64,000 nt of DNA. It comes from a virus. Taxonomy: Duplodnaviria > Caudoviricetes. This document shows positions 1 through 64,000 of the stretch, in pieces; within the stretch, counting starts at the first letter, position 1, and each line of letters starts with the position of its first letter. The stretch is taken from IMG/VR virus record IMGVR_UViG_3300024269_004845; one strand, given 5' to 3'. Under the pieces are notes generated by a model. That model was not told the DNA's origin and made no database searches. It saw only the letters and a list, made by a program, of their open reading frames with translations. A program made the position numbers and the translations under genes.

Positions 1-12
1 GCTCCTAAGATT

Positions 13-477
13 TTGAGCCGTCTAGAAGATGGTGAATTCTTTGAGGGCAAGATTATCAATATTTTACCTTATGGTGCTTATATTGATATTGATGGTGTAG
101 TTGGTCTTTTAAAGAATACCGATTATGCTGAGGACTATACATCTATTAAGGAAATGCATCACGTTGGTGATACCATTCAAGTTAAGATGAAGGGTCGTTC
201 TTCAAATGAAAAACTTTTATTTGAAGCTGTTACTAAGTATGTTAGTCCTACTGTTATTACCAGAGAAAGCCTTGAACCAGGTCAAATTATTTATGGTGTA
301 GTGAGAAGTGTTCAGCCTTGGGGTGTATTTGTTAATATTCTTCCAAACCTTGATGCTCTCGTGGATTCTGAGTTCGCTGATATTCAGGAAGACCAGAAAG
401 TTGCAATCAGAATTAAGTCTATTAAGCAGGATGATGACAAGTTTAAGGTTCGTGGTAAGATTGTAAGCATTCAGTAA
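13..477 (+). CDS. Tandem S1 RNA-binding domain protein (probably 5'-truncated by window edge)
   Basis: Two S1 repeats: GKIINILPYGAYIDIDGVVGLL and GVVRSVQPWGVFVNILPNLDALV. Confidence 0.75.
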   Translation: MSRLEDGEFFEGKIINILPYGAYIDIDGVVGLLKNTDYAEDYTSIKEMHHVGDTIQVKMKGRSSNEKLLFEAVTKYVSPTVITRESLEPGQIIYGVVRSVQPWGVFVNILPNLDALVDSEFADIQEDQKVAIRIKSIKQDDDKFKVRGKIVSIQ

Positions 478-491
478 AGGAGGTTGTCAAA

Positions 492-1421
492 ATGGGAAAT
501 TACATAACTAATACTTTTGATGGCTATTCTTTTGGTGCTGATTATAAGCAGGTTTTCCAAAATAAACCTGTTACTACCTTAATGCACGAAGAAATCATTC
601 GTATGCGTTTTAATGGTTTGATTACCGACGATGACCTGAAGGTTATTAAATTTATTTTTGATTTTAAATTTGCTACTCCTGGGATTATTGCTGATTATTT
701 AAATACTCAGGAGACAATTGAAAATATAACTAATAGATTGGATAGACTGGTTAAGAATCGCATTCTTAATAAGTTTATGTTGGCAATGATTCCTGAGGAT
801 TCTATTCCTGCAGATGCTCTTTGCATTTATTGCTTAGACCTTGGGGGCAAGACATTATTGTCTCAGTATTCTCATTGCGATATTGCAAACTGGAATACTA
901 CAAAAAATAACTGGAGTTCCGATAATATCGGATATGCTTTAGTAACTGCAAACTTTTATGTTCGATTGTTAAAAACTTGCCCTGGCAAACTTGAATATTT
1001 CAAGTCTTGCCCCGAATACAGAATTAATAAGATGGTAGTAATTCCTTCCTTTGAATTTTGTATTAAAGTAAATGGTATGCGCAAGTATTTTATTGGTGAA
1101 ATTGTTCGTGACTTTGATATTCCTATTGGATTTAGAACTAAGTGTGAAAAGTTGGAGAGTATTCTATGTACAAAGGCATGGATGAAATATTTCCATGATG
1201 CTGATGGGGTTCCTCCTGTTCTTTTCTTAATCGGAGAGAATGATTCTGTTGTTCTTGAAGCTGCTCAAATCATTTCTAATGTATCTGGTATTGGAGCATT
1301 TAGATTAACAACAGATGAACGAACTAAAAAGCTTCTCAACGAAGGCGGAGCATTCTTGAAGTATGATGTTGAAAATAATCTTCTAAAACCTATCAAAGCT
1401 TCTACTTTTGACCCAGAATAA
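492..1421 (+). CDS. Replication-relaxation (Replic_Relax)-like protein, catalytic motif degenerate
   Basis: N-terminal wHTH pattern ITDDDLKVIKFIFDFKFAT..RLDRLV..IYCL. The PD...E region reads IPSFEF...FIGE. GGAGG RBS. Confidence 0.6.
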   Translation: MGNYITNTFDGYSFGADYKQVFQNKPVTTLMHEEIIRMRFNGLITDDDLKVIKFIFDFKFATPGIIADYLNTQETIENITNRLDRLVKNRILNKFMLAMIPEDSIPADALCIYCLDLGGKTLLSQYSHCDIANWNTTKNNWSSDNIGYALVTANFYVRLLKTCPGKLEYFKSCPEYRINKMVVIPSFEFCIKVNGMRKYFIGEIVRDFDIPIGFRTKCEKLESILCTKAWMKYFHDADGVPPVLFLIGENDSVVLEAAQIISNVSGIGAFRLTTDERTKKLLNEGGAFLKYDVENNLLKPIKASTFDPE

Positions 1422-1438
1422 TTAAATATAAAAAAAAC

Positions 1439-1468
1439 GAAACCCCACGATGAGAATCGTGGGGTTTC
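1439..1468. terminator. Bidirectional intrinsic terminator
   Basis: GAAACCCCACGAT-gaga-ATCGTGGGGTTTC between convergent genes. Confidence 0.8.
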
Positions 1469-1486
1469 TTATATTTGTAGCAGATA

Positions 1487-3709
1487 TTACTTCTGCATGA
1501 GCAGCATACGTACCTGCTTAACCAGTTCCTTAGAAATATCCTGAGGAGCGCAAGAGATGAGGTTCTTCTCATACATTTCCTTGTACTCACTCATAGTATT
1601 TCGACGGAAACCTTCGTCGCCAAAGAAAATAGCGATAACCTTGATACCTGCCTTACGAGCATTCTTAACGGCAGTCTTAACGTCGTTGATTGCCTGAGAA
1701 TGACTGCGATAGTCAGAAGGCAAACCGTCGGACAAAACCATCAGAATCTTATTCTGTTCCGAGCGCTTCATCAGTTCAGCAGTTGCAACCTTGATGGAGT
1801 AACCATCTTTGTTGCCGCCGCTGAAGCTGCGGCTGGTGCCGTAAGAATAAGCGTAATTGCGAACAGTATCACGGTCTTCAAACTTCTTAACCTGGAAATG
1901 CTTTACACAGTTTCCTTCAGTTGTGAAGTTAGTAATCTTCATTGGCATGAGGGGCTTCAGAGCCTCTTCGATGATGGCACAAGCCATGGTAGAGCGCTTC
2001 TGCTTTTCGCCGCACATAGAACCAGAACCGTCCCAAACAATGCTTACGCAAGAATCTACGTTAAGAGGGTTGCCCTTCTTTTCGAAAATTCTGAAGTCAT
2101 TAGTACCAACTCTGTGGATGGACTTCTTGTTGAGTCTGCCAGAATGCTGGTCAGCGAGGTCGAAAGCTTCCTGCTCACGGAAGAAAGCTTCAAGCTGCTT
2201 ACGAAGCATGCGACCCTGCTTGCGAATTTCATCAGGAGCAGGGAGGCTCACATTTACGTTTACAGCGTCGTAACCTTCGACATGGGGGTCATCATAACCT
2301 TCGCGGATGCTTTCGATATCAGCGGAGCTGAGGTCTTCAGATGCGGCTTCTTCTGCCTCAATCTTCTTGGACTGAGAGGTGTATTCCTTAGCAGCGGATT
2401 CCATACCTTCTTCGATAGCTCTGTCAATTTCTGCTTTTACGGCTTCGTTGACTTCGTTGATATCAGGAGTGCTTCCATCGGCCTGCTTGTTGCCAGAAGA
2501 AGTGCCCTGTCCGTTGTTGTCAGCGTTCTGGCCAGAAGAATCTTCACCATCTTCGCTGCCACCACGTTCGGCATGGTCGGGAGCTTCGCGCTTCGCTGCG
2601 AACGGGTCCTTGGAATAATCCTTACCTTCTTCACCAGAAGAGGAACCCTTGGACTTGTCTTCGCCCTCCTTACCATCTTTACCGTCCTTGCCTTCTCCAT
2701 CCTTGGATTCGCCGTCTTCGCCGTCCTGGTCTCCGTTACCAGCGCCAGTGCCATCCTGCTTCTTATCGGACTTCTTGCCTGCCTGACCTTTACCATTGCC
2801 CTTTCCAGATTTGCCAGGGACACTGATATGGACAGAGAGAGAATCTCCATCGAGGTCAGAATCGGGGCGCTCAAGAGCATTCTTGTTCTGGAAATCGACG
2901 AATTCTGCCAGAAGCTCCATGATTTCCTGCATTGTGGCAGCATCTTCAATCTCGACTAGCAGAAGCTTTTCGAGATAAGGCTTCAGCTTAAGGATAATTC
3001 TCTGAAGCTTTTTAGTAGCTACCAGAGGGCCAGCAATGTTGATGAATTCTGCCACGTCCTTACGAACCAGGTCGACGTTATCGCGGAGTTCCTGGTCGAG
3101 CTTGTCGTAGTACTGAGGGTCTACACCACTGGTTGCCAGATAGCAAAGACACATCATCAGATTGACAACGTTACTCTTTGCAGGAGTATCTGCCATTTTC
3201 CAAAAAGTACCATTCAGGAACTTCAGGTACTTTGCGGAACCAGGATACTTATTGACCACAAAGTGCTCACAACGACCGTCTTCCAATGCATTGTTTAACT
3301 GAGCGGCGATTCTACGTACAACGAGAGGCAACATCTTCTTGCCAGTAGGAGAAAGCTTGGGCTCAAGGTTACTAAATTCCATGATTGCCCAATCCTGGAA
3401 TTTCTTGAACTGACTGAAAGAGCTGAAAAGCAAATGGCTAGTCTCGTGGATGAGCAACGCCATACCCATCATCCATACTTCCATAAAAGTAAAGTTGATG
3501 CCTGCCTTCTTGGAAGCTTCCTTGTGGCCAGGATGGGATTCTAGAGTGAATTCGGGGATGCCAACCGTCACGCCACGGCCATCGGTAAAACTACCGCCAC
3601 CGTAGGGAACGTTGAGACGCAGGTCATGGCGACCTGTCATCATGCACATCTTTCTGAATCCAATCTGCTTCAGCTGGTTCAAAAGTTTCTTCATTTCCTT
3701 GTCTGTCAT
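1487..3709 (-). CDS. CobT-like protein: N-terminal HExxH metallopeptidase-like domain, acidic/Gly linker, C-terminal vWA domain
   Basis: HETSH...NNALEDGRCE; MIDAS DGSGS and LSDGLP. Start moved to the ATG at 3709, which follows AAGGAGG. Confidence 0.8.
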   Translation of the reverse strand: MTDKEMKKLLNQLKQIGFRKMCMMTGRHDLRLNVPYGGGSFTDGRGVTVGIPEFTLESHPGHKEASKKAGINFTFMEVWMMGMALLIHETSHLLFSSFSQFKKFQDWAIMEFSNLEPKLSPTGKKMLPLVVRRIAAQLNNALEDGRCEHFVVNKYPGSAKYLKFLNGTFWKMADTPAKSNVVNLMMCLCYLATSGVDPQYYDKLDQELRDNVDLVRKDVAEFINIAGPLVATKKLQRIILKLKPYLEKLLLVEIEDAATMQEIMELLAEFVDFQNKNALERPDSDLDGDSLSVHISVPGKSGKGNGKGQAGKKSDKKQDGTGAGNGDQDGEDGESKDGEGKDGKDGKEGEDKSKGSSSGEEGKDYSKDPFAAKREAPDHAERGGSEDGEDSSGQNADNNGQGTSSGNKQADGSTPDINEVNEAVKAEIDRAIEEGMESAAKEYTSQSKKIEAEEAASEDLSSADIESIREGYDDPHVEGYDAVNVNVSLPAPDEIRKQGRMLRKQLEAFFREQEAFDLADQHSGRLNKKSIHRVGTNDFRIFEKKGNPLNVDSCVSIVWDGSGSMCGEKQKRSTMACAIIEEALKPLMPMKITNFTTEGNCVKHFQVKKFEDRDTVRNYAYSYGTSRSFSGGNKDGYSIKVATAELMKRSEQNKILMVLSDGLPSDYRSHSQAINDVKTAVKNARKAGIKVIAIFFGDEGFRRNTMSEYKEMYEKNLISCAPQDISKELVKQVRMLLMQK

Positions 3710-3798
3710 ATTTTTTATCCTCCTTAGTATTCTTACCATTTTTGTTTTGAGCTTAATATATTATATAATTAAGCTTCATGAATTATCTAATATAAATC

Positions 3799-3830
3799 AC
3801 AAAAACCAAGACCGAAGTCTTGGTTTTTGT
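3799..3830 (-). terminator. Intrinsic terminator after AAA+ gene
   Basis: ACAAAAACCAAGAC-cgaa-GTCTTGGTTTTTGT. Confidence 0.7.
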
Positions 3831-3839
3831 TTTCTGTGG

Positions 3840-5651
3840 TTACTTAATCATCAGGTCTACGATGCTCTTAACCGCTTCGCGGTCTTCAACATCACGAATC
3901 TTAGGAACGATGGTGCTCATGATAGCACTCTTGATATCGTTACCCAGAGCGATGTTCTGTGCAGCGTAGATGAATGCACGCTGAGAGAAGCTGCGCTCCT
4001 GAATCTCTACACCACGAACACCCTTCAGCTTCTTGTAAAGCTCGTTAAGAATCTTTACGGCCTTAGCGGGAAGAGTAGGAACTTCCTGCTTCAGGATTTC
4101 TGCGATGTTGTCAGGTGCCTCGAACTCGATTACGTGCCAACGGTCCTCAAAGGCGAGGTTCAGCATGCTGGTACCAGCATATTCTGCACCTTCGTTCATA
4201 GTGGCAGTAAAAATAACGTCGTCATTGACTTCGATATTCTTATAACCATTGATGAGGATGTTACGGCGCTTATCGAGGGCGCTGTGGAGAGAAGATGTCA
4301 CAGTAGGACGAAGAGTGTTTACCTCGTCCAGATTGATGAGAGAAGGCTTCTCGAGGGCCTTAGTAAGGATGGAGGGCTCGAACTCAATCTGTGCGGTCTG
4401 AGAACGCATAGCGTCAAACAGAACAGAATAGTCGATATCGCCACCATTTTCCTTAATGGTCTCAATCTGCTCTTCAACGGAAGCGTTAGCGAACGCTTCC
4501 TTATCAATCTTTGCATTTGCGATAGCATCGATGAAAGATGCAAACGCAGCATTTACTGCATCAGGAGAAGGACACTCCTCGCTTGGCTTCATGGACAGAT
4601 AACCGTACAGGCCTTCCTCATCCACACCTGCGGAACAGGTCTTATCGATGAGGTTCAAATCCATGAGGTTGGCAAAGGTGGTAATGAACATGTTCTTACC
4701 ACTACCAGCGGGGCCAACCAGAAGCAGGTTACCCTTGGCGTAAGAGAAGGCGATAGCATTCTCTACTTCCTTGCCATGCGGGATGTAACAAGGAGCAAAC
4801 TCCACGATGTCCTTATGTCCTTCCATCTTCTTCACGAAGAGAGCGATTGCGTATTCAGCAACGCCGACATTCTTCAGCCAGTCGATGCGCTTCTGAACTT
4901 CGGCAGCATCTGCTTCAGCAAAGGACTTCAGAAGCTTATCGTAGTCCTTAGAAGGAGCAGCGACAGCGGCAACCTCTTCCTTCACTTCAACGGTGATGGT
5001 TACAGGGAATACCAGACCATCTACGAACTTAACCTCTGCGGAAGTGTTCTTAGATACCTTCATCGCAGAAACGATATCAGCAACGTTGTCCAGCTTGATA
5101 CCCTTAGCATTTAGGGTAGTCTTTGCAGTAGAGGAAATCTCTGCGGTAGCCATACCGCAAGGAACCTCGTTGTAGTCAAAGACGATGGACTCGTCGTTTT
5201 CAATCTTGGCCACGACAGGAACGGAGCCATTCTTGCGGGAAGCGGAAGCAACCTGCATACGATTAGGGTAGTTGAGCTTATTGCCAGCCAACAGGGTCCA
5301 GTAAGTCTTGGTTACAGTTCCACTGGTAGGAGCAGCGGCTTCCTTAACAGGAATGCCCACCAGAAGAGGGTCAATAGATGTAACCTTAACCAAGTCACCT
5401 TCGGCAACCATATTGAAGACATCCTTTGCCATAGGATATCCATTTGCCGTAGAAGGACGGGCCGCAACGAAACCCACCTCATTGCCATCGGCGGTTTCGA
5501 GCTTGATTGCATAAGGGTCTTCCTTGTAAGTGTTCAAACGAACAACCAGACTATCGCTGGTAGTCAGTCCCTTTGCCATGCTCTTACTAGCGGGTCCAAC
5601 AACGCGAACCTCCTGAATTTCTACGGTATTGTTTTTCTTAGTTCTAGCCAT
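3840..5651 (-). CDS. MoxR/CbbQ/CobS-type AAA+ ATPase with N-terminal HIRAN-like domain(s)
   Basis: Walker A GPAGSGKN, Walker B INLDEVN, sensor ATMN, Arg finger LAFEDRW. N-terminal DPYAIKLETADGNEVGFVA resembles HIRAN. Confidence 0.85.
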   Translation of the reverse strand: MARTKKNNTVEIQEVRVVGPASKSMAKGLTTSDSLVVRLNTYKEDPYAIKLETADGNEVGFVAARPSTANGYPMAKDVFNMVAEGDLVKVTSIDPLLVGIPVKEAAAPTSGTVTKTYWTLLAGNKLNYPNRMQVASASRKNGSVPVVAKIENDESIVFDYNEVPCGMATAEISSTAKTTLNAKGIKLDNVADIVSAMKVSKNTSAEVKFVDGLVFPVTITVEVKEEVAAVAAPSKDYDKLLKSFAEADAAEVQKRIDWLKNVGVAEYAIALFVKKMEGHKDIVEFAPCYIPHGKEVENAIAFSYAKGNLLLVGPAGSGKNMFITTFANLMDLNLIDKTCSAGVDEEGLYGYLSMKPSEECPSPDAVNAAFASFIDAIANAKIDKEAFANASVEEQIETIKENGGDIDYSVLFDAMRSQTAQIEFEPSILTKALEKPSLINLDEVNTLRPTVTSSLHSALDKRRNILINGYKNIEVNDDVIFTATMNEGAEYAGTSMLNLAFEDRWHVIEFEAPDNIAEILKQEVPTLPAKAVKILNELYKKLKGVRGVEIQERSFSQRAFIYAAQNIALGNDIKSAIMSTIVPKIRDVEDREAVKSIVDLMIK

Positions 5652-5695
5652 GTTTTTTTCCTCCCATTAAAATCTTTTGTTTTTTGGATACTAAA

Positions 5696-6976
5696 TTATA
5701 CTGTGAAAACATACTCCATATAAGCCTTTTTAACTTCTTCATCTGGAGATTTTGCATTCACTTTTGTCAGGAGCTTATTGACTCCTGTGTTGAATTGCTC
5801 GAAAGTTTTCATCCGAAGATATGGCCTGACATCGCCAAATTCGGAGATAAGGTCATCGATACCTTTTGTTTCGTCGGTATAATCCCACAGTGCATATTCA
5901 ACGGAAATTCCGTTTGCTTCGAGTTCCTGGCCGAGTTTAGCAGCCTGAGTAAGAACATTAATATTATAGCACATATCGGAGTCATACGCAACGATTACTC
6001 CCGAAAACTTAGGATACAGGGCCTTAAGACCCTTGATGGTACTCATGATTGGGCGCCAATTCGTAACGCCCTGAATACTGATTGCTGACATGCCATACTG
6101 TTTTCTGATTGCAACAGCCTTGAAAAAGCCTTCGGTAATGAACATTTTCTTGGTAAATTTACCAAGTTCAAAGCCAATTGGGCTACCAGGGCTCAAACCA
6201 TCCTGCAGATATGCGTTGTCAGGGTCATCTTTCAGACAAAAGCTGGAAGAAAACCAAACATACTTGTTGTCAGCCTTTGGGTCTCTTTTTCTGATTTGCA
6301 ATCCAACAATTTTACCCTCAAAGTCTTTACATGGGATAATAATGCCAGACTGATATCCGAATGAGAAAGGCTCTCCTTCTTTTTTGAAAAATCCAGGGAC
6401 TTCAAACAAAACGTCTGTTGTTCCGAACTTTTCGGAGACCTTAGACTCTAATTCCTTACGCAGACTCAAGAGTCTGCGAGGAAACGTTTTGAAGCCATAG
6501 GTCTGAATTTCGTCATCCGTGAACCCTCTTGTCTTCAAAAGGGCTGCATCTTCTTCGCTTAATGTAAGCATATCGAGGAAAATTCGATAAACTTCATCCA
6601 TCACTTGAAGATTTAGGACTTTCTTGACCGAAGGAATGGTCAAGATTTTACGCTCTACATCAGTGGAAATACGACCACTGAAATAGCCGAGGTTGAATTC
6701 CTTGGCTAGGCGCTTAACAGCATCGACAAAGCTTAAGCTGTACAGCTCCATGTAGAACTTTACGGGGCCACCAACGATATCCAACTTCCAATCGTGGAAA
6801 ATATTATTGGGAACGTTGATATTAAAAGACCCCAAACTGCCAGAAGGACGAAGCGGGCTTACAGTTTTAAGATTAGGGCCAACGCCACTAAAAACGCAAC
6901 CTACTCCTTCCAGGACTTCTTTTATCGGAAGTGCATTGCACTGTTCCGATAATTCTTCAAATGACTTCTTAGCCAT
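5696..6976 (-). CDS. Primase-like protein: Cys-less CHC2-like domain plus TOPRIM (DUF3854-like)
   Basis: SPLR..GSFNIN..FHDW..GGPVKF..SFVDAVKRL; TOPRIM motifs FITEGFFKA, AYDSD, KGIDD. Confidence 0.75.
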   Translation of the reverse strand: MAKKSFEELSEQCNALPIKEVLEGVGCVFSGVGPNLKTVSPLRPSGSLGSFNINVPNNIFHDWKLDIVGGPVKFYMELYSLSFVDAVKRLAKEFNLGYFSGRISTDVERKILTIPSVKKVLNLQVMDEVYRIFLDMLTLSEEDAALLKTRGFTDDEIQTYGFKTFPRRLLSLRKELESKVSEKFGTTDVLFEVPGFFKKEGEPFSFGYQSGIIIPCKDFEGKIVGLQIRKRDPKADNKYVWFSSSFCLKDDPDNAYLQDGLSPGSPIGFELGKFTKKMFITEGFFKAVAIRKQYGMSAISIQGVTNWRPIMSTIKGLKALYPKFSGVIVAYDSDMCYNINVLTQAAKLGQELEANGISVEYALWDYTDETKGIDDLISEFGDVRPYLRMKTFEQFNTGVNKLLTKVNAKSPDEEVKKAYMEYVFTV

Positions 6977-6997
6977 CGTTATTCTCCTCCTCCCATA

Positions 6998-7597
6998 CTA
7001 GAACGGGCTTTCGCCTACCTTTCTTGACACATCCTCGCCCTGCTGTGTATTTCGTTTCGCATCTCTGATTTTGCGAACGTCGTTACACCACAGAGCTAGA
7101 ACATTTCTCAGAGAACCTACCTTAGTCAGCTTTAGCTCACCGATGATAGAAATCGTATCGCCCTTCAGAACATTCTGATGCAGATAAATCGCGTCTGCAT
7201 CAAAAGCGATGAAAGGCAAGAAGAGTACGATACCTCCATCAGACTTAGACTGGAAAGGAATGTCCTTCATCTCGGGTACGTACTGAATGGACTTCTCGTA
7301 CCGTTCTCGAGAAATATTTACTGCTACAGTGGGCATTCGCAGATTGCGAAGCTCAACAGGAACGCTAGGAGTGTTATGAACTACCTCTTTAACGCCATTG
7401 ATGACCACGTTGTTCGTGGAGGTGGCACCTCGTACATTATCCTTTACCAGATAAAACGGTGTCACCAGCTTACTGCTTCCCTTGCAAAGGAAAGGGAAAT
7501 CATCGGTGGTGTTGCCTACACACTGAACGATATTTCTATCTCTATCGTCGTGTACGGCAAACAGGTAGTTCAAATCCTTTTTGTTGTTCTTCTCCAT
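6998..7597 (-). CDS. Divergent single-stranded DNA-binding protein (OB fold)
   Basis: FLPFIAFDADAIYLHQNVLKGDTISIIGEL matches the SSB core. C-terminus ends in PF. Confidence 0.55.
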   Translation of the reverse strand: MEKNNKKDLNYLFAVHDDRDRNIVQCVGNTTDDFPFLCKGSSKLVTPFYLVKDNVRGATSTNNVVINGVKEVVHNTPSVPVELRNLRMPTVAVNISRERYEKSIQYVPEMKDIPFQSKSDGGIVLFLPFIAFDADAIYLHQNVLKGDTISIIGELKLTKVGSLRNVLALWCNDVRKIRDAKRNTQQGEDVSRKVGESPF

Positions 7598-7619
7598 GTT
7601 TTTTCCTCCTTGGTGTATT

Positions 7620-7645
7620 TGTGCTTATATTATTATATAAATATT
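7620..7645 (-). promoter_or_regulatory. Conserved upstream motif copy (identical 26-mer to 24118-24143)
   Basis: AATATTTATATAATAATATAAGCACA contains a TATAAT -10 and lies just upstream of the ssb RBS. Confidence 0.7.
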
Positions 7646-7773
7646 AAATCTAAATAATAAGCGCAAGCGAACAAAATAATTTACTTATATTAATGATAAC
7701 ACAAAATATCGAAAAAAGAAATGCACATAACATATAAAATTTGTTACGTGCATTTATATATTTTTGTTATGTT

Positions 7774-9474
7774 TTATTTTTGGTTCCTTTGTTCTTGCCA
7801 GATACTATATGCATCGGGATATTCTTCAAGAACAGACTCATCAATAATGAAATTTCCATACTCGTCATAGTGACCTGTAATCTTAATACCACCTTGTTCT
7901 TCAATTAAGACTTCTGGCCTTACATAATCACCAATCTCGTTTCTAACAAGCAATACGCCGTCGCTATCAACTAATTCGCCTTTGGAATTATAATAATTGC
8001 CGTCTTTATTTTGTACGTATTTCACTACTTTTCCGTTGGAATCTATAATATTGTTGTATCTATCAATAAATTCACCATTTTTATTAATAGCTCTTCCTTT
8101 TTCATCAACTCTCTGTCCATACTTATTGATTCTGTCATTATTTTCATCAACGAGTTCTCCATCGCTATTAATAAAGTAATTTTCTCTATTTACCAAACGG
8201 CCATCGCTGTCGTAGTAATAATCATTAATATAAGGCTTGTTTGCTATAAAAATATCGGAATATTTTCTTTCTTGTCCTGTTGGGTCTTTTTTGATTTCTG
8301 CAAAATCACTAGAGCCAATAGAACCTATTAGAAAATAATCTTCATATGGGTTAAACAAATAAACATCTAGGTTTTTAGACAATACTTTTGTTGGTAGATA
8401 AGGAATACCAATAGTGTATAATTCTGCATAGTCATCATATCTGAAAACTCTTAGTTGGCTAAAGTTTTTATTACTAATGGTAGTTTTAAACAACGCGTAA
8501 ATGTTATTGTTTTTATCTACATACATGTGTAATGGATTTGCATATTGGATTTCAATGGCCTTATTAATATTCATATCTTTATAATCTACATTTAGAATTA
8601 AAGATTTTTCAGAACCATCACCAAAGTCACTAATTGTATAAATATTTTTATTTATACCGTCCATATATGTAGAGGTTACTGGGCGAATACTTCCATAATG
8701 TAAAGTTATTTGGTCATTTTCTATATCGTATTGTCCCATTTGAGTTTCATTAAAGAAGTAAATGTACTGAGTATTTGCAACCCAAGTATTAACATTTCCT
8801 GGAAGTTCGTATGTTGCCTTTGAAATTTTGGGGAAATTTGTAAGTTCTATATCAATTGTTGTCATATATTTATCTAAACCAGTATACCCTAAAAATTCTT
8901 TAGAATAATTCTCCATATAAACGTATGTTGCTTCTTTGCTTGTATTTACTGGGACATTTGTTGCATATGATAATTTTCCATCATCTGAAAGAATTTGTGG
9001 TCTGACATAGGAATAAATATTTGCTTTGGTTTCTGGATTATCTGTTGAATAATAAAATAATCCATTATATCCATAAATATCTTCTATATTACTTTCTTTT
9101 AAAATATAGTCTTTCATTGTTTTTAGTTCGTTTTTATAAACTAAAATCATTGTCATTTTTCTGGAAGTCTTATCTACGGCATATAATATGCGAGGCACAT
9201 TTTCGACTCCTTCTAATTGGCTACTATAAAGATTTCCTTCATCCATTGCATAAATATATTCACTTTCTTCGCCGCCGTTCAAATCTATTTCGGAAACAAC
9301 ATTACTTAGGTCGTCAAACATTGTAACAATTCCGTTTTCCGTTGTTAAAATATAATCTCCATTTCTAACAACTTCTGTAACTACATCTTGTTTCTGAGAA
9401 GTAGATGAACAACCTGTTAATATAGAAAAAATTGTACATATTACTAACAAAAGAGATACTCTTTTCTTTATCAT
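7774..9474 (-). CDS. Lipoprotein with beta-rich body and C-terminal short-period repeats
   Basis: Lipobox ILTGC. (D/N)xxG-x-(V/I) repeats near the C-terminus. Confidence 0.7.
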   Translation of the reverse strand: MIKKRVSLLLVICTIFSILTGCSSTSQKQDVVTEVVRNGDYILTTENGIVTMFDDLSNVVSEIDLNGGEESEYIYAMDEGNLYSSQLEGVENVPRILYAVDKTSRKMTMILVYKNELKTMKDYILKESNIEDIYGYNGLFYYSTDNPETKANIYSYVRPQILSDDGKLSYATNVPVNTSKEATYVYMENYSKEFLGYTGLDKYMTTIDIELTNFPKISKATYELPGNVNTWVANTQYIYFFNETQMGQYDIENDQITLHYGSIRPVTSTYMDGINKNIYTISDFGDGSEKSLILNVDYKDMNINKAIEIQYANPLHMYVDKNNNIYALFKTTISNKNFSQLRVFRYDDYAELYTIGIPYLPTKVLSKNLDVYLFNPYEDYFLIGSIGSSDFAEIKKDPTGQERKYSDIFIANKPYINDYYYDSDGRLVNRENYFINSDGELVDENNDRINKYGQRVDEKGRAINKNGEFIDRYNNIIDSNGKVVKYVQNKDGNYYNSKGELVDSDGVLLVRNEIGDYVRPEVLIEEQGGIKITGHYDEYGNFIIDESVLEEYPDAYSIWQEQRNQK

Positions 9475-9561
9475 TATTAAGCCCTCCGTTTCTCAAATCT
9501 TCTTAAATAATATATTTTACGATATTTTTATATATTATATTAAAAAGGAGTGATTTATAAA

Positions 9562-10239
9562 ATGCGTATTTTAGGTATTGACCAGGGGATAGCCAATATG
9601 GGATATTCTATTCTCGAAGATGATAAACTTATTACATATGGTTGTATAAATACAACTAGCAAAGATTTTTTAGAAGAACGTTTTTTTATTATTTATTCTA
9701 GAATTAAAAAAATTATTGAAGAATATAAACCAGAAGTTATCTGCTGTGAAAAATTGTTTTATACTTCTCCGAAGGAAGGAAATAGAAATAAGTCTGCATC
9801 TATTATATACACAAATATGATTACTGGGGTTTTGGCTGCGTTATGTGGAGAATTCGAAATTGAATTAAGAATGTTTGTTCCAAGCAAGGTCAAAAAAGCA
9901 GTGTGTGATAATGGCAAAGCAGAAAAAGATGAAATGATTACAAAAATTAAATCTTTATACACTGTAGAATCTGACAAAACAAAATATGAACACGTTTGTG
10001 ACTCTATTGCGATTGCTTTCACTTGTTATGTTGAGAACAAAGAAAATCCAGAAATAAGAGCTGAATTTGAAAATAATAAAAACCTTAAAATTAAAAGAGT
10101 AACTGAGGATGAAATTAGAAGATTAAATAAAATCGATAAAGAACGCAAAAAGTTAAAAAGAGAGATTGAGAGAAAAAGAAAAAAGGCTGAAAAGTTAAAA
10201 ATACAACAAGAAAAAGCATTAAAACGGCGTAAAAACTAA
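9562..10239 (+). CDS. ruvC: Holliday junction resolvase RuvC with Lys-rich tail
   Basis: MRILGIDQG, CEKLF, PSKVKKAVCDNGKAEK, DSIAIA. Confidence 0.9.
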   Translation: MRILGIDQGIANMGYSILEDDKLITYGCINTTSKDFLEERFFIIYSRIKKIIEEYKPEVICCEKLFYTSPKEGNRNKSASIIYTNMITGVLAALCGEFEIELRMFVPSKVKKAVCDNGKAEKDEMITKIKSLYTVESDKTKYEHVCDSIAIAFTCYVENKENPEIRAEFENNKNLKIKRVTEDEIRRLNKIDKERKKLKREIERKRKKAEKLKIQQEKALKRRKN

Positions 10240-10329
10240 AAATTTTCTATTGGTAAAAAAGACTAAAATTATATTCAAATGCATTTGTTAATATAATTAC
10301 AATAGATAATTTTTTATCTGAAAGGAGCT

Positions 10330-10830
10330 TTGTTTATTATGACTTTACATGAAGAAAAAGTATTTCACGCATTATATTCTTGTGGAGCTATTACAAAGAA
10401 CACAATCAGAAAATTGGGTGGAGATGAAGATACCATTATTTCTTTAATGGATAAAAAGTTAATTAAAAAAGAAAAAATGGATATAGATAGTAAAAGTATC
10501 GCTGTCTATAAATTTACCAAGCAGGGGGAAAAAGCTTATATAGATAAGTTTGGTAAAAAACATTTTTATCGTTGTTCTAATCTTAGAAAAGCTGCAGAGC
10601 TTGGATATTTTTATGCTTCTTTAACTGACGAAGAAAAAAATAGTTGGAAGAGTAAGGATGAATTATCTCAGGAGATGCGTTGTTCTATGTATCCCGATTC
10701 TATTTTTAACAAGGGTGGAATCCCTTGTGGTGTGTTTGTTGTAAAAAGTGAAGATGTTGACGAGAAATTGCCAGAATATAAGCAATTTGCAAAAGAACAA
10801 AAAATTAAAATTATTTTAAAACGAATTTAA
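10330..10830 (+). CDS. Hypothetical wHTH protein, possible miniature Replic_Relax-like
   Basis: LMDKKLI..VYKFTKQG wHTH pattern; YPDSIF. Confidence 0.45.
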   Translation: MFIMTLHEEKVFHALYSCGAITKNTIRKLGGDEDTIISLMDKKLIKKEKMDIDSKSIAVYKFTKQGEKAYIDKFGKKHFYRCSNLRKAAELGYFYASLTDEEKNSWKSKDELSQEMRCSMYPDSIFNKGGIPCGVFVVKSEDVDEKLPEYKQFAKEQKIKIILKRI

Positions 10831-10843
10831 GGAGGGGAATAAT

Positions 10844-11086
10844 ATGAAAGATACAGGTGTTGTACGCAAGATTGACCCACTTGGCAGATTAGTTATTCCC
10901 AAAGAGTTGAGAAAGGCTTTAGGGCTTGGGACTAACGAACCTGTTCAAATTTACGTAGAAGGAAATCGTATCTGTGTAGAAAAGTACAATAAGGCTTGTC
11001 TTATTTGTGGGAGCACAAAAGATGTATTTCCCATTAAGGATAAAAATATTTGTGCTGAGTGCGCAGAATTGATTAAGGAAATCTAA
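10844..11086 (+). CDS. abrB: AbrB family transition-state regulator
   Basis: MKDTGVVRKIDPLGRLVIPKELR; clostridial-type C-terminal CxxC..CxxC. Confidence 0.9.
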   Translation: MKDTGVVRKIDPLGRLVIPKELRKALGLGTNEPVQIYVEGNRICVEKYNKACLICGSTKDVFPIKDKNICAECAELIKEI

Positions 11087-11087
11087 T

Positions 11088-11798
11088 ATGTTTGTATTGC
11101 TGCGAGATTATTTAAGGAAATTAGAAGGAAAAACAAAAAATGAAAAGAAAGAAGAAATAGTTTCCGAAAAAGAATCATCTATTAAAGATGATATGGAGGA
11201 TAATCTTGTAGATGAATCCGATAAACAAGAGAAAGAGAAAGAACAAGAGCAGGAACAAGTTAGAAAAAAGACCCGAATAGAAATTATAAAAGAACGGAAA
11301 AGAGAAGAAAAATTAAAGAAGAAAGAGAAAAAAAGACGTAAAAAAAAGCCAATTACGGTTTATTCTGTTCTTTTGTTATTAATATTTATTGTCGTTTTTG
11401 TATCTAGAATTTGTTTATTAACATCGTCTGAAACTTACATATTAAATGGACAAATAATTTATAGTTCGAAACTTAATAAATACGTTATTAACTACGATAT
11501 AGAAGAGTTGTGGAATGATAATAAGCTGGCTCTCAATGAGAAAGTTTGCATTCCTCAAGATTATACAAAAGATAGGGCAGCAATTAAAGATTATCCTGGA
11601 GAGTGTGTTCCTGGAGTAATTGTAGAAGCAAGCAATAAGGTTAAAATCAAATATGATTTACCAAAATATATGACGTATGATGAATTAAAATTATTTGTTA
11701 TTAATGGGTCTTTTGGCCAGACGATAAATCGAGTAAAAATTGAAATAAAAAAATGGGGAGATTTATATCAGATAACAAAAATCTATCCCATGAATTAA
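11088..11798 (+). CDS. Hypothetical single-pass membrane protein
   Basis: Charged N-terminus, one hydrophobic segment, third gene of the unit, followed by a terminator hairpin. Confidence 0.55.
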   Translation: MFVLLRDYLRKLEGKTKNEKKEEIVSEKESSIKDDMEDNLVDESDKQEKEKEQEQEQVRKKTRIEIIKERKREEKLKKKEKKRRKKKPITVYSVLLLLIFIVVFVSRICLLTSSETYILNGQIIYSSKLNKYVINYDIEELWNDNKLALNEKVCIPQDYTKDRAAIKDYPGECVPGVIVEASNKVKIKYDLPKYMTYDELKLFVINGSFGQTINRVKIEIKKWGDLYQITKIYPMN

Positions 11799-11836
11799 AA
11801 AAGACGAATCTGAAAGATTCGTCTTTTTTTGTTGTA

Positions 11837-12766
11837 TTAAAATTCCAAACTTCCTAGTGCTGTAATCATTGTAGGGATAGCGATAACGGCCATGTTACAA
11901 AGTAGCATAGGCATCTGAATCATTGTCGCCAATGTTTTTCTACCGCTAATTTTAATTAGGAACTGGTCCTTTTGCATTTGTGCAACTTTATCTGCTTGAG
12001 CAGCGAATGCGTCTTTTGCATCGCCACCTTGTTCCATTGTTAATTTAACAAGAGATACGAATTCTCTAACTTCGAACATATTTACCGTATTAGACATAAC
12101 GTCAAGAGCAGCAGTAGTTCCTTTTGTATTACAGTCAAGAATAAATTGATTAATTACAGGTTTCCAGTCGTCAGAAACATATCTAACACTATTTTCCATG
12201 GCTCTTACCAAGTCCATACCTGCAACAAGGTAACCAGAAATAATTCTTACTAAGTCTGGGAAATACTTAAATAAAGCTTCGTTTTTACCTTTAACTTCTG
12301 CTTTAAACATGTAGTCTAACAAGAAAGAACATCCCGCAAAAACAACAGCTCCTGCAGCAATCATATATCCACCCATGGTAGCTAATAATAGTCCTAATAT
12401 CACACCAATAATTCTTAGAATTAAATTAGTTGCGATATAAGATTCTGCTGTAAAAGTATCATCCCAAGCAATAAATTTAATATCTTTATCTAATTGTTCT
12501 ACATTTTCAATTCTTAAACTAGGTAATAGTTTTTGTAACTTAGGGAATAAGTCACTTCTAATACTTGCAGTTAAATCATTAATAGTGTCAACTGTTGCGG
12601 CTGAGTCTTTTTTAACGCCTTTACTGAATTGTTTTAGACGACTCTTAGTTACTGAGCTGTCTAATGTAGTACCAATTAAATCAATAAATGTTTTTGCTGC
12701 GGACAAAATCAGAATTAACATACCAGCAATAAAGATAATATTGGCAACTGTCATATTTATTTCCAT
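11837..12766 (-). CDS. TadC-like (T2SS F family) pilus platform protein
   Basis: FPDLVRIISGYLVAGMDLVRAM, EVREFVSLVKLTMEQGG; TM segments; follows tadB. Confidence 0.8.
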   Translation of the reverse strand: MEINMTVANIIFIAGMLILILSAAKTFIDLIGTTLDSSVTKSRLKQFSKGVKKDSAATVDTINDLTASIRSDLFPKLQKLLPSLRIENVEQLDKDIKFIAWDDTFTAESYIATNLILRIIGVILGLLLATMGGYMIAAGAVVFAGCSFLLDYMFKAEVKGKNEALFKYFPDLVRIISGYLVAGMDLVRAMENSVRYVSDDWKPVINQFILDCNTKGTTAALDVMSNTVNMFEVREFVSLVKLTMEQGGDAKDAFAAQADKVAQMQKDQFLIKISGRKTLATMIQMPMLLCNMAVIAIPTMITALGSLEF

Positions 12767-12782
12767 ATTGTTAATTCCTCCT

Positions 12783-13727
12783 TTACTTTAGTGGGGCACC
12801 GATTTTATTATTAATAAACCAAATGACGCCCATAATAATTCCAAACAACGCAGCAACCATTATTTGGCCAGTTAGTTGGTTTAATAAGAAATCAGAATAA
12901 CCATCCATTGATATAAATCCAAAACAAGCGAATAGAGGAACAGTTAAAACAAGGATATAAGAGTCCTTAACGGGTTCTGAAATTTCTCTTTTTAGCATCT
13001 GTCTAAGCTGTCTATCTTCTTCGTACTGTAAATATGCTTGGCCCAATAGATTTTCTCTAGCTTCTTGGGTACCAATTGCAGAAGAAATTTTATAGAAGTC
13101 TGAAAAACGTTCCAAAAATTTGTTGTCGCATCTTTCTGCCAAATTATCCAATGCTTTTTCAACAGTTACGTTAGCTTCCATTTCTGCACAGGTGAGTTTT
13201 AATTCGGTATACATTGGTTCCATACCTTTGAACTCATTCTTTGTCATATTCATTGCTTTAGAAAAGTCTTTGGTGCTAAGATATCTTTTAATTACCATCT
13301 GCATCATTGGGCCTATTTGTTTTTCAAGTTCTCCAACTCTTTTATTTCTTAAAAATGTAATTACTTGGGACGGTATCATAGGTCCAACAAGAATCATTTC
13401 TACTGCCAAAAAAGGATTTCCAATTACAACAAATGTAAATATACACAATACAATGGCGCAAATGACCTTTAGTAAAAACAATTCATGATATTTTAGATTT
13501 AAGCCTGCCTGACGGCACATCTTTTCAACGGCATTTCTTTTTGAATATTTTGTTTTTTCTGCAGCAGTCTTTTCTAATTTTTTCATAAAAGACTCGGACT
13601 CGTTGCCCATGTCTCTAGCTTGGCTTTTTCTAAAATTTTCAGAAAAGTCTGTCTTGCTAAAAGTATTAAAAATAGTTAAGGCTATGAATATTAACACATA
13701 TATCATAGGACTTATTGGTTGACTCAT
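12783..13727 (-). CDS. TadB-like (T2SS F family) pilus platform protein
   Basis: VEKALDNLAERC, FLLNQLTGQIM; TM pattern typical of TadB. Confidence 0.8.
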   Translation of the reverse strand: MSQPISPMIYVLIFIALTIFNTFSKTDFSENFRKSQARDMGNESESFMKKLEKTAAEKTKYSKRNAVEKMCRQAGLNLKYHELFLLKVICAIVLCIFTFVVIGNPFLAVEMILVGPMIPSQVITFLRNKRVGELEKQIGPMMQMVIKRYLSTKDFSKAMNMTKNEFKGMEPMYTELKLTCAEMEANVTVEKALDNLAERCDNKFLERFSDFYKISSAIGTQEARENLLGQAYLQYEEDRQLRQMLKREISEPVKDSYILVLTVPLFACFGFISMDGYSDFLLNQLTGQIMVAALFGIIMGVIWFINNKIGAPLK

Positions 13728-13963
13728 TCAATACTCCTCCTCGCTATCAAAACTTAGTATTTATCTCTATTATATTGGAAAGAGAAATAAAATAATGAAT
13801 TATATCGGCTTAGAACAAAAATATAGTAAAGAAAATACTCTTATATATTCTACAAAACATTTTCATTTTTCATAATATAAAAAAGCCTTGTTAAATGGTT
13901 TTTATGTGATGATTAGGGATAAAGAACTATATAATATAATTAGCAAAGAAAGGAGTTGAAATC

Positions 13964-15235
13964 GTGGCTAAAAGAGTTGAAAAAGTAATGAATGAATATA
14001 GCGATAGAGATTTTCAAGCATTGTTGTCTATATATAATTTTAGATGTTTGTCCATGAATCAATTGTTTGATTTACATTATAGATTTTCTGGGAAAAAGGA
14101 AGTGACTTCTGAGTATTTAAGAAAAAAGATTATTAAAATGAAGAAGGATAATCTAATTGAAGAATCTAGGCTTGTAAGTAAGAAGGCTCCTGTTGTCTAT
14201 TTTTTAACAAATGACGGAATCCAAGCCGTTCGCATGTATTTTAATTTGTCTAATAATATATATGATACTAAGAAGAGAATTCATGAAAGAGGATATTATA
14301 CTTATTCTGAAATAAAAGTGGCAGATAGATTTATTCCACATCAATATAACTTGAATCAATTTGCTTTGACTTCTATTGATTACTTAAAAAGTAAAGATAT
14401 TGGATACTCATATGTTGATGAAAGACATGTTTCTCAAACATATGGAATTCGACCAGATGGGATTTTATCGACTTTGGGGTTAGATATATTTTTAGAAATG
14501 GATATGGGAACCGAATCATTGTCTCAGTTGAAAGAAAAATGGAATCATTATAGGAGTTATTTAGGGTCTCAAAGCTATATAGATAATGGGAAAAAGATTA
14601 TTATATTTTTCATTTGTTATAATAAAGGCAATATTACGGAAAGAATTAAAGTCATAAAAAATTCATTAAATGAGCATTTTATAGATTGTTTAAAAGAAGT
14701 TGAAGTGTATGTGGGATTACCAGAAAAATTAATGTCGGTATTAAAAAACATAATTGTTCCTTTTTACACGACTGGCAAAAGTGAAATGTATGAAGAATTA
14801 ATTACCAATATTAAACGACATGAATTTAAAGTTGCTTCTGGTATTCAAATGGCAAAATATTTAGACAATACAAATTATACATTTTATATTAAAAATGAAG
14901 ATGGGAAAGATTTTTTAGTTCATGAATTTTTTGGAGAACCTATCGGTGCTATGAACAGAGTCGTTTTCCATGAAAAAATTAATAATTTATTTGAGAAAAA
15001 ATTTAATAAATCTTTGCCATTACTTTTGATTGGAACAAACGAAGATACAATAATTGAAAATATAGATTTATTTGTTGTTTCTGATATCCCAAATGTATAT
15101 TTTTCTACATTAAAAAGGTTGAATACTATGCCTTTTAATGAAGCATTATTTAAAATAATGCCAGATGGTAGTATTTATTCATTCACTGAAGACTTTCAAA
15201 ATATAAAACAAACGGAGAAAATAAATAAAAAATAA
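13964..15235 (+). CDS. Replication-relaxation family protein (MOB_C-like relaxase candidate)
   Basis: SDRDFQALLSIYNFRCLSMNQL, YFLTNDG, HQ, intact IRPDG...FLEMDMGTESLSQLKEKWNHY. Confidence 0.8.
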   Translation: MAKRVEKVMNEYSDRDFQALLSIYNFRCLSMNQLFDLHYRFSGKKEVTSEYLRKKIIKMKKDNLIEESRLVSKKAPVVYFLTNDGIQAVRMYFNLSNNIYDTKKRIHERGYYTYSEIKVADRFIPHQYNLNQFALTSIDYLKSKDIGYSYVDERHVSQTYGIRPDGILSTLGLDIFLEMDMGTESLSQLKEKWNHYRSYLGSQSYIDNGKKIIIFFICYNKGNITERIKVIKNSLNEHFIDCLKEVEVYVGLPEKLMSVLKNIIVPFYTTGKSEMYEELITNIKRHEFKVASGIQMAKYLDNTNYTFYIKNEDGKDFLVHEFFGEPIGAMNRVVFHEKINNLFEKKFNKSLPLLLIGTNEDTIIENIDLFVVSDIPNVYFSTLKRLNTMPFNEALFKIMPDGSIYSFTEDFQNIKQTEKINKK

Positions 15236-15417
15236 TTTATATTGTCGGGGTTCATCCCGACAATATTTTTTGTTACCAAAAAATCTTTGTAATGCTTGAA
15301 ATTGCTTGACTTTGTATTAATAATGTGATATTTTGTATATGTAACAGTAATGACATTCTTGCTATTATAAGCGGGAATGTTTATTTATTAAGTTAGTGTT
15401 TAGAGAGGAGTTTATTT

Positions 15418-16761
15418 ATGTTTAGTAGTACTAATGTAAAAATGTTAAACAAAAACAAATATAAGACAACCGAAAAAACATTGGCTCAAAAGATATTTTT
15501 TACGTCAATGATTTTAGTAATTCTTCAATTTTTATCTCAAATTCCTATTTGGGGGATAAACCGAGATTTAATTAGTTTTTGGTTAAATAGCGACATGAGT
15601 GGTATTTTTGGAATATTTAATATTTTTTCTGGTATGTCGTTTGAGAATCTTTCATTCTTTGCTTTAGGTATTGCGCCATATATTAGCGCATCAATTATTT
15701 TGCAATTATTGAGAGTTGCAATTACTCCTTTGGACCAGATGTGTAAAGACGCACAAAATGAAAAGAAGTTTGTAGAAAAAATTACTTATGGGTTTGCAAT
15801 TATTATTGGTATTTTACAAGTGATTCCTTTGGTGATGAATTTTTCGACTAGCGGTTTATTGGTTAATAACAGTTTTTCTTGTAAGCTTTTAGTTGGTGCT
15901 TCCATCTTATTCGGTAGTGCGATAATGATTGCTTTAGGCAAGATAATTGAAAATAAGGGGATTGGTAATGGTATTTCATTAATATTGTTAATGAATATCT
16001 TGTCATCTATGCGTGGTGACTTCATAAATATTTATAATACTTTTATTTACAATAACGAAATTACAACTATTATTTTAACTGTTTTGATTGCTGTACTGGT
16101 CCTGACATTTTCTTTTGTTTCCGTTATTTATCTGTGTGAAGGGAAGAAAGATATAAAGGTTACTTTTTCTGGTAAAATGCATGGCGGGAAAATGGTTAAA
16201 TCTGCAGATAATATTATTCCCCTAAAGGTTAATATGTCTGGTGTTATGCCAGTTATTTTCGCATCTACATTAATTCAATTGATTCCTATGATTACTGCCA
16301 TACTAAATGTTTCTGAAACTAGTATCTTGAACGAAATTTCAAAATATTTTAATCAAATATATTGGTTTGATTTTTCGAATATCCAATATACTTTTGGTAT
16401 CTTAATTTATTTTGTATTGATTGTCTTTTTTTCTTATTTTTATAATATGATATCTTTCAGTTCAAAAGATATCGCTGACAATCTTAACAAGCAAGGTGGA
16501 ACAATTGCAGGTATTAGGCCAGGTAAATCAACTAAAGAGTATTTAGATGGGCAAATTAAGTATATGGTATTATTAGGTTCGTTAATGTTAATTATTATTT
16601 CTATTATTCCAATGATTATTGGTGGAGTAATCAACATTAACTTAGCTTTTGGGGGAACATCTATTATTATTGTAGTAAGCGTATTAATTGAAACTTATAA
16701 AACAATTAAATTGGAAAAACAGAGAGAAACTGTTGCTCCTAGAAGATATAGCGTATTTTAA
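15418..16761 (+). CDS. secY: Preprotein translocase subunit SecY
   Basis: FALGIAPYISASIILQLL, GIGNGISL, IPLKVNMSGVMPVIFAS, GIRPGKST, FGGTSIIIVV. Confidence 0.95.
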   Translation: MFSSTNVKMLNKNKYKTTEKTLAQKIFFTSMILVILQFLSQIPIWGINRDLISFWLNSDMSGIFGIFNIFSGMSFENLSFFALGIAPYISASIILQLLRVAITPLDQMCKDAQNEKKFVEKITYGFAIIIGILQVIPLVMNFSTSGLLVNNSFSCKLLVGASILFGSAIMIALGKIIENKGIGNGISLILLMNILSSMRGDFINIYNTFIYNNEITTIILTVLIAVLVLTFSFVSVIYLCEGKKDIKVTFSGKMHGGKMVKSADNIIPLKVNMSGVMPVIFASTLIQLIPMITAILNVSETSILNEISKYFNQIYWFDFSNIQYTFGILIYFVLIVFFSYFYNMISFSSKDIADNLNKQGGTIAGIRPGKSTKEYLDGQIKYMVLLGSLMLIIISIIPMIIGGVININLAFGGTSIIIVVSVLIETYKTIKLEKQRETVAPRRYSVF

Positions 16762-16774
16762 GGGGGAAAACAAT

Positions 16775-16936
16775 ATGTTTAAGAAATTAAAAAATGAAAT
16801 TAACAGAATTAAATGGCCTGACAAATGGTTACTTGCTGAAGATTTAAAAGTTGTCTGTATTGGAGTGATTGGTTTAATACTTGCAATATCTATTATTGAT
16901 TGGCTTTCTAAGTTAACGCTTGGATTAATATTTTAA
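16775..16936 (+). CDS. secE: Preprotein translocase subunit SecE (53 aa)
   Basis: MFKKLKNEINRIKWP..VV..IID is the SecE signature, followed by one TM. ATG after a GGGG RBS. Confidence 0.8.
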   Translation: MFKKLKNEINRIKWPDKWLLAEDLKVVCIGVIGLILAISIIDWLSKLTLGLIF

Positions 16937-17118
16937 AACTAGTGTAATGGCTCGAGATTATTTCTCGAGCCATTATTATTTGTTTTTCTTTAGACATTTT
17001 GTCAAACAATTCTTCTATTTAATTATATCTCATATAACATTATAATGAAATTATGAAATAATTTTTTATATGATTTTTTTACAAAAAATAATAAATAACA
17101 AGGAGATGCAAAAATAAT

Positions 17119-17886
17119 ATGAAAAAGATTCTTTCGACTGTTTTATGCTTGGTTATGATATTAAGTCTAGGCGTTACTGCGTTTGCAGAAACAAATGAAT
17201 TTGTTCTTACTTATAGCAATGAAGCCAGCTATGAGATTTCTATACCTGAAAGTGGGAACATAGATGTTACTAATGGTAAAGGTACTATTACCATTGGAGT
17301 AACAGAAACTAATTTAGCAGATGGAACTGTTGTTAGTGTTACTGCTACTTCTGCCAATTATACTGATGATTCTTGGTATTTAGTTAATACTAAAGATAGT
17401 AGTGACAAGATGGCTTATACTGTTGGTACTACTGATGGTGGTAGTGATGTAGCAAGTGGTGATGAAGTTTTATCTGCTGATAGTGCTACCTCTACTACTC
17501 TTTATGTAACACTAAGTGATACAAGCAAGATTGGTACTTTTACAGATACTATTACTTTTACTAGTGAGATTGAAGCGGCTATGGTTACTGTGATAGTCAA
17601 TGAAATCGATACTAGCTATGCGGAGCTTTATGTAAAAGGTGATGACAATATGTTATACGGGGGCACTTATCAGTTCCCAGTTGGAACAATTTTAGAGTGT
17701 TGGATAAGTGACTGGAGTGATGATAGTGATTATGATGGTATCGTTATAAATGGAAGCTGGATAATGGGTGCTGGACATAATAGTAGCATAACTTATGACT
17801 ATATCCTTACTAAAAATGTAACAATTGATGTGGGGGCTGATGTGCTTGGTTATGAAGAAGGTCGTATTGAGATAACTGAACAATAA
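17119..17886 (+). CDS. Secreted beta-rich acidic protein
   Basis: Signal peptide ending TAFA; SYEISIP...GTFTDTITFT pattern of surface Ig-like subunits. Confidence 0.6.
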   Translation: MKKILSTVLCLVMILSLGVTAFAETNEFVLTYSNEASYEISIPESGNIDVTNGKGTITIGVTETNLADGTVVSVTATSANYTDDSWYLVNTKDSSDKMAYTVGTTDGGSDVASGDEVLSADSATSTTLYVTLSDTSKIGTFTDTITFTSEIEAAMVTVIVNEIDTSYAELYVKGDDNMLYGGTYQFPVGTILECWISDWSDDSDYDGIVINGSWIMGAGHNSSITYDYILTKNVTIDVGADVLGYEEGRIEITEQ

Positions 17887-17959
17887 TATACTTAAATTAT
17901 AATGTCTATATAAATAACCCCTTGTGGATATTCCACAAGGGGTTATTGTTATATATTGA

Positions 17960-18610
17960 TTAGGAATTAGTAGGCTTAAATACCTTGCACTTATCGTTAG
18001 GGAAAAGTTCTCCACTAAACTTATTGTAATACTGATTGAGGTAAGCTTCGTAATGAGTTTTAATTACGATTGCAAGCATCTTGAAAGATTCATTTGTCAT
18101 TGGGATATTGATGTAGTCGGCAGGCTTTCCAGAAGGAGTAATAAGACCTGTTTCACTAGAAACGCCTAGTCCATACTCTGCACGAAGAATCCAAGGCATC
18201 TTCTGTCCTGCCTGAATCTTAAACTGGCGGGAAATACCCTTTCCAGACTGTACCCAAGGATAAGTCTTCTGATAATCACTAAGTTTCTTATTAACCTTAT
18301 CTTCGCTAATGCCGCCCATATCGGTGAAATAGCAAGTATAATCATTTACTTCTCTACCTTCAAAACTATTAGTTTTCTTGGCATGTTCAACAATCTTAGC
18401 AAAATTACCAGTAAGAATGTCGTTACAAAGAACTAACATTCTGTTAATATCAACATAAATATCAAGGCGTTTAGTCATAGCCTTGGTAGTTTCATCATAC
18501 TGACAAAAGTTTAGCTGAACTTTGCCAATATTGAAAGCAGAGTTTAAAACCTCTACGAAACAATTCTTACCATCAAAACGTGCAATCTGTGTAGAATACT
18601 TTTCTCTCAT
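17960..18610 (-). CDS. Hypothetical protein downstream of recA
   Basis: Clean ORF with AAGGAG RBS; no recognised motif. Confidence 0.6.
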   Translation of the reverse strand: MREKYSTQIARFDGKNCFVEVLNSAFNIGKVQLNFCQYDETTKAMTKRLDIYVDINRMLVLCNDILTGNFAKIVEHAKKTNSFEGREVNDYTCYFTDMGGISEDKVNKKLSDYQKTYPWVQSGKGISRQFKIQAGQKMPWILRAEYGLGVSSETGLITPSGKPADYINIPMTNESFKMLAIVIKTHYEAYLNQYYNKFSGELFPNDKCKVFKPTNS

Positions 18611-18664
18611 TTTAAAAATCTCCTTTTAAATTCAAATATTATTTTCAGTTATTTATATTGTCGA

Positions 18665-19717
18665 TTATTCGACGTTGAAGAGGTCTTCTTCATTTCCTGG
18701 TTCATCTTCGTCAACAACAGGGGTACCAGGTTCCACATTGACACAGCGAAGCTGGTCTTCAATTTTCTTAAAGATGTCTGGATTTGTCTTTAAGAAATCA
18801 TATACGGAATTTCTTCCTTGTCCAATTCTTTCTCCATCATAAGAGAACCAGGAACCAGATTTAACTATAAGATTTTTTTCTACTGCAAAATCGATAAGAC
18901 TTAGGATTCTATCAAATCCTTCGCCAAAGCGAACTTCTACAATAGTTTCCTTAAACGGAGGAGCTACCTTATTTTTAACAACTTTGATTTTGGTCTTGGC
19001 TCCAACAACTTCGGAACCTTCTTTGGTTGCTTCAGCTTTTCTAACTTCTACTCTGATAGACGAGTAGAATTTTAATGCGCGTCCACCAGTGGTTACTTCG
19101 GGATTGCCATACATGACTCCAACCTTTTCTCGAAGCTGGTTAATGAAGATTACTGTACAATCCATATTGGAAGCGATTGCTGTTAGCTTACGCATCGCTT
19201 TCGACATTAATCTTGCATGCAGTCCAACAAAGTTGTCTTCCATTTCTCCTTCGATTTCAGCCTTTGGAACAAGAGCTGCTACAGAGTCGATAACGACTAA
19301 ATCAACAGCTCCAGAAGAAATTAAATCACAAGCAATTTCAATTGCCTGTTCTCCATTGTCAGGCTGAGAGATAATCATATCATCAATATTTACTCCCAAC
19401 TTTGCAGAATATACAGGGTCTAAAGCATGTTCTGCATCAATAAATGCAACCATTCCATCATGGTCTCTTTGGATTGCTGCTACGGCCTGTAATGCAAGGG
19501 TTGTTTTACCCGAAGACTCTGGGCCGTAAATTTCAACAATTCTACCTCTTGGCAAGCCTCCGCCAAGAATATTGTCAATGGCAACAAGGCCTGTTGAAAA
19601 TTTCTTGACATCGCTAATACCGCTATCGCTCATAAACATAGCAGCGCCTTTGCCAAACTTCTTGTCAATTTCGTTGAGCTTTTTCTTTAAAAGCTCTCGT
19701 TTTTCCGCACTTGGCAT
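18665..19717 (-). CDS. recA: Recombinase RecA
   Basis: GGLPRGRIVEIYGPESSGKTT, DAEHALDP, FINQLREKVGVMYGNPEVTTGGRALKFY. Confidence 0.98.
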   Translation of the reverse strand: MPSAEKRELLKKKLNEIDKKFGKGAAMFMSDSGISDVKKFSTGLVAIDNILGGGLPRGRIVEIYGPESSGKTTLALQAVAAIQRDHDGMVAFIDAEHALDPVYSAKLGVNIDDMIISQPDNGEQAIEIACDLISSGAVDLVVIDSVAALVPKAEIEGEMEDNFVGLHARLMSKAMRKLTAIASNMDCTVIFINQLREKVGVMYGNPEVTTGGRALKFYSSIRVEVRKAEATKEGSEVVGAKTKIKVVKNKVAPPFKETIVEVRFGEGFDRILSLIDFAVEKNLIVKSGSWFSYDGERIGQGRNSVYDFLKTNPDIFKKIEDQLRCVNVEPGTPVVDEDEPGNEEDLFNVE

Positions 19718-19732
19718 TTTACTAATTCCTCC

Positions 19733-20248
19733 TTATTCAATTGTTCTCCAGTATCTAGAACCATATCCTTTTGAAATTGCATATAGTTTGAAATACACGT
19801 TATTCAAATAAGAGATATACGCTTTTAAATAACTGGAAAAAATTTTTATTTTTTGAATTTTATCATTAACAGCCGTTGTTTTTGTAGTTAATTCCATCAT
19901 TATATCAGCGACTGTAAGTGATTGAATCTTGTATTCTGTCAATAAATTTTTGGGAACGAGTTTGTTATCCTTCATCATTGAAGATAATGAATCATAACAG
20001 TCTCTTACGCAGATAAATCTGTCTAAATAGACTTCGACCATTCCTTGCATGTCGGAAAAATAATCTTTCCACGCAATAGTTTCCTTTATCAATTTATTGC
20101 ATTTATCAATATCAACGTCTGAGAGAGTGTAGAGGGATAATAAATACTCATCAAAATCTCCTACATCAATATTTCTTCTAAAACTACGTTCAAAAATTTC
20201 CGATGTTTCAAAAGCAGCAACATAAAATTTCTTTATTGATTCTGTCAT
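19733..20248 (-). CDS. Hypothetical helical protein in recA operon
   Basis: Start overlaps the upstream stop (TAATG); helical composition. Confidence 0.55.
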   Translation of the reverse strand: MTESIKKFYVAAFETSEIFERSFRRNIDVGDFDEYLLSLYTLSDVDIDKCNKLIKETIAWKDYFSDMQGMVEVYLDRFICVRDCYDSLSSMMKDNKLVPKNLLTEYKIQSLTVADIMMELTTKTTAVNDKIQKIKIFSSYLKAYISYLNNVYFKLYAISKGYGSRYWRTIE

Positions 20249-20715
20249 TATGTATTAGGCTGCTGAGAAATGTTTTTGCACTGATAGAATGCTTTATCGA
20301 GAAAATCTTTCTTTGACATAAGACTGTCATATAAGGCTTTTAAAGCATTTCGCTTATTACGAGCATCAATAACATCCTTGTCTGTGTTTGCCTTTCTATC
20401 ACCTGCCGAAACATTCTTATCAGAAAAACTAATAGATTTTTCGGAATAAACTTGAATTTTAGATGTTTCTGCATCAAGAAAAATATTTTGAATGTAGTTT
20501 GCTGTATCTGAACAATATTCAGACCATGCGTTTAGTTCCTTTGCTAATTCCCAATTCGCATCTTTATCGGTTAAAGAAATGTTCTGGTATTTTTCCACAA
20601 CTTCTTTATATCCTTCAAAGTTAATAGGGATTGCAAGGTATTTTGATGCCTGTTGGCATAGCATATCAAAGTAATCATAAGAGCCATTTATTGGCGTCTT
20701 TGGTGGCATAGGCAT
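20248..20715 (-). CDS. Helical protein, possible UvsY-like recombination mediator
   Basis: DKDV-x31-KNI spacing as recalled for the T4 UvsY C-terminus; first gene of the recA operon. Confidence 0.45.
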   Translation of the reverse strand: MPMPPKTPINGSYDYFDMLCQQASKYLAIPINFEGYKEVVEKYQNISLTDKDANWELAKELNAWSEYCSDTANYIQNIFLDAETSKIQVYSEKSISFSDKNVSAGDRKANTDKDVIDARNKRNALKALYDSLMSKKDFLDKAFYQCKNISQQPNT

Positions 20716-20860
20716 AGTTTATCCCTCCTTTTGGTCACAGTATCATTATAACATATTTTATTCTTCTTTTCAAGTCTTTTATAGAATAATCTAAAAAAAA
20801 TAATGACAGATTTTTTGTGAAATCTGTCATTGACTTTGTATATATTATATGTTATAATTA

Positions 20861-21409
20861 TTATGCTACAGGCAAGAAAAAATGGACTATGAATAGAACA
20901 ATATATCCTGCGTAAAAGAATGGGGCAAGGGGGACCCTGCCAGTTGCTTTAAAAGGTAAATATCCAAATTTACCTAAGCTTTGTATGTGGAATTCTTTAT
21001 TTTCTTTTTTGCCAAACATTACTCTATATACTAAGTTTAACAATGTACCAGCTAACGCGAGAAATAATGCAGGAATAGCACCGCACCAAAGTCCTAAATT
21101 AAAAGCGAATTTAATGTCTCCACCTATTTGGTCTTTTGCCATTGCCGCTGGAATCCAGAAAGCTAGGCACAAAATAAATGCTCCAAATATACAGTCCAGT
21201 ACATATCCTAAAGATATTAAATCTGGGAAGAAAATACCTAAAATAACAAACCAAAGAGTTCTAACAATTAACATTACCAAGTTAAACTTGTTATATATCT
21301 TCATAGTTTTGCAATCGGTATATGTAGCAATAATTAAGAAAATGTTTAAAATAATAATTTCTGGAAGAAATTCAAATAATCTTAAGATTGGGTCAAAAAT
21401 ATATTGCAT
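20861..21409 (-). CDS. A24 family prepilin peptidase (TadV/CpaA-like)
   Basis: ATYTDCKTMKIYN, GGDIKF, VPLAPF; multi-TM. Confidence 0.8.
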   Translation of the reverse strand: MQYIFDPILRLFEFLPEIIILNIFLIIATYTDCKTMKIYNKFNLVMLIVRTLWFVILGIFFPDLISLGYVLDCIFGAFILCLAFWIPAAMAKDQIGGDIKFAFNLGLWCGAIPALFLALAGTLLNLVYRVMFGKKENKEFHIQSLGKFGYLPFKATGRVPLAPFFYAGYIVLFIVHFFLPVA

Positions 21410-21564
21410 CTATTTAATTCCTTTCTGTAATGTTTTATCTAAAAACATTATATCACATAAAAAGGATAAAGACAATAAAAAAGTGATTAACAAATTATTG
21501 TTGATAATTGTTTTTTATATAATATAAATAAGACCTACAAAAATATTAAATGGGAGGAAAATAA

Positions 21565-22950
21565 ATGGCTATTTGGATTAAGAAAGGATATTCCACGTTG
21601 GCTAGATACAATAGTCTTTCTTATATTTTCAACAATCCATCAGATGTAAATATCGATGAAGATGAAAATTTGGGGCTTTGGACTACGAAGTACGTTGGCA
21701 ACGAGTTATTCCTTTACAAATTGGATTTTACACGAAATGAAAAGGTTATCTTCTTCAAAGAAGTTGAACCTCGACTAATCGCAAGTTTTAACGATGATGG
21801 TGAATATACCACTGGCGATGGGCTCACCTTCATGCATGCAGTCTACAATAATATTGTAGATATTAACCCTATTGTGAATTTCCTGCGAGATTCCATGATT
21901 AAGAACGAATGTCTGTATAAACTCTTTTTCTTTGATGAGAACTTTGCTGATAGAGTCAATAGAAGTCGTAGAAATGCGGAATACAACGTGTCCATGAATG
22001 TTTTTGAGAATATCTTAAACAATGGGCTTATTTCTCTGGAAAAAGTGTTCACTGGTTGTTCGCTAGCTTTTTTTGTAGATAATATCTGCAAGGGAGATAT
22101 GGGTCTTCAGAATGACAAAAAGAAGTTGAGACAGGTGTTAGGATTGCCTTCGGCAGTCATCGATTTCCTGAAAGACAGTTCTTATTCTTCTCTTTATGGC
22201 AAATTTAAGGAACTTGCAGAAACAAAGGATGTCAATGATACCGTGTTCTTGGTCGAATATATGGCCTTGTTACGCCAAGTTGAGGTGCAGACCAGTCTAA
22301 TCAGTAATGGTGCTAGAAATTCTTTCGTTGAGAGCGTCATTGATATCGCACTTATGGTTAAGTCCAGTATGAAGGTAATTATCAATTATTTGCATACTCA
22401 GCAGTTTTATTACAACGAAATTGGTATGGGCATTATGATGCCTTATTCTGAAGCTATTGCGATGAGAGATTATCTTGCCATTGCCAAAAAGCATGGGCTT
22501 GAGGTTGACCCTCTACCGTCGAATCTTCGTGCAGCACACTTTTACATTCAGAATAACGTTTGCTATGCAGATGACGAAGCAAAGAATGAAGAGTTTAAGA
22601 AAGCTGTTGCGAAATATAGGAATTTGGAATATAAGGGAAAAACTTATTCAGTCGTTGTTCCTGATTCGATTGGCGCGATGATTGATGAGGGTATGCAAAT
22701 GCACCATTGTATCGCAAATTATGTTGACCTTGTTTGTACTGGTACAATCGTTCTGTTCTTGAGAAAAACCGAAAATCTTAAGGAATCTTTTGTGTCTTTT
22801 GAGGTTTCTGAGGATGGAGAATTCGTTCAGATTAAGGGAAAATATGATGCTGATATCGTTGAAACAGAAGAGGAGTCTGAGAACAACGAAGTTCTTAAGT
22901 TCCTAACAAAATGGAGGGAAAAGAAATATGAAGAAGTATATGGCAGCTGA
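21565..22950 (+). CDS. PcfJ-domain protein, copy 1
   Basis: RDYL..P.NL.AAH..EGMQMHHCIANY..VLFLRK..SFVSFEV..VQIKG. Confidence 0.85.
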   Translation: MAIWIKKGYSTLARYNSLSYIFNNPSDVNIDEDENLGLWTTKYVGNELFLYKLDFTRNEKVIFFKEVEPRLIASFNDDGEYTTGDGLTFMHAVYNNIVDINPIVNFLRDSMIKNECLYKLFFFDENFADRVNRSRRNAEYNVSMNVFENILNNGLISLEKVFTGCSLAFFVDNICKGDMGLQNDKKKLRQVLGLPSAVIDFLKDSSYSSLYGKFKELAETKDVNDTVFLVEYMALLRQVEVQTSLISNGARNSFVESVIDIALMVKSSMKVIINYLHTQQFYYNEIGMGIMMPYSEAIAMRDYLAIAKKHGLEVDPLPSNLRAAHFYIQNNVCYADDEAKNEEFKKAVAKYRNLEYKGKTYSVVVPDSIGAMIDEGMQMHHCIANYVDLVCTGTIVLFLRKTENLKESFVSFEVSEDGEFVQIKGKYDADIVETEEESENNEVLKFLTKWREKKYEEVYGS

Positions 22951-24073
22951 GGGTATTGAACTTCTTAAGGAGTTTAATATTTCTCATATTGAAACTACGA
23001 TTAATTATCGTTGCGACCGTATTATTTGTGCCGATTGCAATACAGTTTCGGATGCAGAAAATCCTTGTTCGTGTAAGAGAGAAGACAAAAAAAAGCGAGT
23101 TTACCATTCAATGGAAACTGGCGAAAATATCTTGGTTAAAGATTCTGGTCGTCTCTTCATCAGAGAGGAAGACGGCGCAAAGATTTTGTTCTATTACGAG
23201 CTCATTGGTTCCATCATCAAAGAGACTGGCGCTATAAAATTTTTTAAGAGACCAATCGAATTTATGTCAGTAAAAGACAACTCATTTACTTTTACTATGA
23301 CATATGGGGTTAACGAAATCGCTATTTCGGATGTGCTTAACATTTTGGAAGCCAATAATGTTCAGTGTGACAGGCTTATGAAGATATTAAAGCTTTGTAA
23401 AGTTTGTAACTATCATAACTGGGCCTCCTTAAATAAGTATGTTTCGATGATTGATGTTCGGGGGCACAAGCTCTTCGAAGATGAGAAATTTGTAGAATCT
23501 CATACTGCATTGATTAGACATGTAATCAATCGTAGTTATGGTAATGGTAAAATCGATTCTGTAAACGGTATTTGTGAATACTTTGAAATTCCTGAATGTT
23601 TAGTCGATTACACCAAAGACCCGTATTTCTCGAAGATTGATGGGTATTCGGATATTAGACTTTTGGATTCACATCCCATAGAAATTCAGGGGTGCTTCGC
23701 ATATTACATTGGTTCTGGCAAATTCACAAGAAGAACTATCAAGACTTACCTGGATACTTTTGATGTTTCGTTCTGGGATTCTAGAAACAAAATCAATTAT
23801 TTCCTGACGTATGTCAAGAAGAACTTGTGGATGGGTGACGCAGTTTTTGGAAAGGCTGTACAAACTTTTAAATATGTTGAGGAAAAGAAGTTTCCCACAA
23901 ATGAAGATACTATCAACTCTAAGTTCTGTTTCGGGATGAAGAATGTTGATATGTTTGCAGAGCGGTTTGGAACGGCTGAAGCAGATGAATTCCATCAGAT
24001 TCGAGAATCTCAAGGAATCGTTCCTGCGTTGAAGCAGTTACTCGTTTGGACAAACAAAAATGAAGGCGTATAA
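22928..24073 (+). CDS. PcfJ partner protein 1 (N-terminal Cys cluster)
   Basis: CADC..PCSC; overlaps the PcfJ-1 stop. Confidence 0.65.
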   Translation: MKKYMAAEGIELLKEFNISHIETTINYRCDRIICADCNTVSDAENPCSCKREDKKKRVYHSMETGENILVKDSGRLFIREEDGAKILFYYELIGSIIKETGAIKFFKRPIEFMSVKDNSFTFTMTYGVNEIAISDVLNILEANNVQCDRLMKILKLCKVCNYHNWASLNKYVSMIDVRGHKLFEDEKFVESHTALIRHVINRSYGNGKIDSVNGICEYFEIPECLVDYTKDPYFSKIDGYSDIRLLDSHPIEIQGCFAYYIGSGKFTRRTIKTYLDTFDVSFWDSRNKINYFLTYVKKNLWMGDAVFGKAVQTFKYVEEKKFPTNEDTINSKFCFGMKNVDMFAERFGTAEADEFHQIRESQGIVPALKQLLVWTNKNEGV

Positions 24074-24090
24074 ACGCCTTCATTTTTGTT
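24055..24090 (+). terminator. Intrinsic terminator closing PcfJ module 1
   Basis: AAAATGAAGGCGT-ataa-ACGCCTTCATTTT followed by T-rich sequence. Confidence 0.75.
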
Positions 24091-24117
24091 TTCTATTTCT
24101 TCTTATTTTTCATTCTA

Positions 24118-24143
24118 AATATTTATATAATAATATAAGCACA
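24118..24143 (+). promoter_or_regulatory. Conserved upstream motif copy
   Basis: AATATTTATATAATAATATAAGCACA, identical to 7620-7645(-). Confidence 0.7.
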
Positions 24144-24175
24144 TATAAACAAATTAACAAGGGAGGAAAATTAAA

Positions 24176-25609
24176 ATGGCTATTGTATTTACGTGCAAAA
24201 ATGGTAGACGATTTTACCAGTTGGTGAACATGAACGGGTATGGTTACGACCCTTATGGTTATCACACGAAAGAAATTAAGGAGGTCGATAATCCTCTTCC
24301 TTACGAGGAAGACATTTTGGCCTTCAATGGTACTGGTTATGGTGCCGAACTGGCGCTCGGTAAGTTCCGAATCGAAGAAGAAAAGTCTCCTTTTATGGAG
24401 AATCCTTACATCAAGATGTATGAAGACTTCCTGTCTTGTAAGAAAATTAGCTACGATGTAGCTTCCGACACTATCACTATCGACCCTGAGGTCGCAGAGA
24501 AAGTGTTTGCTTACGAGACCTTCCGCAACAATCCTGCTTGGTTTGAAAGGGCAACCAATTTCGTGTATTACATTGTAATGCATCGAAATCCTTACGTTTA
24601 TTGTCTTTTCTCTGAATTTACTCAGAAGAGTAAGAGATTTGCCAATAATTGTTCCAGCACGGAAAAGTTTTATACTGTTATCAATCTTTGGAAGAACATT
24701 GATGCGCTGAACAACTTTGAAAAGATTGTTAAGAGTATTGGTGAAGATTTCGTCTTTGATAACATCGGAAGAGCGGACTTTACCCTGAATAACGCCAAGA
24801 AGCTTCACCAGGTTGTGGAGATGCCTATGGTTGTTGCGCAGGGAATTCAGAAGCTCGGTGTGGAGGAAACTTTCTCCGATATCAAGACTATCACTGCTAT
24901 CGACAAGAACTATGCCGTAACGCTCATTGATTTCATCTTTGATTTCAAGAAGGCATTTCCTGGTAAGGATTTCTGTTGTAAGGCAGACGTCAGCGTATTC
25001 ATTAAGAACATCGCCAATCTGATGAGTACTGGAATTTACAACGAGAACTTCAATGATTTGCTTGGTTTCTTGGTCAATGAAAGTCTGAATTTCTCCAGAT
25101 TTAAGCTTCCCGTAAGCGAGTCTGGCGAACTGTTTGACTATCTCAAGATTGCTCAGCAGATGAAGGAAGCCAATGATGGCGTTAAGTTCGACCGATTCCC
25201 GAAAAACATCCAGAAGGCACACAATATTGTGATGCAGAACAGTACTATCATTTCTAAGCCTAGACCCGAAGAGTTTGCTGCTGCTGTTGCAAAACAGGCA
25301 TTCCTGAACGACGAGAAGGATGATGAATATGTATTCATGGTTCCTCGCAGTGAAATGGACCTCATGAACGAGGGTAATGCTCTGCACCACTGCGTAGCAA
25401 GCTATCGAGACCGAATTATTGATATGGGTACTAAGGTTGTATTCATGCGTAAGAAAGACGATGTGGAGACTCCTTTCGTTACCATCGAATATGAGGACGG
25501 GCTCGCCGTACAGATTAGAGAAATGTACAATGTGGATGTCACCGACACTGCAGTACTTGCCGCCGTTGATAGATGGCTGGCTCGTGCAGAACGTAGAGAG
25601 AAGAAATAA
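24176..25609 (+). CDS. PcfJ-domain protein, copy 2
   Basis: DYL..PKNIQKAH..EGNALHHCVASY..VVFMRK..PFVTIEY. Confidence 0.85.
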   Translation: MAIVFTCKNGRRFYQLVNMNGYGYDPYGYHTKEIKEVDNPLPYEEDILAFNGTGYGAELALGKFRIEEEKSPFMENPYIKMYEDFLSCKKISYDVASDTITIDPEVAEKVFAYETFRNNPAWFERATNFVYYIVMHRNPYVYCLFSEFTQKSKRFANNCSSTEKFYTVINLWKNIDALNNFEKIVKSIGEDFVFDNIGRADFTLNNAKKLHQVVEMPMVVAQGIQKLGVEETFSDIKTITAIDKNYAVTLIDFIFDFKKAFPGKDFCCKADVSVFIKNIANLMSTGIYNENFNDLLGFLVNESLNFSRFKLPVSESGELFDYLKIAQQMKEANDGVKFDRFPKNIQKAHNIVMQNSTIISKPRPEEFAAAVAKQAFLNDEKDDEYVFMVPRSEMDLMNEGNALHHCVASYRDRIIDMGTKVVFMRKKDDVETPFVTIEYEDGLAVQIREMYNVDVTDTAVLAAVDRWLARAERREKK

Positions 25610-25623
25610 GGAGGATAAAAAAT

Positions 25624-26793
25624 ATGGCAATCAGAAAGTATACGAAATGGATTGATAAGTGTGGTGCGAATCCTAAGGGAATTCGTATTACGCCTAACGC
25701 AAGCGCTTTTGTACGAACCGTTTGTTCCTGTGGGTTTGCTGATGCGGCGCAGGTTTACGAGTGCCCCAATTGTGGCAATACGGAATTCGTAGTTTGCGAT
25801 TCTTATGAAACCACCTATAAGAAGTTCCCTATCGAGGTGGTTGTTTCCAAGGGGGATGTATCCGTAATCCAGCGAGTTCAGAACATTTGGCTTCGTCAGG
25901 AAATCGAGATTGAAGAATCTCCTCAGAAGCTATTTACCTATGATGGGAAGAATGTTAACTTCCCTAGATGGAATAATCACGATGAGGTTTTTACTGCTCT
26001 GAGAGAAAACAAGAGTAAGCTTCCTGCTGAAATTGTTGAGGCTCTGGACACAATGGAAGATTTGGGCCACGGCAACAACTATCGGACTTTTGGCAAGTTG
26101 CTGGAAGAGCATCCCAAGACTGATATGTTTATCAGGATGGAAAAGGATGCCCATCCTGCCTTTACCAAGGCTCTAATCGACATGGTCTTCGGCTCTTATT
26201 CTAACTATCCTGATATGGATTTCGTATCTATGGAAGGATTTTTTAGAGAATATGCCGTTCCTGAAGAGTTTAAGGAGTTCGCTGATAAGTGTCCTTCCGA
26301 AATTCTTGACCGAACCATCAATGTTCGTCACAGAAGCTGGAGAGCATCTCCTAATGCAAAGTTTGAGAAACCTACTAATTGGGGCCTTGTTCCCGAAGAA
26401 ATCAAAGGTGTTTGTAAGTATTATGTCGAGAATGGCGTAATTTCTTTCCGCACTTATGCGTCTCTGGGGACCATTGAGCCTCAAATGCTCAAGAAAAAGG
26501 CGATTCTCAACTTGTATTTTAAGAAATATATGATGCAGTTTAAGGACCGTATCGTAAGTGCAGTAAATGCAACCTATCAGTATTTGACTGAAAACAATAT
26601 CCCTATCACCGAAACAACTTTCGATGAGAAGTGGTGTCGTCAGAAGCAGAATATTGATATGCTTTATTCGAATCTGGCTCGCTCTCAGTCAGACATCGAT
26701 GCATTCATCAACTACTGCGATACCGATGCAGTGAACGCCATTAAGAATCTCGCTAATGCGAAGAGGACTAAGAAGGCAAAAGCTGCTGAATAA
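25624..26793 (+). CDS. PcfJ partner protein 2 (zinc ribbon)
   Basis: VCSCG..CPNCGN. Confidence 0.65.
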   Translation: MAIRKYTKWIDKCGANPKGIRITPNASAFVRTVCSCGFADAAQVYECPNCGNTEFVVCDSYETTYKKFPIEVVVSKGDVSVIQRVQNIWLRQEIEIEESPQKLFTYDGKNVNFPRWNNHDEVFTALRENKSKLPAEIVEALDTMEDLGHGNNYRTFGKLLEEHPKTDMFIRMEKDAHPAFTKALIDMVFGSYSNYPDMDFVSMEGFFREYAVPEEFKEFADKCPSEILDRTINVRHRSWRASPNAKFEKPTNWGLVPEEIKGVCKYYVENGVISFRTYASLGTIEPQMLKKKAILNLYFKKYMMQFKDRIVSAVNATYQYLTENNIPITETTFDEKWCRQKQNIDMLYSNLARSQSDIDAFINYCDTDAVNAIKNLANAKRTKKAKAAE

Positions 26794-26833
26794 ACTAAAA
26801 GACCCCTATCGAAAGATAGGGGTCTTTTAGTTT
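26792..26833 (+). terminator. Intrinsic terminator closing PcfJ module 2
   Basis: AAACTAAAAGACCCCTATC-gaaa-GATAGGGGTCTTTTAGTTT. Confidence 0.8.
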
Positions 26834-26911
26834 TTGCTTTTATTTTTCTGAGTTCAACTTTGTATAATAATATTAGCACAACAAAAGAAAATCAAATGGG
26901 AGGAAAAATTT

Positions 26912-28261
26912 ATGAACATTGTTATCAGAAAAGGGGAAAAGCAGTATTCGCTTATTCCTGGGAAAGCTGCTAGTAGCAGAAGTACCTTCAACATGGGTGA
27001 CGAAAAAGAAATTATCTGTGAGTCAGCAGAATACATGGTAGAAGAAACGTCCGATGCCATTAAGCTACTGTCTCGGGATGTTAAATGCGTATTCGAAGAG
27101 GAATATGGCATGGAATATCCTGTGTTCTCTTACGGTACTACCAATCTGGTATTGGCTTTTGATAAGTCCAGCCAGCATATCGATGGAGAATACGAAAGCA
27201 TCATCGAACAGCTTTGTTATGTAGAAGAATTCGGTGAGTTTCTGAATCGTGTGGCCTACCACATTAATAAGTACATGTATGTAATCTACTGTACCGAAAT
27301 GAAGTGCCATTCTTATTATGGCTGGTCGATGAATCGACACACTGCTTTAAATACCATTAAGTTTATCAACGATGGTGTTTTTGGGCAGCTTGAAAGTCTC
27401 ATTAAGAATTTGGGTTTGGAGTTCTTTACGAGCAACATTTCTCGTGAAGATTTCACACTGAACAACGCAAAGAAGCTTCATCGTGTCGTCGAACTGCCTA
27501 AGCAGGCCATTGATTTCTTGAAGGATAAGGAATTTGCAGACCTCCTGTCTCAGTTCCGAATTCTTGCCGCTGATGACCCCAATGAGGTTATCACGCTTGT
27601 TGATTGGTACAACAAGTACAAGAAGTATCAGAATCTTAAGAAAGGTCTTCAGGAATTCAAGAGTTATGTTAATCTTTTGGTAGATATCAAGAAGAAGGAT
27701 GATAGGATTACTCTTAATCGTTTGATTCCTTATCTTGCTGCTCAGAGATTCTACTATTGTTGGCCTGTAGAAGACAAATTCGAACTTCCTTACTCTGAAG
27801 CACGTCTATATCGTGACTATCAGAATCTTGGCGGTGGAGAAACTTATCCTTCCTGCCTTGAAGCCGCTCACAACATCCTTGAGCGAAACAAGAGCATTAC
27901 TAACAACAAAGAGCTTTGCGATAAGTTTGCTGAGGTTGTAAAGCCTCTCAAGGCGCTGGAATGGGTACATGATGGTTATACCATTGTCGCTCCCGTTAAG
28001 GCTCAGGACTTTGTAGATGAGGGTGAAGCACTTCATCACTGTCTTGCAACTTACGTAGAGTTGGTTGCGAACGGCTCCGAAAAAGTAATGTTCCTCAGAG
28101 ACGAAAAGACGCCAGAACAGTCTTTGGTAACCTTTGCTTTTGACGATAATTTCAATATTGTTGAGGCTAAGGAAGCTTATAACGTCGATGTTGAGGAACC
28201 TAAGATTCTGAAGGTTCTTCAGGATTGGAAGAAAAAGCAGCGTGCTGCAATGTCTAAATAA
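26912..28261 (+). CDS. PcfJ-domain protein, copy 3
   Basis: RDY..PSCLEAAH..EGEALHHCLATY..VMFLR..SLVTF. Confidence 0.85.
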   Translation: MNIVIRKGEKQYSLIPGKAASSRSTFNMGDEKEIICESAEYMVEETSDAIKLLSRDVKCVFEEEYGMEYPVFSYGTTNLVLAFDKSSQHIDGEYESIIEQLCYVEEFGEFLNRVAYHINKYMYVIYCTEMKCHSYYGWSMNRHTALNTIKFINDGVFGQLESLIKNLGLEFFTSNISREDFTLNNAKKLHRVVELPKQAIDFLKDKEFADLLSQFRILAADDPNEVITLVDWYNKYKKYQNLKKGLQEFKSYVNLLVDIKKKDDRITLNRLIPYLAAQRFYYCWPVEDKFELPYSEARLYRDYQNLGGGETYPSCLEAAHNILERNKSITNNKELCDKFAEVVKPLKALEWVHDGYTIVAPVKAQDFVDEGEALHHCLATYVELVANGSEKVMFLRDEKTPEQSLVTFAFDDNFNIVEAKEAYNVDVEEPKILKVLQDWKKKQRAAMSK

Positions 28262-28281
28262 CAAAATGGAGGAGAAAAAAC

Positions 28282-29505
28282 ATGGCTGTAAGAATTTTTA
28301 ATTCGTGTACCAATACCCATTATCTCACTGAAATGGGTATCGAAGGTATTACTATCAATGTAAATGACGGGAAGGATACTCGTCATGTTTGTGCTTGTGG
28401 ATGGGTTGATAAGGGAGATATTGATACCTGTCCTAAGTGCGGTAACAAGCATTGGGTTTTTGTTTCTGCTAATAATTGGAGTAGAAGCTCTGTGCCCGTT
28501 TATATCAAGTCTAAGGAACCTGTGATTCGTCCTATCGGTTCTGGTTTTGAAATCATCGAAACCGCTTTGAAGGTTTTCGAAACTTCCGCTAAGCAGTTGA
28601 ATCTTGCTTATGAGGATTTTTCTACTCTCGAAGTCGACCTATGGAAGCTCGATTACAAGAATCGTCCTCGTGTGAGTATCAATAATGATATCGACATCAC
28701 TAAATACCTCATCGAGCATATTGGTGAGATTACTGATGAAGCTATTAGAGATACCATTTTGGACGCCGTAAGAGTATCTTCTGGTATTTGGGGCGGGAAC
28801 AATTATCTTGCCATGGCTTATAAATTGATTGGATATCCTTGTGTTATGCATCTTCTAACCGATGAGAATATCGCCAAGTATGCAAGATTTTTTAAGGAAT
28901 CCTTCAATCGTAATGAGTGGAATCGCAGTGACCCGTTTCCTGGGAACACTTGTCTAACTATGAAAGAGTTCTGGGCTCTTATGGGGCTTCCTGAAGACTA
29001 CGCCGCATACTACGCTTCTGACAGTTTTAGCTATTCGTACTACTATTACAGAAGTTCTGAAGATAAGATTGAACCCGCTAAGCTGCATGCTCTTCCTATC
29101 GAATTGCAGCGCACAATGAAGAGTTGTTTGGAGCACAAGACCATCACTCTTCAGACGATTCGGAGTATTTTGAGCTGGTCCGATGGTCAGAGCGAAAAAA
29201 CTCTGGTTCTTCTTGCTAAGTTTATGAAACGTCATGGAATGCAGTATCAAGGAAGAGTCTTTGACCGATTCAAAGAATATCTTTCTTTGGCTCATGATAT
29301 GGGCTATGATGAGGAAAGCATTCTGCAGCCTCGTAGATTTTCCATGCTCGAAGCCATGACACTTCTAAAGCGTAGAGGGTATCCTGATTCTCGTGTTAGC
29401 GCTTTTTGTGATATATTTGACCTTAACCCTTCCGTTGGTCTGGGACTACTTGGTTCTAAGGCTCAGCTTAAGAAGGATGAGGCAGATAAGATTTACAATC
29501 GGTAA
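28282..29505 (+). CDS. PcfJ partner protein 3 (zinc ribbon)
   Basis: VCACG..CPKCGN. Confidence 0.65.
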   Translation: MAVRIFNSCTNTHYLTEMGIEGITINVNDGKDTRHVCACGWVDKGDIDTCPKCGNKHWVFVSANNWSRSSVPVYIKSKEPVIRPIGSGFEIIETALKVFETSAKQLNLAYEDFSTLEVDLWKLDYKNRPRVSINNDIDITKYLIEHIGEITDEAIRDTILDAVRVSSGIWGGNNYLAMAYKLIGYPCVMHLLTDENIAKYARFFKESFNRNEWNRSDPFPGNTCLTMKEFWALMGLPEDYAAYYASDSFSYSYYYYRSSEDKIEPAKLHALPIELQRTMKSCLEHKTITLQTIRSILSWSDGQSEKTLVLLAKFMKRHGMQYQGRVFDRFKEYLSLAHDMGYDEESILQPRRFSMLEAMTLLKRRGYPDSRVSAFCDIFDLNPSVGLGLLGSKAQLKKDEADKIYNR

Positions 29506-29511
29506 CATATT

Positions 29512-29581
29512 GAGACTCGCACGAATGCGAGTCTCTTTTTTTTGAAAAAAATAAAACCACCGTTTTTTAACGGTGGTTTTT
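29512..29581. terminator. Back-to-back terminators between convergent units
   Basis: GAGACTCGCA/TGCGAGTCTC plus T tract; AAAACCACCGTT/AACGGTGGTTTT. Confidence 0.75.
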
Positions 29582-29595
29582 ACATTATTAAATAA

Positions 29596-29880
29596 TTAAT
29601 CTTCTACGGAATCAGCTTCGACAGAACCCTTCTTATTTAATTTCATATGTCTATACATATATGTATCGATAGCTCTATTAATGTCTCCAGTAGTAGTTAA
29701 ATTCATTCTTTCAAGCTGGTATTCTAAGCTATCACCAGAGAACTTATCGCAAAGTTCCTCACAAATTGCATTACACAATACTGAGCGGTTATATTCACCT
29801 GTCTTTTCAATGGCATTTGCGATAATCTTTTTTGTACCTCTAGTTAATACTTCTGGATTCTTATTAATCTTTTTTCCCAT
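29596..29880 (-). CDS. Small hypothetical protein
   Basis: Start placed at ATG 29880 after AAGGAG. Confidence 0.6.
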   Translation of the reverse strand: MGKKINKNPEVLTRGTKKIIANAIEKTGEYNRSVLCNAICEELCDKFSGDSLEYQLERMNLTTTGDINRAIDTYMYRHMKLNKKGSVEADSVED

Positions 29881-30057
29881 TTTAATCACGCTCCTTATTT
29901 TTGGTTGGATGAGTGCGATATTATATGTCAAATGTTTGTTTAAAACTCTTATATCACTGCTCATTAAATTATATTATTTGCTTATTTACATTATAATATA
30001 TATTATTGAAAAAATCAAGTCTTTTTGAGAAAAAAATAAAAAAAATATAAAAAAGGG

Positions 30058-30240
30058 GTGATTGCGTTGATTAATAGAATGAAATACGCCATTACAGGAG
30101 AAAACGGCGGGCCAACCGTTGAATTAATAGTTGCTATTTCTGTCGCATTAACGTTTGTAATTGCTCTTGGGAGTTTGGCAGCTACCGTTATTTCGTGGAT
30201 TGCTGGCGCCACTGGTGCAGTTTCATCCCTTCATGAATAA
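30058..30240 (+). CDS. Flp-type pilin
   Basis: Leader GENG|GPTVE with Glu+5, then a hydrophobic helix; about 60 aa. Confidence 0.7.
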   Translation: MIALINRMKYAITGENGGPTVELIVAISVALTFVIALGSLAATVISWIAGATGAVSSLHE

Positions 30241-30254
30241 TGGGGGTGGTGCAA

Positions 30255-30863
30255 ATGTTTAAAAAACTCAAGAATAATAACAACGGTAATATAGAAATAA
30301 CACGTGTAATTTGTTATTTTTACTTAATAATTTGCATCGCATTTGTACTTGATATAATTTTCGTAATCGGTCAAAATGTTGTAACTTCTTATGAGGCTGC
30401 ATATTACGCGGAAAAGATATCTATCCAGGGTGGGTTAGTCGGAGATAAAGCGTTTTATCCATCAATAGCTGAAGTAAAGAAAATGAATGGGGCTAATGCT
30501 TGTTATACTTACCAAAAGCCATGTGAAAATAGTTGCTTACCAAATGGAACGATAACTGAAAGAATATCGACAACACTTGGATATTTCGGAGTTGCGCCAA
30601 ATGAATGGGCTGGCTATTTACAAGGAGGGGGAGAAACCACAGTATTCCATTCCAAAATGAATCAGGCTACAGGTGGAGATAAAAGAAAGGTTTATGATTA
30701 TATGTCTACCGCAACCTTTATTATTAGTTCCGACTGGCAACCCATATTCGCTAAATATTTATGGGCTGAAGATTTTTACACAATTGAAAAGTATGTGCCG
30801 ATTGTTATTGAATATATTCCTCAAGTAAATCCAAATGATGATGCCTGCAAGAATCTTTATTGA
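30255..30863 (+). CDS. TadE-like minor pilin
   Basis: Basic leader KKLKNNNNG| then hydrophobic helix, AAYYA..IS..GG. Confidence 0.6.
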   Translation: MFKKLKNNNNGNIEITRVICYFYLIICIAFVLDIIFVIGQNVVTSYEAAYYAEKISIQGGLVGDKAFYPSIAEVKKMNGANACYTYQKPCENSCLPNGTITERISTTLGYFGVAPNEWAGYLQGGGETTVFHSKMNQATGGDKRKVYDYMSTATFIISSDWQPIFAKYLWAEDFYTIEKYVPIVIEYIPQVNPNDDACKNLY

Positions 30864-30878
30864 GGAGGTTGATATCAT

Positions 30879-31460
30879 ATGAATTTTTTCAATAAAATAA
30901 AAAACAATAAAGGTAGTGCTGAAAGTGCTATGTTTGTTTTTGGTCTTGCGATATTTGCGACTATAGTAGTGTTTTCAATGGATATATTTGGACTTACTTG
31001 GCAGCGTTATTTATCAACTAGAGAGCTTTCGAATATGTCGCGTTTATACGCTATTAGAGCAACGGACTTGTATATTGATGATTCCCAATCAGGTGTTCTG
31101 GACAGTATGATAACCACTCCAGACAAATCAGACTTGGGGAAAGAAATGGCAGATATCATGAAAATGATTGTCGCTCACGGGAAAATAGATAATGCAGTTT
31201 TGACCATAACAAAGGGTCCTGGGGGAGTTCAGTTATTAAGAATCACAGCTGATAGAAATTCCACTGATATAGTTGCAGCAGGATACGAACAAATAAAAGT
31301 TTTAGATTATGGTGATGATTTAATTGCTGAATTAAAAATAGAATATAATAATTCTACTTTTAAGGGCGTTGGAGCTCAAGAAAAATCAAAAAACTCATAT
31401 GTGATTCAAAACAAATTTGCATTTGAAGACTTTGCTCATGATGGAAACAATGTTGGATAA
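30879..31460 (+). CDS. TadE/F-like minor pilin
   Basis: KIKNNKG|SAE then hydrophobic helix, SRLYA. Confidence 0.6.
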   Translation: MNFFNKIKNNKGSAESAMFVFGLAIFATIVVFSMDIFGLTWQRYLSTRELSNMSRLYAIRATDLYIDDSQSGVLDSMITTPDKSDLGKEMADIMKMIVAHGKIDNAVLTITKGPGGVQLLRITADRNSTDIVAAGYEQIKVLDYGDDLIAELKIEYNNSTFKGVGAQEKSKNSYVIQNKFAFEDFAHDGNNVG

Positions 31461-31472
31461 GGAGGTATTGCT

Positions 31473-32030
31473 ATGATAAAAAAGTTAAAAAATAATAATC
31501 GTGGTGGTGCCGACCTCCAATTTGCAATTGCAACATTCTTATATATGTTTGTTGTCTGTGTTGGGTTATTGCTAGACTTTTGGTACGTTTCTTCTGCAAA
31601 AGTACATGTTTTAAAGACTGTAGAAGCTGCAGAATTATATTGTCTAGTTACTAATGCTCCTGAAAGTCATCACGATGCATCTGCAAAATACGAAAGTCTT
31701 TGGGAAATGAATTTAGCTGCTAACCAACAAGCTGCTTTGAATTGTGCTAAACCAGAGTTAGAAGCTCGTTTGGGTAATTTACCATATCTTAAACCTGGCG
31801 ATGAGGGTCTTGATATTCAGCATGTCTTTGGGTTAGGTAACACAATAGGACAAATGGGGATAAGTACTGAGATGAGATATCAAGTAAAAACAATGATTAG
31901 AAGTCCTCAACAATTATTTAACTTCATGAGACCTGACAACCTAGAATTAACGGCTGCAAGATGGGTTCCATTAAAGGTAACTTCTAAACTAGTACCTATG
32001 TTGGAAGACCAACATATTGCTGATTCTTAA
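31473..32030 (+). CDS. TadG-like minor pilin
   Basis: KKLKNNNRG|G then hydrophobic helix, GLLLD..K..L...EAA. Confidence 0.6.
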   Translation: MIKKLKNNNRGGADLQFAIATFLYMFVVCVGLLLDFWYVSSAKVHVLKTVEAAELYCLVTNAPESHHDASAKYESLWEMNLAANQQAALNCAKPELEARLGNLPYLKPGDEGLDIQHVFGLGNTIGQMGISTEMRYQVKTMIRSPQQLFNFMRPDNLELTAARWVPLKVTSKLVPMLEDQHIADS

Positions 32031-32071
32031 AAAAAATAATGGCTAGTCGATATTCGACTAGCCATTTTCTA

Positions 32072-32698
32072 TTATTCAATAATTAAAACTGACTTATTAT
32101 CAGGGATATAAACATACTTATATCCACAGCTCTTGTATATTAATCTGTCGGTTGTTTTATATCTTTTACCATTAATTAAATATTCAATATCTCCATTATA
32201 AACTCTTTCTGTGGCCTTACAACCAATAGCATTCACAACTTTAACTATTTCTTTTCTAAAAATTTTCTGGAGTTTTGAGATAAGAACATTTACATCTTTG
32301 TCTAAGTCAATCATGATGCTTTTTTCTTGAGTATAAACAGAATACCCAGAAATAATAGAAAGATAATTATAGTGTGGCATTTCTAAAACAACTAAATTGT
32401 TTTCAATGGTCTTTGCCTGTAAGAAATCAGTACTGTTTAAAATTTCTTCTTTTGTTTTTGTAGTCTTCATTCCATTTTTATACGTGATAGCATAATAGGA
32501 TAAGTCTTCTCCAATATATACAATTTCTTTAATATTATTATCAGATACTAAAATATTAGCAACATATTCACCCATGTCTACATTTCTCATAAAATATTGC
32601 TTTTTGTAATGTTTTGATATCTGTTCTATAAAATCAAAATTTCTAATAACGTATTTGGTAGATTTATACTTAAAATTTATCTTCACAAAAGGGTCCAT
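32072..32698 (-). CDS. Hypothetical protein
   Basis: ORF with an upstream TTGATT..TATTAT promoter-like site and a downstream hairpin. Confidence 0.5.
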   Translation of the reverse strand: MDPFVKINFKYKSTKYVIRNFDFIEQISKHYKKQYFMRNVDMGEYVANILVSDNNIKEIVYIGEDLSYYAITYKNGMKTTKTKEEILNSTDFLQAKTIENNLVVLEMPHYNYLSIISGYSVYTQEKSIMIDLDKDVNVLISKLQKIFRKEIVKVVNAIGCKATERVYNGDIEYLINGKRYKTTDRLIYKSCGYKYVYIPDNKSVLIIE

Positions 32699-32839
32699 CC
32701 TTTCTTGGGTATTTCAACTACTATATATAGTGCATTATATTCTATTAATTGTATAATACCACATTTTTTCTAAAAAATCAAGGGGGTAGAGAAATTTTTT
32801 CGTTAAAACAGGGAGATTCTTTAAGAATCTCCCTTATGT

Positions 32840-34762
32840 TTATATTTTTTCGGTATATTTCTTCTGTTTGAAGTAACTGTTCTTTGTATCATAAACAGGG
32901 TTTCTGTTGTGGGCGATAATAAGAACCTTTTCTTCATCCATTCTACGAACTTCGTCTGGGGTAATTAACTCTCTTCGAGTACCAGATTTTTGTACGCTTT
33001 GGCCAGCAAAAATACTTGTAGCAATATCTTGGCCTGCTTGATTTTGTGTTGAGTAACTTTTTGTTTCAATTGTTGTTACACCTGCAAGGTCACTAACATA
33101 CTGCGCAGAGCTTCCAGTAAGACCAGAATAAATCATCTTGGTTTTTAAGTTATTCATAATATCATTTGCGTTTTCTTCGCCATAATTTCTCTTAAGCTGT
33201 TCTACGCCCTGAATACCAACGCTGATACCTATCTTACGGCTACGAGCAGTAGCAGTAACCGTAGCAATAGAAGGAATAACTCCAATGTTTGCAAATTCGT
33301 CGAGCATATATAGGATAGGCTGTCCTTCTTTATGTTCCATTGTCATTTCTAATAATTGAGTAAAGAAAACGGACATTAAAGGCATCATCATTGTGGCTTT
33401 AGATTCGGGAACACATACAAATAACGCAGTAGGTTTTTTTCTTAAAATTACTGGGTCAAATAATCTTTCAGTGTCTGGTACTTTTTCACCATCTTCGTTA
33501 TAAACGAGAGGTGGGGTAACAAATTTTGCAACTTTGGGGTCAGTAAATAACTGAACATTAGTTGTTAATACTGATTTAATAGAAGAAATAGTTTTTTCAC
33601 TTTCGCCAGCAGACTTAAAGATTAAGAATAACTTATAGGCATCTGGACACTGTTTAAACATAGCATCCATACTCTTTAACGTACCATTAAGAATGATATC
33701 AATAGCTTCAGGTATGCTTTGTGTTTTGCCATGATGTTTTACATATACGAAAGCAGCAGCTAGCAAAGGAATAGACATGTTAATCCATTCTGCACCACTA
33801 CTTGAACTGCCAGTAGAAAGTTCAACCGCTTTGTTACCGTTGGTAAGAATCAACTGTGCAATATTTCTTAGTTCTGTTGCATCATCAATAACTGCTAATG
33901 GGTTATAGAAAAATTCATTTCTTTCGGGTCTTAAAGGTTCAAGCTTTACAATATTATATCCTAAACTTTCAAGATATGGGCTGGTTAAATCATGCATTTC
34001 TCCTTTCGGGTCAGTTACAACTACAGAGTGCTTTCCATCTATGTCCAATAAATTAGGGATAAAGAAACTGGAAGATTTACCAGCACCAGTAGGACCTAAT
34101 ACCATTACGTGTTCGTATGATTTAGCTGCGCTTAATCTTACATTTTTAGAAATTGTAAAACCATCATCTCCCGTTAAGCCATTTAAATCTCTTACGGTAC
34201 CTTCTTTTGCTGTACCTTGGTCACCATATTTGGTTTTGCTTCTTTTAAATTTAGAACCTCTACCAGAGCCTCCACCAGAACCTATGCCTGCGAATACGCC
34301 GCCCAATGAGCTTCCAATATCTCCAAGCATATCATTCTTTGCAAGAATAACGACTGGTATAATCAATAGCATTATAAATATTAATCCTTGGAAAGCGGCT
34401 AAACCAGGGGTAAACTTAGATTCTCCCTCTGTATAATACAGCTCAACTCTTGCCATATTACCATTAACATCTTTTACGAGACCTCTAACTGCGCCATCTA
34501 CTTTTTTATGCGACACGATAGGTCTGTCTCCAACGCCTGTTGAAACATATATTTTATCTCCAATATCTACTTTCTTATCTGCCTGGGATATATCAATATC
34601 TTTATTAATAATTGCTGCGGTTTGCCCAGAAGATAAAACCATCTCTACATTTCCCTTACCTAAAGAAAGGATGTTTGGCAAGGCAAAAGTTATTAAAAGA
34701 GCTAATATTATATATCCAACAATCATTGCGAGCGTGCCATATTTTTTGAAATTATCACCCAT
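32840..34762 (-). CDS. virD4: VirD4/TraG type IV coupling protein
   Basis: Two N-terminal TMs, HVMVLGPTGAGKS..IPNLL, VTDPKGE, LDEFANIG, RELITPDEVRRM. Confidence 0.92.
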   Translation of the reverse strand: MGDNFKKYGTLAMIVGYIILALLITFALPNILSLGKGNVEMVLSSGQTAAIINKDIDISQADKKVDIGDKIYVSTGVGDRPIVSHKKVDGAVRGLVKDVNGNMARVELYYTEGESKFTPGLAAFQGLIFIMLLIIPVVILAKNDMLGDIGSSLGGVFAGIGSGGGSGRGSKFKRSKTKYGDQGTAKEGTVRDLNGLTGDDGFTISKNVRLSAAKSYEHVMVLGPTGAGKSSSFFIPNLLDIDGKHSVVVTDPKGEMHDLTSPYLESLGYNIVKLEPLRPERNEFFYNPLAVIDDATELRNIAQLILTNGNKAVELSTGSSSSGAEWINMSIPLLAAAFVYVKHHGKTQSIPEAIDIILNGTLKSMDAMFKQCPDAYKLFLIFKSAGESEKTISSIKSVLTTNVQLFTDPKVAKFVTPPLVYNEDGEKVPDTERLFDPVILRKKPTALFVCVPESKATMMMPLMSVFFTQLLEMTMEHKEGQPILYMLDEFANIGVIPSIATVTATARSRKIGISVGIQGVEQLKRNYGEENANDIMNNLKTKMIYSGLTGSSAQYVSDLAGVTTIETKSYSTQNQAGQDIATSIFAGQSVQKSGTRRELITPDEVRRMDEEKVLIIAHNRNPVYDTKNSYFKQKKYTEKI

Positions 34763-34934
34763 AGATATCCTCCTTTTTTGTCAATTTTAAATAAAAAATA
34801 AATCAAATAGTAGATATAATATCATATATAATTATCTCTCAAATTATTATAAATAAAAGATTTAAGATAAAAACAAAGCTCTTGTTTATTTAAGACAAGA
34901 ACTTTTATGTGTAAAAAAATATATTATAAAAAAA

Positions 34935-35172
34935 CAAAAAAAGAGGTTGCAAGCGTTAACCTGCAACCAAAATTGATTTCTGTCTCCAAATTACGATTTA
35001 CGATATATATTTACACGGGTTAATACACTTCCTTATTGTCCCATGGAAGCGGAGCTGGCCAACCCTATTAGGCTTCAGCTCGAAATTAACAGGATGCTCC
35101 AGTCGGTAATCCTGATTATCTTTGGAGTGAAATGGTAAGAAACGGAAAATCAAAATCCTAGCCATTTCTTGT
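34935..35172 (-). ncRNA. Candidate structured non-coding RNA (~235 nt), family not recognised
   Basis: No ORF in the track here; five stems, G-U pairs valid only on the minus strand, ends in a hairpin plus U tract. Confidence 0.55.
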
Positions 35173-35280
35173 ATAGATAATATATATTATGTTTTTTATA
35201 TTCGGAATATTCCATTTTAGACAAAAATTTTTATTAAAAATAAAAAAACATGGTCGAACAAAAGTCCAACCATGTTTCTG

Positions 35281-37071
35281 TTAGCTTTTATAATATTTAT
35301 TGCCAAGTACTCCAGACTTTTTGACAATTACATTATCATCTGCTAGCTTTTCTAATTCTATAATTAGCTCTGAAGGCTTATAAATATGGCCTAACATCGC
35401 TCGTACTTTATCAACTACTTCATCTATCTTTACTTCATCAACTGGCAAAGTTCTAATTAAAGCCTTTTGCAAAGAGGTTAATTCAATAACTGATAGTTCG
35501 TCAAATGGGTTTGATTTTGCTTTGACATCTGTTACATTATATCTAATTAACACACTTAGAGTTTTCCCATAGATACTACTAGAAATGAATGATTCACCAG
35601 AATTGATATATGGCAAGCGTTCGATTTCTTCCTGTGATAAGTCAGTTTCTTTTTGAATAGACAACAAATCTTCTTTTATGCTAAGTTTAAAAATAAACTT
35701 CGTTGACATTTGAGCAACCACTGTTTCGTCTAGTAATGATGGACGTTGAGTTGCCATAATCTCAAATACCCCATATTTTCTACCTTCTTGAGCAATTGTT
35801 CTTAGTATAGTTTTTATTGGGGATTTGCTTTCATTTTTTGGACAGAAGATATGTGCTTCATCCATGGCAATGACAAACGGCAAAAAAGGTTCTCTCATTA
35901 TTCCAGAATCTTTTGAATCTATATAGTCTTTTCTTAAAAGATATAGTTTAGAAATTAAATAAGAGCCAACAATGTTAAGAGATTTCATTTCTCCTCTTAA
36001 AACACATGTTTGCTTTCTCGATAAAGCATTTTTTAAATCGGTTATATCTTTATTAAAAATCCCAGTTGAATTAATAGCATTAATTCTCCAAGAAATACCA
36101 ATTAAAGTTGTAGATGTTGGGATTATATTTTTATACTTATCCCAAAGGTCTTTTTCTGTGGGGGACATTGATTTGTCATCTAATGTTCCTTGTTCTAGTT
36201 GGCTTTTAAAATCAATCAGTGTTTTTATATTATTTGTTAAATTAACATATGTAGTTCCTTTTCTATGTAACTCTCGTAACAAATTTTCCATTGGTCCAGA
36301 AAGTTCACCCGAAAATCCCATAATTTTAATTAGTTCATCAGTGGTTAGCTCTGAAAAATCTATACCAACATTGTTACCAATTGTAAAAATTTGGAACTTT
36401 TTAGAATAATCTTTTTGGAGCTCTTTGGGGATATCGGTACGAGGAGTTGAAAAATTCATCTCCATATGTGGGTCGAATAAGATTGTTGGGATATTTTTGT
36501 TCATCATTTCCTCTGCAATAACTTTTAGTGCAAAAGTTTTGCCCGAGCCAGAACCTCCAAATAACCCAATATGAGGAGCTTCGCTCATTTTTTTATAATC
36601 AAATAATAATGGTACAGACGTTTGATTTAGCATTTGGTTGTTTTTTCTAACCATGAAAAGATTTTTATGGTTGTCTGGTACCGTATTCATAAATATATCT
36701 GTGCCATTGATTTCTCCTAATACAAAGCTATCTTCGATATTTTGTTTTACTAGGAATGGCTTTATTTTTTCAAACGTGGGTAATTTAACTAACGACCCAG
36801 ATTTGACTGGTTTTTTTATATAGTTTTCTACTTTTGCAGTTGCTATATAGATATTTTTTTCGTCTTTGAAGAAAAATTCTATATCTGGATATAAATCTCT
36901 CTCGGTCGCTTTTACGGTATCTATAGATAAATTTTCACTCTTAATAATTCTACAAACAGGGTTGTTATTGTCTGCATCCTCTATTTCGTAAAAATTATCT
37001 ATTTGAAATGGTTCATCCGTAGTTGCAAGTGTTACTATAAATGGGTTTGTTTTACCAACTATTCTTATCAA
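35281..37071 (-). CDS. HerA family ATPase/DNA translocase
   Basis: HAS-barrel-like N-terminus, HIGLFGGSGSGKT, MDEAH, QEGRKYG, ATQRP. Confidence 0.9.
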   Translation of the reverse strand: MIRIVGKTNPFIVTLATTDEPFQIDNFYEIEDADNNNPVCRIIKSENLSIDTVKATERDLYPDIEFFFKDEKNIYIATAKVENYIKKPVKSGSLVKLPTFEKIKPFLVKQNIEDSFVLGEINGTDIFMNTVPDNHKNLFMVRKNNQMLNQTSVPLLFDYKKMSEAPHIGLFGGSGSGKTFALKVIAEEMMNKNIPTILFDPHMEMNFSTPRTDIPKELQKDYSKKFQIFTIGNNVGIDFSELTTDELIKIMGFSGELSGPMENLLRELHRKGTTYVNLTNNIKTLIDFKSQLEQGTLDDKSMSPTEKDLWDKYKNIIPTSTTLIGISWRINAINSTGIFNKDITDLKNALSRKQTCVLRGEMKSLNIVGSYLISKLYLLRKDYIDSKDSGIMREPFLPFVIAMDEAHIFCPKNESKSPIKTILRTIAQEGRKYGVFEIMATQRPSLLDETVVAQMSTKFIFKLSIKEDLLSIQKETDLSQEEIERLPYINSGESFISSSIYGKTLSVLIRYNVTDVKAKSNPFDELSVIELTSLQKALIRTLPVDEVKIDEVVDKVRAMLGHIYKPSELIIELEKLADDNVIVKKSGVLGNKYYKS

Positions 37072-37712
37072 TCTTGAACTACCTCCTCTACTACGGATTT
37101 TCCTGAATCGTCTAATGCAACATTAAATACTGCATCTGCAGAATATTGCGTTTCTTTTGCGTGTGTGACCATAATAATTTGCTTATCATATTCTTCTGAA
37201 ATATCTTTGATAAACTTTGCTACAGCACTTGCATATCCTGCAGAAACAAATTTTGTTGGCTCATCAAGAAATAATGGAGCCGTATTTTTATTTCCGTATA
37301 AAATATTCATACAAATGAACGCAGAAAGAGAAATAATATCTGCTACACCACCACCATCAGAATCTGTTGGGTTAGTAAATGTTTCGTATCCATCATATTT
37401 AGTTCTGACCATAAAGTTTGCAGTGGGAACTGAATTTTTTTCGCTTGCAACAATTTCAACAGAAATATCTTTTCCAAATATTTGTTGCAATCCCATTGTG
37501 GCAATTGTTGCGAATCTATCATAAGACGTTTTTCTGGCCGTGTCACAAGCTTCTTGAAGGAGAAATTTCTTCTTTAAATTGGTGTTGTAAGTTTCTTCAT
37601 ATTTGGTATTCTCGTTTCTTCTACGAGTTATAAAATCTGTTTTTTCTTTTATTTGGCCATTCTTTTCTGATATAGCTAAATTGGTTTCGTTAAGTAATGA
37701 TTCTATACTCAA
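37068..37712 (-). CDS. Stand-alone C-terminal half of Rad50/SbcC ABC-ATPase
   Basis: Coiled coil, signature DGGG, Walker B/D-loop LFLDEPTKFVS, H-loop MVTH; no Walker A. Confidence 0.8.
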   Translation of the reverse strand: MSIESLLNETNLAISEKNGQIKEKTDFITRRRNENTKYEETYNTNLKKKFLLQEACDTARKTSYDRFATIATMGLQQIFGKDISVEIVASEKNSVPTANFMVRTKYDGYETFTNPTDSDGGGVADIISLSAFICMNILYGNKNTAPLFLDEPTKFVSAGYASAVAKFIKDISEEYDKQIIMVTHAKETQYSADAVFNVALDDSGKSVVEEVVQD

Positions 37713-38095
37713 AGCAGAACACCTCCTAAAATAGATAATATATTATAGACTAACATTTCAATCGTGAAATACAGTAAGAATTTGGTTGCACCCTCGTCTA
37801 CGATTTTAAATTTCATGCTTTTTTTTCGTCTTAAAAATTCTAAAATTGTACCGATAACGACAAATTCGATAATAGATTTTGTGGAATAAATCATATCATA
37901 GATTTCTTCGTTTGGGGTATCTGCAACCTCAGTCAATACTTCGGATAACTCAGGATTTATTGTTAGCCCAACAATAATAATAGGAGTGAACACTACAAAA
38001 AATAATGCAGCTAAGAGAAGAGTATACATTGTTATATTCCACTCCACACTTCTATTGTCATTTATTAATTTTTTGAACACGTGCTCACCCCCCAT
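37709..38095 (-). CDS. Small multi-pass membrane protein
   Basis: Three hydrophobic segments; embedded in the operon. Confidence 0.55.
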   Translation of the reverse strand: MGGEHVFKKLINDNRSVEWNITMYTLLLAALFFVVFTPIIIVGLTINPELSEVLTEVADTPNEEIYDMIYSTKSIIEFVVIGTILEFLRRKKSMKFKIVDEGATKFLLYFTIEMLVYNILSILGGVLL

Positions 38096-38099
38096 AAAG

Positions 38100-38366
38100 T
38101 TAAATTCTTTTTAATTCTCGAAGGATATCCATTGGGATACTATCTCCCAATTCATTTAAGAGTTTTTCAATATCTGCATCGATTTTTGCCAACTCGGATT
38201 CAGCTGTTTCAGGAGTTACCCCATGCTTTTGAAGGATTTCTAAGCTGGCGTCAAGCTTTGTTTGGCTAGCAGTTTTTGCGACAATTGCGTCATCTCTAGT
38301 CTTTTTCGTGATTTCAATCAATCTTTCGTATTCTTCTATCTTTTTAGTTACTTCTTCTCTATTCAT
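38100..38366 (-). CDS. Small coiled-coil protein
   Basis: Heptad-like 88 aa; overlaps the upstream stop; AGGAGG RBS. Confidence 0.65.
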   Translation of the reverse strand: MNREEVTKKIEEYERLIEITKKTRDDAIVAKTASQTKLDASLEILQKHGVTPETAESELAKIDADIEKLLNELGDSIPMDILRELKRI

Positions 38367-40788
38367 GAGAGCATCCTCCTAAAATATTATTGGTAACGCT
38401 ATCTGTTATAAGTTGGGAACAGATAGGACATATTTTTGCATCTTTTAAAACTTTAGCTTTTTCTTTCAAATATTCGGCTTCTTGTTTTGCTAAAGAATCT
38501 ATTTTTTTATTACTAGCTGTTACTTCTGCCTTATACTTTTCGCAATTTTTAATTTCTAAAGATATAGCTGATTTAGACTCTAATAATTTGTTCAATTGGG
38601 AAATTGTTTTATCGGCCGTTAATACTCCATTAGAAGCAGCAATTAATCTGTCAGCTGCTTGCATTGTTCTGCAATGCTTTCTGTATGCGATAGTAGAGTC
38701 TTTAATGGAAGACCCTTTATCTAGTAAAACCCTTATTTCTGGGATTAATTTTTCTTTACAGCCACTTAGTCCCACTAACATCTTTGAAATTTGTCTTTGA
38801 CGCTTTGTTTCTCTTGTGTATATGCTTAGATTATCTTCTATCAAAATGTGCTTTTCTAAGAGATTGCGAATGCTATTTACCTTCATAGCATTTCTAATAA
38901 CATCATCACAAGATTTTATTTTGCTTGTTGCGTTTAAAATATTTTTTCTTTCTGTTGAAGCTTTTTGTGTTTCCGCAGAAATTATATCCATTTTTTCTTT
39001 TAGTTGTTTTATTTTAATAAGATAGTTGTCTTGAAGTATTTTATTATAAATATCAACTAAATAATCTGCTTGTTTAGCTTTGGATTCGTGTTCTGTCTTA
39101 AGGGTTAAATAGGTGGTTATTTTTTCTTTTAATAACATTTTTTCTAGCAATTCTCTAACTTTTTCCATATGCTCTCTTTCGGCTGTTAATTTTGCAACAT
39201 CTTCAAGAGTTTTGTCAATTTGTGATAAGTTGCTTTTTATGCTAGATGTTATTTGAGAGTTTTCCTTATCTAAATCCTTAACTATCGAGTCTGCAGACTG
39301 TGTATTTTGTAAAGAACCTAATATTCTGGCTCTTTCTGTAGAACTTATATTATCATCAATTAAATACCATCCTTGTCCTTGGCGTAGAAAATTGATTGGC
39401 ATTGAAAGGTTATTAGTAATTTGCATATCGTTAAATCCACAAATGGATTGTACTAATCCTACCATATGCGTATTGCCTTCTTGTACAGTTCCGTCTGGAA
39501 AAATTACTTTATACCCATTTTCTTTTTTACTAATAAAACGAGTTATATAAGTGCCATTTACCAATTTTATTGTTACTGAGCATTTATCGGTTCCATGTCT
39601 AACCATTGAAGTACCCGCAGGTTTATTTTCAAGTACCCATCTAAACGCTCTTAGAAGAGATGTTTTTCCTTGACGACTTTCGCCCAACAAAACATTAAAT
39701 CCATCGGATAGATTAACTGTAGTGTTTTCATGTGATTGGAAGTTTTCTAAAGTTATGGATTCAAAACAAACATCTGTTGGAACCTTTAAAAATGAATTAT
39801 TTTGAAGTTCTTTTTCTGCTATGCGTTTTCTCAAATCATCCATTACAACTTCTGGGACTTCTTCTTTTTTGAAAACATCTTCGAGGATTTCAGAAAAGCG
39901 AGAATTTTGAGTTATTTCTAGACTTTTGATTTCTGATTTCATTTTTTCCGCAGCAGCTTCTTTTAGCTTTTTCTGTTCCACAACTTCTCTGCTCAACACG
40001 ATAGATGCATCGAGTGCAGATTTGAGAGGAACTTCCTCTAAAGAAATTCCAGAATCATCTATTGTTAAAATGATAACTTTTACTACCCTCGACAATTCTT
40101 TTACATCGTTCTTAAGACGAACAATTGCTCCTGGATTTACAAAATATTTATTATTGTAAATAACTGTATCGAATCCAATATGGTCATGGCCACAGAATGT
40201 AACATCTGCTTTAGTATCCTTAATTGCGTCAATTGTTGTATGACGAATAATTTTGCCAAGATTTTTGGGGGATAACATACCGTGCACAATATGAATATGG
40301 TAATCTCCCAATTTGTTGTCGATAATATAATCATCAACATATTCTGGCTTGTCCATATTTATGTGATAGTTTGACCCCGTTATAGCAACTGTTTTTCCAT
40401 TTTCTAGAGTGAAAATAACAGGGTTATCTTTCGTTACTAACTTTTGATACCCAAGAGCTGCAGTTAAACCAAGTGTGGTATTTGGCAGAGAACGAATATT
40501 TCCGCCAATCAAATCATGATTGCCAGCGATTCCAATCATTGGGATTGATTCTTTTGGGTTAAGTGGGTCTGTCCAACGTTTAATAATTTCTGGGATGAAA
40601 TCGTTTCTAATCTTATAATCACTGTCTGTCCAAAAATCTCCAGCTTGAATAATTGCAGATACATTATATTTTTTAGCTATTGATAAAATTTCTTCATCTT
40701 TTGCTTTTTGAGTTTCGTAAAAATCATCTATTCTACTTTGAGGTTTTTGCTCTGAATTGTGTCGGTCACCCATTAATAAAAATTTCAA
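38359..40788 (-). CDS. Mre11/SbcD nuclease fused to N-terminal half of Rad50/SbcC
   Basis: DRH, GDFW, GNHD, VHG, GHDH; then LENFQSH, Walker A GESRQGKTS, Q-loop, coiled coil, CPIC hook at the C-terminus. Confidence 0.88.
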   Translation of the reverse strand: MKFLLMGDRHNSEQKPQSRIDDFYETQKAKDEEILSIAKKYNVSAIIQAGDFWTDSDYKIRNDFIPEIIKRWTDPLNPKESIPMIGIAGNHDLIGGNIRSLPNTTLGLTAALGYQKLVTKDNPVIFTLENGKTVAITGSNYHINMDKPEYVDDYIIDNKLGDYHIHIVHGMLSPKNLGKIIRHTTIDAIKDTKADVTFCGHDHIGFDTVIYNNKYFVNPGAIVRLKNDVKELSRVVKVIILTIDDSGISLEEVPLKSALDASIVLSREVVEQKKLKEAAAEKMKSEIKSLEITQNSRFSEILEDVFKKEEVPEVVMDDLRKRIAEKELQNNSFLKVPTDVCFESITLENFQSHENTTVNLSDGFNVLLGESRQGKTSLLRAFRWVLENKPAGTSMVRHGTDKCSVTIKLVNGTYITRFISKKENGYKVIFPDGTVQEGNTHMVGLVQSICGFNDMQITNNLSMPINFLRQGQGWYLIDDNISSTERARILGSLQNTQSADSIVKDLDKENSQITSSIKSNLSQIDKTLEDVAKLTAEREHMEKVRELLEKMLLKEKITTYLTLKTEHESKAKQADYLVDIYNKILQDNYLIKIKQLKEKMDIISAETQKASTERKNILNATSKIKSCDDVIRNAMKVNSIRNLLEKHILIEDNLSIYTRETKRQRQISKMLVGLSGCKEKLIPEIRVLLDKGSSIKDSTIAYRKHCRTMQAADRLIAASNGVLTADKTISQLNKLLESKSAISLEIKNCEKYKAEVTASNKKIDSLAKQEAEYLKEKAKVLKDAKICPICSQLITDSVTNNILGGCSHE

Positions 40789-40909
40789 GATGGCGCACCT
40801 CCTTTACTATACATTATAGCATAAAATGTTTGAAAAATCAAGAGTTATAAAAAAAAGACTATCCGTCTGAGACGGATAGTCTAATTAGCATTTTAATATC
40901 TGCTATTAA

Positions 40910-41095
40910 TTACTTCAAGTTACCAACCTGCATGCTGTTAACAGAGGACTGAGCAGAACCAATCCAGCCAACAATCATACGGCCGAAAGCGATAAGGGCA
41001 ACACCCATGATAAGAGCAACAGCGATACCGATGATAGTTTCAACGGAAGGACCTCCGCACTCACCCATAATAGCAGTCTTCATATTCTTAAACAT
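40910..41095 (-). CDS. Flp-type pilin, probable major pilin
   Basis: GECG|GPSVE plus hydrophobic helix; strong AAAGGAGGT RBS; biased codon usage; own terminator. Confidence 0.75.
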   Translation of the reverse strand: MFKNMKTAIMGECGGPSVETIIGIAVALIMGVALIAFGRMIVGWIGSAQSSVNSMQVGNLK

Positions 41096-41615
41096 TTCGA
41101 ATAACCTCCTTTTAAAAATTTTTGATATTGTTTTTATATTGTAATATCTGTCAAATTGAGATATTACATAATTTGGTTTTATAGGAGATTATCCGAAAAA
41201 CTTAAAATCTCCAAAAATCAAATTATATAATATGATATTAATCATTTTTTAATTTTATAACTAAAATGTGCTTACTAGAACATTATTGTTATATTTTTTT
41301 TAGAATCAATTTCAATCATCATTTTCATATTTAATTTCATTTGGTTTGAAACAAATATTACAATTGACAATTTCTCATTGTCTTATATATCATATTTTAA
41401 TCTTTCTTTAATTTATTATCAAAAAGTGTTTTACAGAATAAAAAATGTTTTTACATTTTTTTCTAACGTCTGAAATCTTTTATTGGTGTCCTTTTCCTTA
41501 TATTTATATAAATAAAAACATATTATTTAATATGTTTTGTAAGTTCCAATTATCGCTTATATCACAGGATACACGTCCTAAAAGAAAAGGAGGTGTCCCG
41601 TTAACGGGAACTAAT

Positions 41616-43688
41616 ATGCAAATTAACGAAATTAGAGAAAAAATTATTGATACTCTTTATACATCGCAGCCTACTGCGATGAAATCTTTGGCTAGAAAAA
41701 TTGAGCTTACTAAAGAAGATTATAAACCATTTCGTATTGTTCTAAATAATTTGGAGAAAACAAATTTGGTGGATAACACTAACGGTAAATATGCTTTTCC
41801 TTCAAATTTTAACATTGGATACTTACAAACATTTAAGAAAAGCGAAAATTATATCTTCTTTAAGAATAAAAAATATCAAGTGGTTGAAGATGTTACTAAT
41901 AGTGCCATTCATGGCGATAAAGTGATTTTTGAAGTTGTTGATAGATATTTACAGACTGTAAGAATTATATCTACAATAAAAAGAAAAAGCACAAAGGTTG
42001 CTGGAATCTATGTTGAATATAATGGTATCGGCTTCGTAGTTCCTGACAATGATAGGTTGAATGTTGATATATATGTGCAAAGAAATAATATTAAGCCAAA
42101 TCTTTATGATAGGGTATTGGTTAAAATCGATGAATATAAAGTTTTCGGCAAGCCTGAAGGGGTTATCGAAAAAAAACTATTTGAAGATTTAAATAAAGAA
42201 GAATCGGCTCTTGAACGTGTTTTATCAAAATATGATATTCCAGCAGAATTTCCAAATGATGTTGTGAAAAAAGCAATCTTGTTAAATGTTCCAGTTAAGA
42301 ATAACATGATAACAGAAAGAGTTGATTTAAGAGATGAAAACATCTTTACTATTGATGGTAAAGACGCTCGTGACTTTGACGATGCTATTTCTATAAAAAA
42401 GACAGAATTCGGATATGAACTTGGTGTTTATATTGCTGATGTATCTTATTATGTACAAGAAAATAGTGTTATAGATAAGTGTGCATTTGAAAGAGGCACT
42501 AGTTATTATTTAGATGATTATGTCGTCCCAATGCTCCCAGTTGCACTATCTAATGGCGTGTGCAGTTTAAATGAGGGAGAAGATAAATTAGTAATTGGTT
42601 TAAAAATAATTTTTGACAATTATGGAAAGATTTTGAATCATGAATTGTTTGAAGCGGTTATATGTTCTAAAAAACGCTTTACATATGAAGAAATAAATGA
42701 CTATCTTAATGGCAAAAATCCAAGATTTAAAGATGATAATCGCTTATTATTCGACGATTTAATGGCTGGTTTTGAATTGGCAGAATTATTAAATAAAAAG
42801 CGTAGTAATAATGGATGTATTGATTTTGAATTTGGTGAGCTTACTTTTAAAAGAAATGATGACAAAAAAATCATTGATTTTGGGACATATGAAAGGGGTC
42901 CAGCAAATGATTTAATTGAAGAGTTTATGATAGTTGCTAATGAAACTATTGCTGAAATATTTGCTGGGTTGGGGCATCCATTTATATATAGAACTCATGG
43001 GGTTCCGTTCAGCGAAAAACTGCAAAATTTTGTTGATATTTGCAAAGAAAACAATATTGATTGCTCAATGCTCGATATAAATAATCCTACTTCTAAACAA
43101 TTGAAAGAACTAATATCCAACATTGAAGATTCTAATCTAAAAAAGAGTATTAATATGAACTTAATTACTACTATGAAACAAGCTCGTTATACAAATGAGT
43201 TTGATGGGCATTTTGGGTTAGCATCTCAATATTACTGTCACTTCACGTCTCCCATTCGTAGATATCCTGACTTATTTATTCATAGGCTAGTTAAAAAATA
43301 CATCCGTAAAAAACTTAACAATGATGTTACTAAAGAGCTTTATGAAAAAATGAGTGAAAAGGTCGCTAAACATTGTTGTTATACCGAGCGTAATGCAGAT
43401 AGAGCAGAAGAGGAATTGAATAGAATTCAGGCTATGCAATATATGGCTGATAATCCTGAAAGAGAATATGAAGCTTTAATATATGGGATTAACAGAAATG
43501 GGTTATTGATTCTCGTCAATGATGTTGTTTCTGGATTTATTCGTGCTAAAAATGATAATGAAGATGGATTAGCATCATCCATCATTATAAATGATATCAC
43601 TTATAAGATTGGCGATAAAATTAATGTTTCTTTTAAAGAGTATGATGTTAAAAACTCGAAATTAATTTTTGACCCATTGGAGGGATAA
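41616..43688 (+). CDS. rnr: Ribonuclease R
   Basis: FTIDGKDARDFDDAIS, LIEEFMIVANE, HFTSPIRRYPDL. Start moved to ATG 41616. Confidence 0.92.
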   Translation: MQINEIREKIIDTLYTSQPTAMKSLARKIELTKEDYKPFRIVLNNLEKTNLVDNTNGKYAFPSNFNIGYLQTFKKSENYIFFKNKKYQVVEDVTNSAIHGDKVIFEVVDRYLQTVRIISTIKRKSTKVAGIYVEYNGIGFVVPDNDRLNVDIYVQRNNIKPNLYDRVLVKIDEYKVFGKPEGVIEKKLFEDLNKEESALERVLSKYDIPAEFPNDVVKKAILLNVPVKNNMITERVDLRDENIFTIDGKDARDFDDAISIKKTEFGYELGVYIADVSYYVQENSVIDKCAFERGTSYYLDDYVVPMLPVALSNGVCSLNEGEDKLVIGLKIIFDNYGKILNHELFEAVICSKKRFTYEEINDYLNGKNPRFKDDNRLLFDDLMAGFELAELLNKKRSNNGCIDFEFGELTFKRNDDKKIIDFGTYERGPANDLIEEFMIVANETIAEIFAGLGHPFIYRTHGVPFSEKLQNFVDICKENNIDCSMLDINNPTSKQLKELISNIEDSNLKKSINMNLITTMKQARYTNEFDGHFGLASQYYCHFTSPIRRYPDLFIHRLVKKYIRKKLNNDVTKELYEKMSEKVAKHCCYTERNADRAEEELNRIQAMQYMADNPEREYEALIYGINRNGLLILVNDVVSGFIRAKNDNEDGLASSIIINDITYKIGDKINVSFKEYDVKNSKLIFDPLEG

Positions 43689-43691
43689 ATA

Positions 43692-43838
43692 ATGAAACTA
43701 AAAACAATTACCATTTGTATGTGCTTAATAATTCTAATGTTTGGGATAATGTTCAAATATGCTACTTGGAGAGACACTGAATTTTTAACTCAAGAAGAAG
43801 TTGTTGAAAGAACTAAAACATTTGAAGAAATAAAATAA
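43692..43838 (+). CDS. 48-aa membrane peptide (not in ORF track)
   Basis: MKLKTITICMCLIILMFGIMFKYATWRDTEF...; GGAGGG RBS within the rnr 3' end. Confidence 0.5.
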   Translation: MKLKTITICMCLIILMFGIMFKYATWRDTEFLTQEEVVERTKTFEEIK

Positions 43839-43864
43839 TAAAAAGTGAGCTAATGGATTTTTCA

Positions 43865-44491
43865 TTAGCTCACTTTTTTTGTATCCCACCAATCCAAAGA
43901 TTCTAAATATTTTTGAGATAGTGGAAAATCTTCTTTTTTGTAATTAAACCAAAAATCGTTAAACTGTAACATATAAACATCCGCAAAAAACTCGCTAGAA
44001 TCTTTTTGAGCATATTCTCTAATTTTTGATTTTTCTTTTTTATAAATATTTTCGAATATTTCTGACTCGTCTGGGTCGCCATTTATTTTGCTTAGCGCAT
44101 GAGCTACTTCATGTAGTAAATTTGCGCCAACCTGGTCGGTAACGGGATAAAGATATATTCGTTTATCAGCGTAAACTGTAAGTCCTGCAAAAAATCTATA
44201 ATATTCCTTGCTATAAGAAATAATTTTTTCTTTATTAATTTCTATTTTATAGCCTGCGTCTCTCAATATCTCTAGGTGGTTTCTTGGTATAGATAATAAG
44301 TTTTTCATAGACATAATATTGGCAAAAGAATAGTGTTTGTCTTGGACAAGAAGTTCATCTGCTAAATTATAATTGGGATGGTATTTCATTCCGTTTATAT
44401 AACTACAAATAAAAAATATTATAAAAATAATAAGCATAACAAATGTTACTAATACCATTTTTGAAATTTTGAGAATACAATTTTTAAGCAT
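43865..44491 (-). CDS. Membrane-anchored zincin, anthrax lethal factor (ATLF)-like catalytic motif
   Basis: LLHEVAHAL..F..IYKKE..YA..SEFFAD..FP...Y. Confidence 0.7.
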   Translation of the reverse strand: MLKNCILKISKMVLVTFVMLIIFIIFFICSYINGMKYHPNYNLADELLVQDKHYSFANIMSMKNLLSIPRNHLEILRDAGYKIEINKEKIISYSKEYYRFFAGLTVYADKRIYLYPVTDQVGANLLHEVAHALSKINGDPDESEIFENIYKKEKSKIREYAQKDSSEFFADVYMLQFNDFWFNYKKEDFPLSQKYLESLDWWDTKKVS

Positions 44492-45386
44492 GATATTTTT
44501 CTCCTAATATATATCTAACGATATTAAAATCATACGGGAAACCTGCAGCCATTTCATGTCCTCCACCACCATATTTTTCAGCAATTTTAGAAACGTTGAT
44601 GGTTCCAAAACTTCTTAATGAAATCGAATTTGGCATACTAATAAACATAAATAGCTTTATTTCGGGGTATGAGGTGTGTATATCTGTTAAAATTTTACTT
44701 ATATATAATGATTCTTCTAAAAAGAAAACCCCTGTTTTATAGCCTTCAAAATCAACGAAAAACAATTCTTTTTGTTTTTGTTTTGAATACATATCTATTT
44801 TATTTTTCATATTTGTCGTGACATCTATATCTGAATAAGAAAGTATATATCCTTTTTTTAAATTAGGAAGAATGTGTCTCCAATAATTTCTAAAATAAAT
44901 AAAAAATAAAATGCTTAGTTCATTGGGGCAATATTTAGAATTATATTTATTTCTCATATATTCTCCCGTATCAAAAAGCCTGACGGTTTCTACATAGTCA
45001 GATATTATATCAACTTTATCTATTTCGCCATTATCTGATAAGTAATTATAAAATAATTGTGTTGCGCAGGTAGGTTTTCCTTTATATGTAGTCTTAATGC
45101 GTGCCCAAGAATATTTATTCAAAAATTCACCTGTTTCGTGATGGTCGATAAGTATGAAATTATCAATGTTGTTGTTAATATATTCTGCTACTTCAGCTGA
45201 TGGATATACATCACACAAAAAGATTTTTTTATACTTATGCATATCTGGGCTATTGAAAAAGTTCATTAATTCTTGGTCTACTAATTTGTTGTTTATATTT
45301 TTTATATCTACTTTTAAATTATAATAACGAGCTACTACGTTAATAGAATATCCATCTAAATCATTATGAGAGAATATTTTATACAT
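44484..45386 (-). CDS. DHH/DHHA1 phosphoesterase (NrnB-like)
   Basis: SHNDLDG, IDHH, SLRS, GGGHEMAAG. Confidence 0.88.
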   Translation of the reverse strand: MYKIFSHNDLDGYSINVVARYYNLKVDIKNINNKLVDQELMNFFNSPDMHKYKKIFLCDVYPSAEVAEYINNNIDNFILIDHHETGEFLNKYSWARIKTTYKGKPTCATQLFYNYLSDNGEIDKVDIISDYVETVRLFDTGEYMRNKYNSKYCPNELSILFFIYFRNYWRHILPNLKKGYILSYSDIDVTTNMKNKIDMYSKQKQKELFFVDFEGYKTGVFFLEESLYISKILTDIHTSYPEIKLFMFISMPNSISLRSFGTINVSKIAEKYGGGGHEMAAGFPYDFNIVRYILGEKYHA

Positions 45387-45491
45387 AACGTGGCACTTCC
45401 TTTCTTGTACGTAATGCGGTTGTTTATTATATTTCGCGTTTTATATTATATCATATTATTAGTGAAATAACAATGATGGAGGTGTTTTATT

Positions 45492-46481
45492 TTGAAGATT
45501 TTAGTTACTGGAGGAACTGGATATATAGGTTCTCATACGGTTGTTGAATTAATTGATAGGGGTTACGAAGTAGTAATCGTTGATAATTTGTCTAATTCTG
45601 AGCTGAATATTTTAAATAAAATTAAAGAAATTACAGGAGTAAGTCCTGAATTTTATTCTTACGATTTAAGAGATAAAGAAAGACTTGAATGGGTTTTTAA
45701 AAAGCATTCATTTAATGCTGTGATACATTTTGCAGGTTTGAAATCCGTTGGGGAATCAATGATTAATCCACTGGAATATTACAATAACAATTTAATATCA
45801 ACAATTTATTTATTGGAGTTAATGAATAAATACAATGTTAATAATATAGTATTTTCTTCTTCTGCTACGGTTTATGGGTTGGCAAATTATGAAATGTTGG
45901 TAGAAGAAAATATTTCTAGTCCCGTTAATACATATGCTGCAACCAAGGCAAATATCGAAAATTTATTATATTTTACTTCTCTTGCAAATAAGAATCTTAC
46001 AGTATCGATTTTGAGATATTTTAATCCTATTGGAGCTCATAAAAGTGGGTTGATTGGTGATGCCCCTACTGGATTTCCTAATAATTTATTACCGTATATT
46101 GGTGATGTCGCCACTAAGAAAAGAGAAAAATTATATGTTTATGGGAATGATTATGATACTCCTGATGGGACTGGAGTAAGAGATTATATACATGTTGTAG
46201 ATTTGGCATTGGCACACATTAAAGCAATTGAAGCTAATATAATGGGATATAATGTTTTTAATATTGGTACGGGGTCTGGGACTAGTGTCCTAGAAATTAT
46301 TACTGCTTTCGAAAAAGCTACTGGTATAAAAATTCCATATGAAATAACTGATAGGAGACCTGGAGATGTTCCAGTTTATATAGCAGACCCTAAAAAGGCA
46401 AATAAAGTTTTGGATTGGCATGCGCAATATACAATTGAAGATATGTGCGCAGATTATTGGAATTATAAAAAGAATAATTAA
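45492..46481 (+). CDS. galE: UDP-glucose 4-epimerase
   Basis: TGGTGYIGSH, FSSSATVYG, YAATK, LRYFNPIGAH, DGTGVRDYIHV. Confidence 0.96.
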   Translation: MKILVTGGTGYIGSHTVVELIDRGYEVVIVDNLSNSELNILNKIKEITGVSPEFYSYDLRDKERLEWVFKKHSFNAVIHFAGLKSVGESMINPLEYYNNNLISTIYLLELMNKYNVNNIVFSSSATVYGLANYEMLVEENISSPVNTYAATKANIENLLYFTSLANKNLTVSILRYFNPIGAHKSGLIGDAPTGFPNNLLPYIGDVATKKREKLYVYGNDYDTPDGTGVRDYIHVVDLALAHIKAIEANIMGYNVFNIGTGSGTSVLEIITAFEKATGIKIPYEITDRRPGDVPVYIADPKKANKVLDWHAQYTIEDMCADYWNYKKNN

Positions 46482-46494
46482 GGAGTTTTTAGAT

Positions 46495-46947
46495 GTGTTA
46501 ATAAAAATATTAACAGTGCTATTAATAGCAATGACCCCTGTTATGGAATTGCGAGCGGCTATTCCTGTTGGGGTTGCCAGCGGTTTAGATTTGAAATTGT
46601 CTATTTTGATTTCTATCATTGGGAATATAATTCCTGTTCCATTTATTGTCCTATTTATTGAAAAGATTTTTCAATGGATGAAGAGATATGATTTTTTTAA
46701 AAGAATAGTTGAAAAAATGGAAAATAAAGTAGATAAAAAAAGAGATGTTGTAGATAAATATGGTTATTGGGGGCTGTTTTTGTTCGTAGCTATTCCATTA
46801 CCTGGAACAGGTGCTTGGACGGGAAGTTTGGTTGCTGCTTTACTCAAAATGAAGATAAAAAAATCATTTATATTTATTGGGTTGGGGGTAATAAGCGCAG
46901 CAATAATAGTGTCCTTAATTACATATGGAGCAACAATAATTATATAA
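46495..46947 (+). CDS. Small multi-drug export (COG2426-like) membrane protein
   Basis: PVMELRAAIPVG, LFVAIPLPGTGAWTG. Start moved to the GTG after AAGGAG. Confidence 0.85.
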   Translation: MLIKILTVLLIAMTPVMELRAAIPVGVASGLDLKLSILISIIGNIIPVPFIVLFIEKIFQWMKRYDFFKRIVEKMENKVDKKRDVVDKYGYWGLFLFVAIPLPGTGAWTGSLVAALLKMKIKKSFIFIGLGVISAAIIVSLITYGATIII

Positions 46948-46987
46948 AAAAGAAAAGAGCTCGTAAGAGCTCTTTTTTGCTATGTAA

Positions 46988-47191
46988 TCAGTTCCAATCG
47001 TCATCCCAGTCATCGGTTCGACGATTTTTCTTTCCGCTCTTCTTGCCGCCATTTCGATGGGCTTCCTGCTTGGATTCCCAGCGGGCCTTGCGACGATTTT
47101 TTTCGTCATCGTGCGCGGCAAACAGTGCTTCTAGCTTGGCCTCCTCGACGGAATCGACATCATAGTTGGCCTGAACGAACTTCTTAGACAT
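46988..47191 (-). CDS. Small highly charged protein
   Basis: AAGGGG RBS, upstream motif copy, downstream hairpin, GC-richer codons. Confidence 0.55.
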   Translation of the reverse strand: MSKKFVQANYDVDSVEEAKLEALFAAHDDEKNRRKARWESKQEAHRNGGKKSGKKNRRTDDWDDDWN

Positions 47192-47240
47192 AATTTTTAC
47201 CCCTTTTATTTTTTTTGTGATAATATATTATAGATTTTTG

Positions 47241-49796
47241 TTATTCGATATATTCTATAAGTTTATCTTTTAATCCAGTATTTCTGTATATGCTTTTTTG
47301 GTTTTGGATACATTTATTTAATGTATATGTATCAGTCAGTGTTGCAATAAATTCCTTTGCGCGAGTATATCCAGTATATAAAAGGTTTCTGTCAAGCATC
47401 ATTGTATTTGCTTGTGTCATTAATAATAAAACTGCTTTCCACTCAGAACCCTGAGATTTATGGATGGTTAACGCATATGAGTGTTCAATATCTGAAAAAT
47501 CATTTTCATAAATAATATATTTATCTTCATACTGGACGATGATTTGTTGGTTATATTCATTGTAATCAGTTTTTGTTTCTATTAATTTAACAATTGTTCC
47601 TACTTCACCGTTTGTGATTCCTGCATTTTCACCATCTAATACTAACATACCATTTTGATTTTTATACCAGGGGATAGTGTAATTATTTCTCATATTTATA
47701 ACCCTATCTCCTCTTTTAAAGTACAAGTCAAAATATAGATTTTTACCATCGATATTAATTCCAATTGTTTTATTAAGGAATCTTATATCATTGTTTTCTG
47801 GGTTGAGTTTTTCTTGTAATAAAAAATTTAAATAATTAGTTCCACATACGCCTGTTTTTTGAGGGCATAGAACTTGTATTTCTCCCAGTTCGTATTTTTG
47901 TAATAAAGAATTAAACAACTTGAAAAGTTTTTCATGCGCTTTGTCATATGTATCACAAGCATATATAAGTGCGTCCATATTTTCTTTTTGGGATGTTATC
48001 ATGTTTCCATCTATAATATTTCGAGCGTTTTTAATTATTCCTGAATCCACTCCCTGACGTTTTACAACATTTAGGGTTACATTGTGAATTTTCCCACATT
48101 CTATTAAGTCTCTTAAAACATTTCCTGCTCCGATAGATGGCAACTGTTTTGTGTCTCCCATAATAATGACTTTTGTATATGGGGCTACTGCTGAGAACAA
48201 TCTATAAGATAATTCAGTATCCAACATAGAAGCTTCGTCTATTACTATACAGTCATATGGTAACATGTTGTTTGCATTAAATTCATATCCTAAATGTGGA
48301 TGGTATTTTAACGCTCTATGTACTGTAAAAGCAGGAATTCCAGTAGCTTTTTGTGCGACTTTAGATGCTTTACCAGTAGGGGCTATTATTATTTTTTCAA
48401 AATAACCTGATTTGTAGGCATATATTTTTTCTATTATTGCTAGCGCGATTTTCATGGTAAATGTTTTACCGCAACCTGCACTACCATTTATGACGATTAC
48501 CCCACCTTGTTCGCTGGCAATTGTTTTTACAGCTTCTCTTTGCTTTTCTTCTAAAGAAATGCCTGTTTGTTCTAAATACATATCAATCATTTTGTCAATA
48601 TCTATATCGTTATTAGGTTTTGCTGATTTGATAATTTGGCTTAAGCTATTTGCTATTTGTTGTTCTTGTCTATAAACTTCGTGTTTATAGACTTTATTTT
48701 CGTCTATTATTAGTCGTTCTTCTAGAATCAGTATATTGATTGCTTCTAATAATTTTTCTTGAGATATTTCAAAAACTAATAACTTGGCATCATCTTTTTC
48801 TTTTTGATATCTTGCATTTGAATATCTTTCCATTGCGTCAAATAACTTTTGTTGAGGTATTTCAAAAGAAATTTGGCCATATTTATAAATAACAGGGCCG
48901 TTACCTTTTATTGACTTATATAGTCTTTTCATCTCTAAAATGCCAATTCTTATGCTAAGTTCTTTTTGCATGTAGTTACAAAAATAATTATAATCAAAGT
49001 AGGTGTCTCCATTTACATTTAGGGAATTCATTTTATACATAATTCCTTCACAAAGTCTCTGGGTATTTTCTGGATGGATGCCTATTTTTTGTGCCATTTC
49101 ATCACATTTTAAAAAACTATAACCTTTTGCATCTCTCGCTAAGAAATATGGGTTTTCGCTTAACTTAATAAAAATTGTATCTCCATATACATCATATAGT
49201 TCTTTTGCTTGATATGACTTAAGTCCTAGATTCATTAAACGAATCATATAATCATAGTCATCTTTTAATTCTTCTATTTGTCGTTTCCAATCGAGTACTT
49301 TTTCTTCATATAATGTAGGAGAAAGCTTAATTAATTCTAGTGGATTATTTTTAATTACGTTTAAAGACTCTTCTCCATATTCTTCATATATGACATCTGC
49401 TAAAAAACCAATACCATTTAGAGATTTTAAAAAGGAAATAATACCTCTTTGATTATGTGGCATTACTTTTTTAATGTCATTTACTTTAAATTGTTTTGTG
49501 CCTCTATAAGTAGATATTATACCATTGGATTCATAGGTTTGGCCTAGGTCAAGATTTCGGACAAAAACGCCTGTTATATTAAATGTTTCTACATGTTCGC
49601 CTTCTACTTGTTCTAATTCACATAAATATGCACCAAAACCATTGCTTTGTTTATATGATATTTCTTTAATGGGAACGAAACGAATAGTTATTTCTTCTCC
49701 ATCTACATATTTTTCCATTGCTAAACCTTCAACGCTGGAATCTCTAATCTTTTCTAAAAACATTCCTTCTTGGAAAATATCGCTCAAATAGGCCAC
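47241..49796 (-). CDS. recD2: RecD2-like SF1B helicase
   Basis: ENPY, GSAGCGKT, VIDEASM, GDTKQLPSIG, YALTIHKSQGSE, YTGYTRAK. Confidence 0.92.
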   Translation of the reverse strand: MAYLSDIFQEGMFLEKIRDSSVEGLAMEKYVDGEEITIRFVPIKEISYKQSNGFGAYLCELEQVEGEHVETFNITGVFVRNLDLGQTYESNGIISTYRGTKQFKVNDIKKVMPHNQRGIISFLKSLNGIGFLADVIYEEYGEESLNVIKNNPLELIKLSPTLYEEKVLDWKRQIEELKDDYDYMIRLMNLGLKSYQAKELYDVYGDTIFIKLSENPYFLARDAKGYSFLKCDEMAQKIGIHPENTQRLCEGIMYKMNSLNVNGDTYFDYNYFCNYMQKELSIRIGILEMKRLYKSIKGNGPVIYKYGQISFEIPQQKLFDAMERYSNARYQKEKDDAKLLVFEISQEKLLEAINILILEERLIIDENKVYKHEVYRQEQQIANSLSQIIKSAKPNNDIDIDKMIDMYLEQTGISLEEKQREAVKTIASEQGGVIVINGSAGCGKTFTMKIALAIIEKIYAYKSGYFEKIIIAPTGKASKVAQKATGIPAFTVHRALKYHPHLGYEFNANNMLPYDCIVIDEASMLDTELSYRLFSAVAPYTKVIIMGDTKQLPSIGAGNVLRDLIECGKIHNVTLNVVKRQGVDSGIIKNARNIIDGNMITSQKENMDALIYACDTYDKAHEKLFKLFNSLLQKYELGEIQVLCPQKTGVCGTNYLNFLLQEKLNPENNDIRFLNKTIGINIDGKNLYFDLYFKRGDRVINMRNNYTIPWYKNQNGMLVLDGENAGITNGEVGTIVKLIETKTDYNEYNQQIIVQYEDKYIIYENDFSDIEHSYALTIHKSQGSEWKAVLLLMTQANTMMLDRNLLYTGYTRAKEFIATLTDTYTLNKCIQNQKSIYRNTGLKDKLIEYIE

Positions 49797-49898
49797 CTCC
49801 TTTTCTGTTTTTATATTCTATTATAATTTTACATTAATAACCACTCAAAAGTATATGAAAAGAAGCTTTGATAAAATCAAAGCTTCTTATAATTATTA

Positions 49899-50948
49899 TT
49901 AATTTTCTGTATCTATTGTGCTATTTGCATTAGTTAGTGTCCCAGTCGCTTCTGTTTTTACTTCGTCTCCTACCTTATTGTTTTCGTGTTTTGTCAGAGC
50001 TGAAAAATCTACTACAGATAAGGCTTCAAACGTATCTTCTGGGCTAATCGAAGAATCTAGATTTTTTAAATATTCGGAAAAACTGATTTTTAGGTTGTAA
50101 TCTGATATACCATCATTATATATAACATCAAAATCATAAATAATAGTTTCGACCATTTCGCTATTTGCAACAATTCCTACTGTTAAATCTTTAATTGAAG
50201 AATTTGTTCTAATATTATAAAGCAAATCTATCATGCTTTTTGTATTATTTTCTCTTCCTAATTTCTTTTGAATGTCGTCGTCAGATTTAAAAAATTCTAA
50301 AAACTCTTTAGAGTTCCAAATACTATCATAAACATCGTTAAATATATCAGTCGACATTGATTCATCAAATTTCAAAGTGTAATGCAATTTTACCTTTTCT
50401 GAAAAGCTTTCACCCGAAAAATTAACTTTTATTTTTTTATCTTCATAATTATTTGAATCGAAAAAAATATTGGCATTTTTAATTGAATATTTTAAAAGCA
50501 TATCTGTTAAATTAGATTTGTTTGTGGGATAACTATGAGAGTAATTTTCATTATAATTTTCAAACTTTATATATCTTGTATCATAAGGAGTTTTGATAAA
50601 TGCCGTATCAAATTTAAAAAATCTATCCCAATCAAAAATATTTTCTCCAGAGTTCAGAGAGACATGCTGCAAAGATTCGCTCATGTCGGTATTAAGCGTT
50701 TCGTTAATAACTACTTGCAATTCAGAAAATGACGGGGTAACGCTTTGGTCAGTAATTGAAAATATGTAGTCTCTGCTATATGCTGGAGACATATTACCTT
50801 TATTTATTATATATAAAGTATTATGTGGGTTTATGTTGAAAAAATTTAAAGAATAAAATACTATTGCTATAAAAACGAAAGATAAAATAGTTAATATTAT
50901 AAATCGACGGTCTTTTTTCTTTTCATAATATATATTTTCATTATCCAT
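49899..50948 (-). CDS. Hypothetical membrane-anchored exported protein
   Basis: N-terminal TM; AGGAGG RBS. Confidence 0.55.
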   Translation of the reverse strand: MDNENIYYEKKKDRRFIILTILSFVFIAIVFYSLNFFNINPHNTLYIINKGNMSPAYSRDYIFSITDQSVTPSFSELQVVINETLNTDMSESLQHVSLNSGENIFDWDRFFKFDTAFIKTPYDTRYIKFENYNENYSHSYPTNKSNLTDMLLKYSIKNANIFFDSNNYEDKKIKVNFSGESFSEKVKLHYTLKFDESMSTDIFNDVYDSIWNSKEFLEFFKSDDDIQKKLGRENNTKSMIDLLYNIRTNSSIKDLTVGIVANSEMVETIIYDFDVIYNDGISDYNLKISFSEYLKNLDSSISPEDTFEALSVVDFSALTKHENNKVGDEVKTEATGTLTNANSTIDTEN

Positions 50949-51151
50949 AAAGGGTTCCTCCTAAATTATACTTGCTTATAATATACCATTCAACCTGTTT
51001 AAAGTAAAGAGTAAAAATGTATTAGTAAAAAATATCTGTATGTGATAATGAAAAGGTTTTAAATATATAATAATAGTAACCACAATAAAAAGGAATAAGA
51101 ACATTCCTGGTAAAGAAAATATGGCTAAAAGCCAACAAGGAGGAAAATAAT

Positions 51152-52141
51152 ATGGAAAACAAGACTAATCTCAAGGCATGTGTGTTCGTGGGTGTTTCTA
51201 CTCGTGGTGGCACTCGAGTAATTTCTCTGGCGAATCGTGGCGTTCGTCACAACAACTCTGTGGTCATCTACAAGGATGCTACCGTATATGAGAGCAAGAA
51301 AAATCTGGAAGATGCTCTCTACAAGCTGTCTCGTCAGGCAACTCAGGGTTGTCCTTTTCCTGGCGTTTACGCCATCCCCGAAGAAAGCATTCCGCTGCTT
51401 ACCAAGATGATTGACAATGCAGAGGCTGCTTTCGATGCAGGTATGAAGGAAATTGAGGACAACTATGATGCTCTTAAGAAGGCTAACTGGACAGAAGTTG
51501 AAAGTGCAATTTCCAAGATGGGCAAGACTGAACAGGCTGAAGTCACGAAGATGTTTAATTCTCACTATCCCGATGTGAATGAGATTAAGCGTACTCGCAA
51601 GATGCATGTGACCATTCTCACCAGTCCTTTCGGTATGCCTTCGAACATTGACCTGCTTTCTGAGCGTATCGCTGATACTGCGCAGGAACTGTTCAAGAAG
51701 GCCGTATTCGCAGAGCTCGTACCCGTTTACTCCGCTCTTGCAACATACTATACCAAATTGAGCAACGGACAGGAAGTCGGTATGAAGTCTCAGAATCACT
51801 TCCGCGATAAGGTTGTTCCTGAGCTTTCCGAAACGAATACTATTCGTCGTGATGGGTTCACCGACAAGGTTATTCAGGCCGTCAAGTACAATCTGGATAG
51901 CGTTTTCGAAGACCCTATGATTTGCTACAATATCCTTCTGAATATCTATGAGGAGGCCAAACAGAACGGTATGGAAGATGAACTTCCCGACCTGGCCGCT
52001 CTCGAAGTTCAGAAGCTCAAGGGCGTTACTACTCCTGCATATCTTCTGACTCTCGAAATGATTGAGGAAGATGTACCTAATCGCACTCCCATTGATGACA
52101 TGGTGGGTCGTGTAGATGTATCTGCATTGGAGGTGATGTAA
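51152..52141 (+). CDS. DUF3150-like protein
   Basis: FPGVYAIPEE..L..IDN..F...IEDNYD..W..YP pattern recalled for DUF3150; GC-richer codons. Confidence 0.5.
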   Translation: MENKTNLKACVFVGVSTRGGTRVISLANRGVRHNNSVVIYKDATVYESKKNLEDALYKLSRQATQGCPFPGVYAIPEESIPLLTKMIDNAEAAFDAGMKEIEDNYDALKKANWTEVESAISKMGKTEQAEVTKMFNSHYPDVNEIKRTRKMHVTILTSPFGMPSNIDLLSERIADTAQELFKKAVFAELVPVYSALATYYTKLSNGQEVGMKSQNHFRDKVVPELSETNTIRRDGFTDKVIQAVKYNLDSVFEDPMICYNILLNIYEEAKQNGMEDELPDLAALEVQKLKGVTTPAYLLTLEMIEEDVPNRTPIDDMVGRVDVSALEVM

Positions 52142-52779
52142 TGGATATTTTCGGATTCGTAGGACCATCAGGCAGTGGTAAAACATTGCTGACAAGAGCA
52201 ATCGAAGCGTTTTTCAAAACGAAGGCGATGGGTATGATTCCTAATGGTTATGAACCTATTATCATTGAGGCCGTAAAAGCCAACATGCATAAAGAGGTTA
52301 AGCCTATCGGGGATAAAGTCGTTACAAAGGAAGTAATCAGCCATACTACAAGAAATCCTCGTAAAGGGGAAATCAATGGCATTCATTATCACTTTGTAAG
52401 TGTAGAAGAGTTTAAGGCTCTCGAGAAATACGAGGAAACCATTTATAACGGTGACCATTATGGCTTGACTGTAAATGCTGTAAATGAGGTTTTGCGTTTC
52501 GCAGAATTTGCTATTGCAGTTGTTGACCAGAAGGGTATCGAAAATATTCGTCGTATAACTCCTGATATCCGTGCTATCTTCATCAAGACTACGTTGGAGG
52601 TCATGGAGGAACATATGAGAGCTCGAGGCGATTCTGAAGAAAACATCGCTAAGAGGCTGAACAATGCGGTTGCGAACAATGAGTTGGAATTTCCTGGTGC
52701 CGATTATGTAATCGATAATACTGGGGAACTTTCTAAAACTCTTGGAGAGGCAATCGATATTATCGAATCTTTCCGATAA
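52141..52779 (+). CDS. Guanylate kinase-like protein
   Basis: GPSGSGKT, SHTTRNPRKGEINGIHYHFVS, RGDSEENIAKRL. Confidence 0.85.
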   Translation: MDIFGFVGPSGSGKTLLTRAIEAFFKTKAMGMIPNGYEPIIIEAVKANMHKEVKPIGDKVVTKEVISHTTRNPRKGEINGIHYHFVSVEEFKALEKYEETIYNGDHYGLTVNAVNEVLRFAEFAIAVVDQKGIENIRRITPDIRAIFIKTTLEVMEEHMRARGDSEENIAKRLNNAVANNELEFPGADYVIDNTGELSKTLGEAIDIIESFR

Positions 52780-52819
52780 AAATAAAACCAGGAACCGTAA
52801 GGCTCCTGGTTTTATTTTT

Positions 52820-53905
52820 TTATAATAAATCTTTGTCAGAAACATCAAACTCTATTTCAATATCCTCAAAAGAATCCGTTTTCTTTTTTTCGTCTTTTTT
52901 ATCTTTTTGCTGATTTTTAGGGTCTTGTTTTTGACCTGAATTATCAGTTTTGGTTTCGACAACTTCTGGTAATTGATATATGGATGTATTCTTTTTAGGA
53001 ATTGGGTTATCTCCATCTTCTACTAAAGTTGAAGGTTTTGTTTCAATAATCAAATCTTCTTTTGCGGGTTGTTTTTTGGGCTCATTTTTCTTGTTTTGAG
53101 CCTTTTCTACGACGTTTTTAACGGGCTGAATAGGTGTTTGTTTTACAACTGGTTTTTGTGAATCGCCCATTTTAAGAGTATTTACATTATTTTGCGGCTC
53201 ATTAAAATAACTGTTACCTAATTTTGTATGAAATTTTTTATCAATTATTCTGTCTAGGTCCCTAATTTTATTGATTAGGTCTTTCATTTTCTTTTCGTCG
53301 GCTGCAATATCTACGTTTATATAGAATTTATAGTCAATAGAAAAGCTTTGAGTTTTTTTATTATAATAGACTAAAGAATATCCATGGTCTATATCTTCTG
53401 GCATTTTCATCTCTCCATAAATTTCTTTAAGTACTTGGTTTAATCTTAAAACTGCAAATTTTTCAACAAAGCCTCGTCTTTTCATGAGTGGTATAATTTC
53501 TGTTTGATTTACGCCAAAAGATGACATTATGTAATTTCTGTTCAAATCAAATTGATGAATTATTATTATTTTATTAATATCTAATGAATTTTTTGTATTC
53601 ATAGATGTAGTAAAACCGATATCAATCATGTACTCATTTATTTTTTTTCTCACTAAATCAAACTCATAATTTAGCTCGCTTGTATTTTTTGTAAATTCTT
53701 TTCTTTTTGAAAGCATTATTTCAAAGTCTTCATCTGAAATATTTTCATTCAATATATTTCTAAAGATTTTTTCATCAATTTTCTTTTCATTATATAATAT
53801 ATTGACAGCTTCTTTTAGTGATTCGTCTATAGAATCCGAATAATGTTTCTTAAATTCGGAGCGATATTCTAAAAGTGTTCTGCCTGATTTATTCAATCTT
53901 TCCAT
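52820..53905 (-). CDS. Hypothetical protein with disordered C-terminus
   Basis: Long ORF downstream of lepB; AAGGAG RBS. Confidence 0.55.
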   Translation of the reverse strand: MERLNKSGRTLLEYRSEFKKHYSDSIDESLKEAVNILYNEKKIDEKIFRNILNENISDEDFEIMLSKRKEFTKNTSELNYEFDLVRKKINEYMIDIGFTTSMNTKNSLDINKIIIIHQFDLNRNYIMSSFGVNQTEIIPLMKRRGFVEKFAVLRLNQVLKEIYGEMKMPEDIDHGYSLVYYNKKTQSFSIDYKFYINVDIAADEKKMKDLINKIRDLDRIIDKKFHTKLGNSYFNEPQNNVNTLKMGDSQKPVVKQTPIQPVKNVVEKAQNKKNEPKKQPAKEDLIIETKPSTLVEDGDNPIPKKNTSIYQLPEVVETKTDNSGQKQDPKNQQKDKKDEKKKTDSFEDIEIEFDVSDKDLL

Positions 53906-53921
53906 TACTCGAACTCCTTTC

Positions 53922-54434
53922 TTATTTTATTATTTGTGGCTTTGGGAATACCTCCAAAATAACTTTTCCCATTATTTGTTCATGGGGGACTAAACCTACC
54001 AACTCGAATCGGCTATCTAGACTATTTTGTCGATTGTCACCCATTAAAAAGTAGTTCCCATCAGTTACTCTTACTTCTAGGTTTTCTAGTGGTGGGTTAT
54101 TGATATATGGCTCATCTATTTTTTCGCCATTTACAAAAACTTCACCGTTTTCGATTTTTATTGTGTCTCCAGGGATAGCGATAACTCTTTTAATTAATGC
54201 CTTGCCAAGGGTGGGAGAATCAAAAACAACTACATCTCCATGACTATATTCTTCTGTGAAATAGTATCTAGAAGCAAATAAAAAATTTCCGTGTGTAAAT
54301 GTTGGGTTCATTGAACTACCATCTACTTTTACTGAAAAAACAAAAATAGACATAAATAAATATATAAATATAGCGAATATGATTGTCATCGTCCAATCCT
54401 TCAATTCTTTTTTTTGCTTGTCTGTAAAAAACAT
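53922..54434 (-). CDS. lepB: Signal peptidase I
   Basis: GSSMNPT (Ser), LIKRVIA (Lys), GDNRQNSLDSR. Confidence 0.93.
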   Translation of the reverse strand: MFFTDKQKKELKDWTMTIIFAIFIYLFMSIFVFSVKVDGSSMNPTFTHGNFLFASRYYFTEEYSHGDVVVFDSPTLGKALIKRVIAIPGDTIKIENGEVFVNGEKIDEPYINNPPLENLEVRVTDGNYFLMGDNRQNSLDSRFELVGLVPHEQIMGKVILEVFPKPQIIK

Positions 54435-54602
54435 TATAGCACCTCTCATCATTTTCTTATTTTACATTATATATTATTTTAAAATAAAAAACAATATTTA
54501 AATGTTTTTAGCTATGGGATTTTCTGGCTTTCTATTTATTTTTTATCTGTAAATATGTTATAATATAGATATAGGATAAAACAAAAGAAAAGAGGGCGGA
54601 AT

Positions 54603-55250
54603 ATGAAGAATTATTTACAGTTCGAAAATTTTCTGAATCATCCCAAGGTTGCAGAAAAGAACTCAAAAGTTTTGGAAGCTGCTATGAAAAAACATCGTTT
54701 GCGCTTTCCTCAAGAAAGGGATACTGAGGTCGAAAACCATCGTTTCACACCATTCGTATATACATTCTACGATATGGTTGAGAAAAGTGGATGGGTACCA
54801 TTCCAAGATTCTTTCGCTAATGAGTACATAAAGCAACATAGCGAAGAATTTGGAGACCTGTATAACAGAAAGAAAAGTGCTATTGATGCTCGTCTGCGTA
54901 GATGTCATCCTTCCTATGCCAGAGACCTTCATTTTGCAATGAAATGTAAGGAATCAGGGTTGTTTGATGATGTGATTTACAACGTAGACCTCGACGTGAA
55001 ACAGGGTATCGACTTACTTATTCTTAAAAACGCTCATTTTTATGGTATTCATTGCTTTACCAGAACTTCTCGTGGGCAGTTTTTCAGAGATAGGAAAGAT
55101 AATCGTCATGAAGATAAAAACAACTTCGTTACGGAATTGGATTTTACCGTTTATAAAGAAGATGGTTATTCTTGTGGTGATTATTTTCTCTTTGGAGATA
55201 AACAGGTCAAGGCGTTAGCAGAACTTATCCAAAACGCAAGCATTTCATAA
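54603..55250 (+). CDS. Possible restriction-endonuclease-like (PD-(D/E)xK, TaqI-like) protein
   Basis: ARLRR..SYARDLH..DLDVKQGIDLLI; the second acidic/Lys motif is not canonical. Confidence 0.4.
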   Translation: MKNYLQFENFLNHPKVAEKNSKVLEAAMKKHRLRFPQERDTEVENHRFTPFVYTFYDMVEKSGWVPFQDSFANEYIKQHSEEFGDLYNRKKSAIDARLRRCHPSYARDLHFAMKCKESGLFDDVIYNVDLDVKQGIDLLILKNAHFYGIHCFTRTSRGQFFRDRKDNRHEDKNNFVTELDFTVYKEDGYSCGDYFLFGDKQVKALAELIQNASIS

Positions 55251-55288
55251 CAAAAAGCCGAATCTTTCGATTCGGCTTTTCTTTTTTT

Positions 55289-57649
55289 TTATTTTTTGGT
55301 TTCAAAAATAAAATCTAATTTCGAAAAATCATCAGAATACTTCAGTTTCGCGTACCAAGGCTTTCCATTTTTAAAGAACTTTTTGGTGGCAGTAGTCTTT
55401 CCTGATAGTAAATCTTTTACATCTTTGTCTGTTAGATTCGAATTACAGATTGTTTTACTTAGGAAAAAGCTACATTCCTCGTTATCACATTTGCAAATTT
55501 TGCCTTTATCAATGATTTCGCCACCGCATTTAGGGCATTTTGCAACTGCTTTTTCTTGTGCAAAAGAATACTTAACAGTTTTAGTTTCGTCATCAATAAT
55601 TAAGCTAGCTTCAAATGTTTTTCCTGTGGTTTTACTTTTGAATTTCATGACTTTAGTTGCATTTCCGTTAAGAAGTTTTTTGATTTCTCCATCTGGGATA
55701 TCTTTTCCACCGATGTTTCTTGCAATAACGAAATCACAAGGGTCAACTTCTCCCTTATAATTTCTACAAATAGCATATTTGTTTCCGAGAACAACATCTT
55801 TTCCGCACTTTGGGCACTTGCCAATAGCTTCCTTGGTTGCATTTCCACCAAAATTGGTGTTTATTGTATTAATAAAATCTTTTGTTTCTTTTTCTGTGTA
55901 TGCTCGCATTTCCTTCATAAAATTATCCATACTTAAATCGGATTCTTCCATTTTGCGAAGTTTTTCTTCCCATTGAGCAGTCATATCAGGAAGAATTACG
56001 TCCTTACCAGTTAAAACTTCAATCACAGATTTCCCTAGGTCTGTCGCTCTAATGGTTTTACCTTTTCTGGTAAGAAGATTTTTCTCAATCAATCTCTCAA
56101 TTATACCAGCTCTTGTGGCAGCTGTGCCAAGGCCCTTGGTTTCAACTAGGATTTCTTTTAGTGATTCATCCTCAAGGAATTTACCAGCTTGCTGCATGGC
56201 TGCGAGGAGAGAGCTGTCTGTATAAGGCTTAGGAGGCTGTGTCTGTTTTGCGTTTAATTTATAATCTTTTACGTCGTATTCCTCTCCTTGCTTTACAGGT
56301 GGCAGTTCAACATCTTCACTTGGTTTCTTATAAATCTCTTTATATCCTAACTGAATGACTACACTGCCTGTGGTTTTAAATTTTTCGCCGTTTGTATCTG
56401 TAATAATTACAGTTTTATTTGTAATACATGGGTCCATAAATATAGATATGGTCTTTTTGATTACTAGCATATATAACTTTTTCTCTTTATCAGTTAATGC
56501 TGAAAGATTCGGCTTTTGTTTTGTGAAAATAATGGCATGGTGGTCCGTAACTTTTTTGTTGTCTACATATTTTTTGTTTGCCATTGTTCTTGAAATTCTA
56601 GTAGGGTCAGCGAGAATTGCTTTAACATGTTTTTCTACTTCGGGAACATCTTTAATTGCTTCCAGATGCTTAACAATTTCTTTTGAAAGATTTGTAGATA
56701 ATGCTCTGGATTCAGTTCTTGGATATGATAAAATCTTGTGTTTTTCGTATAAGGCTTGTGCAATATCCAATGTTTCATTTGCCGTAAATCCATAAACTCT
56801 GTTAGCTTCTTTCTGAAGCTCAGCCAAAGAAAACAGAGCAGGAGCAAATTCTGTAACTTTGTTTTCTTCAACCGATTCAATTTTCCCTTTTTTACCAAGT
56901 CTTGAAATTAGCTTTTTTGCATCTTCTTCTGTTTTAAAAGAATTTTCGTTAGTGTCGGGATTAAACCAAAGACCTTTGTACTTTCCAAAATCAGCTTCAA
57001 TTTCATAGTAATTTTCAGGCTTAAAGTTTTCGATTGCTAAATCACGTTGAACAACAATATTTAAGGTTGGAGTCTGCACTCTGCCAACAGGGATTAATTT
57101 ATTTGTCTTTAATGTTGCGGCTCGGCTAAGGTTCATACCAATTAACCAGTCAGAATACATTCTACAGAGAGAAGAATCTCTTAAAGCATTCAAATACTTA
57201 TCAGAACTATATTCTAGCAAGTTATCTAATGCTAGAGAAAGAGTTTCTGTGGTTGTATCCGATGCCCATAAGCGTTTAACAGGCAACTTACAACCTGTCT
57301 TCATATAAAATGTCCAAAAGATTGCTTCGCCTTCTCGACCCGCGTCGCATGCATTTACTACGAAGTCATAAACTCCGCTATTTAATGCGTCTTTGATGTT
57401 TTTATATTCTTTTGAACAATCGCTTTTTACGTTGAAAGTAAATTTTTCGGGTATCATTGGGAGGACGTCTAAGTTCCATGGTTTACCCCATTTAGATTCA
57501 TAATCATCTGGCTGACTTAATTCCATGAAATGCCCTCTAAACGACATAAAATCTGCATCATAACTTCTTGATGCAGTACCAAAAGAACTTTTTATATCTC
57601 TCATCAATGATGGTTTTTCTGCAAGAATTAGTGCTCTCAAATTAAACAA
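55289..57649 (-). CDS. topB: DNA topoisomerase III with C-terminal zinc-ribbon repeats
   Basis: LAEKPS, DAGREGE, GRVQTPTL, SYPRT (catalytic Tyr), GLGTAATRA, two CPKCG. Confidence 0.93.
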   Translation of the reverse strand: MFNLRALILAEKPSLMRDIKSSFGTASRSYDADFMSFRGHFMELSQPDDYESKWGKPWNLDVLPMIPEKFTFNVKSDCSKEYKNIKDALNSGVYDFVVNACDAGREGEAIFWTFYMKTGCKLPVKRLWASDTTTETLSLALDNLLEYSSDKYLNALRDSSLCRMYSDWLIGMNLSRAATLKTNKLIPVGRVQTPTLNIVVQRDLAIENFKPENYYEIEADFGKYKGLWFNPDTNENSFKTEEDAKKLISRLGKKGKIESVEENKVTEFAPALFSLAELQKEANRVYGFTANETLDIAQALYEKHKILSYPRTESRALSTNLSKEIVKHLEAIKDVPEVEKHVKAILADPTRISRTMANKKYVDNKKVTDHHAIIFTKQKPNLSALTDKEKKLYMLVIKKTISIFMDPCITNKTVIITDTNGEKFKTTGSVVIQLGYKEIYKKPSEDVELPPVKQGEEYDVKDYKLNAKQTQPPKPYTDSSLLAAMQQAGKFLEDESLKEILVETKGLGTAATRAGIIERLIEKNLLTRKGKTIRATDLGKSVIEVLTGKDVILPDMTAQWEEKLRKMEESDLSMDNFMKEMRAYTEKETKDFINTINTNFGGNATKEAIGKCPKCGKDVVLGNKYAICRNYKGEVDPCDFVIARNIGGKDIPDGEIKKLLNGNATKVMKFKSKTTGKTFEASLIIDDETKTVKYSFAQEKAVAKCPKCGGEIIDKGKICKCDNEECSFFLSKTICNSNLTDKDVKDLLSGKTTATKKFFKNGKPWYAKLKYSDDFSKLDFIFETKK

Positions 57650-57843
57650 ACCTCATTTCTTTTTGGATTTTATAAAATAATTATAACGCATTTTTCAAAA
57701 AAAATCAATAGGGAAGGGATGGAATTGAAGGAATTTTTAAAAATCTTTATCGTTCAATATATTAATATTTTGTAGTTATATATATTGCATTCTTTATTAT
57801 ATCTTTATTATTCAATTAATTTCATTTGTCTGTTAGTTATCTA

Positions 57844-57874
57844 GTTGAATAAAATTAGTCTAATTTTATTCAAC
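57844..57874. repeat. Perfect 15-bp inverted repeat, 1-nt spacer
   Basis: GTTGAATAAAATTAG-t-CTAATTTTATTCAAC. Confidence 0.85.
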
Positions 57875-58099
57875 GTTATGATTATTATTTGTAATTGTAT
57901 TTTTCTACTACGTAATAAAATTAAGAAAGAAAAAAGAGTTTAAGAAATATATAATATTGAATGGGAGAATATATTGTTATGTGATTTAACGTCTTTGTTT
58001 TTATATTTAAGAAAAAACTTAAGTATAATTATAAAAACGATTAGATATTACTTGGATTTTTCTTTTTGTCCGTGAAATATACTAGATGGGGGTGTCAAC

Positions 58100-59167
58100 A
58101 TGTTTAAAAATCTAAGAAAAGAACGAATCATTTGTATATTACTTATGATTGTTTCGATTTTTGCTTTTGTTACATTTTTAAATACTGAATCTGTTTTTGC
58201 TGATAGAACAAGTGCTCTTAATGACGGTGCTCAATTGTGGGGTGCTGGCACTACTTGTTCTTGTGCTCCAACTTATGCAGTAATCGAAAGGAGTAATGAA
58301 GCAGATGGTAGTGTAAAGGGCACTACAGTAAATTATGCTAATCCTACTGTTGAAACTAAAAATTCGGCAAAAGTTTGTAGATACACTAGAGATGATGGTG
58401 GTACTATTAAAACATTAGATGTACAATGTAATAAACCAAACGGTAGTGTCTATATGCAAAAATACATAGATGCTGGCATATTTGAAGATGATAATGACGC
58501 CAATAAATTTTATAATGATGCATATGCTTATGCGGGATATGTTCAGCAAGGATTATCTACAAAAACCCAAAGTGGTGTAACTATTGGTATTTCTAATATT
58601 CAAACTGATATTACTGGTAGTGGATGGTCTGATATGGGTAATGGACAATTTCAGAGAGCAATGTTTGAATTTAATAATAATGCACATTATGTATATTCTT
58701 TCTTGATTGGATTTGCTTTTGTTACAGCAATGTTAGTATTTATACTCATTTTTATGAAAATAACTTGGTTGCCTGACCACCCTATTAAGAGAAGAGAAGC
58801 TATGGAAGACATCGTAACCAGCGGCGTTTCTGTTATTCTTACTGGTGGTATTTGGGTTGTTATTAGTTTATTCCAATCTATATTCGACCGTTTTTGGTCC
58901 TCTTATGCAGTTTATTCGAAAGATTGGAGAAGCGTTGCAAATATGTTCTTATATGAATATAAGGGATTAGTTATTGGGATACTTGGTGTTGCTGCTTTAA
59001 CTGCTCTTTTAATGTTAATTAAAAATTTCGTCGGTTTGTCCTTTAGTGGGGACAACCCAGGAGCAAGAAAACAAAAAATCATTTCAATTCTATTCTGTGG
59101 AATCGCAACTGCTGGTCTAGGTGGATTAGCAATTGTTATGGGATTCTTCTGGAACATGCTTGGATAA
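58100..59167 (+). CDS. Exported/membrane protein with two tandem VirB2/TrbC-pilin-like helical hairpins
   Basis: Signal peptide (SVFA); TM-PDHPIKRREA-TM and TM-GDNPGARKQK-TM repeats. Confidence 0.55.
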   Translation: MFKNLRKERIICILLMIVSIFAFVTFLNTESVFADRTSALNDGAQLWGAGTTCSCAPTYAVIERSNEADGSVKGTTVNYANPTVETKNSAKVCRYTRDDGGTIKTLDVQCNKPNGSVYMQKYIDAGIFEDDNDANKFYNDAYAYAGYVQQGLSTKTQSGVTIGISNIQTDITGSGWSDMGNGQFQRAMFEFNNNAHYVYSFLIGFAFVTAMLVFILIFMKITWLPDHPIKRREAMEDIVTSGVSVILTGGIWVVISLFQSIFDRFWSSYAVYSKDWRSVANMFLYEYKGLVIGILGVAALTALLMLIKNFVGLSFSGDNPGARKQKIISILFCGIATAGLGGLAIVMGFFWNMLG

Positions 59168-59213
59168 ATATACAAAAATTAAAAGAAGCTGCTTTCAAGC
59201 AGCTTCTTTTTTA

Positions 59214-59717
59214 TTAATATATTGGTTTGTCATTTTCGAATTTACCTGCGTAATTAAATAACACTTCTCCAGTTTGTTTATCTTGTATTTTTATAAATCC
59301 TGTGCCATCAAGTTTATTGTCTATAAAAAATCCAGATTTTGTTATTATTTTGTCTTCCGTAATGATGGTTATATCTCCTTCTTGTAGGTTGAAATTGTTA
59401 AAAGAGCCTTCAAGATAATATTCAACATTTTTATTTATTAAAGATATATTTCCTTCTTTAAAAACGCCATCCTTAAAAGTTCCTGTCAATTTAAAATCGT
59501 TATTTTCACTTTCTATAACTGTATATCCATTTAATTTATCATCGAGTAATTCACCTGATATCTTTAAAGTTGGATAAAATGTGCTATTAATATCATATGT
59601 TGTATCATCAGAAGATGGTTTCAGTAATGAAGTACAAATAATAATGGCTGTAATTATTGATACAATTAACAATCCAATAATTATATAAACTTTATTTTTT
59701 TGTATAAATTCCATCAA
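59214..59717 (-). CDS. Membrane-anchored protein with MORN-like beta repeats
   Basis: GTFKDG, GSFNN, GFFIDNKLDG, GKFEND. Confidence 0.55.
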   Translation of the reverse strand: MMEFIQKNKVYIIIGLLIVSIITAIIICTSLLKPSSDDTTYDINSTFYPTLKISGELLDDKLNGYTVIESENNDFKLTGTFKDGVFKEGNISLINKNVEYYLEGSFNNFNLQEGDITIITEDKIITKSGFFIDNKLDGTGFIKIQDKQTGEVLFNYAGKFENDKPIY

Positions 59718-59823
59718 TGCAACCTCCTTTTAGACTTTTTTAAAATTATATTCAGGGGGTTTTTAAAATATAGTTAATAAAAGAATTACAAGAATGAAAA
59801 TATATTTGTGGAGGCAAAAAATA

Positions 59824-60897
59824 ATGAAAAAAATACAGGAGTATTTTAAAGAATCTCCAGAGGTTCTAAATTTTATTCTATTTGTCGTTGGGGCCGTTTG
59901 TTTAGTATTCTTTACAAACCATTTAAGTGGTATATTTGCGCCCTTTTTAATTGCTTATATCGTCACAATGATAACTAGACCATTAATGGATAAACTAACA
60001 AATAAATTGCGAGTCCCTAGGTTATTGGCAACTATTATTTGTATGTTATTGATAGTTGTTGTCGGAGGGGTTGTGATTTGGTTCTTTATCCATAATATCG
60101 TAGATGGTATAACTTATGTAATTAATCTAATTAGTGACAAATTTACAACACAGAATATTCTTTCTTATGTGAATTTAATAGAAGAAAAATTAGATGCGTT
60201 TAATAAATTTGGGGAATTTGAAATAGATATAGTAACAATAACTAATGAATTTTACAGCTTAATTAAGGGATTAATTAGTTCTTTGTCTGCTATGAGTATT
60301 AACATTGCTATGGGAATTCCTGCTTTTCTTGTGGCTTTCATTATTGGCTGTATTGCATCTTTTTATATGCTATATGATTATCCTAGGATTTCTGGGTTTT
60401 TATCAAAGCAGTTTTCCGACAAAACGGCGAAAATAGTAAACGTATTTAATACGAATGTATTATTTTCTTTGATGAAAATGATATTTTCATATGCAATACT
60501 TTCAGTAGTTTGTTTCTGCGAACTAGCTATTGGTTTTTTTGTACTTGGTATAAAAGATGCTTGGTTTGTTGCGTTTATAATTGCCATTATTGATGTTTTC
60601 CCTATTCTAGGAAGTGGCGGTATATTAGTTCCTTGGTCAATTCTTAGTTTCTTAACTGGGAAGCCGATAATTGGTATTGGGCTGATTGTGTTGTGGGGAG
60701 TCATTATTGTTGTAAGACAGATATTAGAACCCAAAGTAGTAGGCGCACAAATAGGATTACATCCTTTACTGACTATCATGACCTTATTTATAGGGCTGAA
60801 AACTATGGGCGGATTAGGGTTGTTAATGGGACCACTATATGTCATAGTTTGTAAAAAGCTTACCGAATCTGGTATAATTAGCTTGTATAAAGAATAA
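59824..60897 (+). CDS. ytvI: YtvI-like AI-2E family membrane protein
   Basis: DVFPILGSGGILVPW, VRQILEPKVVGAQIGLHPL. Confidence 0.85.
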   Translation: MKKIQEYFKESPEVLNFILFVVGAVCLVFFTNHLSGIFAPFLIAYIVTMITRPLMDKLTNKLRVPRLLATIICMLLIVVVGGVVIWFFIHNIVDGITYVINLISDKFTTQNILSYVNLIEEKLDAFNKFGEFEIDIVTITNEFYSLIKGLISSLSAMSINIAMGIPAFLVAFIIGCIASFYMLYDYPRISGFLSKQFSDKTAKIVNVFNTNVLFSLMKMIFSYAILSVVCFCELAIGFFVLGIKDAWFVAFIIAIIDVFPILGSGGILVPWSILSFLTGKPIIGIGLIVLWGVIIVVRQILEPKVVGAQIGLHPLLTIMTLFIGLKTMGGLGLLMGPLYVIVCKKLTESGIISLYKE

Positions 60898-60998
60898 TAA
60901 CGCAGTATATAAGCATAATTATTAATTATTTATTATAATATAAAAGATGAAGAGTCGTTTATTATGACTATTTGAAATAATTGAAAGGAGTTGTTTTC

Positions 60999-61277
60999 AT
61001 GAACAAGGCACAACTTATTAAGGCTATTAGCGAGGAGAGTGGTCTTTCTCAGAAGGACACTGCACTTTTCTTAGATTCTTTCGTTAATGTCGTTACCGAA
61101 GCAGTAGTTAATGATGATAAAGTCAAAATTGTTGATTTCGGTACTTTCTATTCTAAGGAAAGAGCTCCTAAGTTAGGAGTTAATCCTAAGAATCCTAGCG
61201 AAAAGATTCAAATTCCTGCTAAAGTCGTTCCTACATTTAGTGCTGGAAAGGGATTTAAGAATAAATTCGAAAAGTAA
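60999..61277 (+). CDS. hup: HU family DNA-binding protein
   Basis: MNKAQLI, FGTF, GVNP..IQIPAKVVPTFSAGK. Confidence 0.93.
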   Translation: MNKAQLIKAISEESGLSQKDTALFLDSFVNVVTEAVVNDDKVKIVDFGTFYSKERAPKLGVNPKNPSEKIQIPAKVVPTFSAGKGFKNKFEK

Positions 61278-61314
61278 TTAATTTTAGTTTTTTGAAAGAG
61301 GTGGCGAATTAAAA

Positions 61315-61692
61315 ATGTATATAGTGTATAGTATAGGTATCATGTTTATTATGTTTTGTATTGTCGATTTGGTATACATGGGGTATAAAAAATATTTGGA
61401 ATTCGTTTCAAAAAAAAGTGGACAAAAGAGAGATGAAAATGTATCATTACTATATCCATCCGTATTTTTAGTTGGTTGCCTAATAAGAATTCTATTCTAC
61501 GAAAAAAACGTCGCTTTTTTAATATTGTTTAAAGAGACCTTTTTATGGGGACTTTTAGCACTATTAATAATTTTTAATATTATCGTCATAAAAAACCGTA
61601 TCAGTTCTGCGAAGAAAGATATTTCGATATTTAAGAATATAGAAAAAAGCGATGGCGAAAAATTGTTTAAAAAGAGAAATAATAAGAAATGA
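61315..61692 (+). CDS. Small membrane protein
   Basis: Three hydrophobic segments; GAGGTG RBS. Confidence 0.5.
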   Translation: MYIVYSIGIMFIMFCIVDLVYMGYKKYLEFVSKKSGQKRDENVSLLYPSVFLVGCLIRILFYEKNVAFLILFKETFLWGLLALLIIFNIIVIKNRISSAKKDISIFKNIEKSDGEKLFKKRNNKK

Positions 61693-61747
61693 TTTACATA
61701 ATAATAGGGTTGGCAAAAGCCAACCCTATTATTGTTTTTATATTTTG

Positions 61748-62635
61748 TTAAAGCGGGAATTTGCTTATTATTTCTACTTTTTTGTTGTATTCATTTATTT
61801 TTTGTTGCGCGGTTTCTTCCATTTCTAGTATCATAGAATTTGCCATTTGTTTTTTGGATTGCCAATTCTCTCCTGTGATTTTGTATTTAAGGATTGCTTC
61901 TTTTATTACCCCAACTGTTGCAAGTTCTGTTTCTGCAGACTCTCTTTTTGCGTTCAGGTCTGCAAGCAACTTCTCCTTTGTGGAGTTAAAAGAAATATCT
62001 TTTTCGAAAAATTCATCACATGTCTTTATTATGGAAGTTCTTAACTCTGATGGGTTTTTAGAGATTAAATCTTCTTTATTTTCTACATAATTAGATAAAA
62101 TTTCATCTATTGAAGAAAGAAATTTTGACTTGTTTTCTTCCATGTTGTCTTTTGTTCTATATTTATTTTCTGTAAAAAAACGAATTTTTTCCTTTAAAGA
62201 AAACTTATCTATTAATGCCTCTGATAAAAATAAATTTTGATTGATTGCTAGAAAATTGTTCGTTAGGTCGTTCTTATATTGAACATTATTCATTATACTT
62301 AAAATGGTATTAACATCTAATGTTGACTCCATAATAAGATTGTTAATGTTCCCTGCATGTCCTAAATATTCTAATAAACATTCATTGCTAACATCTGAAC
62401 TTTTAGTTAGGTCAAATGGAATAGAAATGATTTCATATGGCTCAAATACCGTGCCATTATTTTTGATTGCTAGCTGTCTAGAAGGCTTTGAGTCTGCCTT
62501 TTGTTGCATCTTTGTTAATTTTTTACTATAAACTGCTTCAATTTCTTCAATTACAAATACTGCTCCATCTTTGGCATATAGCATTCCTATTGGAGTTGTT
62601 GATACTTTATTTTTTGAAAAAGAATCTAAAAACAT
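61748..62635 (-). CDS. Hypothetical protein, helical C-terminus
   Basis: GGAGGT RBS; no motif recognised. Confidence 0.55.
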   Translation of the reverse strand: MFLDSFSKNKVSTTPIGMLYAKDGAVFVIEEIEAVYSKKLTKMQQKADSKPSRQLAIKNNGTVFEPYEIISIPFDLTKSSDVSNECLLEYLGHAGNINNLIMESTLDVNTILSIMNNVQYKNDLTNNFLAINQNLFLSEALIDKFSLKEKIRFFTENKYRTKDNMEENKSKFLSSIDEILSNYVENKEDLISKNPSELRTSIIKTCDEFFEKDISFNSTKEKLLADLNAKRESAETELATVGVIKEAILKYKITGENWQSKKQMANSMILEMEETAQQKINEYNKKVEIISKFPL

Positions 62636-62809
62636 AATAGAACCTCCCGATAAAACTTTTAAAATAAATTATTTAGACTATATTATTATATAATAATATT
62701 GTATAAATAATTGCTGTAATCGTTTTGACAAAAGATTTTGGGTTTTACTCTTGATTTTTTTGTTTGGATGTGTTATGATAAATACAAAATATTTTTGGAG
62801 GGTTGAGAG

Positions 62810-63217
62810 ATGAAAAAAATAGTAACTTTGATTTTAGTCATCTGTATGGCTGTTGGGGTTATGTCTTTAACTGGCTGTTCTAAAAATGAATCCAATTCTG
62901 ATATTAGAATAGCCGTTTATAATACTAGATACAATGGTGATTTGCAGAATGACTACCCAGATTATATTCTTACAAGTGATAAAGTGTTAGAAATGATTGA
63001 TTCTGGTACTGGTGATGGTCCTCTTGAAGAGTATAGTGAGGTTAGAGTACTTCATAAATTGGTTTATTATAATGAATCAGGAGAAGAGATAACTGTTATC
63101 ATTCAGAATATTGGTAAGGTTACATATATGCGTATCGGGCTTCCTCAAGCCGTGCATTATTTGACAGACGCTGAACTTCATGAATTGTTGCTAGAAATAA
63201 CTGGGGCTAATAAGTAA
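62810..63217 (+). CDS. Small lipoprotein
   Basis: Lipobox LTGC; upstream TTGATT..TG.TATGAT promoter. Confidence 0.7.
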   Translation: MKKIVTLILVICMAVGVMSLTGCSKNESNSDIRIAVYNTRYNGDLQNDYPDYILTSDKVLEMIDSGTGDGPLEEYSEVRVLHKLVYYNESGEEITVIIQNIGKVTYMRIGLPQAVHYLTDAELHELLLEITGANK

Positions 63218-63261
63218 GTAAAAGGGCCCAAATAATGGGCCCTTTTATAATTATTATCATT

Positions 63262-63915
63262 TTATGCGTGTTTCTTCTCTCTGGGCTTTCTAGAATAATT
63301 GGGGTCAATGGAAATTTTAATATTCTCGAGATTGTAGCCCAATTCAACCAGTGCCTTTTTTAAGAAATACATATTGTTAATTGCAAGCTTTGCGACATCC
63401 ACATAAACAGCGTTGCGACCAGAGCCAATCATTGCGGGGTCAGACATATCCTGGTTTGTTTTTGCAAAATAAAGATGTCGGTCTCCATTAACATTGGGGT
63501 TATCACAGAGTGTCATGAATTTGGAAGCATCTTTATTGTATGCCATTCTGCAGGCCGTTTCGGTTAGAGAACGGAAACTATTTACGAGTTCAGTTTTTCC
63601 GTCCATTTCGATGGATACAGGTCTTTTGTTGGTTAAGTTTTCCGTAATGGCAACAGTGGTAGTTTCCACATCTGTAATGGGGTTGCTTTGAGAATTGTTT
63701 TCGTTTTTTGAACTATTTTTATTTTTCTTCTTGGGCTTAGGTTCATTTGCGTAGGAATCATTTAAGATGGAATCTACATTGTTAATCATTTGAATTTCTT
63801 TGGAAAGTTCTTCGATTTTCTTTGTGTCTGCATTTACTGCGGCAGAAAAAAGTTCTTTAGAAGCGATGTCCTTTTCGATGTTGATAATTTCTTTGATTTT
63901 GTTAATGTGAGTCAT
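63262..63915 (-). CDS. Protein with C-terminal SeqA-C-like DNA-binding domain
   Basis: TNKRP..RHLYFAK..P..I..VYVD..LKKAL.ELGY pattern resembles SeqA-C-like domains. Confidence 0.4.
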   Translation of the reverse strand: MTHINKIKEIINIEKDIASKELFSAAVNADTKKIEELSKEIQMINNVDSILNDSYANEPKPKKKNKNSSKNENNSQSNPITDVETTTVAITENLTNKRPVSIEMDGKTELVNSFRSLTETACRMAYNKDASKFMTLCDNPNVNGDRHLYFAKTNQDMSDPAMIGSGRNAVYVDVAKLAINNMYFLKKALVELGYNLENIKISIDPNYSRKPREKKHA

Positions 63916-64000
63916 TTTAAAAGCTCCTTTTTAAAAATTTGAGGTTTCTAATTTGATTATTACCTAATTTAATCATTTTATTCATGGAGGAGGTTTGTTT

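Follow-up and report, generated by a model that had tools for sequence, protein, structure and literature searches.

The staphylococcal phage K (∼140 kb) is, in the account given of it by a review (PMC6532042), free of GATC and evades Sau3A restriction. In prokaryotic viruses at large, Rusinov et al. (2018) found that the avoided words are orthodox Type II palindromes (PMC6286503). In plasmids, as shown by Shaw, Rocha and MacLean (2023), avoidance of Type II targets is strongest when the plasmid is mobile and has a broad host range; it is seen mainly in small plasmids, large ones rely on methylases, and 4-bp targets are hard for a large plasmid to avoid (PMC10359461). Giant elements of comparable kind are the Inocles, extrachromosomal elements of oral Streptococcus (245–368 kb, ∼32% GC). 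They carry VirB4/VirD4 and genes for tRNAs and DNA repair, and had gone unnoticed in metagenomes (Kiguchi et al. 2025, PMC12340149).

The stretch of 64,000 nt analyzed here as a whole (the window) appears, as judged from its genes, to belong to a large plasmid-like element, conjugative in type, whose hosts are uncultured Firmicutes of animal guts and probably Clostridia. As in phage K, so far as that review describes it, GATC is fully eliminated from a Firmicutes mobile genome of >100 kb, and the presumed agent is the same, a GATC-specific Type II enzyme; unlike this virulent phage, the window's element looks conjugative and plasmid-like, and CCGG is gone as well. The avoided words are orthodox Type II palindromes, as in the viruses of Rusinov et al.; those viruses have known hosts, and the element differs from them in its conjugation-type gene set. 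With the plasmids of Shaw et al. it shares depletion of Type II targets and methylase carriage as an alternative strategy (here in one lineage, L015); unlike their large plasmids, this element of >165 kb, with relatives on contigs of 0.2–0.9 Mb, is wholly free of two 4-bp targets over the ∼74 kb read. Inocles, compared by description only, resemble the element in being giant and plasmid-like, in ∼32% GC, and in having VirD4 (VirB4 being a possible match), tRNA and DNA-repair genes; their source is human saliva and their candidate host Streptococcus salivarius, while the element family is of gut origin (pig, ruminant and other). The Inocle paper mentions neither GATC nor restriction, and in the literature on giant gut Firmicutes plasmid families we found none described beyond Inocle.

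Exact counts over the window gave 0 GATC, with 178 expected under the maximal-order Markov model, 200 from base composition and 213 ± 13 in dinucleotide-preserving shuffles (n = 100; none as low as the observed count). CCGG was also absent, with 37, 53 and 56 ± 7 expected, respectively. The Poisson probability of a zero count is ∼7e-78 for GATC and ∼6e-17 for CCGG. The fourth null model, shuffling of synonymous codons within the 58 genes, preserves both proteins and codon usage; it predicted 158 ± 9 GATC (minimum 138) and 37.8 ± 4.9 CCGG (minimum 24), the observed count being 0 for each. Jointly, the four models span 158–213 sites for GATC and 37–56 for CCGG. The original prediction, made by eye, that GATC is wholly absent where well over a hundred sites were due, is borne out, and the absence of CCGG, which it claimed where checked, extends to the entire window.

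No other 4-mer had a zero count, and among 4-, 5- and 6-mers over the window there was no outlier comparable to these two. Words that had been described as common are indeed so, with window counts near expectation (TCGA 193, AGCT 219, GGCC 65, GTAC 104, CCWGG 47); the observed-to-expected ratio (O/E) was 0.92 for GGCC, 0.98 for CTAG and 0.99 for AGCT. Within genes, observed counts of control words matched those of the codon shuffle: 177 vs 176 for TCGA, 202 vs 202 for AGCT, 56 vs 55 for GGCC. CGCG was depleted about two-fold (20 vs 43 expected in the window; 18 vs 35.7 ± 4.7 in genes). The avoidance spans both codon classes, as had been stated: observed/expected counts were 0/107 for GATC and 0/17 for CCGG in the AT-rich genes, 0/72 and 0/17 in the GC-rich ones (13 genes in three blocks). 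Intergenic DNA of the window had 0/8.7 GATC and 0/3.6 CCGG, and the 9.9 kb past the window's right end, read from a 100%-identical metagenome contig, had 0/33 and 0/7.

Codon context shows how sites were removed. Asp ahead of a codon starting with C is encoded by GAC in 102 cases out of 102 (elsewhere ∼76% GAT); Ile behind a codon ending in G is ATC in 0 of 199; Ser behind an nGA codon is AGY in all 21 cases (elsewhere 70% TCN). There is no CCG codon before a G, no CGG after a C and no nCC codon before Gly. Synonymous codon choice alone was needed to remove GATC and CCGG, with no amino-acid change required. Since Asp codons switch without exception before C, and since the count is zero against a shuffle that preserves proteins, the depletion acts on the DNA itself, in synonymous and non-coding positions, and does not arise via protein composition.

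The features of the window that bear on the nature of the element are as follows.

1487..7597, minus strand: GC-rich block with a VWA/CobT-like protein, an AAA_5 ATPase, a DUF3854/DnaG-like primase and a 199-aa protein
13964..15235, plus strand: Replic_Relax-domain protein, relaxase-like (Pfam PF13814, E 1e-18)
15418..16761, plus strand: element-borne SecY homologue (Pfam SecY, E 1.5e-74)
18665..19717, minus strand: element-borne RecA (Pfam RecA, E 5e-119)
20861..21409, minus strand: prepilin-type (A24) peptidase (Pfam Peptidase_A24, E 6e-8), conserved in relatives
21565..29505, plus strand: three cassettes of a PcfJ-domain protein and a partner, GC-rich codon class (Pfam PcfJ three times; GC3 0.38–0.50)
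32840..34762, minus strand: T4SS coupling protein, VirD4/TraG family (Pfam T4SS-DNA_transf, E 5e-65; TraG-D_C; TrwB_AAD_bind)
35281..37071, minus strand: HerA/DUF87-type ATPase (Pfam DUF87, E 4e-19; AAA_10 match weak, below cut-off)
51152..52779, plus strand: third GC-rich block, with a Mnt-like repressor motif protein and a guanylate kinase-like protein

Transfer by conjugation is suggested by this gene content. The relaxase-like protein, of a Pfam family which we take to include pLS20-type relaxases, adjoins RecA in relatives too. The ATPase at 35281..37071 is possibly a VirB4-like transfer ATPase, possibly HerA; a T4SS_pilin match (Pfam) was weak, and most genes neighbouring this ATPase have no family. 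The block at 1487..7597 contains zero GATC and zero CCGG; the PcfJ cassettes are likewise free of both words and are syntenic in L001, L011 and L013. With both codon classes purged, and with GC-rich blocks (PcfJ cassettes, DUF3854 primase) syntenic and purged in diverged relatives, the view that all these genes are long-term residents holds.

Relatives were traced with the coupling protein, on which the tree was built, and with RecA as second marker. We saw the element family in gut metagenomes only (pig, ruminant and other); JGI 3300024270 and ENA ERZ27248314 are examples among the pig and ruminant samples. Relatives of the coupling protein, at 95–50% identity, were metagenomic without exception; RecA relatives at 94–81% identity lie on syntenic contigs, the next best matches being Clostridia chromosomal RecA at ∼62%. 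The set of proteins found in the window recurs on contigs of 0.2–1 Mb. Megablast of 20 kb of the window against phage and plasmid collections gave no match, IMG/VR held no relative nearer than 26% identity, and the coupling protein alone had zero matches in GTDB species genomes. A profile search for it went no higher than 55% identity, a value reached in Clostridia MAGs; the T4CP loci of these MAGs are without absolute avoidance, and they were rejected as hosts of the window's lineage. Two RecA matches (P0008 and P0009), taken by bit score for distant copies of the element, turned out to be ordinary chromosomal recA-recX loci and were kept as controls. In MAG G001, a suspected pairing of recA with the coupling protein, by which the element would have been chromosomal, fell away, as contig C28 (26 kb) is a separate one.

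Relatives at ∼70% DNA identity (RecA 81–83% or coupling protein 73–76%), represented by independent short-read assemblies from pig and other gut samples, are free of both words: observed/expected counts were 0/61, 0/22, 0/23, 0/67 and 0/44 for GATC and 0/17, 0/10, 0/12, 0/20 and 0/6 for CCGG. The window contains 3,094 one-mutation neighbours of GATC and ∼1,200 of CCGG; neutral drift over this divergence would give every lineage >100 GATC sites per 64 kb. With so many GATC neighbours one step away, absence kept at ∼70% DNA identity requires continuing selection.

Other branches of the coupling-protein tree have removed other words. The purged sets were {GATC,CCGG}; {GATC,CCGG,GGCC,GCGC,CGCG}; {CCGG,GGCC}; {CTAG,CCGG,GGCC,GCGC}; {GATC,CATG}; {GATC}; {GATC,GGCC}; {CATG}; and none. 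Counting ‘none’, there are at least eight distinct sets, and related elements differ.

Could the host lineage itself lack these words, so that the element merely shares the composition of chromosomes that have no GATC or CCGG either? For comparison we used Clostridia, the class of the nearest genome-borne relative (G001), which is the presumed rather than assigned host class. Across ∼52 chromosome stretches the median GATC O/E was 0.50; depletion was at least two-fold in 26 of 52 and ∼10-fold in a few. Some chromosomes are low in both words (GATC and CCGG O/E 0.14 and 0.17 in G014; 0.15 and 0.30 in G090), and such genomes speak for a lineage trait; depletion being common in Clostridia, the element could have some of its signal in common with its host lineage. 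However, none of the ∼52 samples was without GATC or without CCGG, owners of both enzymes included; the lowest GATC density was 3 sites per 20 kb, and even at an O/E of 0.07 the probability of no site in 64 kb is <1e-5. In depleted chromosomes further words are lost, GGCC, CTAG and CATG among them, while the element is normal for GGCC, CTAG and AGCT; moreover, its sister lineages removed differing sets. We thus consider a host-lineage signature improbable.

Nuclease families cognate to the two words occur in this class. Among 399 scored Clostridia genomes, 37 have a nuclease of the DpnII family (GATC) and 13 one of the HpaII family (CCGG); the two genomes that own both show O/E of 0.34–0.35 for GATC and 0.13–0.25 for CCGG. 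DpnII presence does not predict GATC depletion per genome, as chromosomal O/E of its carriers ranges from 0.11 to 1.39.

One could speculate that the nucleases belong to the element: if it encoded GATC- and CCGG-specific enzymes without cognate methylases, lack of sites would be its immunity, for instance while competing DNA is degraded. There is room for such genes, since no family was assigned to ∼28 of the 58 genes in the window, and the bulk of the element is outside the window (∼74 kb of element DNA was read, and the remainder could carry methylases or nucleases). Yet no methylase or restriction-nuclease family was matched among the 58 genes by Pfam, or among 20 of the unannotated ones by PADLOC, and the nucleases would cut the host chromosome too unless the host methylates both words; a self-armed element therefore seems very unlikely. 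Still less credit can be given to loss of methylated sites by biased mutation. CCGG is a classical target of 5mC methylation, prone to loss by deamination, but there is no excess of its deamination products (CTGG 0.93, CCAG 1.04), 6mA at GATC is not mutagenic, and the replacements are diverse, TCN to AGY serine switches among them; total absence next to ∼3,000 (GATC) and ∼1,200 (CCGG) one-step neighbours needs selection. Least credible of all is a technical origin, from systematic errors of base-calling or assembly where motifs are methylated, or from a library made with these enzymes. Methylated GATC is a trouble spot for some long-read base-callers; however, the absence is repeated in independent MEGAHIT and SPAdes short-read assemblies from several studies, a JGI contig is 100% identical to the window, and the replacements respect codons and take several forms.

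We consider it likely that we see classical restriction-site avoidance, absolute for two 4-bp sites on a presumably conjugative, plasmid-like element of >165 kb. Long selection to cross restriction barriers, as the original prediction had it, is supported by the synonymous purge, its persistence, the lineage-specific sets, the Dam-like methylase of a lineage that keeps GATC, the nucleases in the presumed host class and the lack of any site-free Clostridia chromosome. Restriction would be the selective agent: purifying selection at synonymous and non-coding positions would eliminate every GATC and CCGG site, the targets of two common orthodox Type II classes, DpnII/MboI/Sau3AI and HpaII/MspI. 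DNA without a site cannot be cut and is immune in any methylation state, also towards DpnI-type enzymes, which depend on methylated GATC; the element could then establish itself in new recipients with GATC or CCGG enzymes and would need neither a methylase nor an anti-restriction protein. Its host range probably takes in strains of the DpnII and HpaII types. Conjugation delivers single-stranded DNA, possibly methylated in the donor, which should weaken restriction pressure, so that the need for avoidance to be absolute is a matter of argument.

Restriction-site avoidance itself is textbook biology and the mechanism is not new. The scale is less familiar: an element well over 165 kb appears to have rid itself of two 4-bp words, which for GATC amounts to an estimated several hundred sites at the density expected for the window. 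This runs against plasmid theory, by which large plasmids cannot do so and use methylases instead (PMC10359461). Such a purge implies that new cells are entered unprotected and very often, which makes the lifestyle of this giant element, with its own RecA and SecY, a strongly horizontal one. We tentatively propose, at somewhat less than an even chance, that giant conjugative elements of gut Clostridia (contigs of ∼0.2–0.9 Mb) form a superfamily not described before and behave like virulent phages towards restriction, each lineage fully purging its own set of 4-bp palindromes while a sister methylates. If true, this would break the published rule on size, by which a large plasmid is unable to purge short targets, and the purged set would be a heritable record, lineage by lineage, of restriction enzymes met and hence of host range. 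The clean differences between sets, with a Dam-like switch in one lineage, offer a sequence-only handle on the restriction systems, and hence the hosts, that were faced; purged sets could guide host assignment of uncultured lineages. The switch is seen in lineage L015, which retains GATC (41 sites) and encodes a T4-Dam-like methylase; the best solved relatives of this protein are all GATC methylases, namely T4 Dam (E 5e-46), DpnM and E. coli Dam.

Neither GATC nor CCGG occurs in the 64 000 bp of the window (34.0% GC), and these are the only two of all 256 tetramers with zero counts. The original prediction had reported GATC as apparently missing from 1-64000 and CCGG as missing from the parts inspected for it; exact counting confirmed the former and extended the latter to the whole window (158-213 and 37-56 sites being expected, depending on the null model).

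Observed and expected sites in the window, both strands
GATC: observed 0; expected 178 (Markov), 200 (base composition), 213 ± 13 (dinucleotide shuffles)
CCGG: observed 0; expected 37 (Markov), 53 (base composition), 56 ± 7 (dinucleotide shuffles)

Among the other 4-, 5- and 6-mers no comparable outlier was seen; the next-lowest palindromes were CGCG (20 versus 43 expected), ACGT (91 versus 127) and CATG (152 versus 199). The tetramer with the highest over-representation (O/E 1.49) was GATG/CATC, one step from GATC. We also shuffled synonymous codons inside each of the 58 called genes, preserving proteins and codon usage; in 200 shuffles 158 ± 9 GATC (minimum 138) and 37.8 ± 4.9 CCGG (minimum 24) were expected, with none observed. 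Counts of TCGA, AGCT and GGCC were nearly equal to their codon-shuffle means.

CGCG was halved in the genes of the window (18 versus 35.7 ± 4.7 in codon shuffles), and its observed/expected counts in related contigs were 2/10 (L001), 0/6 (L009), 1/8 (L010) and 0/3 (L013); it is a third, partly avoided word, on which a CGCG-specific enzyme may act less strongly or have begun to act more recently.

The route of avoidance is visible in codon choice. Before a codon starting with C, Asp was encoded by GAC in 102 of 102 cases (elsewhere ∼76% GAT); after a codon ending in G, none of 199 Ile codons was ATC; all 21 Ser codons following nGA were AGY (elsewhere 70% TCN). Codon pairs with CCG before G, CGG after C or nCC before Gly were missing as well. 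Since no amino acid change was needed, the purge was purely at the DNA level. As had been claimed, it covers both codon classes: the 45 AT-rich genes (GC3 about 0.2-0.3) had GATC 0/107 and CCGG 0/17 (observed/expected), the 13 GC-rich genes (GC3 0.37-0.53) 0/72 and 0/17; intergenic DNA had 0/8.7 and 0/3.6.

The GC-rich class (1487-7597, 21565-29505, 51152-52779) has almost no TTA, CTA and TCA codons, e.g. no TTA among 27-55 Leu codons, about half of which are TTA in the AT-rich class. Because these codons are nearly lacking, GC-rich genes contain full-length stop-free antisense ORFs (1700-2959, 3612-5114, 24110-25630, 51125-52201). The element may have two translation regimes; one possibility is that the GC-rich class represents establishment genes adapted to host codon usage (cf. 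plasmid leading regions, PMC13478746).

Relatives found in RecA and coupling-protein searches were all metagenomic; RecA identity was 94-81%, then fell to ∼62%, the level of ordinary Clostridia RecA, and coupling-protein identity formed a gradient from 95% to ∼50%. No GATC or CCGG was present in any syntenic contig ∼70% DNA-identical to the window (L001-L006, L009/L010, L011/L012, L013, L262); example relatives had GATC 0/61, 0/22, 0/67, 0/44 and 0/30, and CCGG 0/17, 0/10, 0/20, 0/6 and 0/5. With neutral evolution at this identity each lineage would have acquired well over a hundred GATC per 64 kb. One-substitution neighbours are plentiful (3094 tetramers in the window for GATC, 1184 for CCGG); zero sites at such divergence therefore indicate continuous selection in each lineage.

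Maximum-likelihood analysis of the coupling protein gave a giant-element clade of 12 rows (support 98/98). Absolutely avoided words vary among its lineages.

Tetramers absent from lineages of relatives (L-numbers are loci or contigs)
Giant-element clade, window and L011: GATC, CCGG
Giant-element clade, L013 and L262: GATC, CCGG; further zeros, with expectations of only 3-7 each, GGCC, GCGC, CGCG (L013) and GCGC (L262)
Giant-element clade, L265: CCGG, GGCC
Giant-element clade, L015: CTAG, CCGG, GGCC, GCGC
Giant-element clade, L017, L276, L266: GATC, CATG (L276: 0/54 and 0/45)
Giant-element clade, L018 (563-kb contig, 25% GC): GATC
Giant-element clade, L014, L016: none
Outside it, L268/L269 (314-kb contig): GATC, GGCC
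Outside it, L270: CATG (0/43)
Outside it, L275: GGCC
Clostridia-MAG L020-L023 and Paenibacillus L024/L025 relatives: none
More distant Bacillus loci: CCGG in L027 (0/10), GGCC in L028 (0/10)

L015 retains GATC (41 sites in 21.6 kb) and has CTAG 0/37 at this locus; its coupling-protein gene has a methylase gene on either side:

L015:3381-4229 (+), D12-class adenine methylase
L015:12248-13291 (-), D12-class adenine methylase

One of them has T4 Dam (E 5e-46), DpnM and E. coli Dam, each of which methylates GATC, as its closest relatives of solved structure; for the other no solved relative was found. GATC thus appears to be handled in one superfamily either by purge or, putatively, by self-methylation.

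Distant coupling-protein relatives lie on very long, very AT-rich contigs (25-33% GC; L018 563 kb, L269 314 kb, protein match P0218 up to 928 kb), whose genes are mainly orphans, with ParM/ALP, prepilin peptidase and signal peptidase besides. The superfamily may extend to elements of nearly 1 Mb, or to small chromosomes.

As a proxy for the host we sampled the class to which the nearest relative found in a genome belongs, taken to be Clostridia (genomes G006-G405, samples L182-L363). Across 52 stretches of chromosome, each 8-20 kb long, O/E for GATC was 0.07-1.39 (≤0.5 in 26 of 52), and none of the 52 was free of GATC or of CCGG. Median O/E was 0.47 for CTAG, 0.50 for GATC, 0.54 for GGCC, 0.58 for CGCG and 0.83 for CCGG; the three most depleted words, CTAG, GATC and GGCC, are all among those eliminated by element lineages. 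CTAG was missing from six 20-kb samples. In wider sampling the most depleted genomes (GATC 0.14-0.23, CCGG 0.17-0.58) were always low in GGCC, CTAG, CATG and other words too; in the element GGCC, CTAG, AGCT and TCGA are at normal level. DpnII-family nuclease genes were found in 37 of 399 scored genomes (9% of species representatives sampled), HpaII-family genes in 13 and both in two. The latter two keep many sites (GATC O/E 0.34-0.35, CCGG 0.13-0.25), as expected with protection by cognate methylation. DpnII presence did not predict GATC depletion per genome (carriers' O/E 0.11-1.39).

With no site-free stretch and a broader depletion, the sampled chromosomes do not show the absolute, word-specific absence seen in the element, which fits DNA obliged to enter cells unprotected. 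We consider classical restriction-site avoidance by a horizontally transferred element the best explanation, and a quite probable one: its DNA would arrive in cells unprotected, and GATC and CCGG sites would be selected away. The same reading in the original prediction gains support from the synonymous purge, its persistence in relatives, the lineage-specific sets and the lack of a site-free sampled chromosome.

A signature of the host lineage, with the chromosome sharing the absence, is less likely: GATC is depleted on many chromosomes, but none sampled is site-free, and the depleted ones lose GGCC, CTAG and CATG as well. Also less likely are nucleases encoded by the element, immune through its own lack of sites; no window gene had a Pfam match to a DNA methylase or restriction nuclease, nor did PADLOC detect one among 20 unknowns. 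In favour of this reading, about half of the window's genes are family-less. Only these two alternatives still stand. Mutational decay of sites is less likely, as CTGG and CCAG, the 5mC deamination products of CCGG, are not enriched in the window (O/E 0.93 and 1.04). A technical artefact, less likely too, is excluded as far as base calling and assembly are concerned, because several word-free relatives were assembled from short reads with MEGAHIT or SPAdes in separate studies.

Restriction-site avoidance is well documented: phage K has no GATC (PMC6532042), roughly one in ten prokaryotic viruses has lost some site completely or nearly so (PMC6286503) and avoidance of Type II targets extends to plasmids (PMC10359461). 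The latter study concluded that small plasmids purge targets and large ones carry methylases, 4-bp targets being hard for large plasmids to avoid; the element family departs from this size pattern in degree rather than in kind. It is a rather extreme case of a known phenomenon. We found no published description of the family; the nearest described type, compared by description only, is the Inocle elements of oral streptococci.

By Pfam annotation the window carries a conjugation-type gene set, together with its own copies of other genes, RecD2 and a Mre11-Rad50-like gene among them.

Annotated genes of the window (coordinates from SecY onwards paired in listing order)
32840-34762, VirD4/TraG coupling protein
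13964-15235, Replic_Relax protein
21565-29505, three PcfJ cassettes
Other transfer-set genes: DUF3854/DnaG-like primase, prepilin-type peptidase, HerA/DUF87 ATPase
15418-16761, SecY
18665-19717, RecA
9550-10239, RuvC
41445-43688, RNB-family ribonuclease
55289-57649, topoisomerase
53922-54452, signal peptidase I
60981-61277, HU

The last seven are mostly single-gene units amid orphan genes. Next to a MazE/AbrB-type antitoxin-like gene (10844-11086, E 8e-10), and following it, is the gene for an orphan protein of 236 aa that weakly matches PADLOC PD-T4-6; the two, conserved in relatives L001 and L004, may act together as a toxin-antitoxin system or in defence.

No close DNA match to the window was found in phage or plasmid collections, nor was this lineage found in any species genome searched. 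The window-edge protein is unchanged on >24 metagenome contigs; contigs of 0.2-1 Mb carrying it were in nine blocks of the metagenome collection. The sample records name pig gut and other gut metagenomes as sources, and the study codes, as we read the labels, suggest pig and ruminant surveys. A JGI contig is 100% identical to 53262-64000, and its 9.9 kb past the window end has GATC 0/33 and CCGG 0/7. Just past the right end this contig carries another gene that weakly matches T4SS-DNA_transf (L342:1-264) and, within 10 kb, an orphan protein of 1870 residues.

Follow-up and report, generated by a model that had tools for sequence, protein, structure and literature searches.

The pairing of a metallopeptidase-vWA protein with a MoxR ATPase is already known from jumbo phages, and homologous genes are known from the hde locus of IncC plasmids. 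For the MoxR AAA+ and metallopeptidase-vWA pair of group 2.2 jumbo phages, a role in virion assembly was proposed (Iyer, Anantharaman, Krishnan, Burroughs, Aravind 2021, PMC7824862). In IncC plasmids, deletion of vcrx089-090 increases sensitivity to type I restriction-modification 25- to about 900-fold (Roy 2020, PMC7498323; Dimitriu et al. 2024, PMC11602122), and these genes do their work in the recipient, on DNA newly arriving in the cell (PMC7498323, PMC11602122). The results on vcrx089-090 are the only experimental data on a gene pair with a homologous ATPase, and the vWA gene lies outside the deletion tested.

NorQ-NorD and CbbQ-CbbO follow the same motor-plus-MIDAS-adaptor logic but act on metabolic enzymes (NO reductase, Rubisco), and have neither a DNA-binding domain nor an HExxH domain in the adaptor. 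The HIRAN fold binds DNA 3' ends; in the eukaryotic HLTF and Rad5, a single N-terminal HIRAN domain is joined to a different ATPase, a RING ligase-bearing SNF2 DNA translocase rather than a MoxR AAA+, and in HLTF it places that motor at nascent 3' ends.

The window analyzed here, a 64-kb stretch of DNA, encodes a divergent SSB-like protein, a DnaG-like primase, a MoxR-class ATPase with a predicted tandem HIRAN N-terminus and a CobT-like partner. The element that carries this module is a giant conjugative plasmid of gut bacteria; the conjugation genes within the window encode a T4 coupling protein and a HerA-like ATPase. The ATPase and its partner match the PHROGs corresponding to the jumbo-phage pair (usually annotated phage CobS/CobT) and share its design, an AAA_5 CobS/CbbQ-like ATPase with an HExxH/acidic-linker/CobT-type vWA partner. 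However, the described phage ATPases lack HIRAN, and the window pair belongs to an SSB-primase(-dnaE) module of plasmids, with no virion genes seen nearby. In agreement with the initial annotation, which knew of no described HIRAN-MoxR fusion, our literature search found no description of such a fusion, in tandem-HIRAN form or otherwise, or of its placement between primase and polymerase.

Organization of the gene block

The genes and putative signals, all on the minus strand, are as follows.

1439-1468, minus: terminator-like hairpin, 13-bp stem and T-run, at the module end (hairpin scan)
1487-3739, minus: CobT-like partner gene (750-aa ORF)
3760-3789, minus: putative promoter-like TAGATA-18-TATAAT after the intergenic hairpin (scan; whole intergenic feature 3760-3830)
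3799-3830, minus: hairpin with 14-bp stem between the ATPase and partner genes (hairpin scan; fold z-score -6.8)
3840-5651, minus: MoxR-type AAA+ ATPase gene with predicted tandem HIRAN (603 aa)
5696-6976, minus: DnaG-like primase gene (426 aa)
6998-7597, minus: SSB-like gene (199 aa), first in the operon
7632-7660, minus: putative promoter-like TTATT...TATAAT upstream of the SSB gene (direct sequence reading)
about 7711-7755, minus: hairpin and T-run preceding that promoter-like site and ending the upstream 566-aa gene (sequence reading)

The co-oriented cluster with GC-richer codon usage described previously was recovered at these coordinates, with GC3 of 0.43-0.53 in the four genes compared to 0.20-0.29 in the flanking genes. 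The four genes of one relative (L001) are likewise raised in GC3 compared to their flanks and thus, judging from this shared bias in both stretches, the four genes behave as a unit. The ATG of the SSB-like gene is preceded by a strong RBS, AAGGAGG; in the partner gene, an ATG at 3709 lies 8 nt after an AAGGAGG RBS, and this is probably the true start rather than the ORF start at 3739. The stop codon of the ATPase gene is followed by a hairpin in five relatives too, with different sequences and, mostly, a U-run after it.

The 199-aa protein itself has no Pfam match, but PF00436 (SSB) is matched by four of seven orthologues (best E = 8.5e-7), which supports the original SSB call. The family profile weakly matches a solved SSB, 7r4w (E = 0.09), the protein encoded at the same position in distant plasmids carries an SSB annotation or scores as one, and the C-terminus ends in ...GESPF; the protein appears to be a divergent SSB-like OB-fold protein. 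The assignment of a TOPRIM primase is sound: the protein combines a CHC2 zinc ribbon, a DnaG N-terminal core and a TOPRIM-type DUF3854 domain (DUF3854, E = 5e-12; DNAG_N, E = 7e-5; Zn_ribbon_DnaG, E = 1e-4), and matches TIGR01391 dnaG (E = 3e-19, far under the equivalog cut-off) and a PHROG DNA primase (E = 1.6e-12).

Domain architecture of the ATPase

4392-4589, minus: helical insert of ~65 aa, residues ~355-420, between Walker A and Walker B at the helix-2-insert position (structure model)
4968-5330, minus: HIRAN-fold domain 2, residues ~108-228, degenerate sequence (predicted fold only)
5340-5624, minus: HIRAN domain 1, residues ~10-104, motif Y42-x-x-D45-P-x-A-I...G60 (Pfam in relatives and fold)

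The motor matches Pfam AAA_5 (E = 1.5e-16), and NorQ/CbbQ are its best match in both sequence, among solved proteins, and fold (TM 0.85-0.90 normalised to CbbQ/NorQ). Walker A K319, Walker B D442-E443, N486, R504 and R558 are invariant across 16 diverse relatives; the protein is a MoxR-class (CbbQ/NorQ/CobS-like) AAA+ ATPase with intact catalytic motifs. The ~65-aa insert between Walker A and B noted at the outset is real and helical in the model (helices at 363-380, 384-389, 392-402 and 409-416; pLDDT ~70-79), and is limited to the clade of the window, being missing in the C. difficile, Bt407, Brevibacillus, Geobacillus and C. perfringens homologues.

The peptide from which the initial annotation had proposed a HIRAN-like domain corresponds to residues 45-68 (nt 5448-5519) and falls inside the HIRAN-matching domain. 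On the window ATPase alone, PF08797 gives E = 0.21 and misses the Pfam HIRAN threshold; it matches 7 of 16 relatives (best E = 4.2e-7), and the Brevibacillus plasmid homologue scores 27.9 bits, above the gathering score. The model of domain 1 (pLDDT ~95) matches 3k2y with Z = 9.4 (rmsd 3.0, 87 residues) and the K. lactis Rad5 HIRAN with Z = 6.5, and D45 aligns with the Asp of HLTF PYDKNAIKV in a weak match (E = 0.7). The suspected degenerate second copy also holds up as a predicted structure: domain 2 matches five HLTF HIRAN entries with Z = 8.6-8.8 over 100-104 residues, where the next unrelated fold scores Z = 6.5, Z values of 8-9 being only modestly above the tool background of 7-8. The conserved residues of domain 2 are G123-x-K125, P129-x-R131 and G166; a Pfam search yielded no match for it, and sequence similarity to domain 1 is absent (hhalign probability 0.8%). 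Phage HIRAN proteins are among the top matches of a BFVD search. Thus, the fold comparison of the N-terminus that had been suggested beforehand returned HIRAN structures for both domains, and the ATPase is predicted to begin with a tandem HIRAN, two domains compared to one in HLTF and Rad5, with domain 1 identified by fold and by Pfam in relatives and domain 2 by predicted fold.

The HExxH-vWA partner

2018-2032, minus: MIDAS DGSGS of the C-terminal vWA domain (motif and domain match)
2870-3709, minus: N-terminal HExxH domain, residues ~11-290 (motif)
3434-3448, minus: HETSH, H98-E99-x-x-H102 (motif)
residues ~291-480, minus: acidic Gly/Lys-rich linker

The partner matches Pfam CobT_C (E = 8e-11) and VWA (E = 1e-6), as expected for the MoxR/CobS-type pairing with a vWA-metallopeptidase claimed earlier, and its vWA domain matches the solved vWA domains of CobT and NorD. 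The protease-like HETSH and NxxED motifs and the MIDAS read from the sequence proved invariant in the family (HETSH, N-x-x-E-D-G-R-x-E and D-G-S-G-S), and the first two are also retained in five distant plasmid homologues. By its motifs, the partner is a CobT-like adaptor in which an invariant HExxH...E zinc-site signature and an acidic linker precede a complete MIDAS vWA domain.

The partner also matches PHROG 'CobT'/cobalamin families, and PHROG and Pfam label relatives of the pair CobS/CobT or 'porphyrin biosynthesis', which would fit a true cobaltochelatase; an assembly chaperone with a protease, as put forward for the jumbo-phage pair (PMC7824862), is the related reading. Both are very improbable: TIGR01651 CobT gives 15.6 bits where 759 are required, CobN was not seen among the neighbours, virion genes are absent nearby, and neither cobalt insertion nor capsid assembly has a use for the predicted tandem DNA-end-binding domain.

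In the IncC plasmid pAR060302, an AAA_5+CbbQ_C ATPase matches the window ATPase (BLASTP E = 6e-6, 26% identity), and a CobT-like HExxH-vWA protein encoded five genes downstream, with ssb in between, is a full-length homologue of the partner (E = 2e-21) with identical HExxH, LED-x-R-x-E and MIDAS motifs. In both cases, ATPase and vWA genes are linked to ssb on a conjugative element. This likeness suggests evasion of host defences at entry, whereby the machine would clear newly made element DNA of host restriction enzymes or other nucleases, removing or destroying them, as has been suggested for vcrx089-090 of IncC/SXT hde, with SSB and primase as the usual early 'establishment' genes. The recipient-side phenotype of the vcrx089-090 deletion and the T4 coupling protein and HerA-like ATPase in the window are in line with such a role, which we regard as a tentative possibility. 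Anti-restriction is the proven phenotype of hde. However, the IncC ATPase (322 aa) is distant and lacks HIRAN; the tested deletion does not include the vWA gene; and the IncC locus has the additional components Vcrx090 and DUF3150, for which the window block showed no counterpart, and a recombination cassette that splits its ATPase and vWA genes. Furthermore, the majority of the distant relatives that have the HIRAN fusion are typed as non-mobilizable and carry the module beside dnaE.

Conservation of the module

The order SSB, primase, HIRAN-ATPase, HExxH-vWA recurs at 20-30% identity in distant Bacillota megaplasmids, usually with dnaE next. It was found in C. difficile BI1 (300 kb), Brevibacillus (414 kb), Geobacillus pGspE55-1, C. 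perfringens pJFP838A and a 235-kb metagenomic contig. In all five, dnaE lies downstream, directly after the partner gene in three and a few genes on in two. Bt407 BTB_502p retains the ATPase-partner pair and dnaE, and in an enterobacterial SSU5-like phage-plasmid, vWA, CobS-like ATPase and dnaE are found together. The linkage with ssb and primase is therefore conserved far outside the family of this element, as the initial annotation would have it, and this recurrence of gene order in diverged megaplasmids indicates that the four genes form a conserved DNA-synthesis module. The position next to dnaE in the majority of distant relatives points to replication or establishment, not specifically to conjugative strand handling.

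The conservation is not uniform. In two sister lineages, SSB, primase and ATPase are retained, but the position of the vWA partner is taken by an unrelated protein of 330-368 aa, and the ATPase and partner genes are set apart by a conserved terminator and promoter, so that the pairing is not obligatory; in one relative (L019), the upstream primase and SSB are both absent. RuvC also recurs near the module, so part of the shared gene order may be inherited from a single old megaplasmid lineage.

The position of the pair after primase and before dnaE, shared by at least five divergent elements, and beside dnaE in the phage-plasmid, would also suit a replisome accessory, in which HIRAN recognises the primer 3' ends made by the adjacent primase, much as HLTF binds nascent 3' ends, and motor and adaptor either remodel SSB, the primase or the polymerase or bring in or strip off the host clamp or polymerase, such that the element DnaE takes over. 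Five of the module-bearing plasmids have no dnaN, clamp-loader delta' or dnaB of their own detectable by Pfam. Still, with gene context as its support, we consider this role rather unlikely, given that dnaE is not adjacent to the module in the window's own family, that the invariant HExxH site points to destruction more than to hand-off, and that a replication role is, to our knowledge, without precedent among MoxR-vWA systems.

Prokaryotic conflict systems repeatedly feature vWA-MoxR systems (Aravind-lab surveys), and DNA ends are a plausible signal of an invader; the pair could accordingly be a defence system of the element itself, with HIRAN sensing the DNA ends of a phage or competing plasmid and triggering proteolysis. 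This is improbable: a PADLOC search gave no matches for the ATPase or the partner, and the pair consists of conserved backbone rather than variable genes, embedded in a replication operon, not in a defence island.

Proposed mechanism and implications

We estimate an even chance that the central pair is a DNA-end-anchored protein-remodelling machine of the element's DNA-synthesis/establishment module (SSB, primase and, in most relatives, DnaE). By analogy with NorQ-NorD and CbbQ-CbbO, the ATPase would form a hexamer on which one adaptor docks, gripping the target via its MIDAS, and, as in HLTF and Rad5, the HIRAN domains would hold the motor at free 3'-OH ends of a primer, a nascent strand or an entering strand. 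ATP hydrolysis would then pull on the captured protein, and the HExxH domain, if its conserved motif is a guide, would cut it. The likeliest target classes would be host proteins that attack or block new element DNA and replisome components at the primer end. The best reading of the pair, although it stands no better than evenly balanced, is a 3'-end-anchored remodeller or protease acting on DNA-bound proteins during replication or establishment of the element. These observations suggest proteins sitting on DNA as the substrates of the puzzling "cobalt-chelatase-like" gene pairs found in phages and plasmids.

Gene content, codon usage and transcription signals

The region 1487-7597 holds four co-oriented genes on the minus strand.

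Genes of the module
6998-7597, minus strand: SSB-like protein, 199 aa, assigned through the SSB scores of its orthologues
5696-6976, minus strand: DnaG-like primase (CHC2 zinc ribbon, DnaG N-core, DUF3854/TOPRIM)
3840-5651, minus strand: AAA_5 ATPase, 603 aa
1487-3739, minus strand: partner of the ATPase, a 750-aa ORF with CobT_C/VWA matches

The SSB-like protein encoded in the window matched no family of its own (PF00436 included); four of its seven orthologues match PF00436 SSB (best E 8.5e-7), a solved SSB structure gives a weak match at E 0.09, and the proteins in the equivalent position of distant plasmids are either annotated as SSB or score as such. The window copy ends in ...GESPF (6998-7012), reminiscent of the ...DDDIPF tip in bacterial SSBs; this end occurs in the window copy only, and the ends of the orthologues differ. 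The primase matches Zn_ribbon_DnaG, DNAG_N and DUF3854 in Pfam, and its score against TIGR01391 (E 3e-19) is far under the equivalog cut-off, so that it is best described as a DnaG-like primase and not as the host DnaG. Two long plus-strand ORFs (1700-2959 and 3612-5114) were rejected as shadows of the GC-rich minus-strand genes.

GC3 is 0.43-0.53 in the four genes of the module vs 0.20-0.29 in their neighbours, and in this common rise the four behave as a unit. Module and flank values in these same two ranges were also found in the related locus L001 (8026-14191; ATPase 63% identical); in L004 (6460-12547; 58% identical), module and flank have similar GC3 values, ~0.2. The rise could reflect codon use linked to expression, or the block may have been replaced in one sub-lineage. 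Next to the SSB gene on its upstream side, in the window (7774-9474, minus strand) as in every close relative, lies a gene for a 566-aa protein that has no match in Pfam, NCBIfam, PHROGs or PADLOC; its relatives are 545-577 aa long, with 54% identity still seen in the related locus L017.

Transcription signals in and around the module
End of the upstream 566-aa gene: hairpin with T-run, read in the sequence; the gene's own terminator
Before the SSB gene: TTATT...TATAAT element with a strong RBS, read in the sequence
3799-3830: hairpin with a 14-bp stem, between the ATPase and partner genes
3760-3789: promoter-like site, between the ATPase and partner genes
1439-1468: terminator with a 13-bp stem, at the end of the module

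A strong hairpin follows the ATPase stop codon in all five relatives checked (L001, L004, L007, L012 and L013), mostly with a U-run and with a different sequence in each, and several relatives have a promoter-like TAGATAA...TATAAT downstream of it. The recurrence of the hairpin in five relatives indicates that a transcriptional break ahead of the partner gene is conserved; thus, given the hairpin and the promoter-like site, the partner gene seems to be transcribed separately or more weakly, which would fit a 6:1 motor:adaptor ratio. The partner ORF opens at 3739, and AAGGAGG is located 8 nt ahead of an ATG at 3709 that encodes the first residue conserved among the orthologues; the true start is probably this second ATG, yielding a protein of 740 aa.

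Tandem HIRAN domains at the N-terminus of the ATPase

The whole finding hinges on the N-terminal 235 residues of the ATPase, for which the initial annotation had proposed a HIRAN-like domain (HIRAN is a fold with known binding to DNA 3' ends), followed by a second, degenerate copy. When the window ATPase alone is compared with PF08797 (HIRAN), the result is E 0.21 (11.9 bits, cut-off 24.7). The same profile matches the same N-terminal domain in 7 of 16 relatives (best E 4.2e-7, domain 1 only), and the Brevibacillus plasmid homologue passes the Pfam gathering score with 27.9 bits, again in domain 1 (residues ~10-104). By sequence, domain 1 thus qualifies as a member of the HIRAN family through its homologues; among five named Bacillota plasmid ATPases, an N-terminal HIRAN is detectable in all except the Geobacillus copy.

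A structure model of residues 1-240 was built from 22 sequences (mean pLDDT 90.6). In a structural search against representatives, the two best matches are both HIRAN domains, namely L. plantarum lp_0118 (3k2y) for residues 6-104 (Z 9.1) and the HLTF HIRAN (4xzg) for residues 108-236 (Z 8.6). In a second comparison, in which the Foldseek top 1000 were realigned, domain 1 matched 3k2y with Z 9.4 (rmsd 3.0, 87 aa) and domain 2 (~108-228) matched the HLTF entries 6kcs, 5bnh, 4xzg, 4s0n and 4xzf with Z 8.6-8.8 over 100-104 aa; the best six realigned matches are all HIRAN, and the next, an unrelated fold (Cas12f WED), has Z 6.5. The Foldseek probability is 1.00 for both 3k2y and HLTF, and in a viral structure library phage HIRAN proteins are the top matches for the ATPase N-terminus. 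A clamp-like fold was considered and rejected: for PCNA and the beta-clamp the Foldseek probability is at most 0.15 with an rmsd of ~19 A, an artefact of the two-domain query.

A profile-profile comparison of domain 1 with domain 2 showed no sequence similarity (hhalign probability 0.8%), so that it is the predicted fold, and only this, that identifies the second HIRAN. With domain 2 recognised in this way, the ATPase is a tandem-HIRAN protein, and the second degenerate copy is borne out at the level of the modelled structure. In a weak profile-sequence alignment (E ~0.7), D45, which is invariant, falls on the Asp of PYDKNAIKV in HLTF; this Asp, D94 of HLTF, is reported in the HLTF structure papers to contact the 3'-OH. 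Against solved structures, the profile of the whole N-terminus had no match, that of domain 1 matched HLTF only, at E ~0.7, and the Brevibacillus N-terminus yielded only noise.

Motor core and family size

The C-terminal 300 residues of the ATPase form a MoxR-class AAA+ module (AAA_5, E 1.5e-16); among solved structures, NorQ and CbbQ are closest to it in sequence, and in Foldseek, the core matches CbbQ/NorQ at E 1e-15 to 1e-16 with TM 0.85-0.90 normalised to the target. The CbbQ_C lid is matched by the window copy at E 0.0086, which is under the cut-off, and by 12 of 14 family members. Over 16 relatives, down to ~20% identity, Walker A (G313-x4-G318-K319), Walker B (D442-E443) and the sensor/Arg residues N486, R504 and R558 are invariant. 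An insert of ~65 aa between Walker A and Walker B, helical in the model, occurs only in the clade of the window.

The family is small: the N-terminus profile retrieved 16 clusters among 1.84 billion representatives, mostly of 540-604 aa, i.e. with the same architecture as the window ATPase. The exact window ATPase is present on 16 metagenomic contigs, the longest of 265,931 bp. Among species-representative genomes, 150 pattern matches were obtained and none was confirmed, and the ATPase found only weak, partial AAA matches in a phage collection.

The HExxH-vWA partner

In the window, as in most relatives, the gene for the vWA protein is the next one downstream of that of the ATPase. Two motifs in the N-terminal domain of this protein, H98-E99-x-x-H102 and N150-x-x-E153-D154-G-R-x-E158, show no variation within the family; the HExxH and NxxEDGRxE motifs are kept in the C. 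difficile, B. thuringiensis, Brevibacillus, Geobacillus and C. perfringens homologues, and HExxH and E153-D154-G-R-x-E158 are also present in the homologue from IncC plasmids. Pfam gave no peptidase family match for this domain, and a search with residues 1-290 recovered close family members only; judging by the motif and the literature, we regard it as a putative zincin-type peptidase. A linker of ~190 aa, rich in Gly, Lys, Asp and Glu, leads to a C-terminal vWA domain with a complete MIDAS, in which D570-x-S572-x-S574 is invariant in six close family members.

The vWA domain matches the solved vWA domains of CobT and NorD as well as the CobT_C and VWA families of Pfam, and the pair could accordingly be read as a true cobalt chelatase. 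This is unlikely, given that the CobT equivalog level is missed by a wide gap (TIGR01651, 15.6 bits vs a cut-off of 759) and that the genomic context, too, points away from such a role.

Conservation of the gene order

Close relatives (54-94% identity) share synteny over the whole neighbourhood, and the same order of module genes is found in distant megaplasmids, where ATPase identity is down to 20-30%.

Gene order in other elements
C. difficile BI1, 300 kb: SSB-like, CHC2 primase, ATPase, VWA, dnaE
Brevibacillus, 414 kb: SSB, primase, ATPase, partner, dnaE
Geobacillus pGspE55-1: SSB, primase, MoxR, VWA; dnaE a few genes further
C. perfringens pJFP838A: same order as Geobacillus pGspE55-1
235-kb metagenomic contig: same order as Geobacillus pGspE55-1
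Bt407 BTB_502p: HerA-like ATPase in place of the primase; ATPase-partner pair and dnaE kept
Klebsiella SSU5-like phage-plasmid: vWA, CobS-like ATPase without HIRAN, dnaE

The partner and the upstream genes vary in some lineages. In two sister megaplasmid lineages, SSB, primase and the HIRAN-type ATPase are kept and the vWA partner is replaced by an unrelated protein of 330-368 aa, without HExxH or vWA, as seen at L017 (10886-11878) and at the locus of the ATPase P0020, which is itself shorter (456 aa) and has one N-terminal domain only. One further relative has neither primase nor SSB upstream of the ATPase.

That a two-HIRAN motor keeps a constant place between the primase and polymerase genes of many Bacillota megaplasmids speaks for a family that works on DNA-bound proteins. 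Whole-record Pfam searches of five plasmids (L008, L009, L010, L014 and L015; 127-502 kb) found no dnaN, clamp-loader delta' or dnaB; the same five encode dnaE, SSB, and a primase or HerA-like ATPase. The primase and dnaE context, together with the missing clamp genes, is the basis for one of two competing target classes, replisome components at the primer end. A more specific version of this reading, which we consider rather improbable, is a hitherto unrecognised replication factor of large extrachromosomal elements that would recognise primer 3' ends and remodel or cleave components of the host replisome or SSB, allowing the DnaE of the element to work without a clamp or clamp loader encoded by the element.

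Two further roles were weighed against the gene neighbourhood. A MoxR and metallopeptidase-vWA pair has been described in group 2.2 jumbo phages, with a proposed role in virion assembly (Iyer et al. 2021, PMC7824862), and a defence function is conceivable for such an ATPase system. Both are unlikely here: in the window and the related loci the neighbours of the pair are DNA-metabolism genes, and PADLOC matched neither the ATPase nor the partner. Further along, within 32840-57649, the window encodes a T4 coupling protein, a HerA-like ATPase, a RecD2 helicase, a type IA topoisomerase, an SbcCD-like fusion (Metallophos+AAA_23) and an RNase R/II-type RNB protein, a content that fits a conjugative, plasmid-like element of giant size from gut Clostridia.

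Comparison with the IncC hde locus

In IncC plasmids, vcrx089 (AAA_5+CbbQ_C) and vcrx090 protect entering DNA from type I restriction; their action takes place in the recipient, and ssb-bet-exo belongs to the same operon (Roy et al. 2020, PMC7498323), and protection by vcrx089-090 has been confirmed in E. coli (Dimitriu et al. 2024, PMC11602122). We read this anti-restriction locus (hde of IncC/SXT elements) in the IncC plasmid pAR060302 (L020, 23680-31673), where the order is the vcrx089-homologue ATPase, a gene without family, ssb, bet, exo, a DUF3150 gene and a gene for a CobT-like HExxH-vWA protein. The ATPase matches that of the window at BLASTP E 6e-6. The 598-aa CobT/VWA protein, encoded two genes past exo, is homologous to the window partner over its full length (E 2e-21) and has the same TDG, HExxH, LED-x-R-x-E and MIDAS motifs; it may supply the adaptor that is missing for the anti-restriction ATPase as published. 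DUF3150, a component of hde, had no match in any window protein scanned.

Thus, hde and the window share homologous ATPase and vWA components. The other competing target class, nucleases or restriction enzymes of the host on new DNA of the element, draws on these studies as the only experimental data for the family, which come from a relative whose ATPase lacks HIRAN and is 26% identical to that of the window.

Possible mode of action and implications

Domain architecture, intact motifs and conserved gene context are what the sequences show; beyond them, we infer the following mode of action. By analogy with NorQ-NorD and CbbQ-CbbO, the ATPase would assemble into a hexameric motor, and a single MIDAS adaptor on it would grip the target protein; the HIRAN domains, if they behave as in HLTF and Rad5, would place the motor at free 3' ends; and, as the invariance of the motif suggests, the HExxH site would cleave the captured protein. 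It is an evenly balanced judgement that the pair acts in this way, as a remodeller or protease anchored at DNA ends within the DNA-synthesis or establishment module of the element.

The ATPase-vWA pair is of a known type; the tandem-HIRAN fusion and the fixed primase-polymerase position are undescribed in the literature searched, which contained no paper tying HIRAN to MoxR or vWA. A preprint on megaplasmids ('Hodor') does not mention the module, a preprint on AAA+ clamp disassembly (10.1101/2025.01.13.632716) mentions neither MoxR nor vWA, and prokaryotic HIRAN domains were still termed uncharacterised in a 2024 paper (PMC11090510).

In large phages, phage-plasmids and conjugative plasmids, few unexplained genes are as common as the CobS/CobT-like ATPase-vWA pairs, which are frequently assigned to metabolism (cobalamin); the sole functional datum on them is an unexplained anti-restriction phenotype of IncC resistance plasmids. 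Under the rather improbable replication-factor reading given above, the 'CobS/CobT' genes so widespread in phages and plasmids would, by extension, serve in DNA replication or DNA protection and would have no part in vitamin B12 synthesis.

Follow-up and report, generated by a model that had tools for sequence, protein, structure and literature searches.

The DNA analyzed here, a stretch of 64,000 nt with a GC content of 34% (hereafter the window), probably carries a functional two-gene operon for the core of the Sec channel, SecY plus SecE, on a giant plasmid-like element, conjugative and low in GC; the cellular SecYs closest to that of the element are those of Lachnospiraceae. Judged from sequence, this secY-secE copy on a large element of gut-type Clostridia is intact and under selection, and it belongs to a large clade of conserved SecYE modules that are borne by elements and in some cases accompanied by their own secA.

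Identity of the element-encoded SecY

The secY gene (15418–16761, + strand) encodes a 447-aa protein, which was assigned to the canonical SecY type and to an element-restricted clade based on profile matches, a structural model and a tree. The protein scored 304.5 bits against TIGR00967 (cut-off 253.6; model positions 2–410 of 414) and 251.6 bits against PF00344, and its best sequence match in the PDB was a Geobacillus-type SecY (E = 1.7e-63, residues 22–432). The AlphaFold2 model (pLDDT 67.7) was aligned by Foldseek to T. thermophilus SecY (5AWW_Y) with TM values of 0.80/0.84 and E = 3e-21, and is consistent with the ten-helix SecY/Sec61-alpha fold. Residues were mapped onto E. coli SecY (NC_000913.3), in which we take the pore ring to be I82, I86, I187, I191, I278 and I408, accompanied by a plug helix and by Arg357 in the C5 loop. 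The equivalent pore-ring positions in the window SecY are I85, I89, I186, L190, I280 and I418, a pattern shared by chromosomal Lachnospiraceae. The plug motif FxxFSG is kept (F67-x-x-F70-S-G), and R367, the equivalent of R357, was unchanged in all 40 clade members. An earlier reading of this DNA, made from the letters alone (the sequence-only reading), had named degenerate pore-ring or plug residues as a finding that would speak against it; both pore ring and plug motif proved to be intact.

A second SecY paralogue, encoded outside the spc operon, is also a feature of the accessory SecA2/SecY2-type systems of streptococci and staphylococci, which serve glycosylated serine-rich adhesins. However, the window SecY reached only 101.3 and 105.8 bits against the SecY2 models TIGR02920 and NF009082, far below their cut-offs of 249.6 and 353, whereas it passed the canonical SecY model. 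In addition, a Pfam search of window ORFs of at least 90 aa showed no secA2, asp, gtf or serine-rich repeat gene, and secE is present, whereas we know of no SecY2 locus that carries one. A system of the SecA2/SecY2 type, which the sequence-only reading had also dismissed, is hence extremely unlikely here.

The secE gene and its pairing with SecY

The secE gene (16775–16936, + strand), likewise recognized by profile matches, encodes 53 aa with a single C-terminal transmembrane helix and a K/R-rich N-terminus that contains a WPD motif. The margins above the profile cut-offs were narrow, with 31.8 bits against PF00584 (cut-off 22.7) and 29.6 bits against TIGR00964 (cut-off 27.55). The gene starts with the ATG at 16775, 13 nt past the secY stop, and has an AAGGGGG Shine-Dalgarno sequence 8 nt upstream; a longer ORF beginning with TTG at 16688 overlaps secY and was rejected. 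Residue W14 was invariant among 10 element SecEs. The profile matches to both ORFs bear out the arrangement first described, a full-length secY followed 13 nt later by secE.

Prediction of the SecY-SecE complex gave a score of 0.50 (individual runs 0.50, 0.50 and 0.54) against 0.00 for the best control, which the prediction method grades as weak support for binding; the pass may reflect likeness only, since SecYE complexes have already been solved. The runs agreed in at least 95% of contacts, with a partner pLDDT of at least 72. Of 80 solved complexes, 58 attained the mark applied, as did 2 of 110 mismatched pairs; scores of 0.60 or below were obtained for only 7 of the 80 solved complexes, yet they included both mismatched pairs that passed.

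Regulatory signals and selection on the operon

On its 5' side, the sec unit is bounded by the terminator of the upstream Replic_Relax gene (15239–15266, + strand), with a 12-bp stem and a T-run; at the same place, a relative whose SecY is 79% identical (L089) has a hairpin of different sequence. A promoter, a leader hairpin and a terminator had been attributed to the operon by the sequence-only reading, and the latter two were substantiated. The hairpin in the 5'-UTR (15352–15381, + strand) has a minimum free energy of −18.2 kcal/mol (z = −3.27), a stability reached by 0 of 200 shuffles, and both of its stem arms are conserved in L089. It leaves the secY Shine-Dalgarno sequence GAGAGGAG (~15403) free. 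An Rfam search of this hairpin returned no family, and its only two sub-threshold matches lay on the upstream terminator. The intrinsic terminator that ends the operon (16944–16976, + strand) consists of a 14-bp stem with 6 GC pairs and a T-run, and is readable on both strands; in the region as a whole, 6 terminator-like sites were found against 0.6 expected. The promoter fared less evenly. The promoter-like site (15306–15334, + strand; TTGACT-17-TATTTT) has an extended −10 element (TG), and its TTGAC and TGTG-n-TATT are conserved in L089, but the bare consensus match is at chance level, with 18 sites against 14.8 ± 4.3 in shuffles.

Based on these signals, the secYE operon would be transcribed from its own promoter and stopped by its own terminator. 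With a Shine-Dalgarno sequence of its own and a start 13 nt past the secY stop, secE would be translated such that the two subunits are made in roughly matched amounts.

The divergence of the SecY, which shares 38% identity with its nearest cellular counterpart, and a SecE barely above the HMM cut-offs might be expected of a hitch-hiking or decaying paralogue that has no function. This is a highly improbable explanation, given the low ratios of non-synonymous to synonymous change: dN/dS against L089 was 0.11 for secY and 0.16 for secE, hence ~0.1 for both genes, and other pairs inside the element clade gave 0.07–0.12. Moreover, ~40 clade members have undisturbed reading frames and show no change at the key residues, and both the coupling of secY to secE and the regulatory signals are conserved.

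The surrounding mobile-element DNA

Directly upstream of the sec unit lies the Replic_Relax gene, of relaxase/replication type (13964–15235, + strand; 68.5 bits). The same order was found in the P0007 and L089 contigs, making this gene a synteny marker among close relatives. A VirD4-type coupling protein is encoded at 32840–34762 (− strand), with 220.5 bits against PF02534 (T4SS-DNA_transf) and a further match to TraG-D_C. The product of the ORF at 35281–37071 (− strand) is a HerA/FtsK-like ATPase that reached 24 bits against the VirB4 model (cut-off 643). Three PcfJ genes, a prepilin peptidase, TadB/C-like genes and Flp pilins complete this gene content. Since both a type IV coupling protein and a protein of relaxase type are encoded, the DNA of the window is that of a mobile element of the conjugative type. 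From the gene content, together with the absence of the SecY clade from the genomes sampled (see below), the element appears plasmid-like and is a candidate extrachromosomal replicon, as opposed to an integrated ICE. Megablast of positions 13900–17900 against plasmid and phage collections gave no match.

Within the 64-kb window, none of five spc-operon neighbours (L15, L30, S5, Adk and Map) was matched, which, together with VirD4 and the relaxase-type gene, agrees with the earlier view of a stand-alone secY-secE operon away from the chromosomal contexts and on mobile-element DNA. The 64-kb window also contains no secA, secG or yidC, no small two-helix SecG-like ORF, and no sortase, trigger factor or giant surface-protein gene. 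In a crude census, ~30 of 63 window ORFs had a signal peptide, lipobox or hydrophobic segment, in good agreement with the many membrane, pilus and lipoprotein products noted previously. A secreted protein of 255 aa with no NCBIfam or Pfam match is encoded directly downstream of secE.

A clade of element-borne SecYs

The window SecY falls inside a well-supported clade of metagenomic SecYs, which are 41–93% identical to it and lie on contigs of up to 652 kb. Phylogeny against chromosomal SecYs, which had been suggested along with the sequence-only reading, recovered the element SecYs as one distinct clade (SH-like support 98 in FastTree, SH-aLRT 97 in IQ-TREE), separate from the chromosomal Lachnospiraceae clade. 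Two sequences with 39% identity (P0046 and P0047) were considered as element-type and rejected, as they were of chromosomal type in the tree; the clade statistics exclude them. The nearest cellular SecYs were those of Lachnospiraceae, with 35–42% identity. Among 401 Lachnospiraceae species genomes the best identity was at most 42%, so that no element-type copy was found there, and the element clade was also absent among the best 80 matches in GTDB species genomes.

The genomic contexts differ in the same way. Neighbours from the spc operon were present at 81 of 81 chromosomal Lachnospiraceae-type secY loci, whose SecYs are 35–41% identical to the window SecY, and at 0 of 11 element loci, and in Lacrimispora secE lies in rpmG-secE-nusG-rplK, 160 kb from secY. 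Both observations match the premise that chromosomal secY sits in the spc operon and chromosomal secE beside nusG. A search of metagenome contigs for adjacent secY and secE, also part of the earlier proposal, was positive: at 10 of 10 related loci with DNA, a SecE-like ORF with a Shine-Dalgarno sequence follows secY at a distance of −4 to +13 nt. The ORF downstream of secY matches PF00584 in the P0007, P0041 and P0122 contigs, and in P0130 a 58-aa ORF follows that overlaps the secY end. Every clade member inspected has secE directly downstream of secY and no spc neighbours. The surroundings of secYE are wholly different between clade members, which fits cargo on mobile elements, and the gene after secE varies even among close relatives.

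Contigs as long as 652 kb might also stem from a reduced cellular genome, that is, a small chromosome on which secYE is the housekeeping and sole translocon. This is very improbable in view of the VirD4, Replic_Relax, PcfJ and Tad genes in the window, the 0 of 5 spc neighbours in 64 kb as compared with the spc-operon position of secY at all 81 cellular loci checked, the changing secYE context within the clade, and the absence of the clade from the 401 Lachnospiraceae genomes and the best 80 GTDB matches. An intact channel core carried by a plasmid-like element remains the preferred reading.

Divergent cytosolic surfaces and possible functions

Clade-wide, the element SecYs have lost residues that are conserved from E. 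coli to Clostridia, namely R34, G36, P42, R121, W173, E176, P287, K347, F352, P354 and Y429 (E. coli numbering), which may point to a channel whose function is altered or partly impaired, and not to a plain extra translocon. Within the cytosolic loops, which are the least reliable part of the SecY alignment, the equivalents of K250 and R255 (C4) are changed to G, S or N, K347, F352 and P354 (C5) are replaced, and Y429 of the C-terminal tail is changed to T, S or V. The docking surfaces formed by the C4 and C5 loops and the C-terminal tail differ across the whole clade from those of cellular SecYs, which hints at altered partner usage.

In the reading that we prefer, SecYE would insert into the host membrane beside the host SecYEG and would be driven by host SecA or the ribosome, because the window holds no secA, secG or yidC. 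Together with the type I signal peptidase of the element, it may add or customize export and insertion capacity for the element's envelope proteins, such as Tad/Flp pilus parts, T4SS parts, lipoproteins and secreted proteins. A private translocon that serves the envelope proteins of the element itself, as the sequence-only reading had proposed, is plausible.

A rival reading is an orthogonal or insulating translocon, a specialized channel instead of added capacity, whose changed cytosolic surface would favour clients or motors of the element, or which would free the element from host translocon variation or antagonists of host SecY and so widen its host range. The replacements at SecA and ribosome contact regions (C4, C5, C-tail) throughout the clade point in this direction. 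Relatives at ~45% identity have an operon secA - PemK-like - secY - secE beside a large gene for an SpaA/SdrD-type surface protein, and in the P0122 contig secYE is flanked by genes for proteins of >3,259 and >4,255 aa. Export of giant surface proteins through a plasmid's own channel has also been proposed for the Hodor elements, which are conjugative megaplasmids from the human gut (Yuan et al., bioRxiv 2026, PMC12934698). On the other hand, the window lacks a secA or giant surface-protein gene, the gene after secE is variable among close relatives, and the replacements rest on loops, where the alignment is weakest. We therefore consider an orthogonal translocon possible but doubtful. Still somewhat less probable, in our estimate, is its extension to a large and ancient radiation of Sec cores that occur on mobile elements only and form the sister group of Lachnospiraceae SecY, in which the docking surfaces would have been remodelled into an orthogonal pathway for giant-plasmid envelope proteins and some lineages would have their own SecA.

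Comparison with known Sec systems

The element-borne SecYE resembles housekeeping SecYEG in HMM type, fold, pore ring, plug motif and C5 arginine, and its SecE is of the short, one-helix Gram-positive type. It differs in the adjacency of secY and secE, in its own promoter-like site and terminator, in its location on a mobile element, in a SecY only 35–42% identical to its nearest cellular counterparts, in the clade-wide loss of cytosolic-face residues, and in the lack of secG in the window.

The Hodor megaplasmids encode trigger factor and sortase B next to a hyp-secY-secG-secE operon, whose Sec genes are co-transcribed according to the authors; these plasmids have a GC content of 44.6–47.1%, Rep_3 with ParA/ParB/ParM, sizes >300 kb and giant genes of 7,300 aa (PMC12934698). 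In common with them, the window has Sec channel genes of its own, grouped in a small operon away from ribosomal-protein genes, on a giant conjugative plasmid-like element of gut Bacillota. The window locus is nevertheless distinct from the Hodor type: its GC content is 34%, no secG lies between secY and secE (13-nt gap, terminator after secE), and secA, sortase, trigger factor and giant genes are absent from the window. Two contigs with a Hodor-like arrangement (L106 and L107, 42% GC) encode SecYs that are 32% identical to the window SecY and fall elsewhere in the tree. Since element-borne Sec channels were already reported for Hodor megaplasmids in 2026 (PMC12934698), the window locus adds to a picture that had already begun to take shape.

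A search of viral contigs with a single protein as query returned nothing, and with an alignment as query 21 distant loci. For IMG/VR 'viral' contigs of 90–325 kb with Sec genes, VirD4 was found in 2/5, an HK97-type capsid match in 0/5, and SecA in 3/5 of the records tested. These contigs resemble the window in that they represent large elements, extrachromosomal or unbinned, which encode Sec subunits, and differ in gene order (secY-secE-secA, secA-secY-secG, or secY alone) and in SecY, which is 24–38% identical. The differing architectures and SecY lineages suggest that element-borne Sec genes were captured independently several times. The Inocle elements of Streptococcus (32% GC) were weighed as a possible family for the element, and no link was drawn, as the Inocle paper makes no mention of SecY and the nearest cellular SecYs are those of Lachnospiraceae.

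SecYEG is usually viewed as a single-copy, essential and vertically inherited core machine. The element-borne SecYE lineage is wide and barely described, and a broad, strongly conserved lineage on giant conjugative elements would mean that even the main export channel is among the genes exchanged on mobile elements in gut Firmicutes. Should these channels prefer clients encoded by the element, they would make plasmids autonomous in a new respect, might help to determine host range, and would provide secretion engineering with orthogonal translocons of natural origin. If the orthogonal radiation is real, giant plasmids would carry, besides cargo, their own membrane-biogenesis machinery, easing their establishment in unrelated hosts. 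In addition, element-borne copies can confound the use of secY as a phylogenetic or binning marker.

A separate signal peptidase locus

The type I signal peptidase that had been noticed at 53922 was confirmed. The lepB gene (53922–54452, − strand) encodes 176 aa with 143 bits against PF10502 and 152 bits against TIGR02227 (cut-off 47). A TraF-type pilin-processing peptidase was considered as its identity and rejected (44.9 bits, cut-off 100). The genes beside lepB had no NCBIfam or Pfam match. The gene does not belong to the sec operon, from which it is 37 kb away on the same element. Type I signal peptidases are borne by other plasmids as well, such as SipP of the Bacillus subtilis plasmids pTA1015 and pTA1040. 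In both cases the mobile element supplies an extra LepB-type signal peptidase; unlike SipP, the window peptidase shares its replicon with an element-borne SecYE.

An intact secY-secE operon on conjugative-element DNA

The window carries an intact, selected and self-contained secY-secE operon on DNA of a conjugative element, and its SecY belongs to an element-restricted clade. As the sequence-only reading had proposed, a full-length secY (15418-16761, + strand, 447 aa) is followed 13 nt later by secE (16775-16936, + strand, 53 aa), whose ATG start at 16775 is preceded by an AAGGGGG ribosome-binding site. SecY matched PF00344 with 251.6 bits and TIGR00967 end to end with 304.5 bits (cut-off 253.6); SecE reached 31.8 bits against a cut-off of 22.7 for PF00584, and 29.6 against 27.55 for TIGR00964. 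Two strong intrinsic terminators flank the unit: the one at 15239-15266 ends the upstream Replic_Relax gene, and the other lies at 16944-16976. In 2.1 kb, six terminator-like sites were counted, compared with 0.6 expected. A 255-aa protein flagged as secreted is encoded just after secE.

The same reading had noted a promoter-like site of the operon's own. As a motif, this site (TTGACT-17-TATTTT with an extended -10 TG, 15306-15334) is no commoner than chance allows (18 occurrences against 14.8 ± 4.3 expected), but its core is kept in the syntenic relative contig L089, where SecY is only 79% identical and the upstream terminator sequence differs. The leader hairpin and downstream terminator that had also been noticed are both present. 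The hairpin (15352-15381; -18.2 kcal/mol, z = -3.3) lies between the promoter-like site and the ribosome-binding site, has a U-rich tract 3' of it and is likewise kept in L089. It matched no Rfam family; its role might be to stabilise the mRNA or to act in attenuation.

The element SecY is of canonical type and under purifying selection

An accessory SecA2/SecY2 system was ruled out as the identity of the locus, in line with the initial assignment, as SecY2 models gave only 101-106 bits, far under their cut-offs of 250 and 353. The best solved relatives were the SecYs of Geobacillus, Thermus and E. coli (E = 1.7e-63), and an AlphaFold2 model (pLDDT 67.7) superposed on T. thermophilus SecY with TM-scores of 0.80/0.84. 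Alignment to E. coli SecY (from NC_000913.3) revealed no degeneracy of pore ring or plug: the ring positions are I85, I89, I186, L190, I280 and I418, a pattern shared exactly with the chromosomal SecYs of Lachnospiraceae, and the plug carries its F-x-x-F-S-G motif. In the C5 loop, the arginine equivalent to E. coli R357 was invariant in 40 of 40 element-clade members. The dN/dS values relative to L089 were 0.11 for secY and 0.16 for secE, and other element-clade pairs gave 0.07-0.12; purifying selection thus acts on both genes.

Complex prediction returned a verdict of weak support for SecY-SecE pairing, with a score of 0.50 (runs 0.50, 0.50 and 0.54) versus 0.00 for the best control, at least 95% agreement in contacts between runs and a partner pLDDT of at least 72. 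Among solved complexes, 58 of 80 attained the mark used, as did 2 of 110 mismatched pairs, and scores of 0.60 or lower comprised only 7 of the 80 solved complexes plus both mismatched pairs that passed. Since SecYE complexes have already been solved, the score may mirror likeness only.

Element loci differ from chromosomal sec loci

Chromosomal-type secY lay in the spc ribosomal-protein operon, as expected, with two or more of L15, L30, S5, Adk and Map beside it in 81/81 loci (one metagenomic control and the best 80 matches in 185,579 GTDB species genomes; 35-41% identity). Not one of these five neighbours was beside secY in any of the 11 element loci, and none occurs in the window. Three Lachnospiraceae genomes each had one secY and one secE, 97 kb to 2.4 Mb apart, and in Lacrimispora the secE context was rpmG-secE-nusG-rplK, which agrees with the stated separation of secY from a nusG-linked secE. 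No element-type secY was found in 401 sampled Lachnospiraceae species genomes (best identity to the window SecY ≤42%) or among the best 80 matches listed in GTDB species genomes.

A search of 5.8 billion proteins returned metagenomic SecYs graded from 93% to ~43% identity, the longest of their contigs being 652 kb, followed by chromosomal Lachnospiraceae SecYs at ~38%. L089 and the 137-kb contig P0007 are syntenic (RuvC ... Replic_Relax-secY-secE ... RecA ... prepilin peptidase-PcfJ). More distant clade members have quite different neighbourhoods, yet a SecE-like ORF always lies -4 to +13 nt after secY. At ~45% identity, some members carry a secA - PemK-like - secY - secE operon adjoining a large SpaA/SdrD-type surface-protein gene, and in contig P0122 secYE is flanked by genes for proteins of >3,259 and >4,255 aa. 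The PemK/MazF-like toxin-fold gene between secA and secY (170 aa; L005:6826-7335, L006 and L007:7473-7985) has reading frames that overlap or abut those of its neighbours, an unexplained partner in a translocon operon.

Phylogeny and apparently recurrent capture of Sec genes

Two SecY trees, one of 123 sequences made with FastTree and one of 45 from a quick IQ-TREE run under LG+G4, both placed the window SecY inside a supported element-type clade (SH-like 98; SH-aLRT 97). Around this clade lies a broader long-branch assemblage (support 96; 94) that takes in the SecYs of two IMG/VR contigs, L097 (290 kb) and L098. Chromosomal Lachnospiraceae SecYs fall outside the assemblage in a clade of their own, and the two together make up one group (support 99). 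Given quick methods and long branches, the deep placements are provisional.

SecYs of other giant IMG/VR contigs fall elsewhere in the tree, with other architectures: secY-secG-secE at 42% GC (the arrangement of the Hodor gut megaplasmids), secA-secY-secG, secY-secE-secA, or secY alone. These differing placements and architectures make Sec-gene capture by giant elements look recurrent. Among five such records tested, VirD4 was detected in two, SecA in three and an HK97-type capsid match in none. Many of the 'viral' IMG/VR contigs of 90-325 kb with distant SecYs (L095-L115) carry SecY plus SecA, SecE or SecG, and these contigs probably represent giant plasmids that were classed as viruses, a situation the Hodor authors met as well (PMC12934698).

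The closest published case is that of the Hodor megaplasmids, which are conjugative human gut elements of >300 kb and 44-47% GC; their secY-secG-secE operon is co-transcribed and has trigger factor, sortase B and genes for giant surface proteins next to it (PMC12934698). The common theme is a giant conjugative element with its own Sec channel genes. In contrast, the window differs in every testable feature (GC content, secG, sortase and trigger-factor neighbours), and its SecY belongs to another lineage; it therefore represents a different element family with the same theme. We found no other paper on secY-secE pairs on mobile elements. The general kind is thus already known, so what is new here is an architecture of secYE alone, an element-restricted clade that is both broad and coherent, and the remodelled cytosolic face of its SecYs.

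Remodelling of SecY and proposed function

Changed positions were defined as those with conservation of 85% or more among the chromosomal SecYs of Lachnospiraceae and retention of no more than 15% in the element clade; several are conserved in E. coli too. Replacements (E. coli numbering) affect TM1 (R34, G36, P42; FRIG...IPxPG to LQFL...IPIWG), R121, W173 and E176 (WLGE to ALGK), P287 in TM7, the C5-loop residues K347, F352 and P354, and Y429 in the C-terminal tail, and the basic C4-loop residues K250 and R255 became G/S/N. The C4 loop, C5 loop and C-tail are the docking sites of SecA and the ribosome on SecY. The replacements, for which loop alignments are uncertain, hint at altered partner coupling.

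We infer that SecY and SecE of the element would assemble as a second channel in the host membrane. Host SecA or ribosomes would drive it, since none are encoded nearby, and it would probably work without a dedicated SecG. With the element LepB, this channel may raise or customise capacity for the element's numerous envelope proteins. A stronger reading draws on the surface changes particular to the clade and on the relatives with secA: the pair might form an orthogonal channel with a preference for element clients or element SecA.

Gene content of the window

No SecA, SecG, YidC, sortase or trigger factor was detected in the window when its main ORFs ≥90 aa were scanned with Pfam and NCBIfam. 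The signal peptidase reported at 53922 was recovered as lepB (53922-54452, - strand), 37 kb from the sec operon; it is a canonical type I enzyme (TIGR02227, 152 bits), and a TraF-type identity was rejected. A crude census flagged a signal peptide, lipobox or hydrophobic segment in ~30/63 ORFs, consistent with the many membrane, pilus and lipoprotein products described from sequence. The AI-2E family transporter (59794-60897, + strand) and the small multidrug-export protein (46420-46947, + strand), both polytopic, would be clients of the Sec/YidC pathway.

Conjugation and pilus genes include those for Replic_Relax, VirD4, a HerA/FtsK-like ATPase, three PcfJ proteins and TadB/C-like proteins. 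Two small Flp-type pilin genes (30058-30240, + strand; 40910-41095, - strand) encode a short basic leader and, following it, a G-G-P-[ST]-V-E motif, with TadE/F-like pseudopilin genes (30240-32030) and an A24 prepilin peptidase (20861-21409) nearby. These pilins would be processed by the A24 peptidase, not LepB.

Orphan housekeeping-type genes encode RecA, RuvC, RecD2, topoisomerase III, RNase R-like, Mre11-Rad50-like, HU and S1-domain proteins. RecA is one intact 350-aa gene (18665-19717) in the window; in L089 (8529-9951) and P0007, recA forms two ORFs of 214 aa and 156-167 aa, ~275-310 nt apart, and the split might reflect an intervening element or intron, or else a disrupted gene. In another secYE-bearing contig (L092:1-5927), DnaE (PolIII alpha) is in at least three pieces, with LAGLIDADG homing-endonuclease ORFs interleaved. 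GC content of the window averages 34%, with a richer island at ~2000-8000 (~41-47% versus ~30% elsewhere) that carries VWA/CobT-like, MoxR-type AAA+ and DUF3854-primase genes and looks like a separate acquisition.

Follow-up and report, generated by a model that had tools for sequence, protein, structure and literature searches.

What do three copies of one two-gene unit, standing in tandem on a single mobile element, do for that element? The first gene of the unit encodes a PcfJ-type protein and the second a protein with a cysteine cluster. Among the uncharacterised protein families that phages, plasmids and ICEs carry in Firmicutes and Bacteroidota, PcfJ is one of the commonest. In the open literature we were not able to find a functional study of any PcfJ protein, be it of activity, substrate, metal or binding.

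The DNA analysed here is a stretch of 64,000 nucleotides (the window) from a giant element of gut bacteria, plasmid-like and about 297 kb long, and it carries three old, diverged copies of the PcfJ and zinc-ribbon partner unit. The element also encodes a Replic_Relax relaxase-like gene, VirD4 and a HerA-type ATPase. A sequence-only reading of the locus had seen in it a diversified array of enzyme and specificity-subunit pairs directed against host defence after entry. Our own answer, which we regard as plausible if somewhat short of probable, is that the cassettes encode two-subunit complexes of PcfJ and its zinc-ribbon partner, made early, which would aid the establishment of the element by way of DNA or DNA-bound host factors.

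The three cassettes

Between positions 21565 and 29505 we find three units, each consisting of a promoter, a PcfJ-domain gene (PF14284), a gene for a Cys-cluster protein of about 390 aa and a terminator. This arrangement had been proposed from the letters of the sequence, and all six open reading frames were found at the expected positions (Table 1). In the first unit, the start of the partner gene overlaps the end of the PcfJ gene by 23 nt. A TATAAT-type promoter-like site lies ahead of every unit, a GGGAGG ribosome-binding site is present in each of the three, and a strong terminator-like hairpin follows 3' of each partner gene. The same layout is seen in relatives, and each cassette would be transcribed as a unit of its own that encodes a protein of two subunits. 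Upstream of cassette 1 the neighbouring gene, on the opposite strand, encodes a prepilin peptidase. At the other end, a minus-strand hairpin at 29553-29580 faces the terminator-like hairpin of cassette 3.

The promoter-like sites contain a 17-mer, TATAATAATATWAGCAC, which is exact at 24126 and 26863 and has a diverged version near 21516-21535; at up to three mismatches, about 1.9 chance matches are expected in the window. The cassettes have this 17-mer in common with an operon of primase-like, AAA and vWA genes, and over about 45 nt the upstream regions of cassette 2 and of this operon are similar. When we searched the related loci for the 17-mer, it was absent from all of them. That the cassettes are expressed early is something we infer from the common promoter motif only.

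Table 1. Coordinates of the cassette features and of the fourth copy of the promoter motif
Feature	Position	Strand	Remarks
Promoter-like site, cassette 1	21516..21535	+	diverged form of shared motif, seen in an alignment of all four upstream regions
PcfJ-type gene 1 (P0001, 461 aa)	21565..22950	+	PF14284 E 1.4e-19; phrog_3169 E 1.5e-36
Partner gene 1 (P0002, 381 aa)	22928..24073	+	family profile E 5.9e-86; E 1.6e-9 to partner 2
Terminator-like hairpin, cassette 1	24052..24091	+	18-pair stem, T tail
Promoter-like 17-mer, cassette 2 (TATAATAATATAAGCAC)	24126..24142	+	exact match
PcfJ-type gene 2 (P0003, 477 aa)	24176..25609	+	PF14284 E 2.8e-20; AF2 model pLDDT 87.5
Partner gene 2 (P0004, 389 aa)	25624..26793	+	putative CxC...CxxC zinc ribbon, residues 34-50; AF2 model pLDDT 91.2; family search
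Terminator-like hairpin, cassette 2	26792..26833	+	19-pair stem, T tail
Promoter-like 17-mer, cassette 3 (TATAATAATATTAGCAC)	26863..26879	+	pattern matched exactly
PcfJ-type gene 3 (P0005, 449 aa)	26912..28261	+	PF14284 E 4.5e-17; phrog_3169 E 3e-38, residues 105-446
Partner gene 3 (P0006, 407 aa)	28282..29505	+	putative CxC...CxxC zinc ribbon; family profile E 3.6e-102
Terminator-like hairpin, cassette 3	29512..29535	+	faces the minus-strand hairpin at 29553-29580
Promoter 17-mer, fourth exact copy	7621..7637	-	ahead of operon 6998-7597 / primase-like gene / AAA_5 ATPase / vWA protein (operon genes by Pfam)

The two protein families and their pairing

The three PcfJ proteins score 70.8, 73.1 and 62.6 bits against PF14284 and thus exceed its gathering threshold of 25 bits. 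Compared with each other they are 27-31% identical over 310-367 residues (E 1e-28 to 3e-39). The motifs first quoted for them hold: EG..(L/M)HHC...Y is found in three of three, as is a central block of the DFTLNNAKKLH type, and all three copies have the E-G-x-x-L-x-H-C-x-x-x-Y motif followed by a downstream Arg. Among 95 PcfJ proteins, four of which were recovered independently of the motif pattern, the residues E399, G400, H405, C406, Y410 and R425 are invariant, the Y and R lying outside that pattern.

The second genes had been expected to encode proteins homologous to each other, and they do. Partners 2 and 3 match directly over their full length (E 1e-12), and partner 1 is linked to them via the middle copy, which it matches in the C-terminal part (E 1.6e-9). 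A family profile finds all three at E 6e-86 or better, the three having been rows of the profile themselves. The VCxCG...CPxCGN signature described for partners 2 and 3 is indeed present in both, while partner 1 also has four Cys at another spacing, CxxC...CxC. Across 36 members of the partner family C34, C36 and C47 are at least 90% conserved, and partners 2 and 3 share CPxCG. From this pattern, the partner carries a putative zinc ribbon, with two Cys pairs in knuckles (CxC ... CxxC).

The family is rare, with 46 clusters among 1.84 billion representatives. We were not able to find a significant match in Pfam, PHROG or NCBIfam; tblastn of P0004 against phage and plasmid collections gave no match, and neither did a single-protein scan of viral contigs. 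One match from the alignment scan (L003) is a zinc-ribbon look-alike within a larger open reading frame, and we did not count it as a relative. Sequences in the PDB gave weak matches only, to 'Orf20' (E 0.026) and to ribbon segments of the ribosomal proteins L31/L32. Foldseek with the partner model found nothing in the PDB below E 0.1. In a wide VIA-align search the best Z was 4.1 (5cwg_A, rmsd 3.8 A, 94 aligned), for helices alone. As the model is of the whole protein, a new fold is not implied. The ESM Atlas offered no usable lead, the best feature score being 0.80 for an Atlas model that is itself poor. Judged by these searches, the partners form a previously undescribed family of putative zinc-ribbon proteins.

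One side observation concerns the origin of this family. The partner could be a paralogue of the non-catalytic part of PcfJ, a lead for which there are BFVD matches to phage 'PcfJ like' proteins (E 4e-4 to 0.06, with a TM of just 0.2-0.28), sub-threshold profile matches to the N-terminal parts of three related PcfJ open reading frames (E 0.007-0.05) and a split PcfJ gene in locus L015 with a zinc-ribbon N-terminus. On the other hand, hhalign gives the partner family and its cognate PcfJ family a probability of 0.4%, and in L035 it backs only a 29-residue ribbon (74%).

Is the pairing kept elsewhere? In a survey of metagenomes, a partner homologue lies directly downstream in 11/11 loci that have a full-length PcfJ relative and readable downstream DNA. 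In ten of these (L004-L013, with PcfJ of the full-length type) the two genes overlap or are a few nt apart, and the eleventh (L020) is a distant pair with an hhalign probability of 96% (E 5e-9). The conserved pairing that had been predicted is thus seen in every such locus. The cassettes are also often in tandem again, namely in L004, L005, L006 and L007/L008. In L004, for example, cassettes 1, 2 and 3 all have their orthologues, with the order and the genes that come after them unchanged; the fragment of the partner 1 orthologue there is 35% identical (E 4e-33). The bit scores of PcfJ and partner covary over 12 pairs (Pearson 0.97, Spearman 0.61, uncorrected for relatedness). The duplicating unit is the pair. 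Because the old paralogues are kept side by side in related elements, the three pairs are probably not redundant.

Most other PcfJ genes have a PcfK gene upstream instead of the partner downstream. The two layouts are mutually exclusive in our survey (33 / 18 / 0 for PcfK upstream, partner downstream and both). A PcfK profile built from 7 proteins found nothing in the 64-kb window (best E 0.66) nor in L004-L013. PcfK belongs to the AcrIIA9 family, and AcrIIA9, a Cas9 inhibitor, bears the PcfK domain (PMC6739104). In a PcfJ class of about 700 aa, coupled open reading frames of 420-440 aa lie downstream; these are unrelated to the partner.

The cassettes can be compared with PcfK-PcfJ of Enterococcus faecalis pCF10-type plasmids, phages and ICEs (PF14058 + PF14284). 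Both have the same C-terminal PcfJ domain with the invariant E-G..L.HC...Y and R, both have one tightly coupled neighbour gene, and both are carried by conjugative or phage DNA, with SSB and other genes of the entry type nearby. In the cassettes, however, the neighbour is downstream, about 390 aa long, with a putative zinc ribbon and of no described family, and amplification of the unit has given arrays whose copies have diverged. A second point of comparison is PHROG 3169, which holds full-length PcfJ-like proteins of large Firmicute phages, such as orf019 of Bacillus phage Bc431v3. Here the match reaches into the helical middle (profile positions 105-469 of 474, E 3e-38), whereas the Bc431v3 gene stands alone, the next gene being an 80-aa open reading frame and no partner.

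Fold and predicted complex

Foldseek with the whole PcfJ model found no match in the PDB. The sequence-only reading had pointed to a proposed GNAT-like fold for PcfJ, and for the N-terminal half of that fold we do recover a resemblance, at a modest Z. In the AF2 model of P0003, folded as part of the whole protein, residues 373-477 run in the order strand, two helices, three strands, helix, and they align with the first 100-125 or so residues of about 40 GNAT structures (Z 5.0-6.7, 85-105 aligned). The best match is 3pzj_B (Z 6.7, rmsd 3.0 A, 95 aligned); 2zw4_A gives Z 6.4, rmsd 3.1 A and 95 aligned. A CoA motif, on the other hand, is lacking, as is the remaining half of the fold. Where GNAT proteins continue with strands 5-7 and helix 4, the model stops after the helix 458-476 that follows strand 4, with no residues left. 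In place of the motif A loop for the CoA pyrophosphate (Q/R-x-x-G-x-G/A, between strand 4 and helix 3) P0003 has YNVDVTD, a segment that is free of glycine across the subfamily alignment, and the invariant E, HC, Y and R of PcfJ are not GNAT motifs. The likeness of the modelled domain to GNAT, at Z 5-6.7, is middling.

The two subunits had also been expected to bind each other. For one cognate pair, P0003 and P0004, a complex is predicted with a score of 0.69, as compared to 0.00 for the best of 3 controls. The mark that we use for such scores is reached by 58/80 solved complexes and by 2/110 mismatched pairs, counts that apply here only roughly, as the complex was predicted from alignments of our own. 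The runs share at least 89% of their contacts, and the pLDDT of the partner is at least 84. Among orthologues the predicted interface is more conserved than the rest of the protein, both in the partner (0.86 vs 0.71) and in PcfJ (0.69 vs 0.63). The modelling thus supports binding of PcfJ to the zinc-ribbon partner.

Possible roles of the cassettes

How could such a complex work? In the PcfJ subunit, an N-terminal beta domain that varies would be followed by a helical middle, in which a motif of the NNAKKLH type is conserved and exposed, and then by the C-terminal PcfJ domain with its invariant cluster of E, H-C, Y and R. In the predicted complex, the C-terminal helices of the partner pack on the helical middle of PcfJ and the interface also covers the HC..Y segment. 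The PcfJ domain probably holds a cysteine-dependent catalytic or ligand-binding site, while the target is probably set by the faster-evolving partner together with the variable N-terminal domains. The complexes would be made early, together with the primase-AAA-vWA operon, and probably help the element to establish in the cell; what they act on would most likely be DNA or DNA-bound host factors, defence proteins included. In this lineage, the partner occupies the place that the PcfK gene of the AcrIIA9 family has next to other PcfJ genes.

We favour an early or establishment role, possibly as counter-defence. The anti-defence reading comes from context: the promoter is shared with the primase-AAA-vWA operon, and PcfJ is elsewhere coupled to PcfK of the AcrIIA9 family. 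A more specific form of it is that the pair is a new two-component cysteine-dependent enzyme, which giant conjugative or phage-like elements deploy at entry against host defence or DNA-bound factors, with the partner replacing PcfK/AcrIIA9 as the targeting subunit and each paralogue having a different host target. This we consider rather doubtful.

Potentially, the pairs could instead be of an effector-immunity or toxin-antitoxin-like kind. PcfJ would then be a harmful enzyme and the downstream partner its cognate neutraliser on the HC..Y site, with arrays similar to polymorphic toxin-immunity or addiction modules. This would agree with the gene order, the translational coupling and the separate promoter of each pair, with the arrays of diverged pairs in several elements, and with the predicted interface, which takes in PcfJ residues 406-413. 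It would also agree with the rates of evolution: when close copies are compared, the partner changes at 2-4 times the pace of PcfJ (dN 0.025-0.046 vs 0.008-0.012, at a dN/dS of 0.5-1.1 that comes from few substitutions). Like the CDI, T6SS and Rhs-type loci, the cassettes form arrays of diverged two-gene units whose second product is predicted to bind the first; unlike in those loci, all cassettes are full length and each has a promoter and a terminator to itself, the proteins lack a toxin domain and a secretion signal, no small immunity protein is encoded, and the family is found on phages and plasmids and not at secretion loci. Most phage and plasmid PcfJ genes, moreover, have neither such a partner nor an obvious neutraliser, but PcfK upstream, and a partner of about 390 aa with a highly conserved zinc-ribbon end is unusual for an immunity protein. 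Among catalogued defence, anti-defence and toxin-antitoxin families we obtained no significant match to the cassette proteins. We consider an effector-immunity role unlikely.

It also seems unlikely to us that the proteins are housekeeping factors for the replication, repair or segregation of the element's own DNA, with three paralogues for different sites or stages. Such a role would fit the promoter that the cassettes share with the primase-like/AAA/vWA operon, and the same window contains recA, ruvC, Mre11/Rad50-like and HerA genes. Zinc ribbons often bind nucleic acid, and PcfK proteins elsewhere may carry MutS domain I, which is DNA-binding. However, searches of Pfam, PHROG and NCBIfam detect a DNA-binding or nuclease family in neither PcfJ nor the partner, and the pair diverges fast and has been duplicated repeatedly, which suits a conflict better.

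Finally, it is very unlikely that the element uses the cassettes to fend off or exclude phages or rival plasmids, each pair sensing a different invader: large plasmids often carry defence islands and the tandem paralogues are diversified and autonomously expressed, but PcfJ genes are common in lytic Bacillus and Enterococcus phages (215 phage records) and adjoin an anti-CRISPR family, which points to the offensive side, and the only match in PADLOC 2.0, to PDC-S51 over P0004 residues 301-370, is weak and not significant (E 4.8e-4, 17 bits).

The locus gives the PcfJ family a defined, predicted binding partner and shows a clear either/or relation between this partner and PcfK, to whose family a known Cas9 inhibitor belongs. 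It also yields a short list of invariant residues and natural sets of paralogues for the question of specificity. If the pair is indeed an enzyme of the entry stage, this would provide a function for the whole PcfJ family and help to account for the way in which mobile elements of very large size become established in new hosts.

Architecture of the cassette array

The sequence-only reading had described three tandem units, each made of a PcfJ gene and a gene for a Cys-cluster protein, and this arrangement was confirmed: six ORFs in one orientation form three pairs, each with a promoter-like TATAAT-rich site, a GGGAGG ribosome-binding site and, 3' of the second (partner) gene, a strong hairpin followed by a T tail. 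The motifs it had quoted were all found in the proteins exactly as given. The first genes carry a C-terminal PF14284 (PcfJ) domain and are matched across most of their length by the phage family phrog_3169; their products share 27-31% identity (E 1e-28 to 3e-39). Within the pairs, the genes overlap by 23 nt (pair 1) or are separated by 14 nt (pair 2) and 20 nt (pair 3). The 17-mer TATAATAATATWAGCAC occurs exactly at two promoter-like sites, and the site of cassette 1 is a diverged version of it.

Coordinates and properties of the array, its surroundings and selected related loci
Feature	Position	Strand	Remarks
Cassette array	21565-29505		GC 0.40 (flanks 0.32-0.33)
PcfJ-type gene 1			461 aa; PF14284, E 1.4e-19
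PcfJ-type gene 2			477 aa; PF14284, E 2.8e-20
PcfJ-type gene 3			449 aa; PF14284, E 4.5e-17
Partners 1, 2, 3			381, 389, 407 aa
17-mer, exact	24126; 26863
Antisense ORF	24110-25630	-	506 aa; spans all of PcfJ gene 2; probably a composition by-product
Facing terminator-like hairpins	29512-29535; 29553-29580	+; -	separate array from convergent gene
Convergent gene	29596-29964
Four genes 3' of array	30240-32698		207, 193, 185, 208 aa; no match in Pfam or PADLOC
Synteny 3' of array	29.6-31.4 kb		at least part kept in L004 (tblastx)
Region with primase-AAA-vWA operon	2001-8000	-	likewise GC-rich, 0.41-0.47
Single cassette with neighbours	L010:2050-11436
Split PcfJ gene	L015:3288-4762
~700-aa PcfJ class with coupled genes	L023:4140-8070
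PcfK-like protein with MutS domain I	L052:4185-5195

Other genes of the window encode a Replic_Relax relaxase-like protein, VirD4, a HerA-type ATPase, SecY, RecA, RuvC, a prepilin peptidase and the primase-like/AAA_5/vWA operon; one window protein is also recorded on a 297,466-base contig. The genes checked fit a giant plasmid-like, conjugative element of gut Firmicutes. The GC-rich regions are those having the 17-mer in common, and related loci show no GC contrast between array and flanks.

The partner family and its pairing with PcfJ

None of the three partners was matched by a Pfam, PHROG or NCBIfam model. They are mutually homologous: partners 2 and 3 match over the full length (E 1e-12), partners 1 and 2 with E 1.6e-9. 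A word-based search found only 7 clusters of the family, and 46 came up when 1.84 billion representatives were searched exhaustively with a profile. Almost all of the 46 are 380-440 aa in length. R31, C34, C36, G37, C47 and L376 are conserved at 90% or more. The AlphaFold2 model (36 sequences) is confident (pLDDT 91.2) and shows a helical domain preceded by a beta domain of about 105 residues with a CxC...CxxC ribbon; a search for its structural relatives gave none that was convincing.

Scanning metagenome contigs with the PcfJ alignment gave 80 loci, whose six-frame ORFs were searched with profiles of both families. Wherever PcfJ matched at full length (L004-L013, 10 of 10), a partner homologue lies directly downstream on the same strand, and profile-profile comparison (probability 96%) revealed in L020 an eleventh pair that is more distant. 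Among the scanned PcfJ genes matching by the C-terminal domain only, none has a partner. Each cassette of the relatives has a promoter-like site and a terminator of its own. Similarities of PcfJ and partner across 12 pairs, not corrected for relatedness, are correlated (Pearson 0.97, Spearman 0.61).

Two cassettes each, from more recent duplication, are present in L005, L006 and L007/L008. L004 contains orthologues of cassettes 1, 2 and 3 in unchanged order and with matching downstream genes, that of cassette 1 being a fragment (35% identity). The triplication thus predates the split of these elements, with all three pairs retained.

The single cassette of L010 lies between a TraG/VirB4-type P-loop ATPase and, on the other side, a ClpX-like ATPase and a sigma-70-family factor; the cassette of L012 adjoins an anaerobic ribonucleotide reductase pair (NrdD and its radical-SAM activase). 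In L015, a PcfJ gene is seemingly split after a poly-A run, and the upstream piece (110 aa) has a CxCG...CPxC ribbon matching the partner profile at E 4.8e-5. Some PcfJ proteins may thus themselves carry the partner's N-terminal domain.

Predicted complex and fold of the PcfJ domain

The proposed interaction of PcfJ and partner is supported, though not demonstrated, by a model of PcfJ-type protein 2 (P0003) with partner 2 (P0004), which scored 0.69 compared with 0.00 for the best of three controls. Of 80 solved complexes, 58 came up to the mark, as did 2 of 110 mismatched pairs; our own alignments were used, so these counts are approximate. At least 89% of contacts agreed between runs, and the partner's pLDDT was at least 84. 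The predicted interface (PcfJ residues 249-265, 293-309, 344-354 and 406-413; partner residues 42-53, 267-272, 302-307 and 335-378) is conserved above the remainder among orthologues. We know of no similar complex, so it seems unlikely that the predictor reproduced a structure already seen. In silico, the cassettes are shown to encode a conserved, probably heterodimeric pair that is duplicated as a unit.

The AlphaFold2 model of P0003 (pLDDT 87.5) has a beta-rich N-terminal domain and a long helical middle, and residues 385-476 form a strand, two helices, three strands and a helix. A GNAT-like fold has been proposed for PcfJ. With VIA-align, residues 373-477 superpose on the N-terminal 100-125 or so residues of about 40 GNAT structures, consistently down the list, with a middling best match (3pzj_B, Z 6.7, 95 residues aligned at rmsd 3.0 A). 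Since model and alignment lack the second half of the fold and the glycine-rich CoA loop, we treat the predicted domain as GNAT-like in shape only. E399, G400, H405, C406, Y410 and R425 are invariant in 95 of 95 PcfJ proteins, 4 of which were retrieved without relying on the search motif; neither the first His of 'HHC' nor D454 is invariant. C406 is placed immediately ahead of a helix, a common location for a reactive cysteine, and may be one.

Relation to PcfK-PcfJ and possible role

In an E. faecalis and a Vescimonas plasmid, a gene annotated 'Cas9 inhibitor AcrIIA9 family' directly precedes PcfJ. The Pfam PcfK domain is present in AcrIIA9 (PMC6739104), which blocks DNA binding and cleavage by Cas9, as summarised in a 2026 preprint (10.64898/2026.08.04.741601). 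All five coupled upstream ORFs tested in other loci are PF14058 (PcfK), and one of the five has MutS domain I fused to it. With our own PcfK profile, 33 PcfJ genes have PcfK upstream, 18 the zinc-ribbon partner downstream, none both and 12 neither (28 further genes were not assessable), and the profile found no PcfK in the window. The cassette, with a zinc-ribbon partner downstream of PcfJ rather than PcfK upstream, is thus an alternative form of a widespread module.

Two other PcfJ classes were noted. One, of 439 aa, is coupled in L052 to an upstream PcfK-like protein that has, of MutS, domain I alone (PF01624, E 8.6e-20), as also in L053-L055, L070, L076-L078 and L083. The ~700-aa PcfJ class (L023, also L028, L032, L041, L044, L047 and L048) has a DUF7666 gene upstream and, tightly coupled downstream, an ORF of 420-440 aa with no Pfam match; hhalign shows no kinship of this ORF with the zinc-ribbon partner. 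This class may represent a third kind of PcfJ pairing.

We found no paper on PcfJ function in the open literature. Because the cassettes and the primase-AAA-vWA operon have the 17-mer and ~45 nt around it in common, because the family is frequent in lytic phages and associated elsewhere with PcfK/AcrIIA9 and SSB-type entry genes, and because the partner evolves faster than PcfJ, we infer an early or establishment role, possibly in counter-defence. That the cassettes are effector-immunity-type pairs is less likely, as is a housekeeping function that acts on DNA of the element itself, and a defence role is the least likely of these readings. The locus is a real, well-delimited variant of the PcfJ module with an undescribed partner family, and the PcfJ-partner cassette yields several testable predictions.
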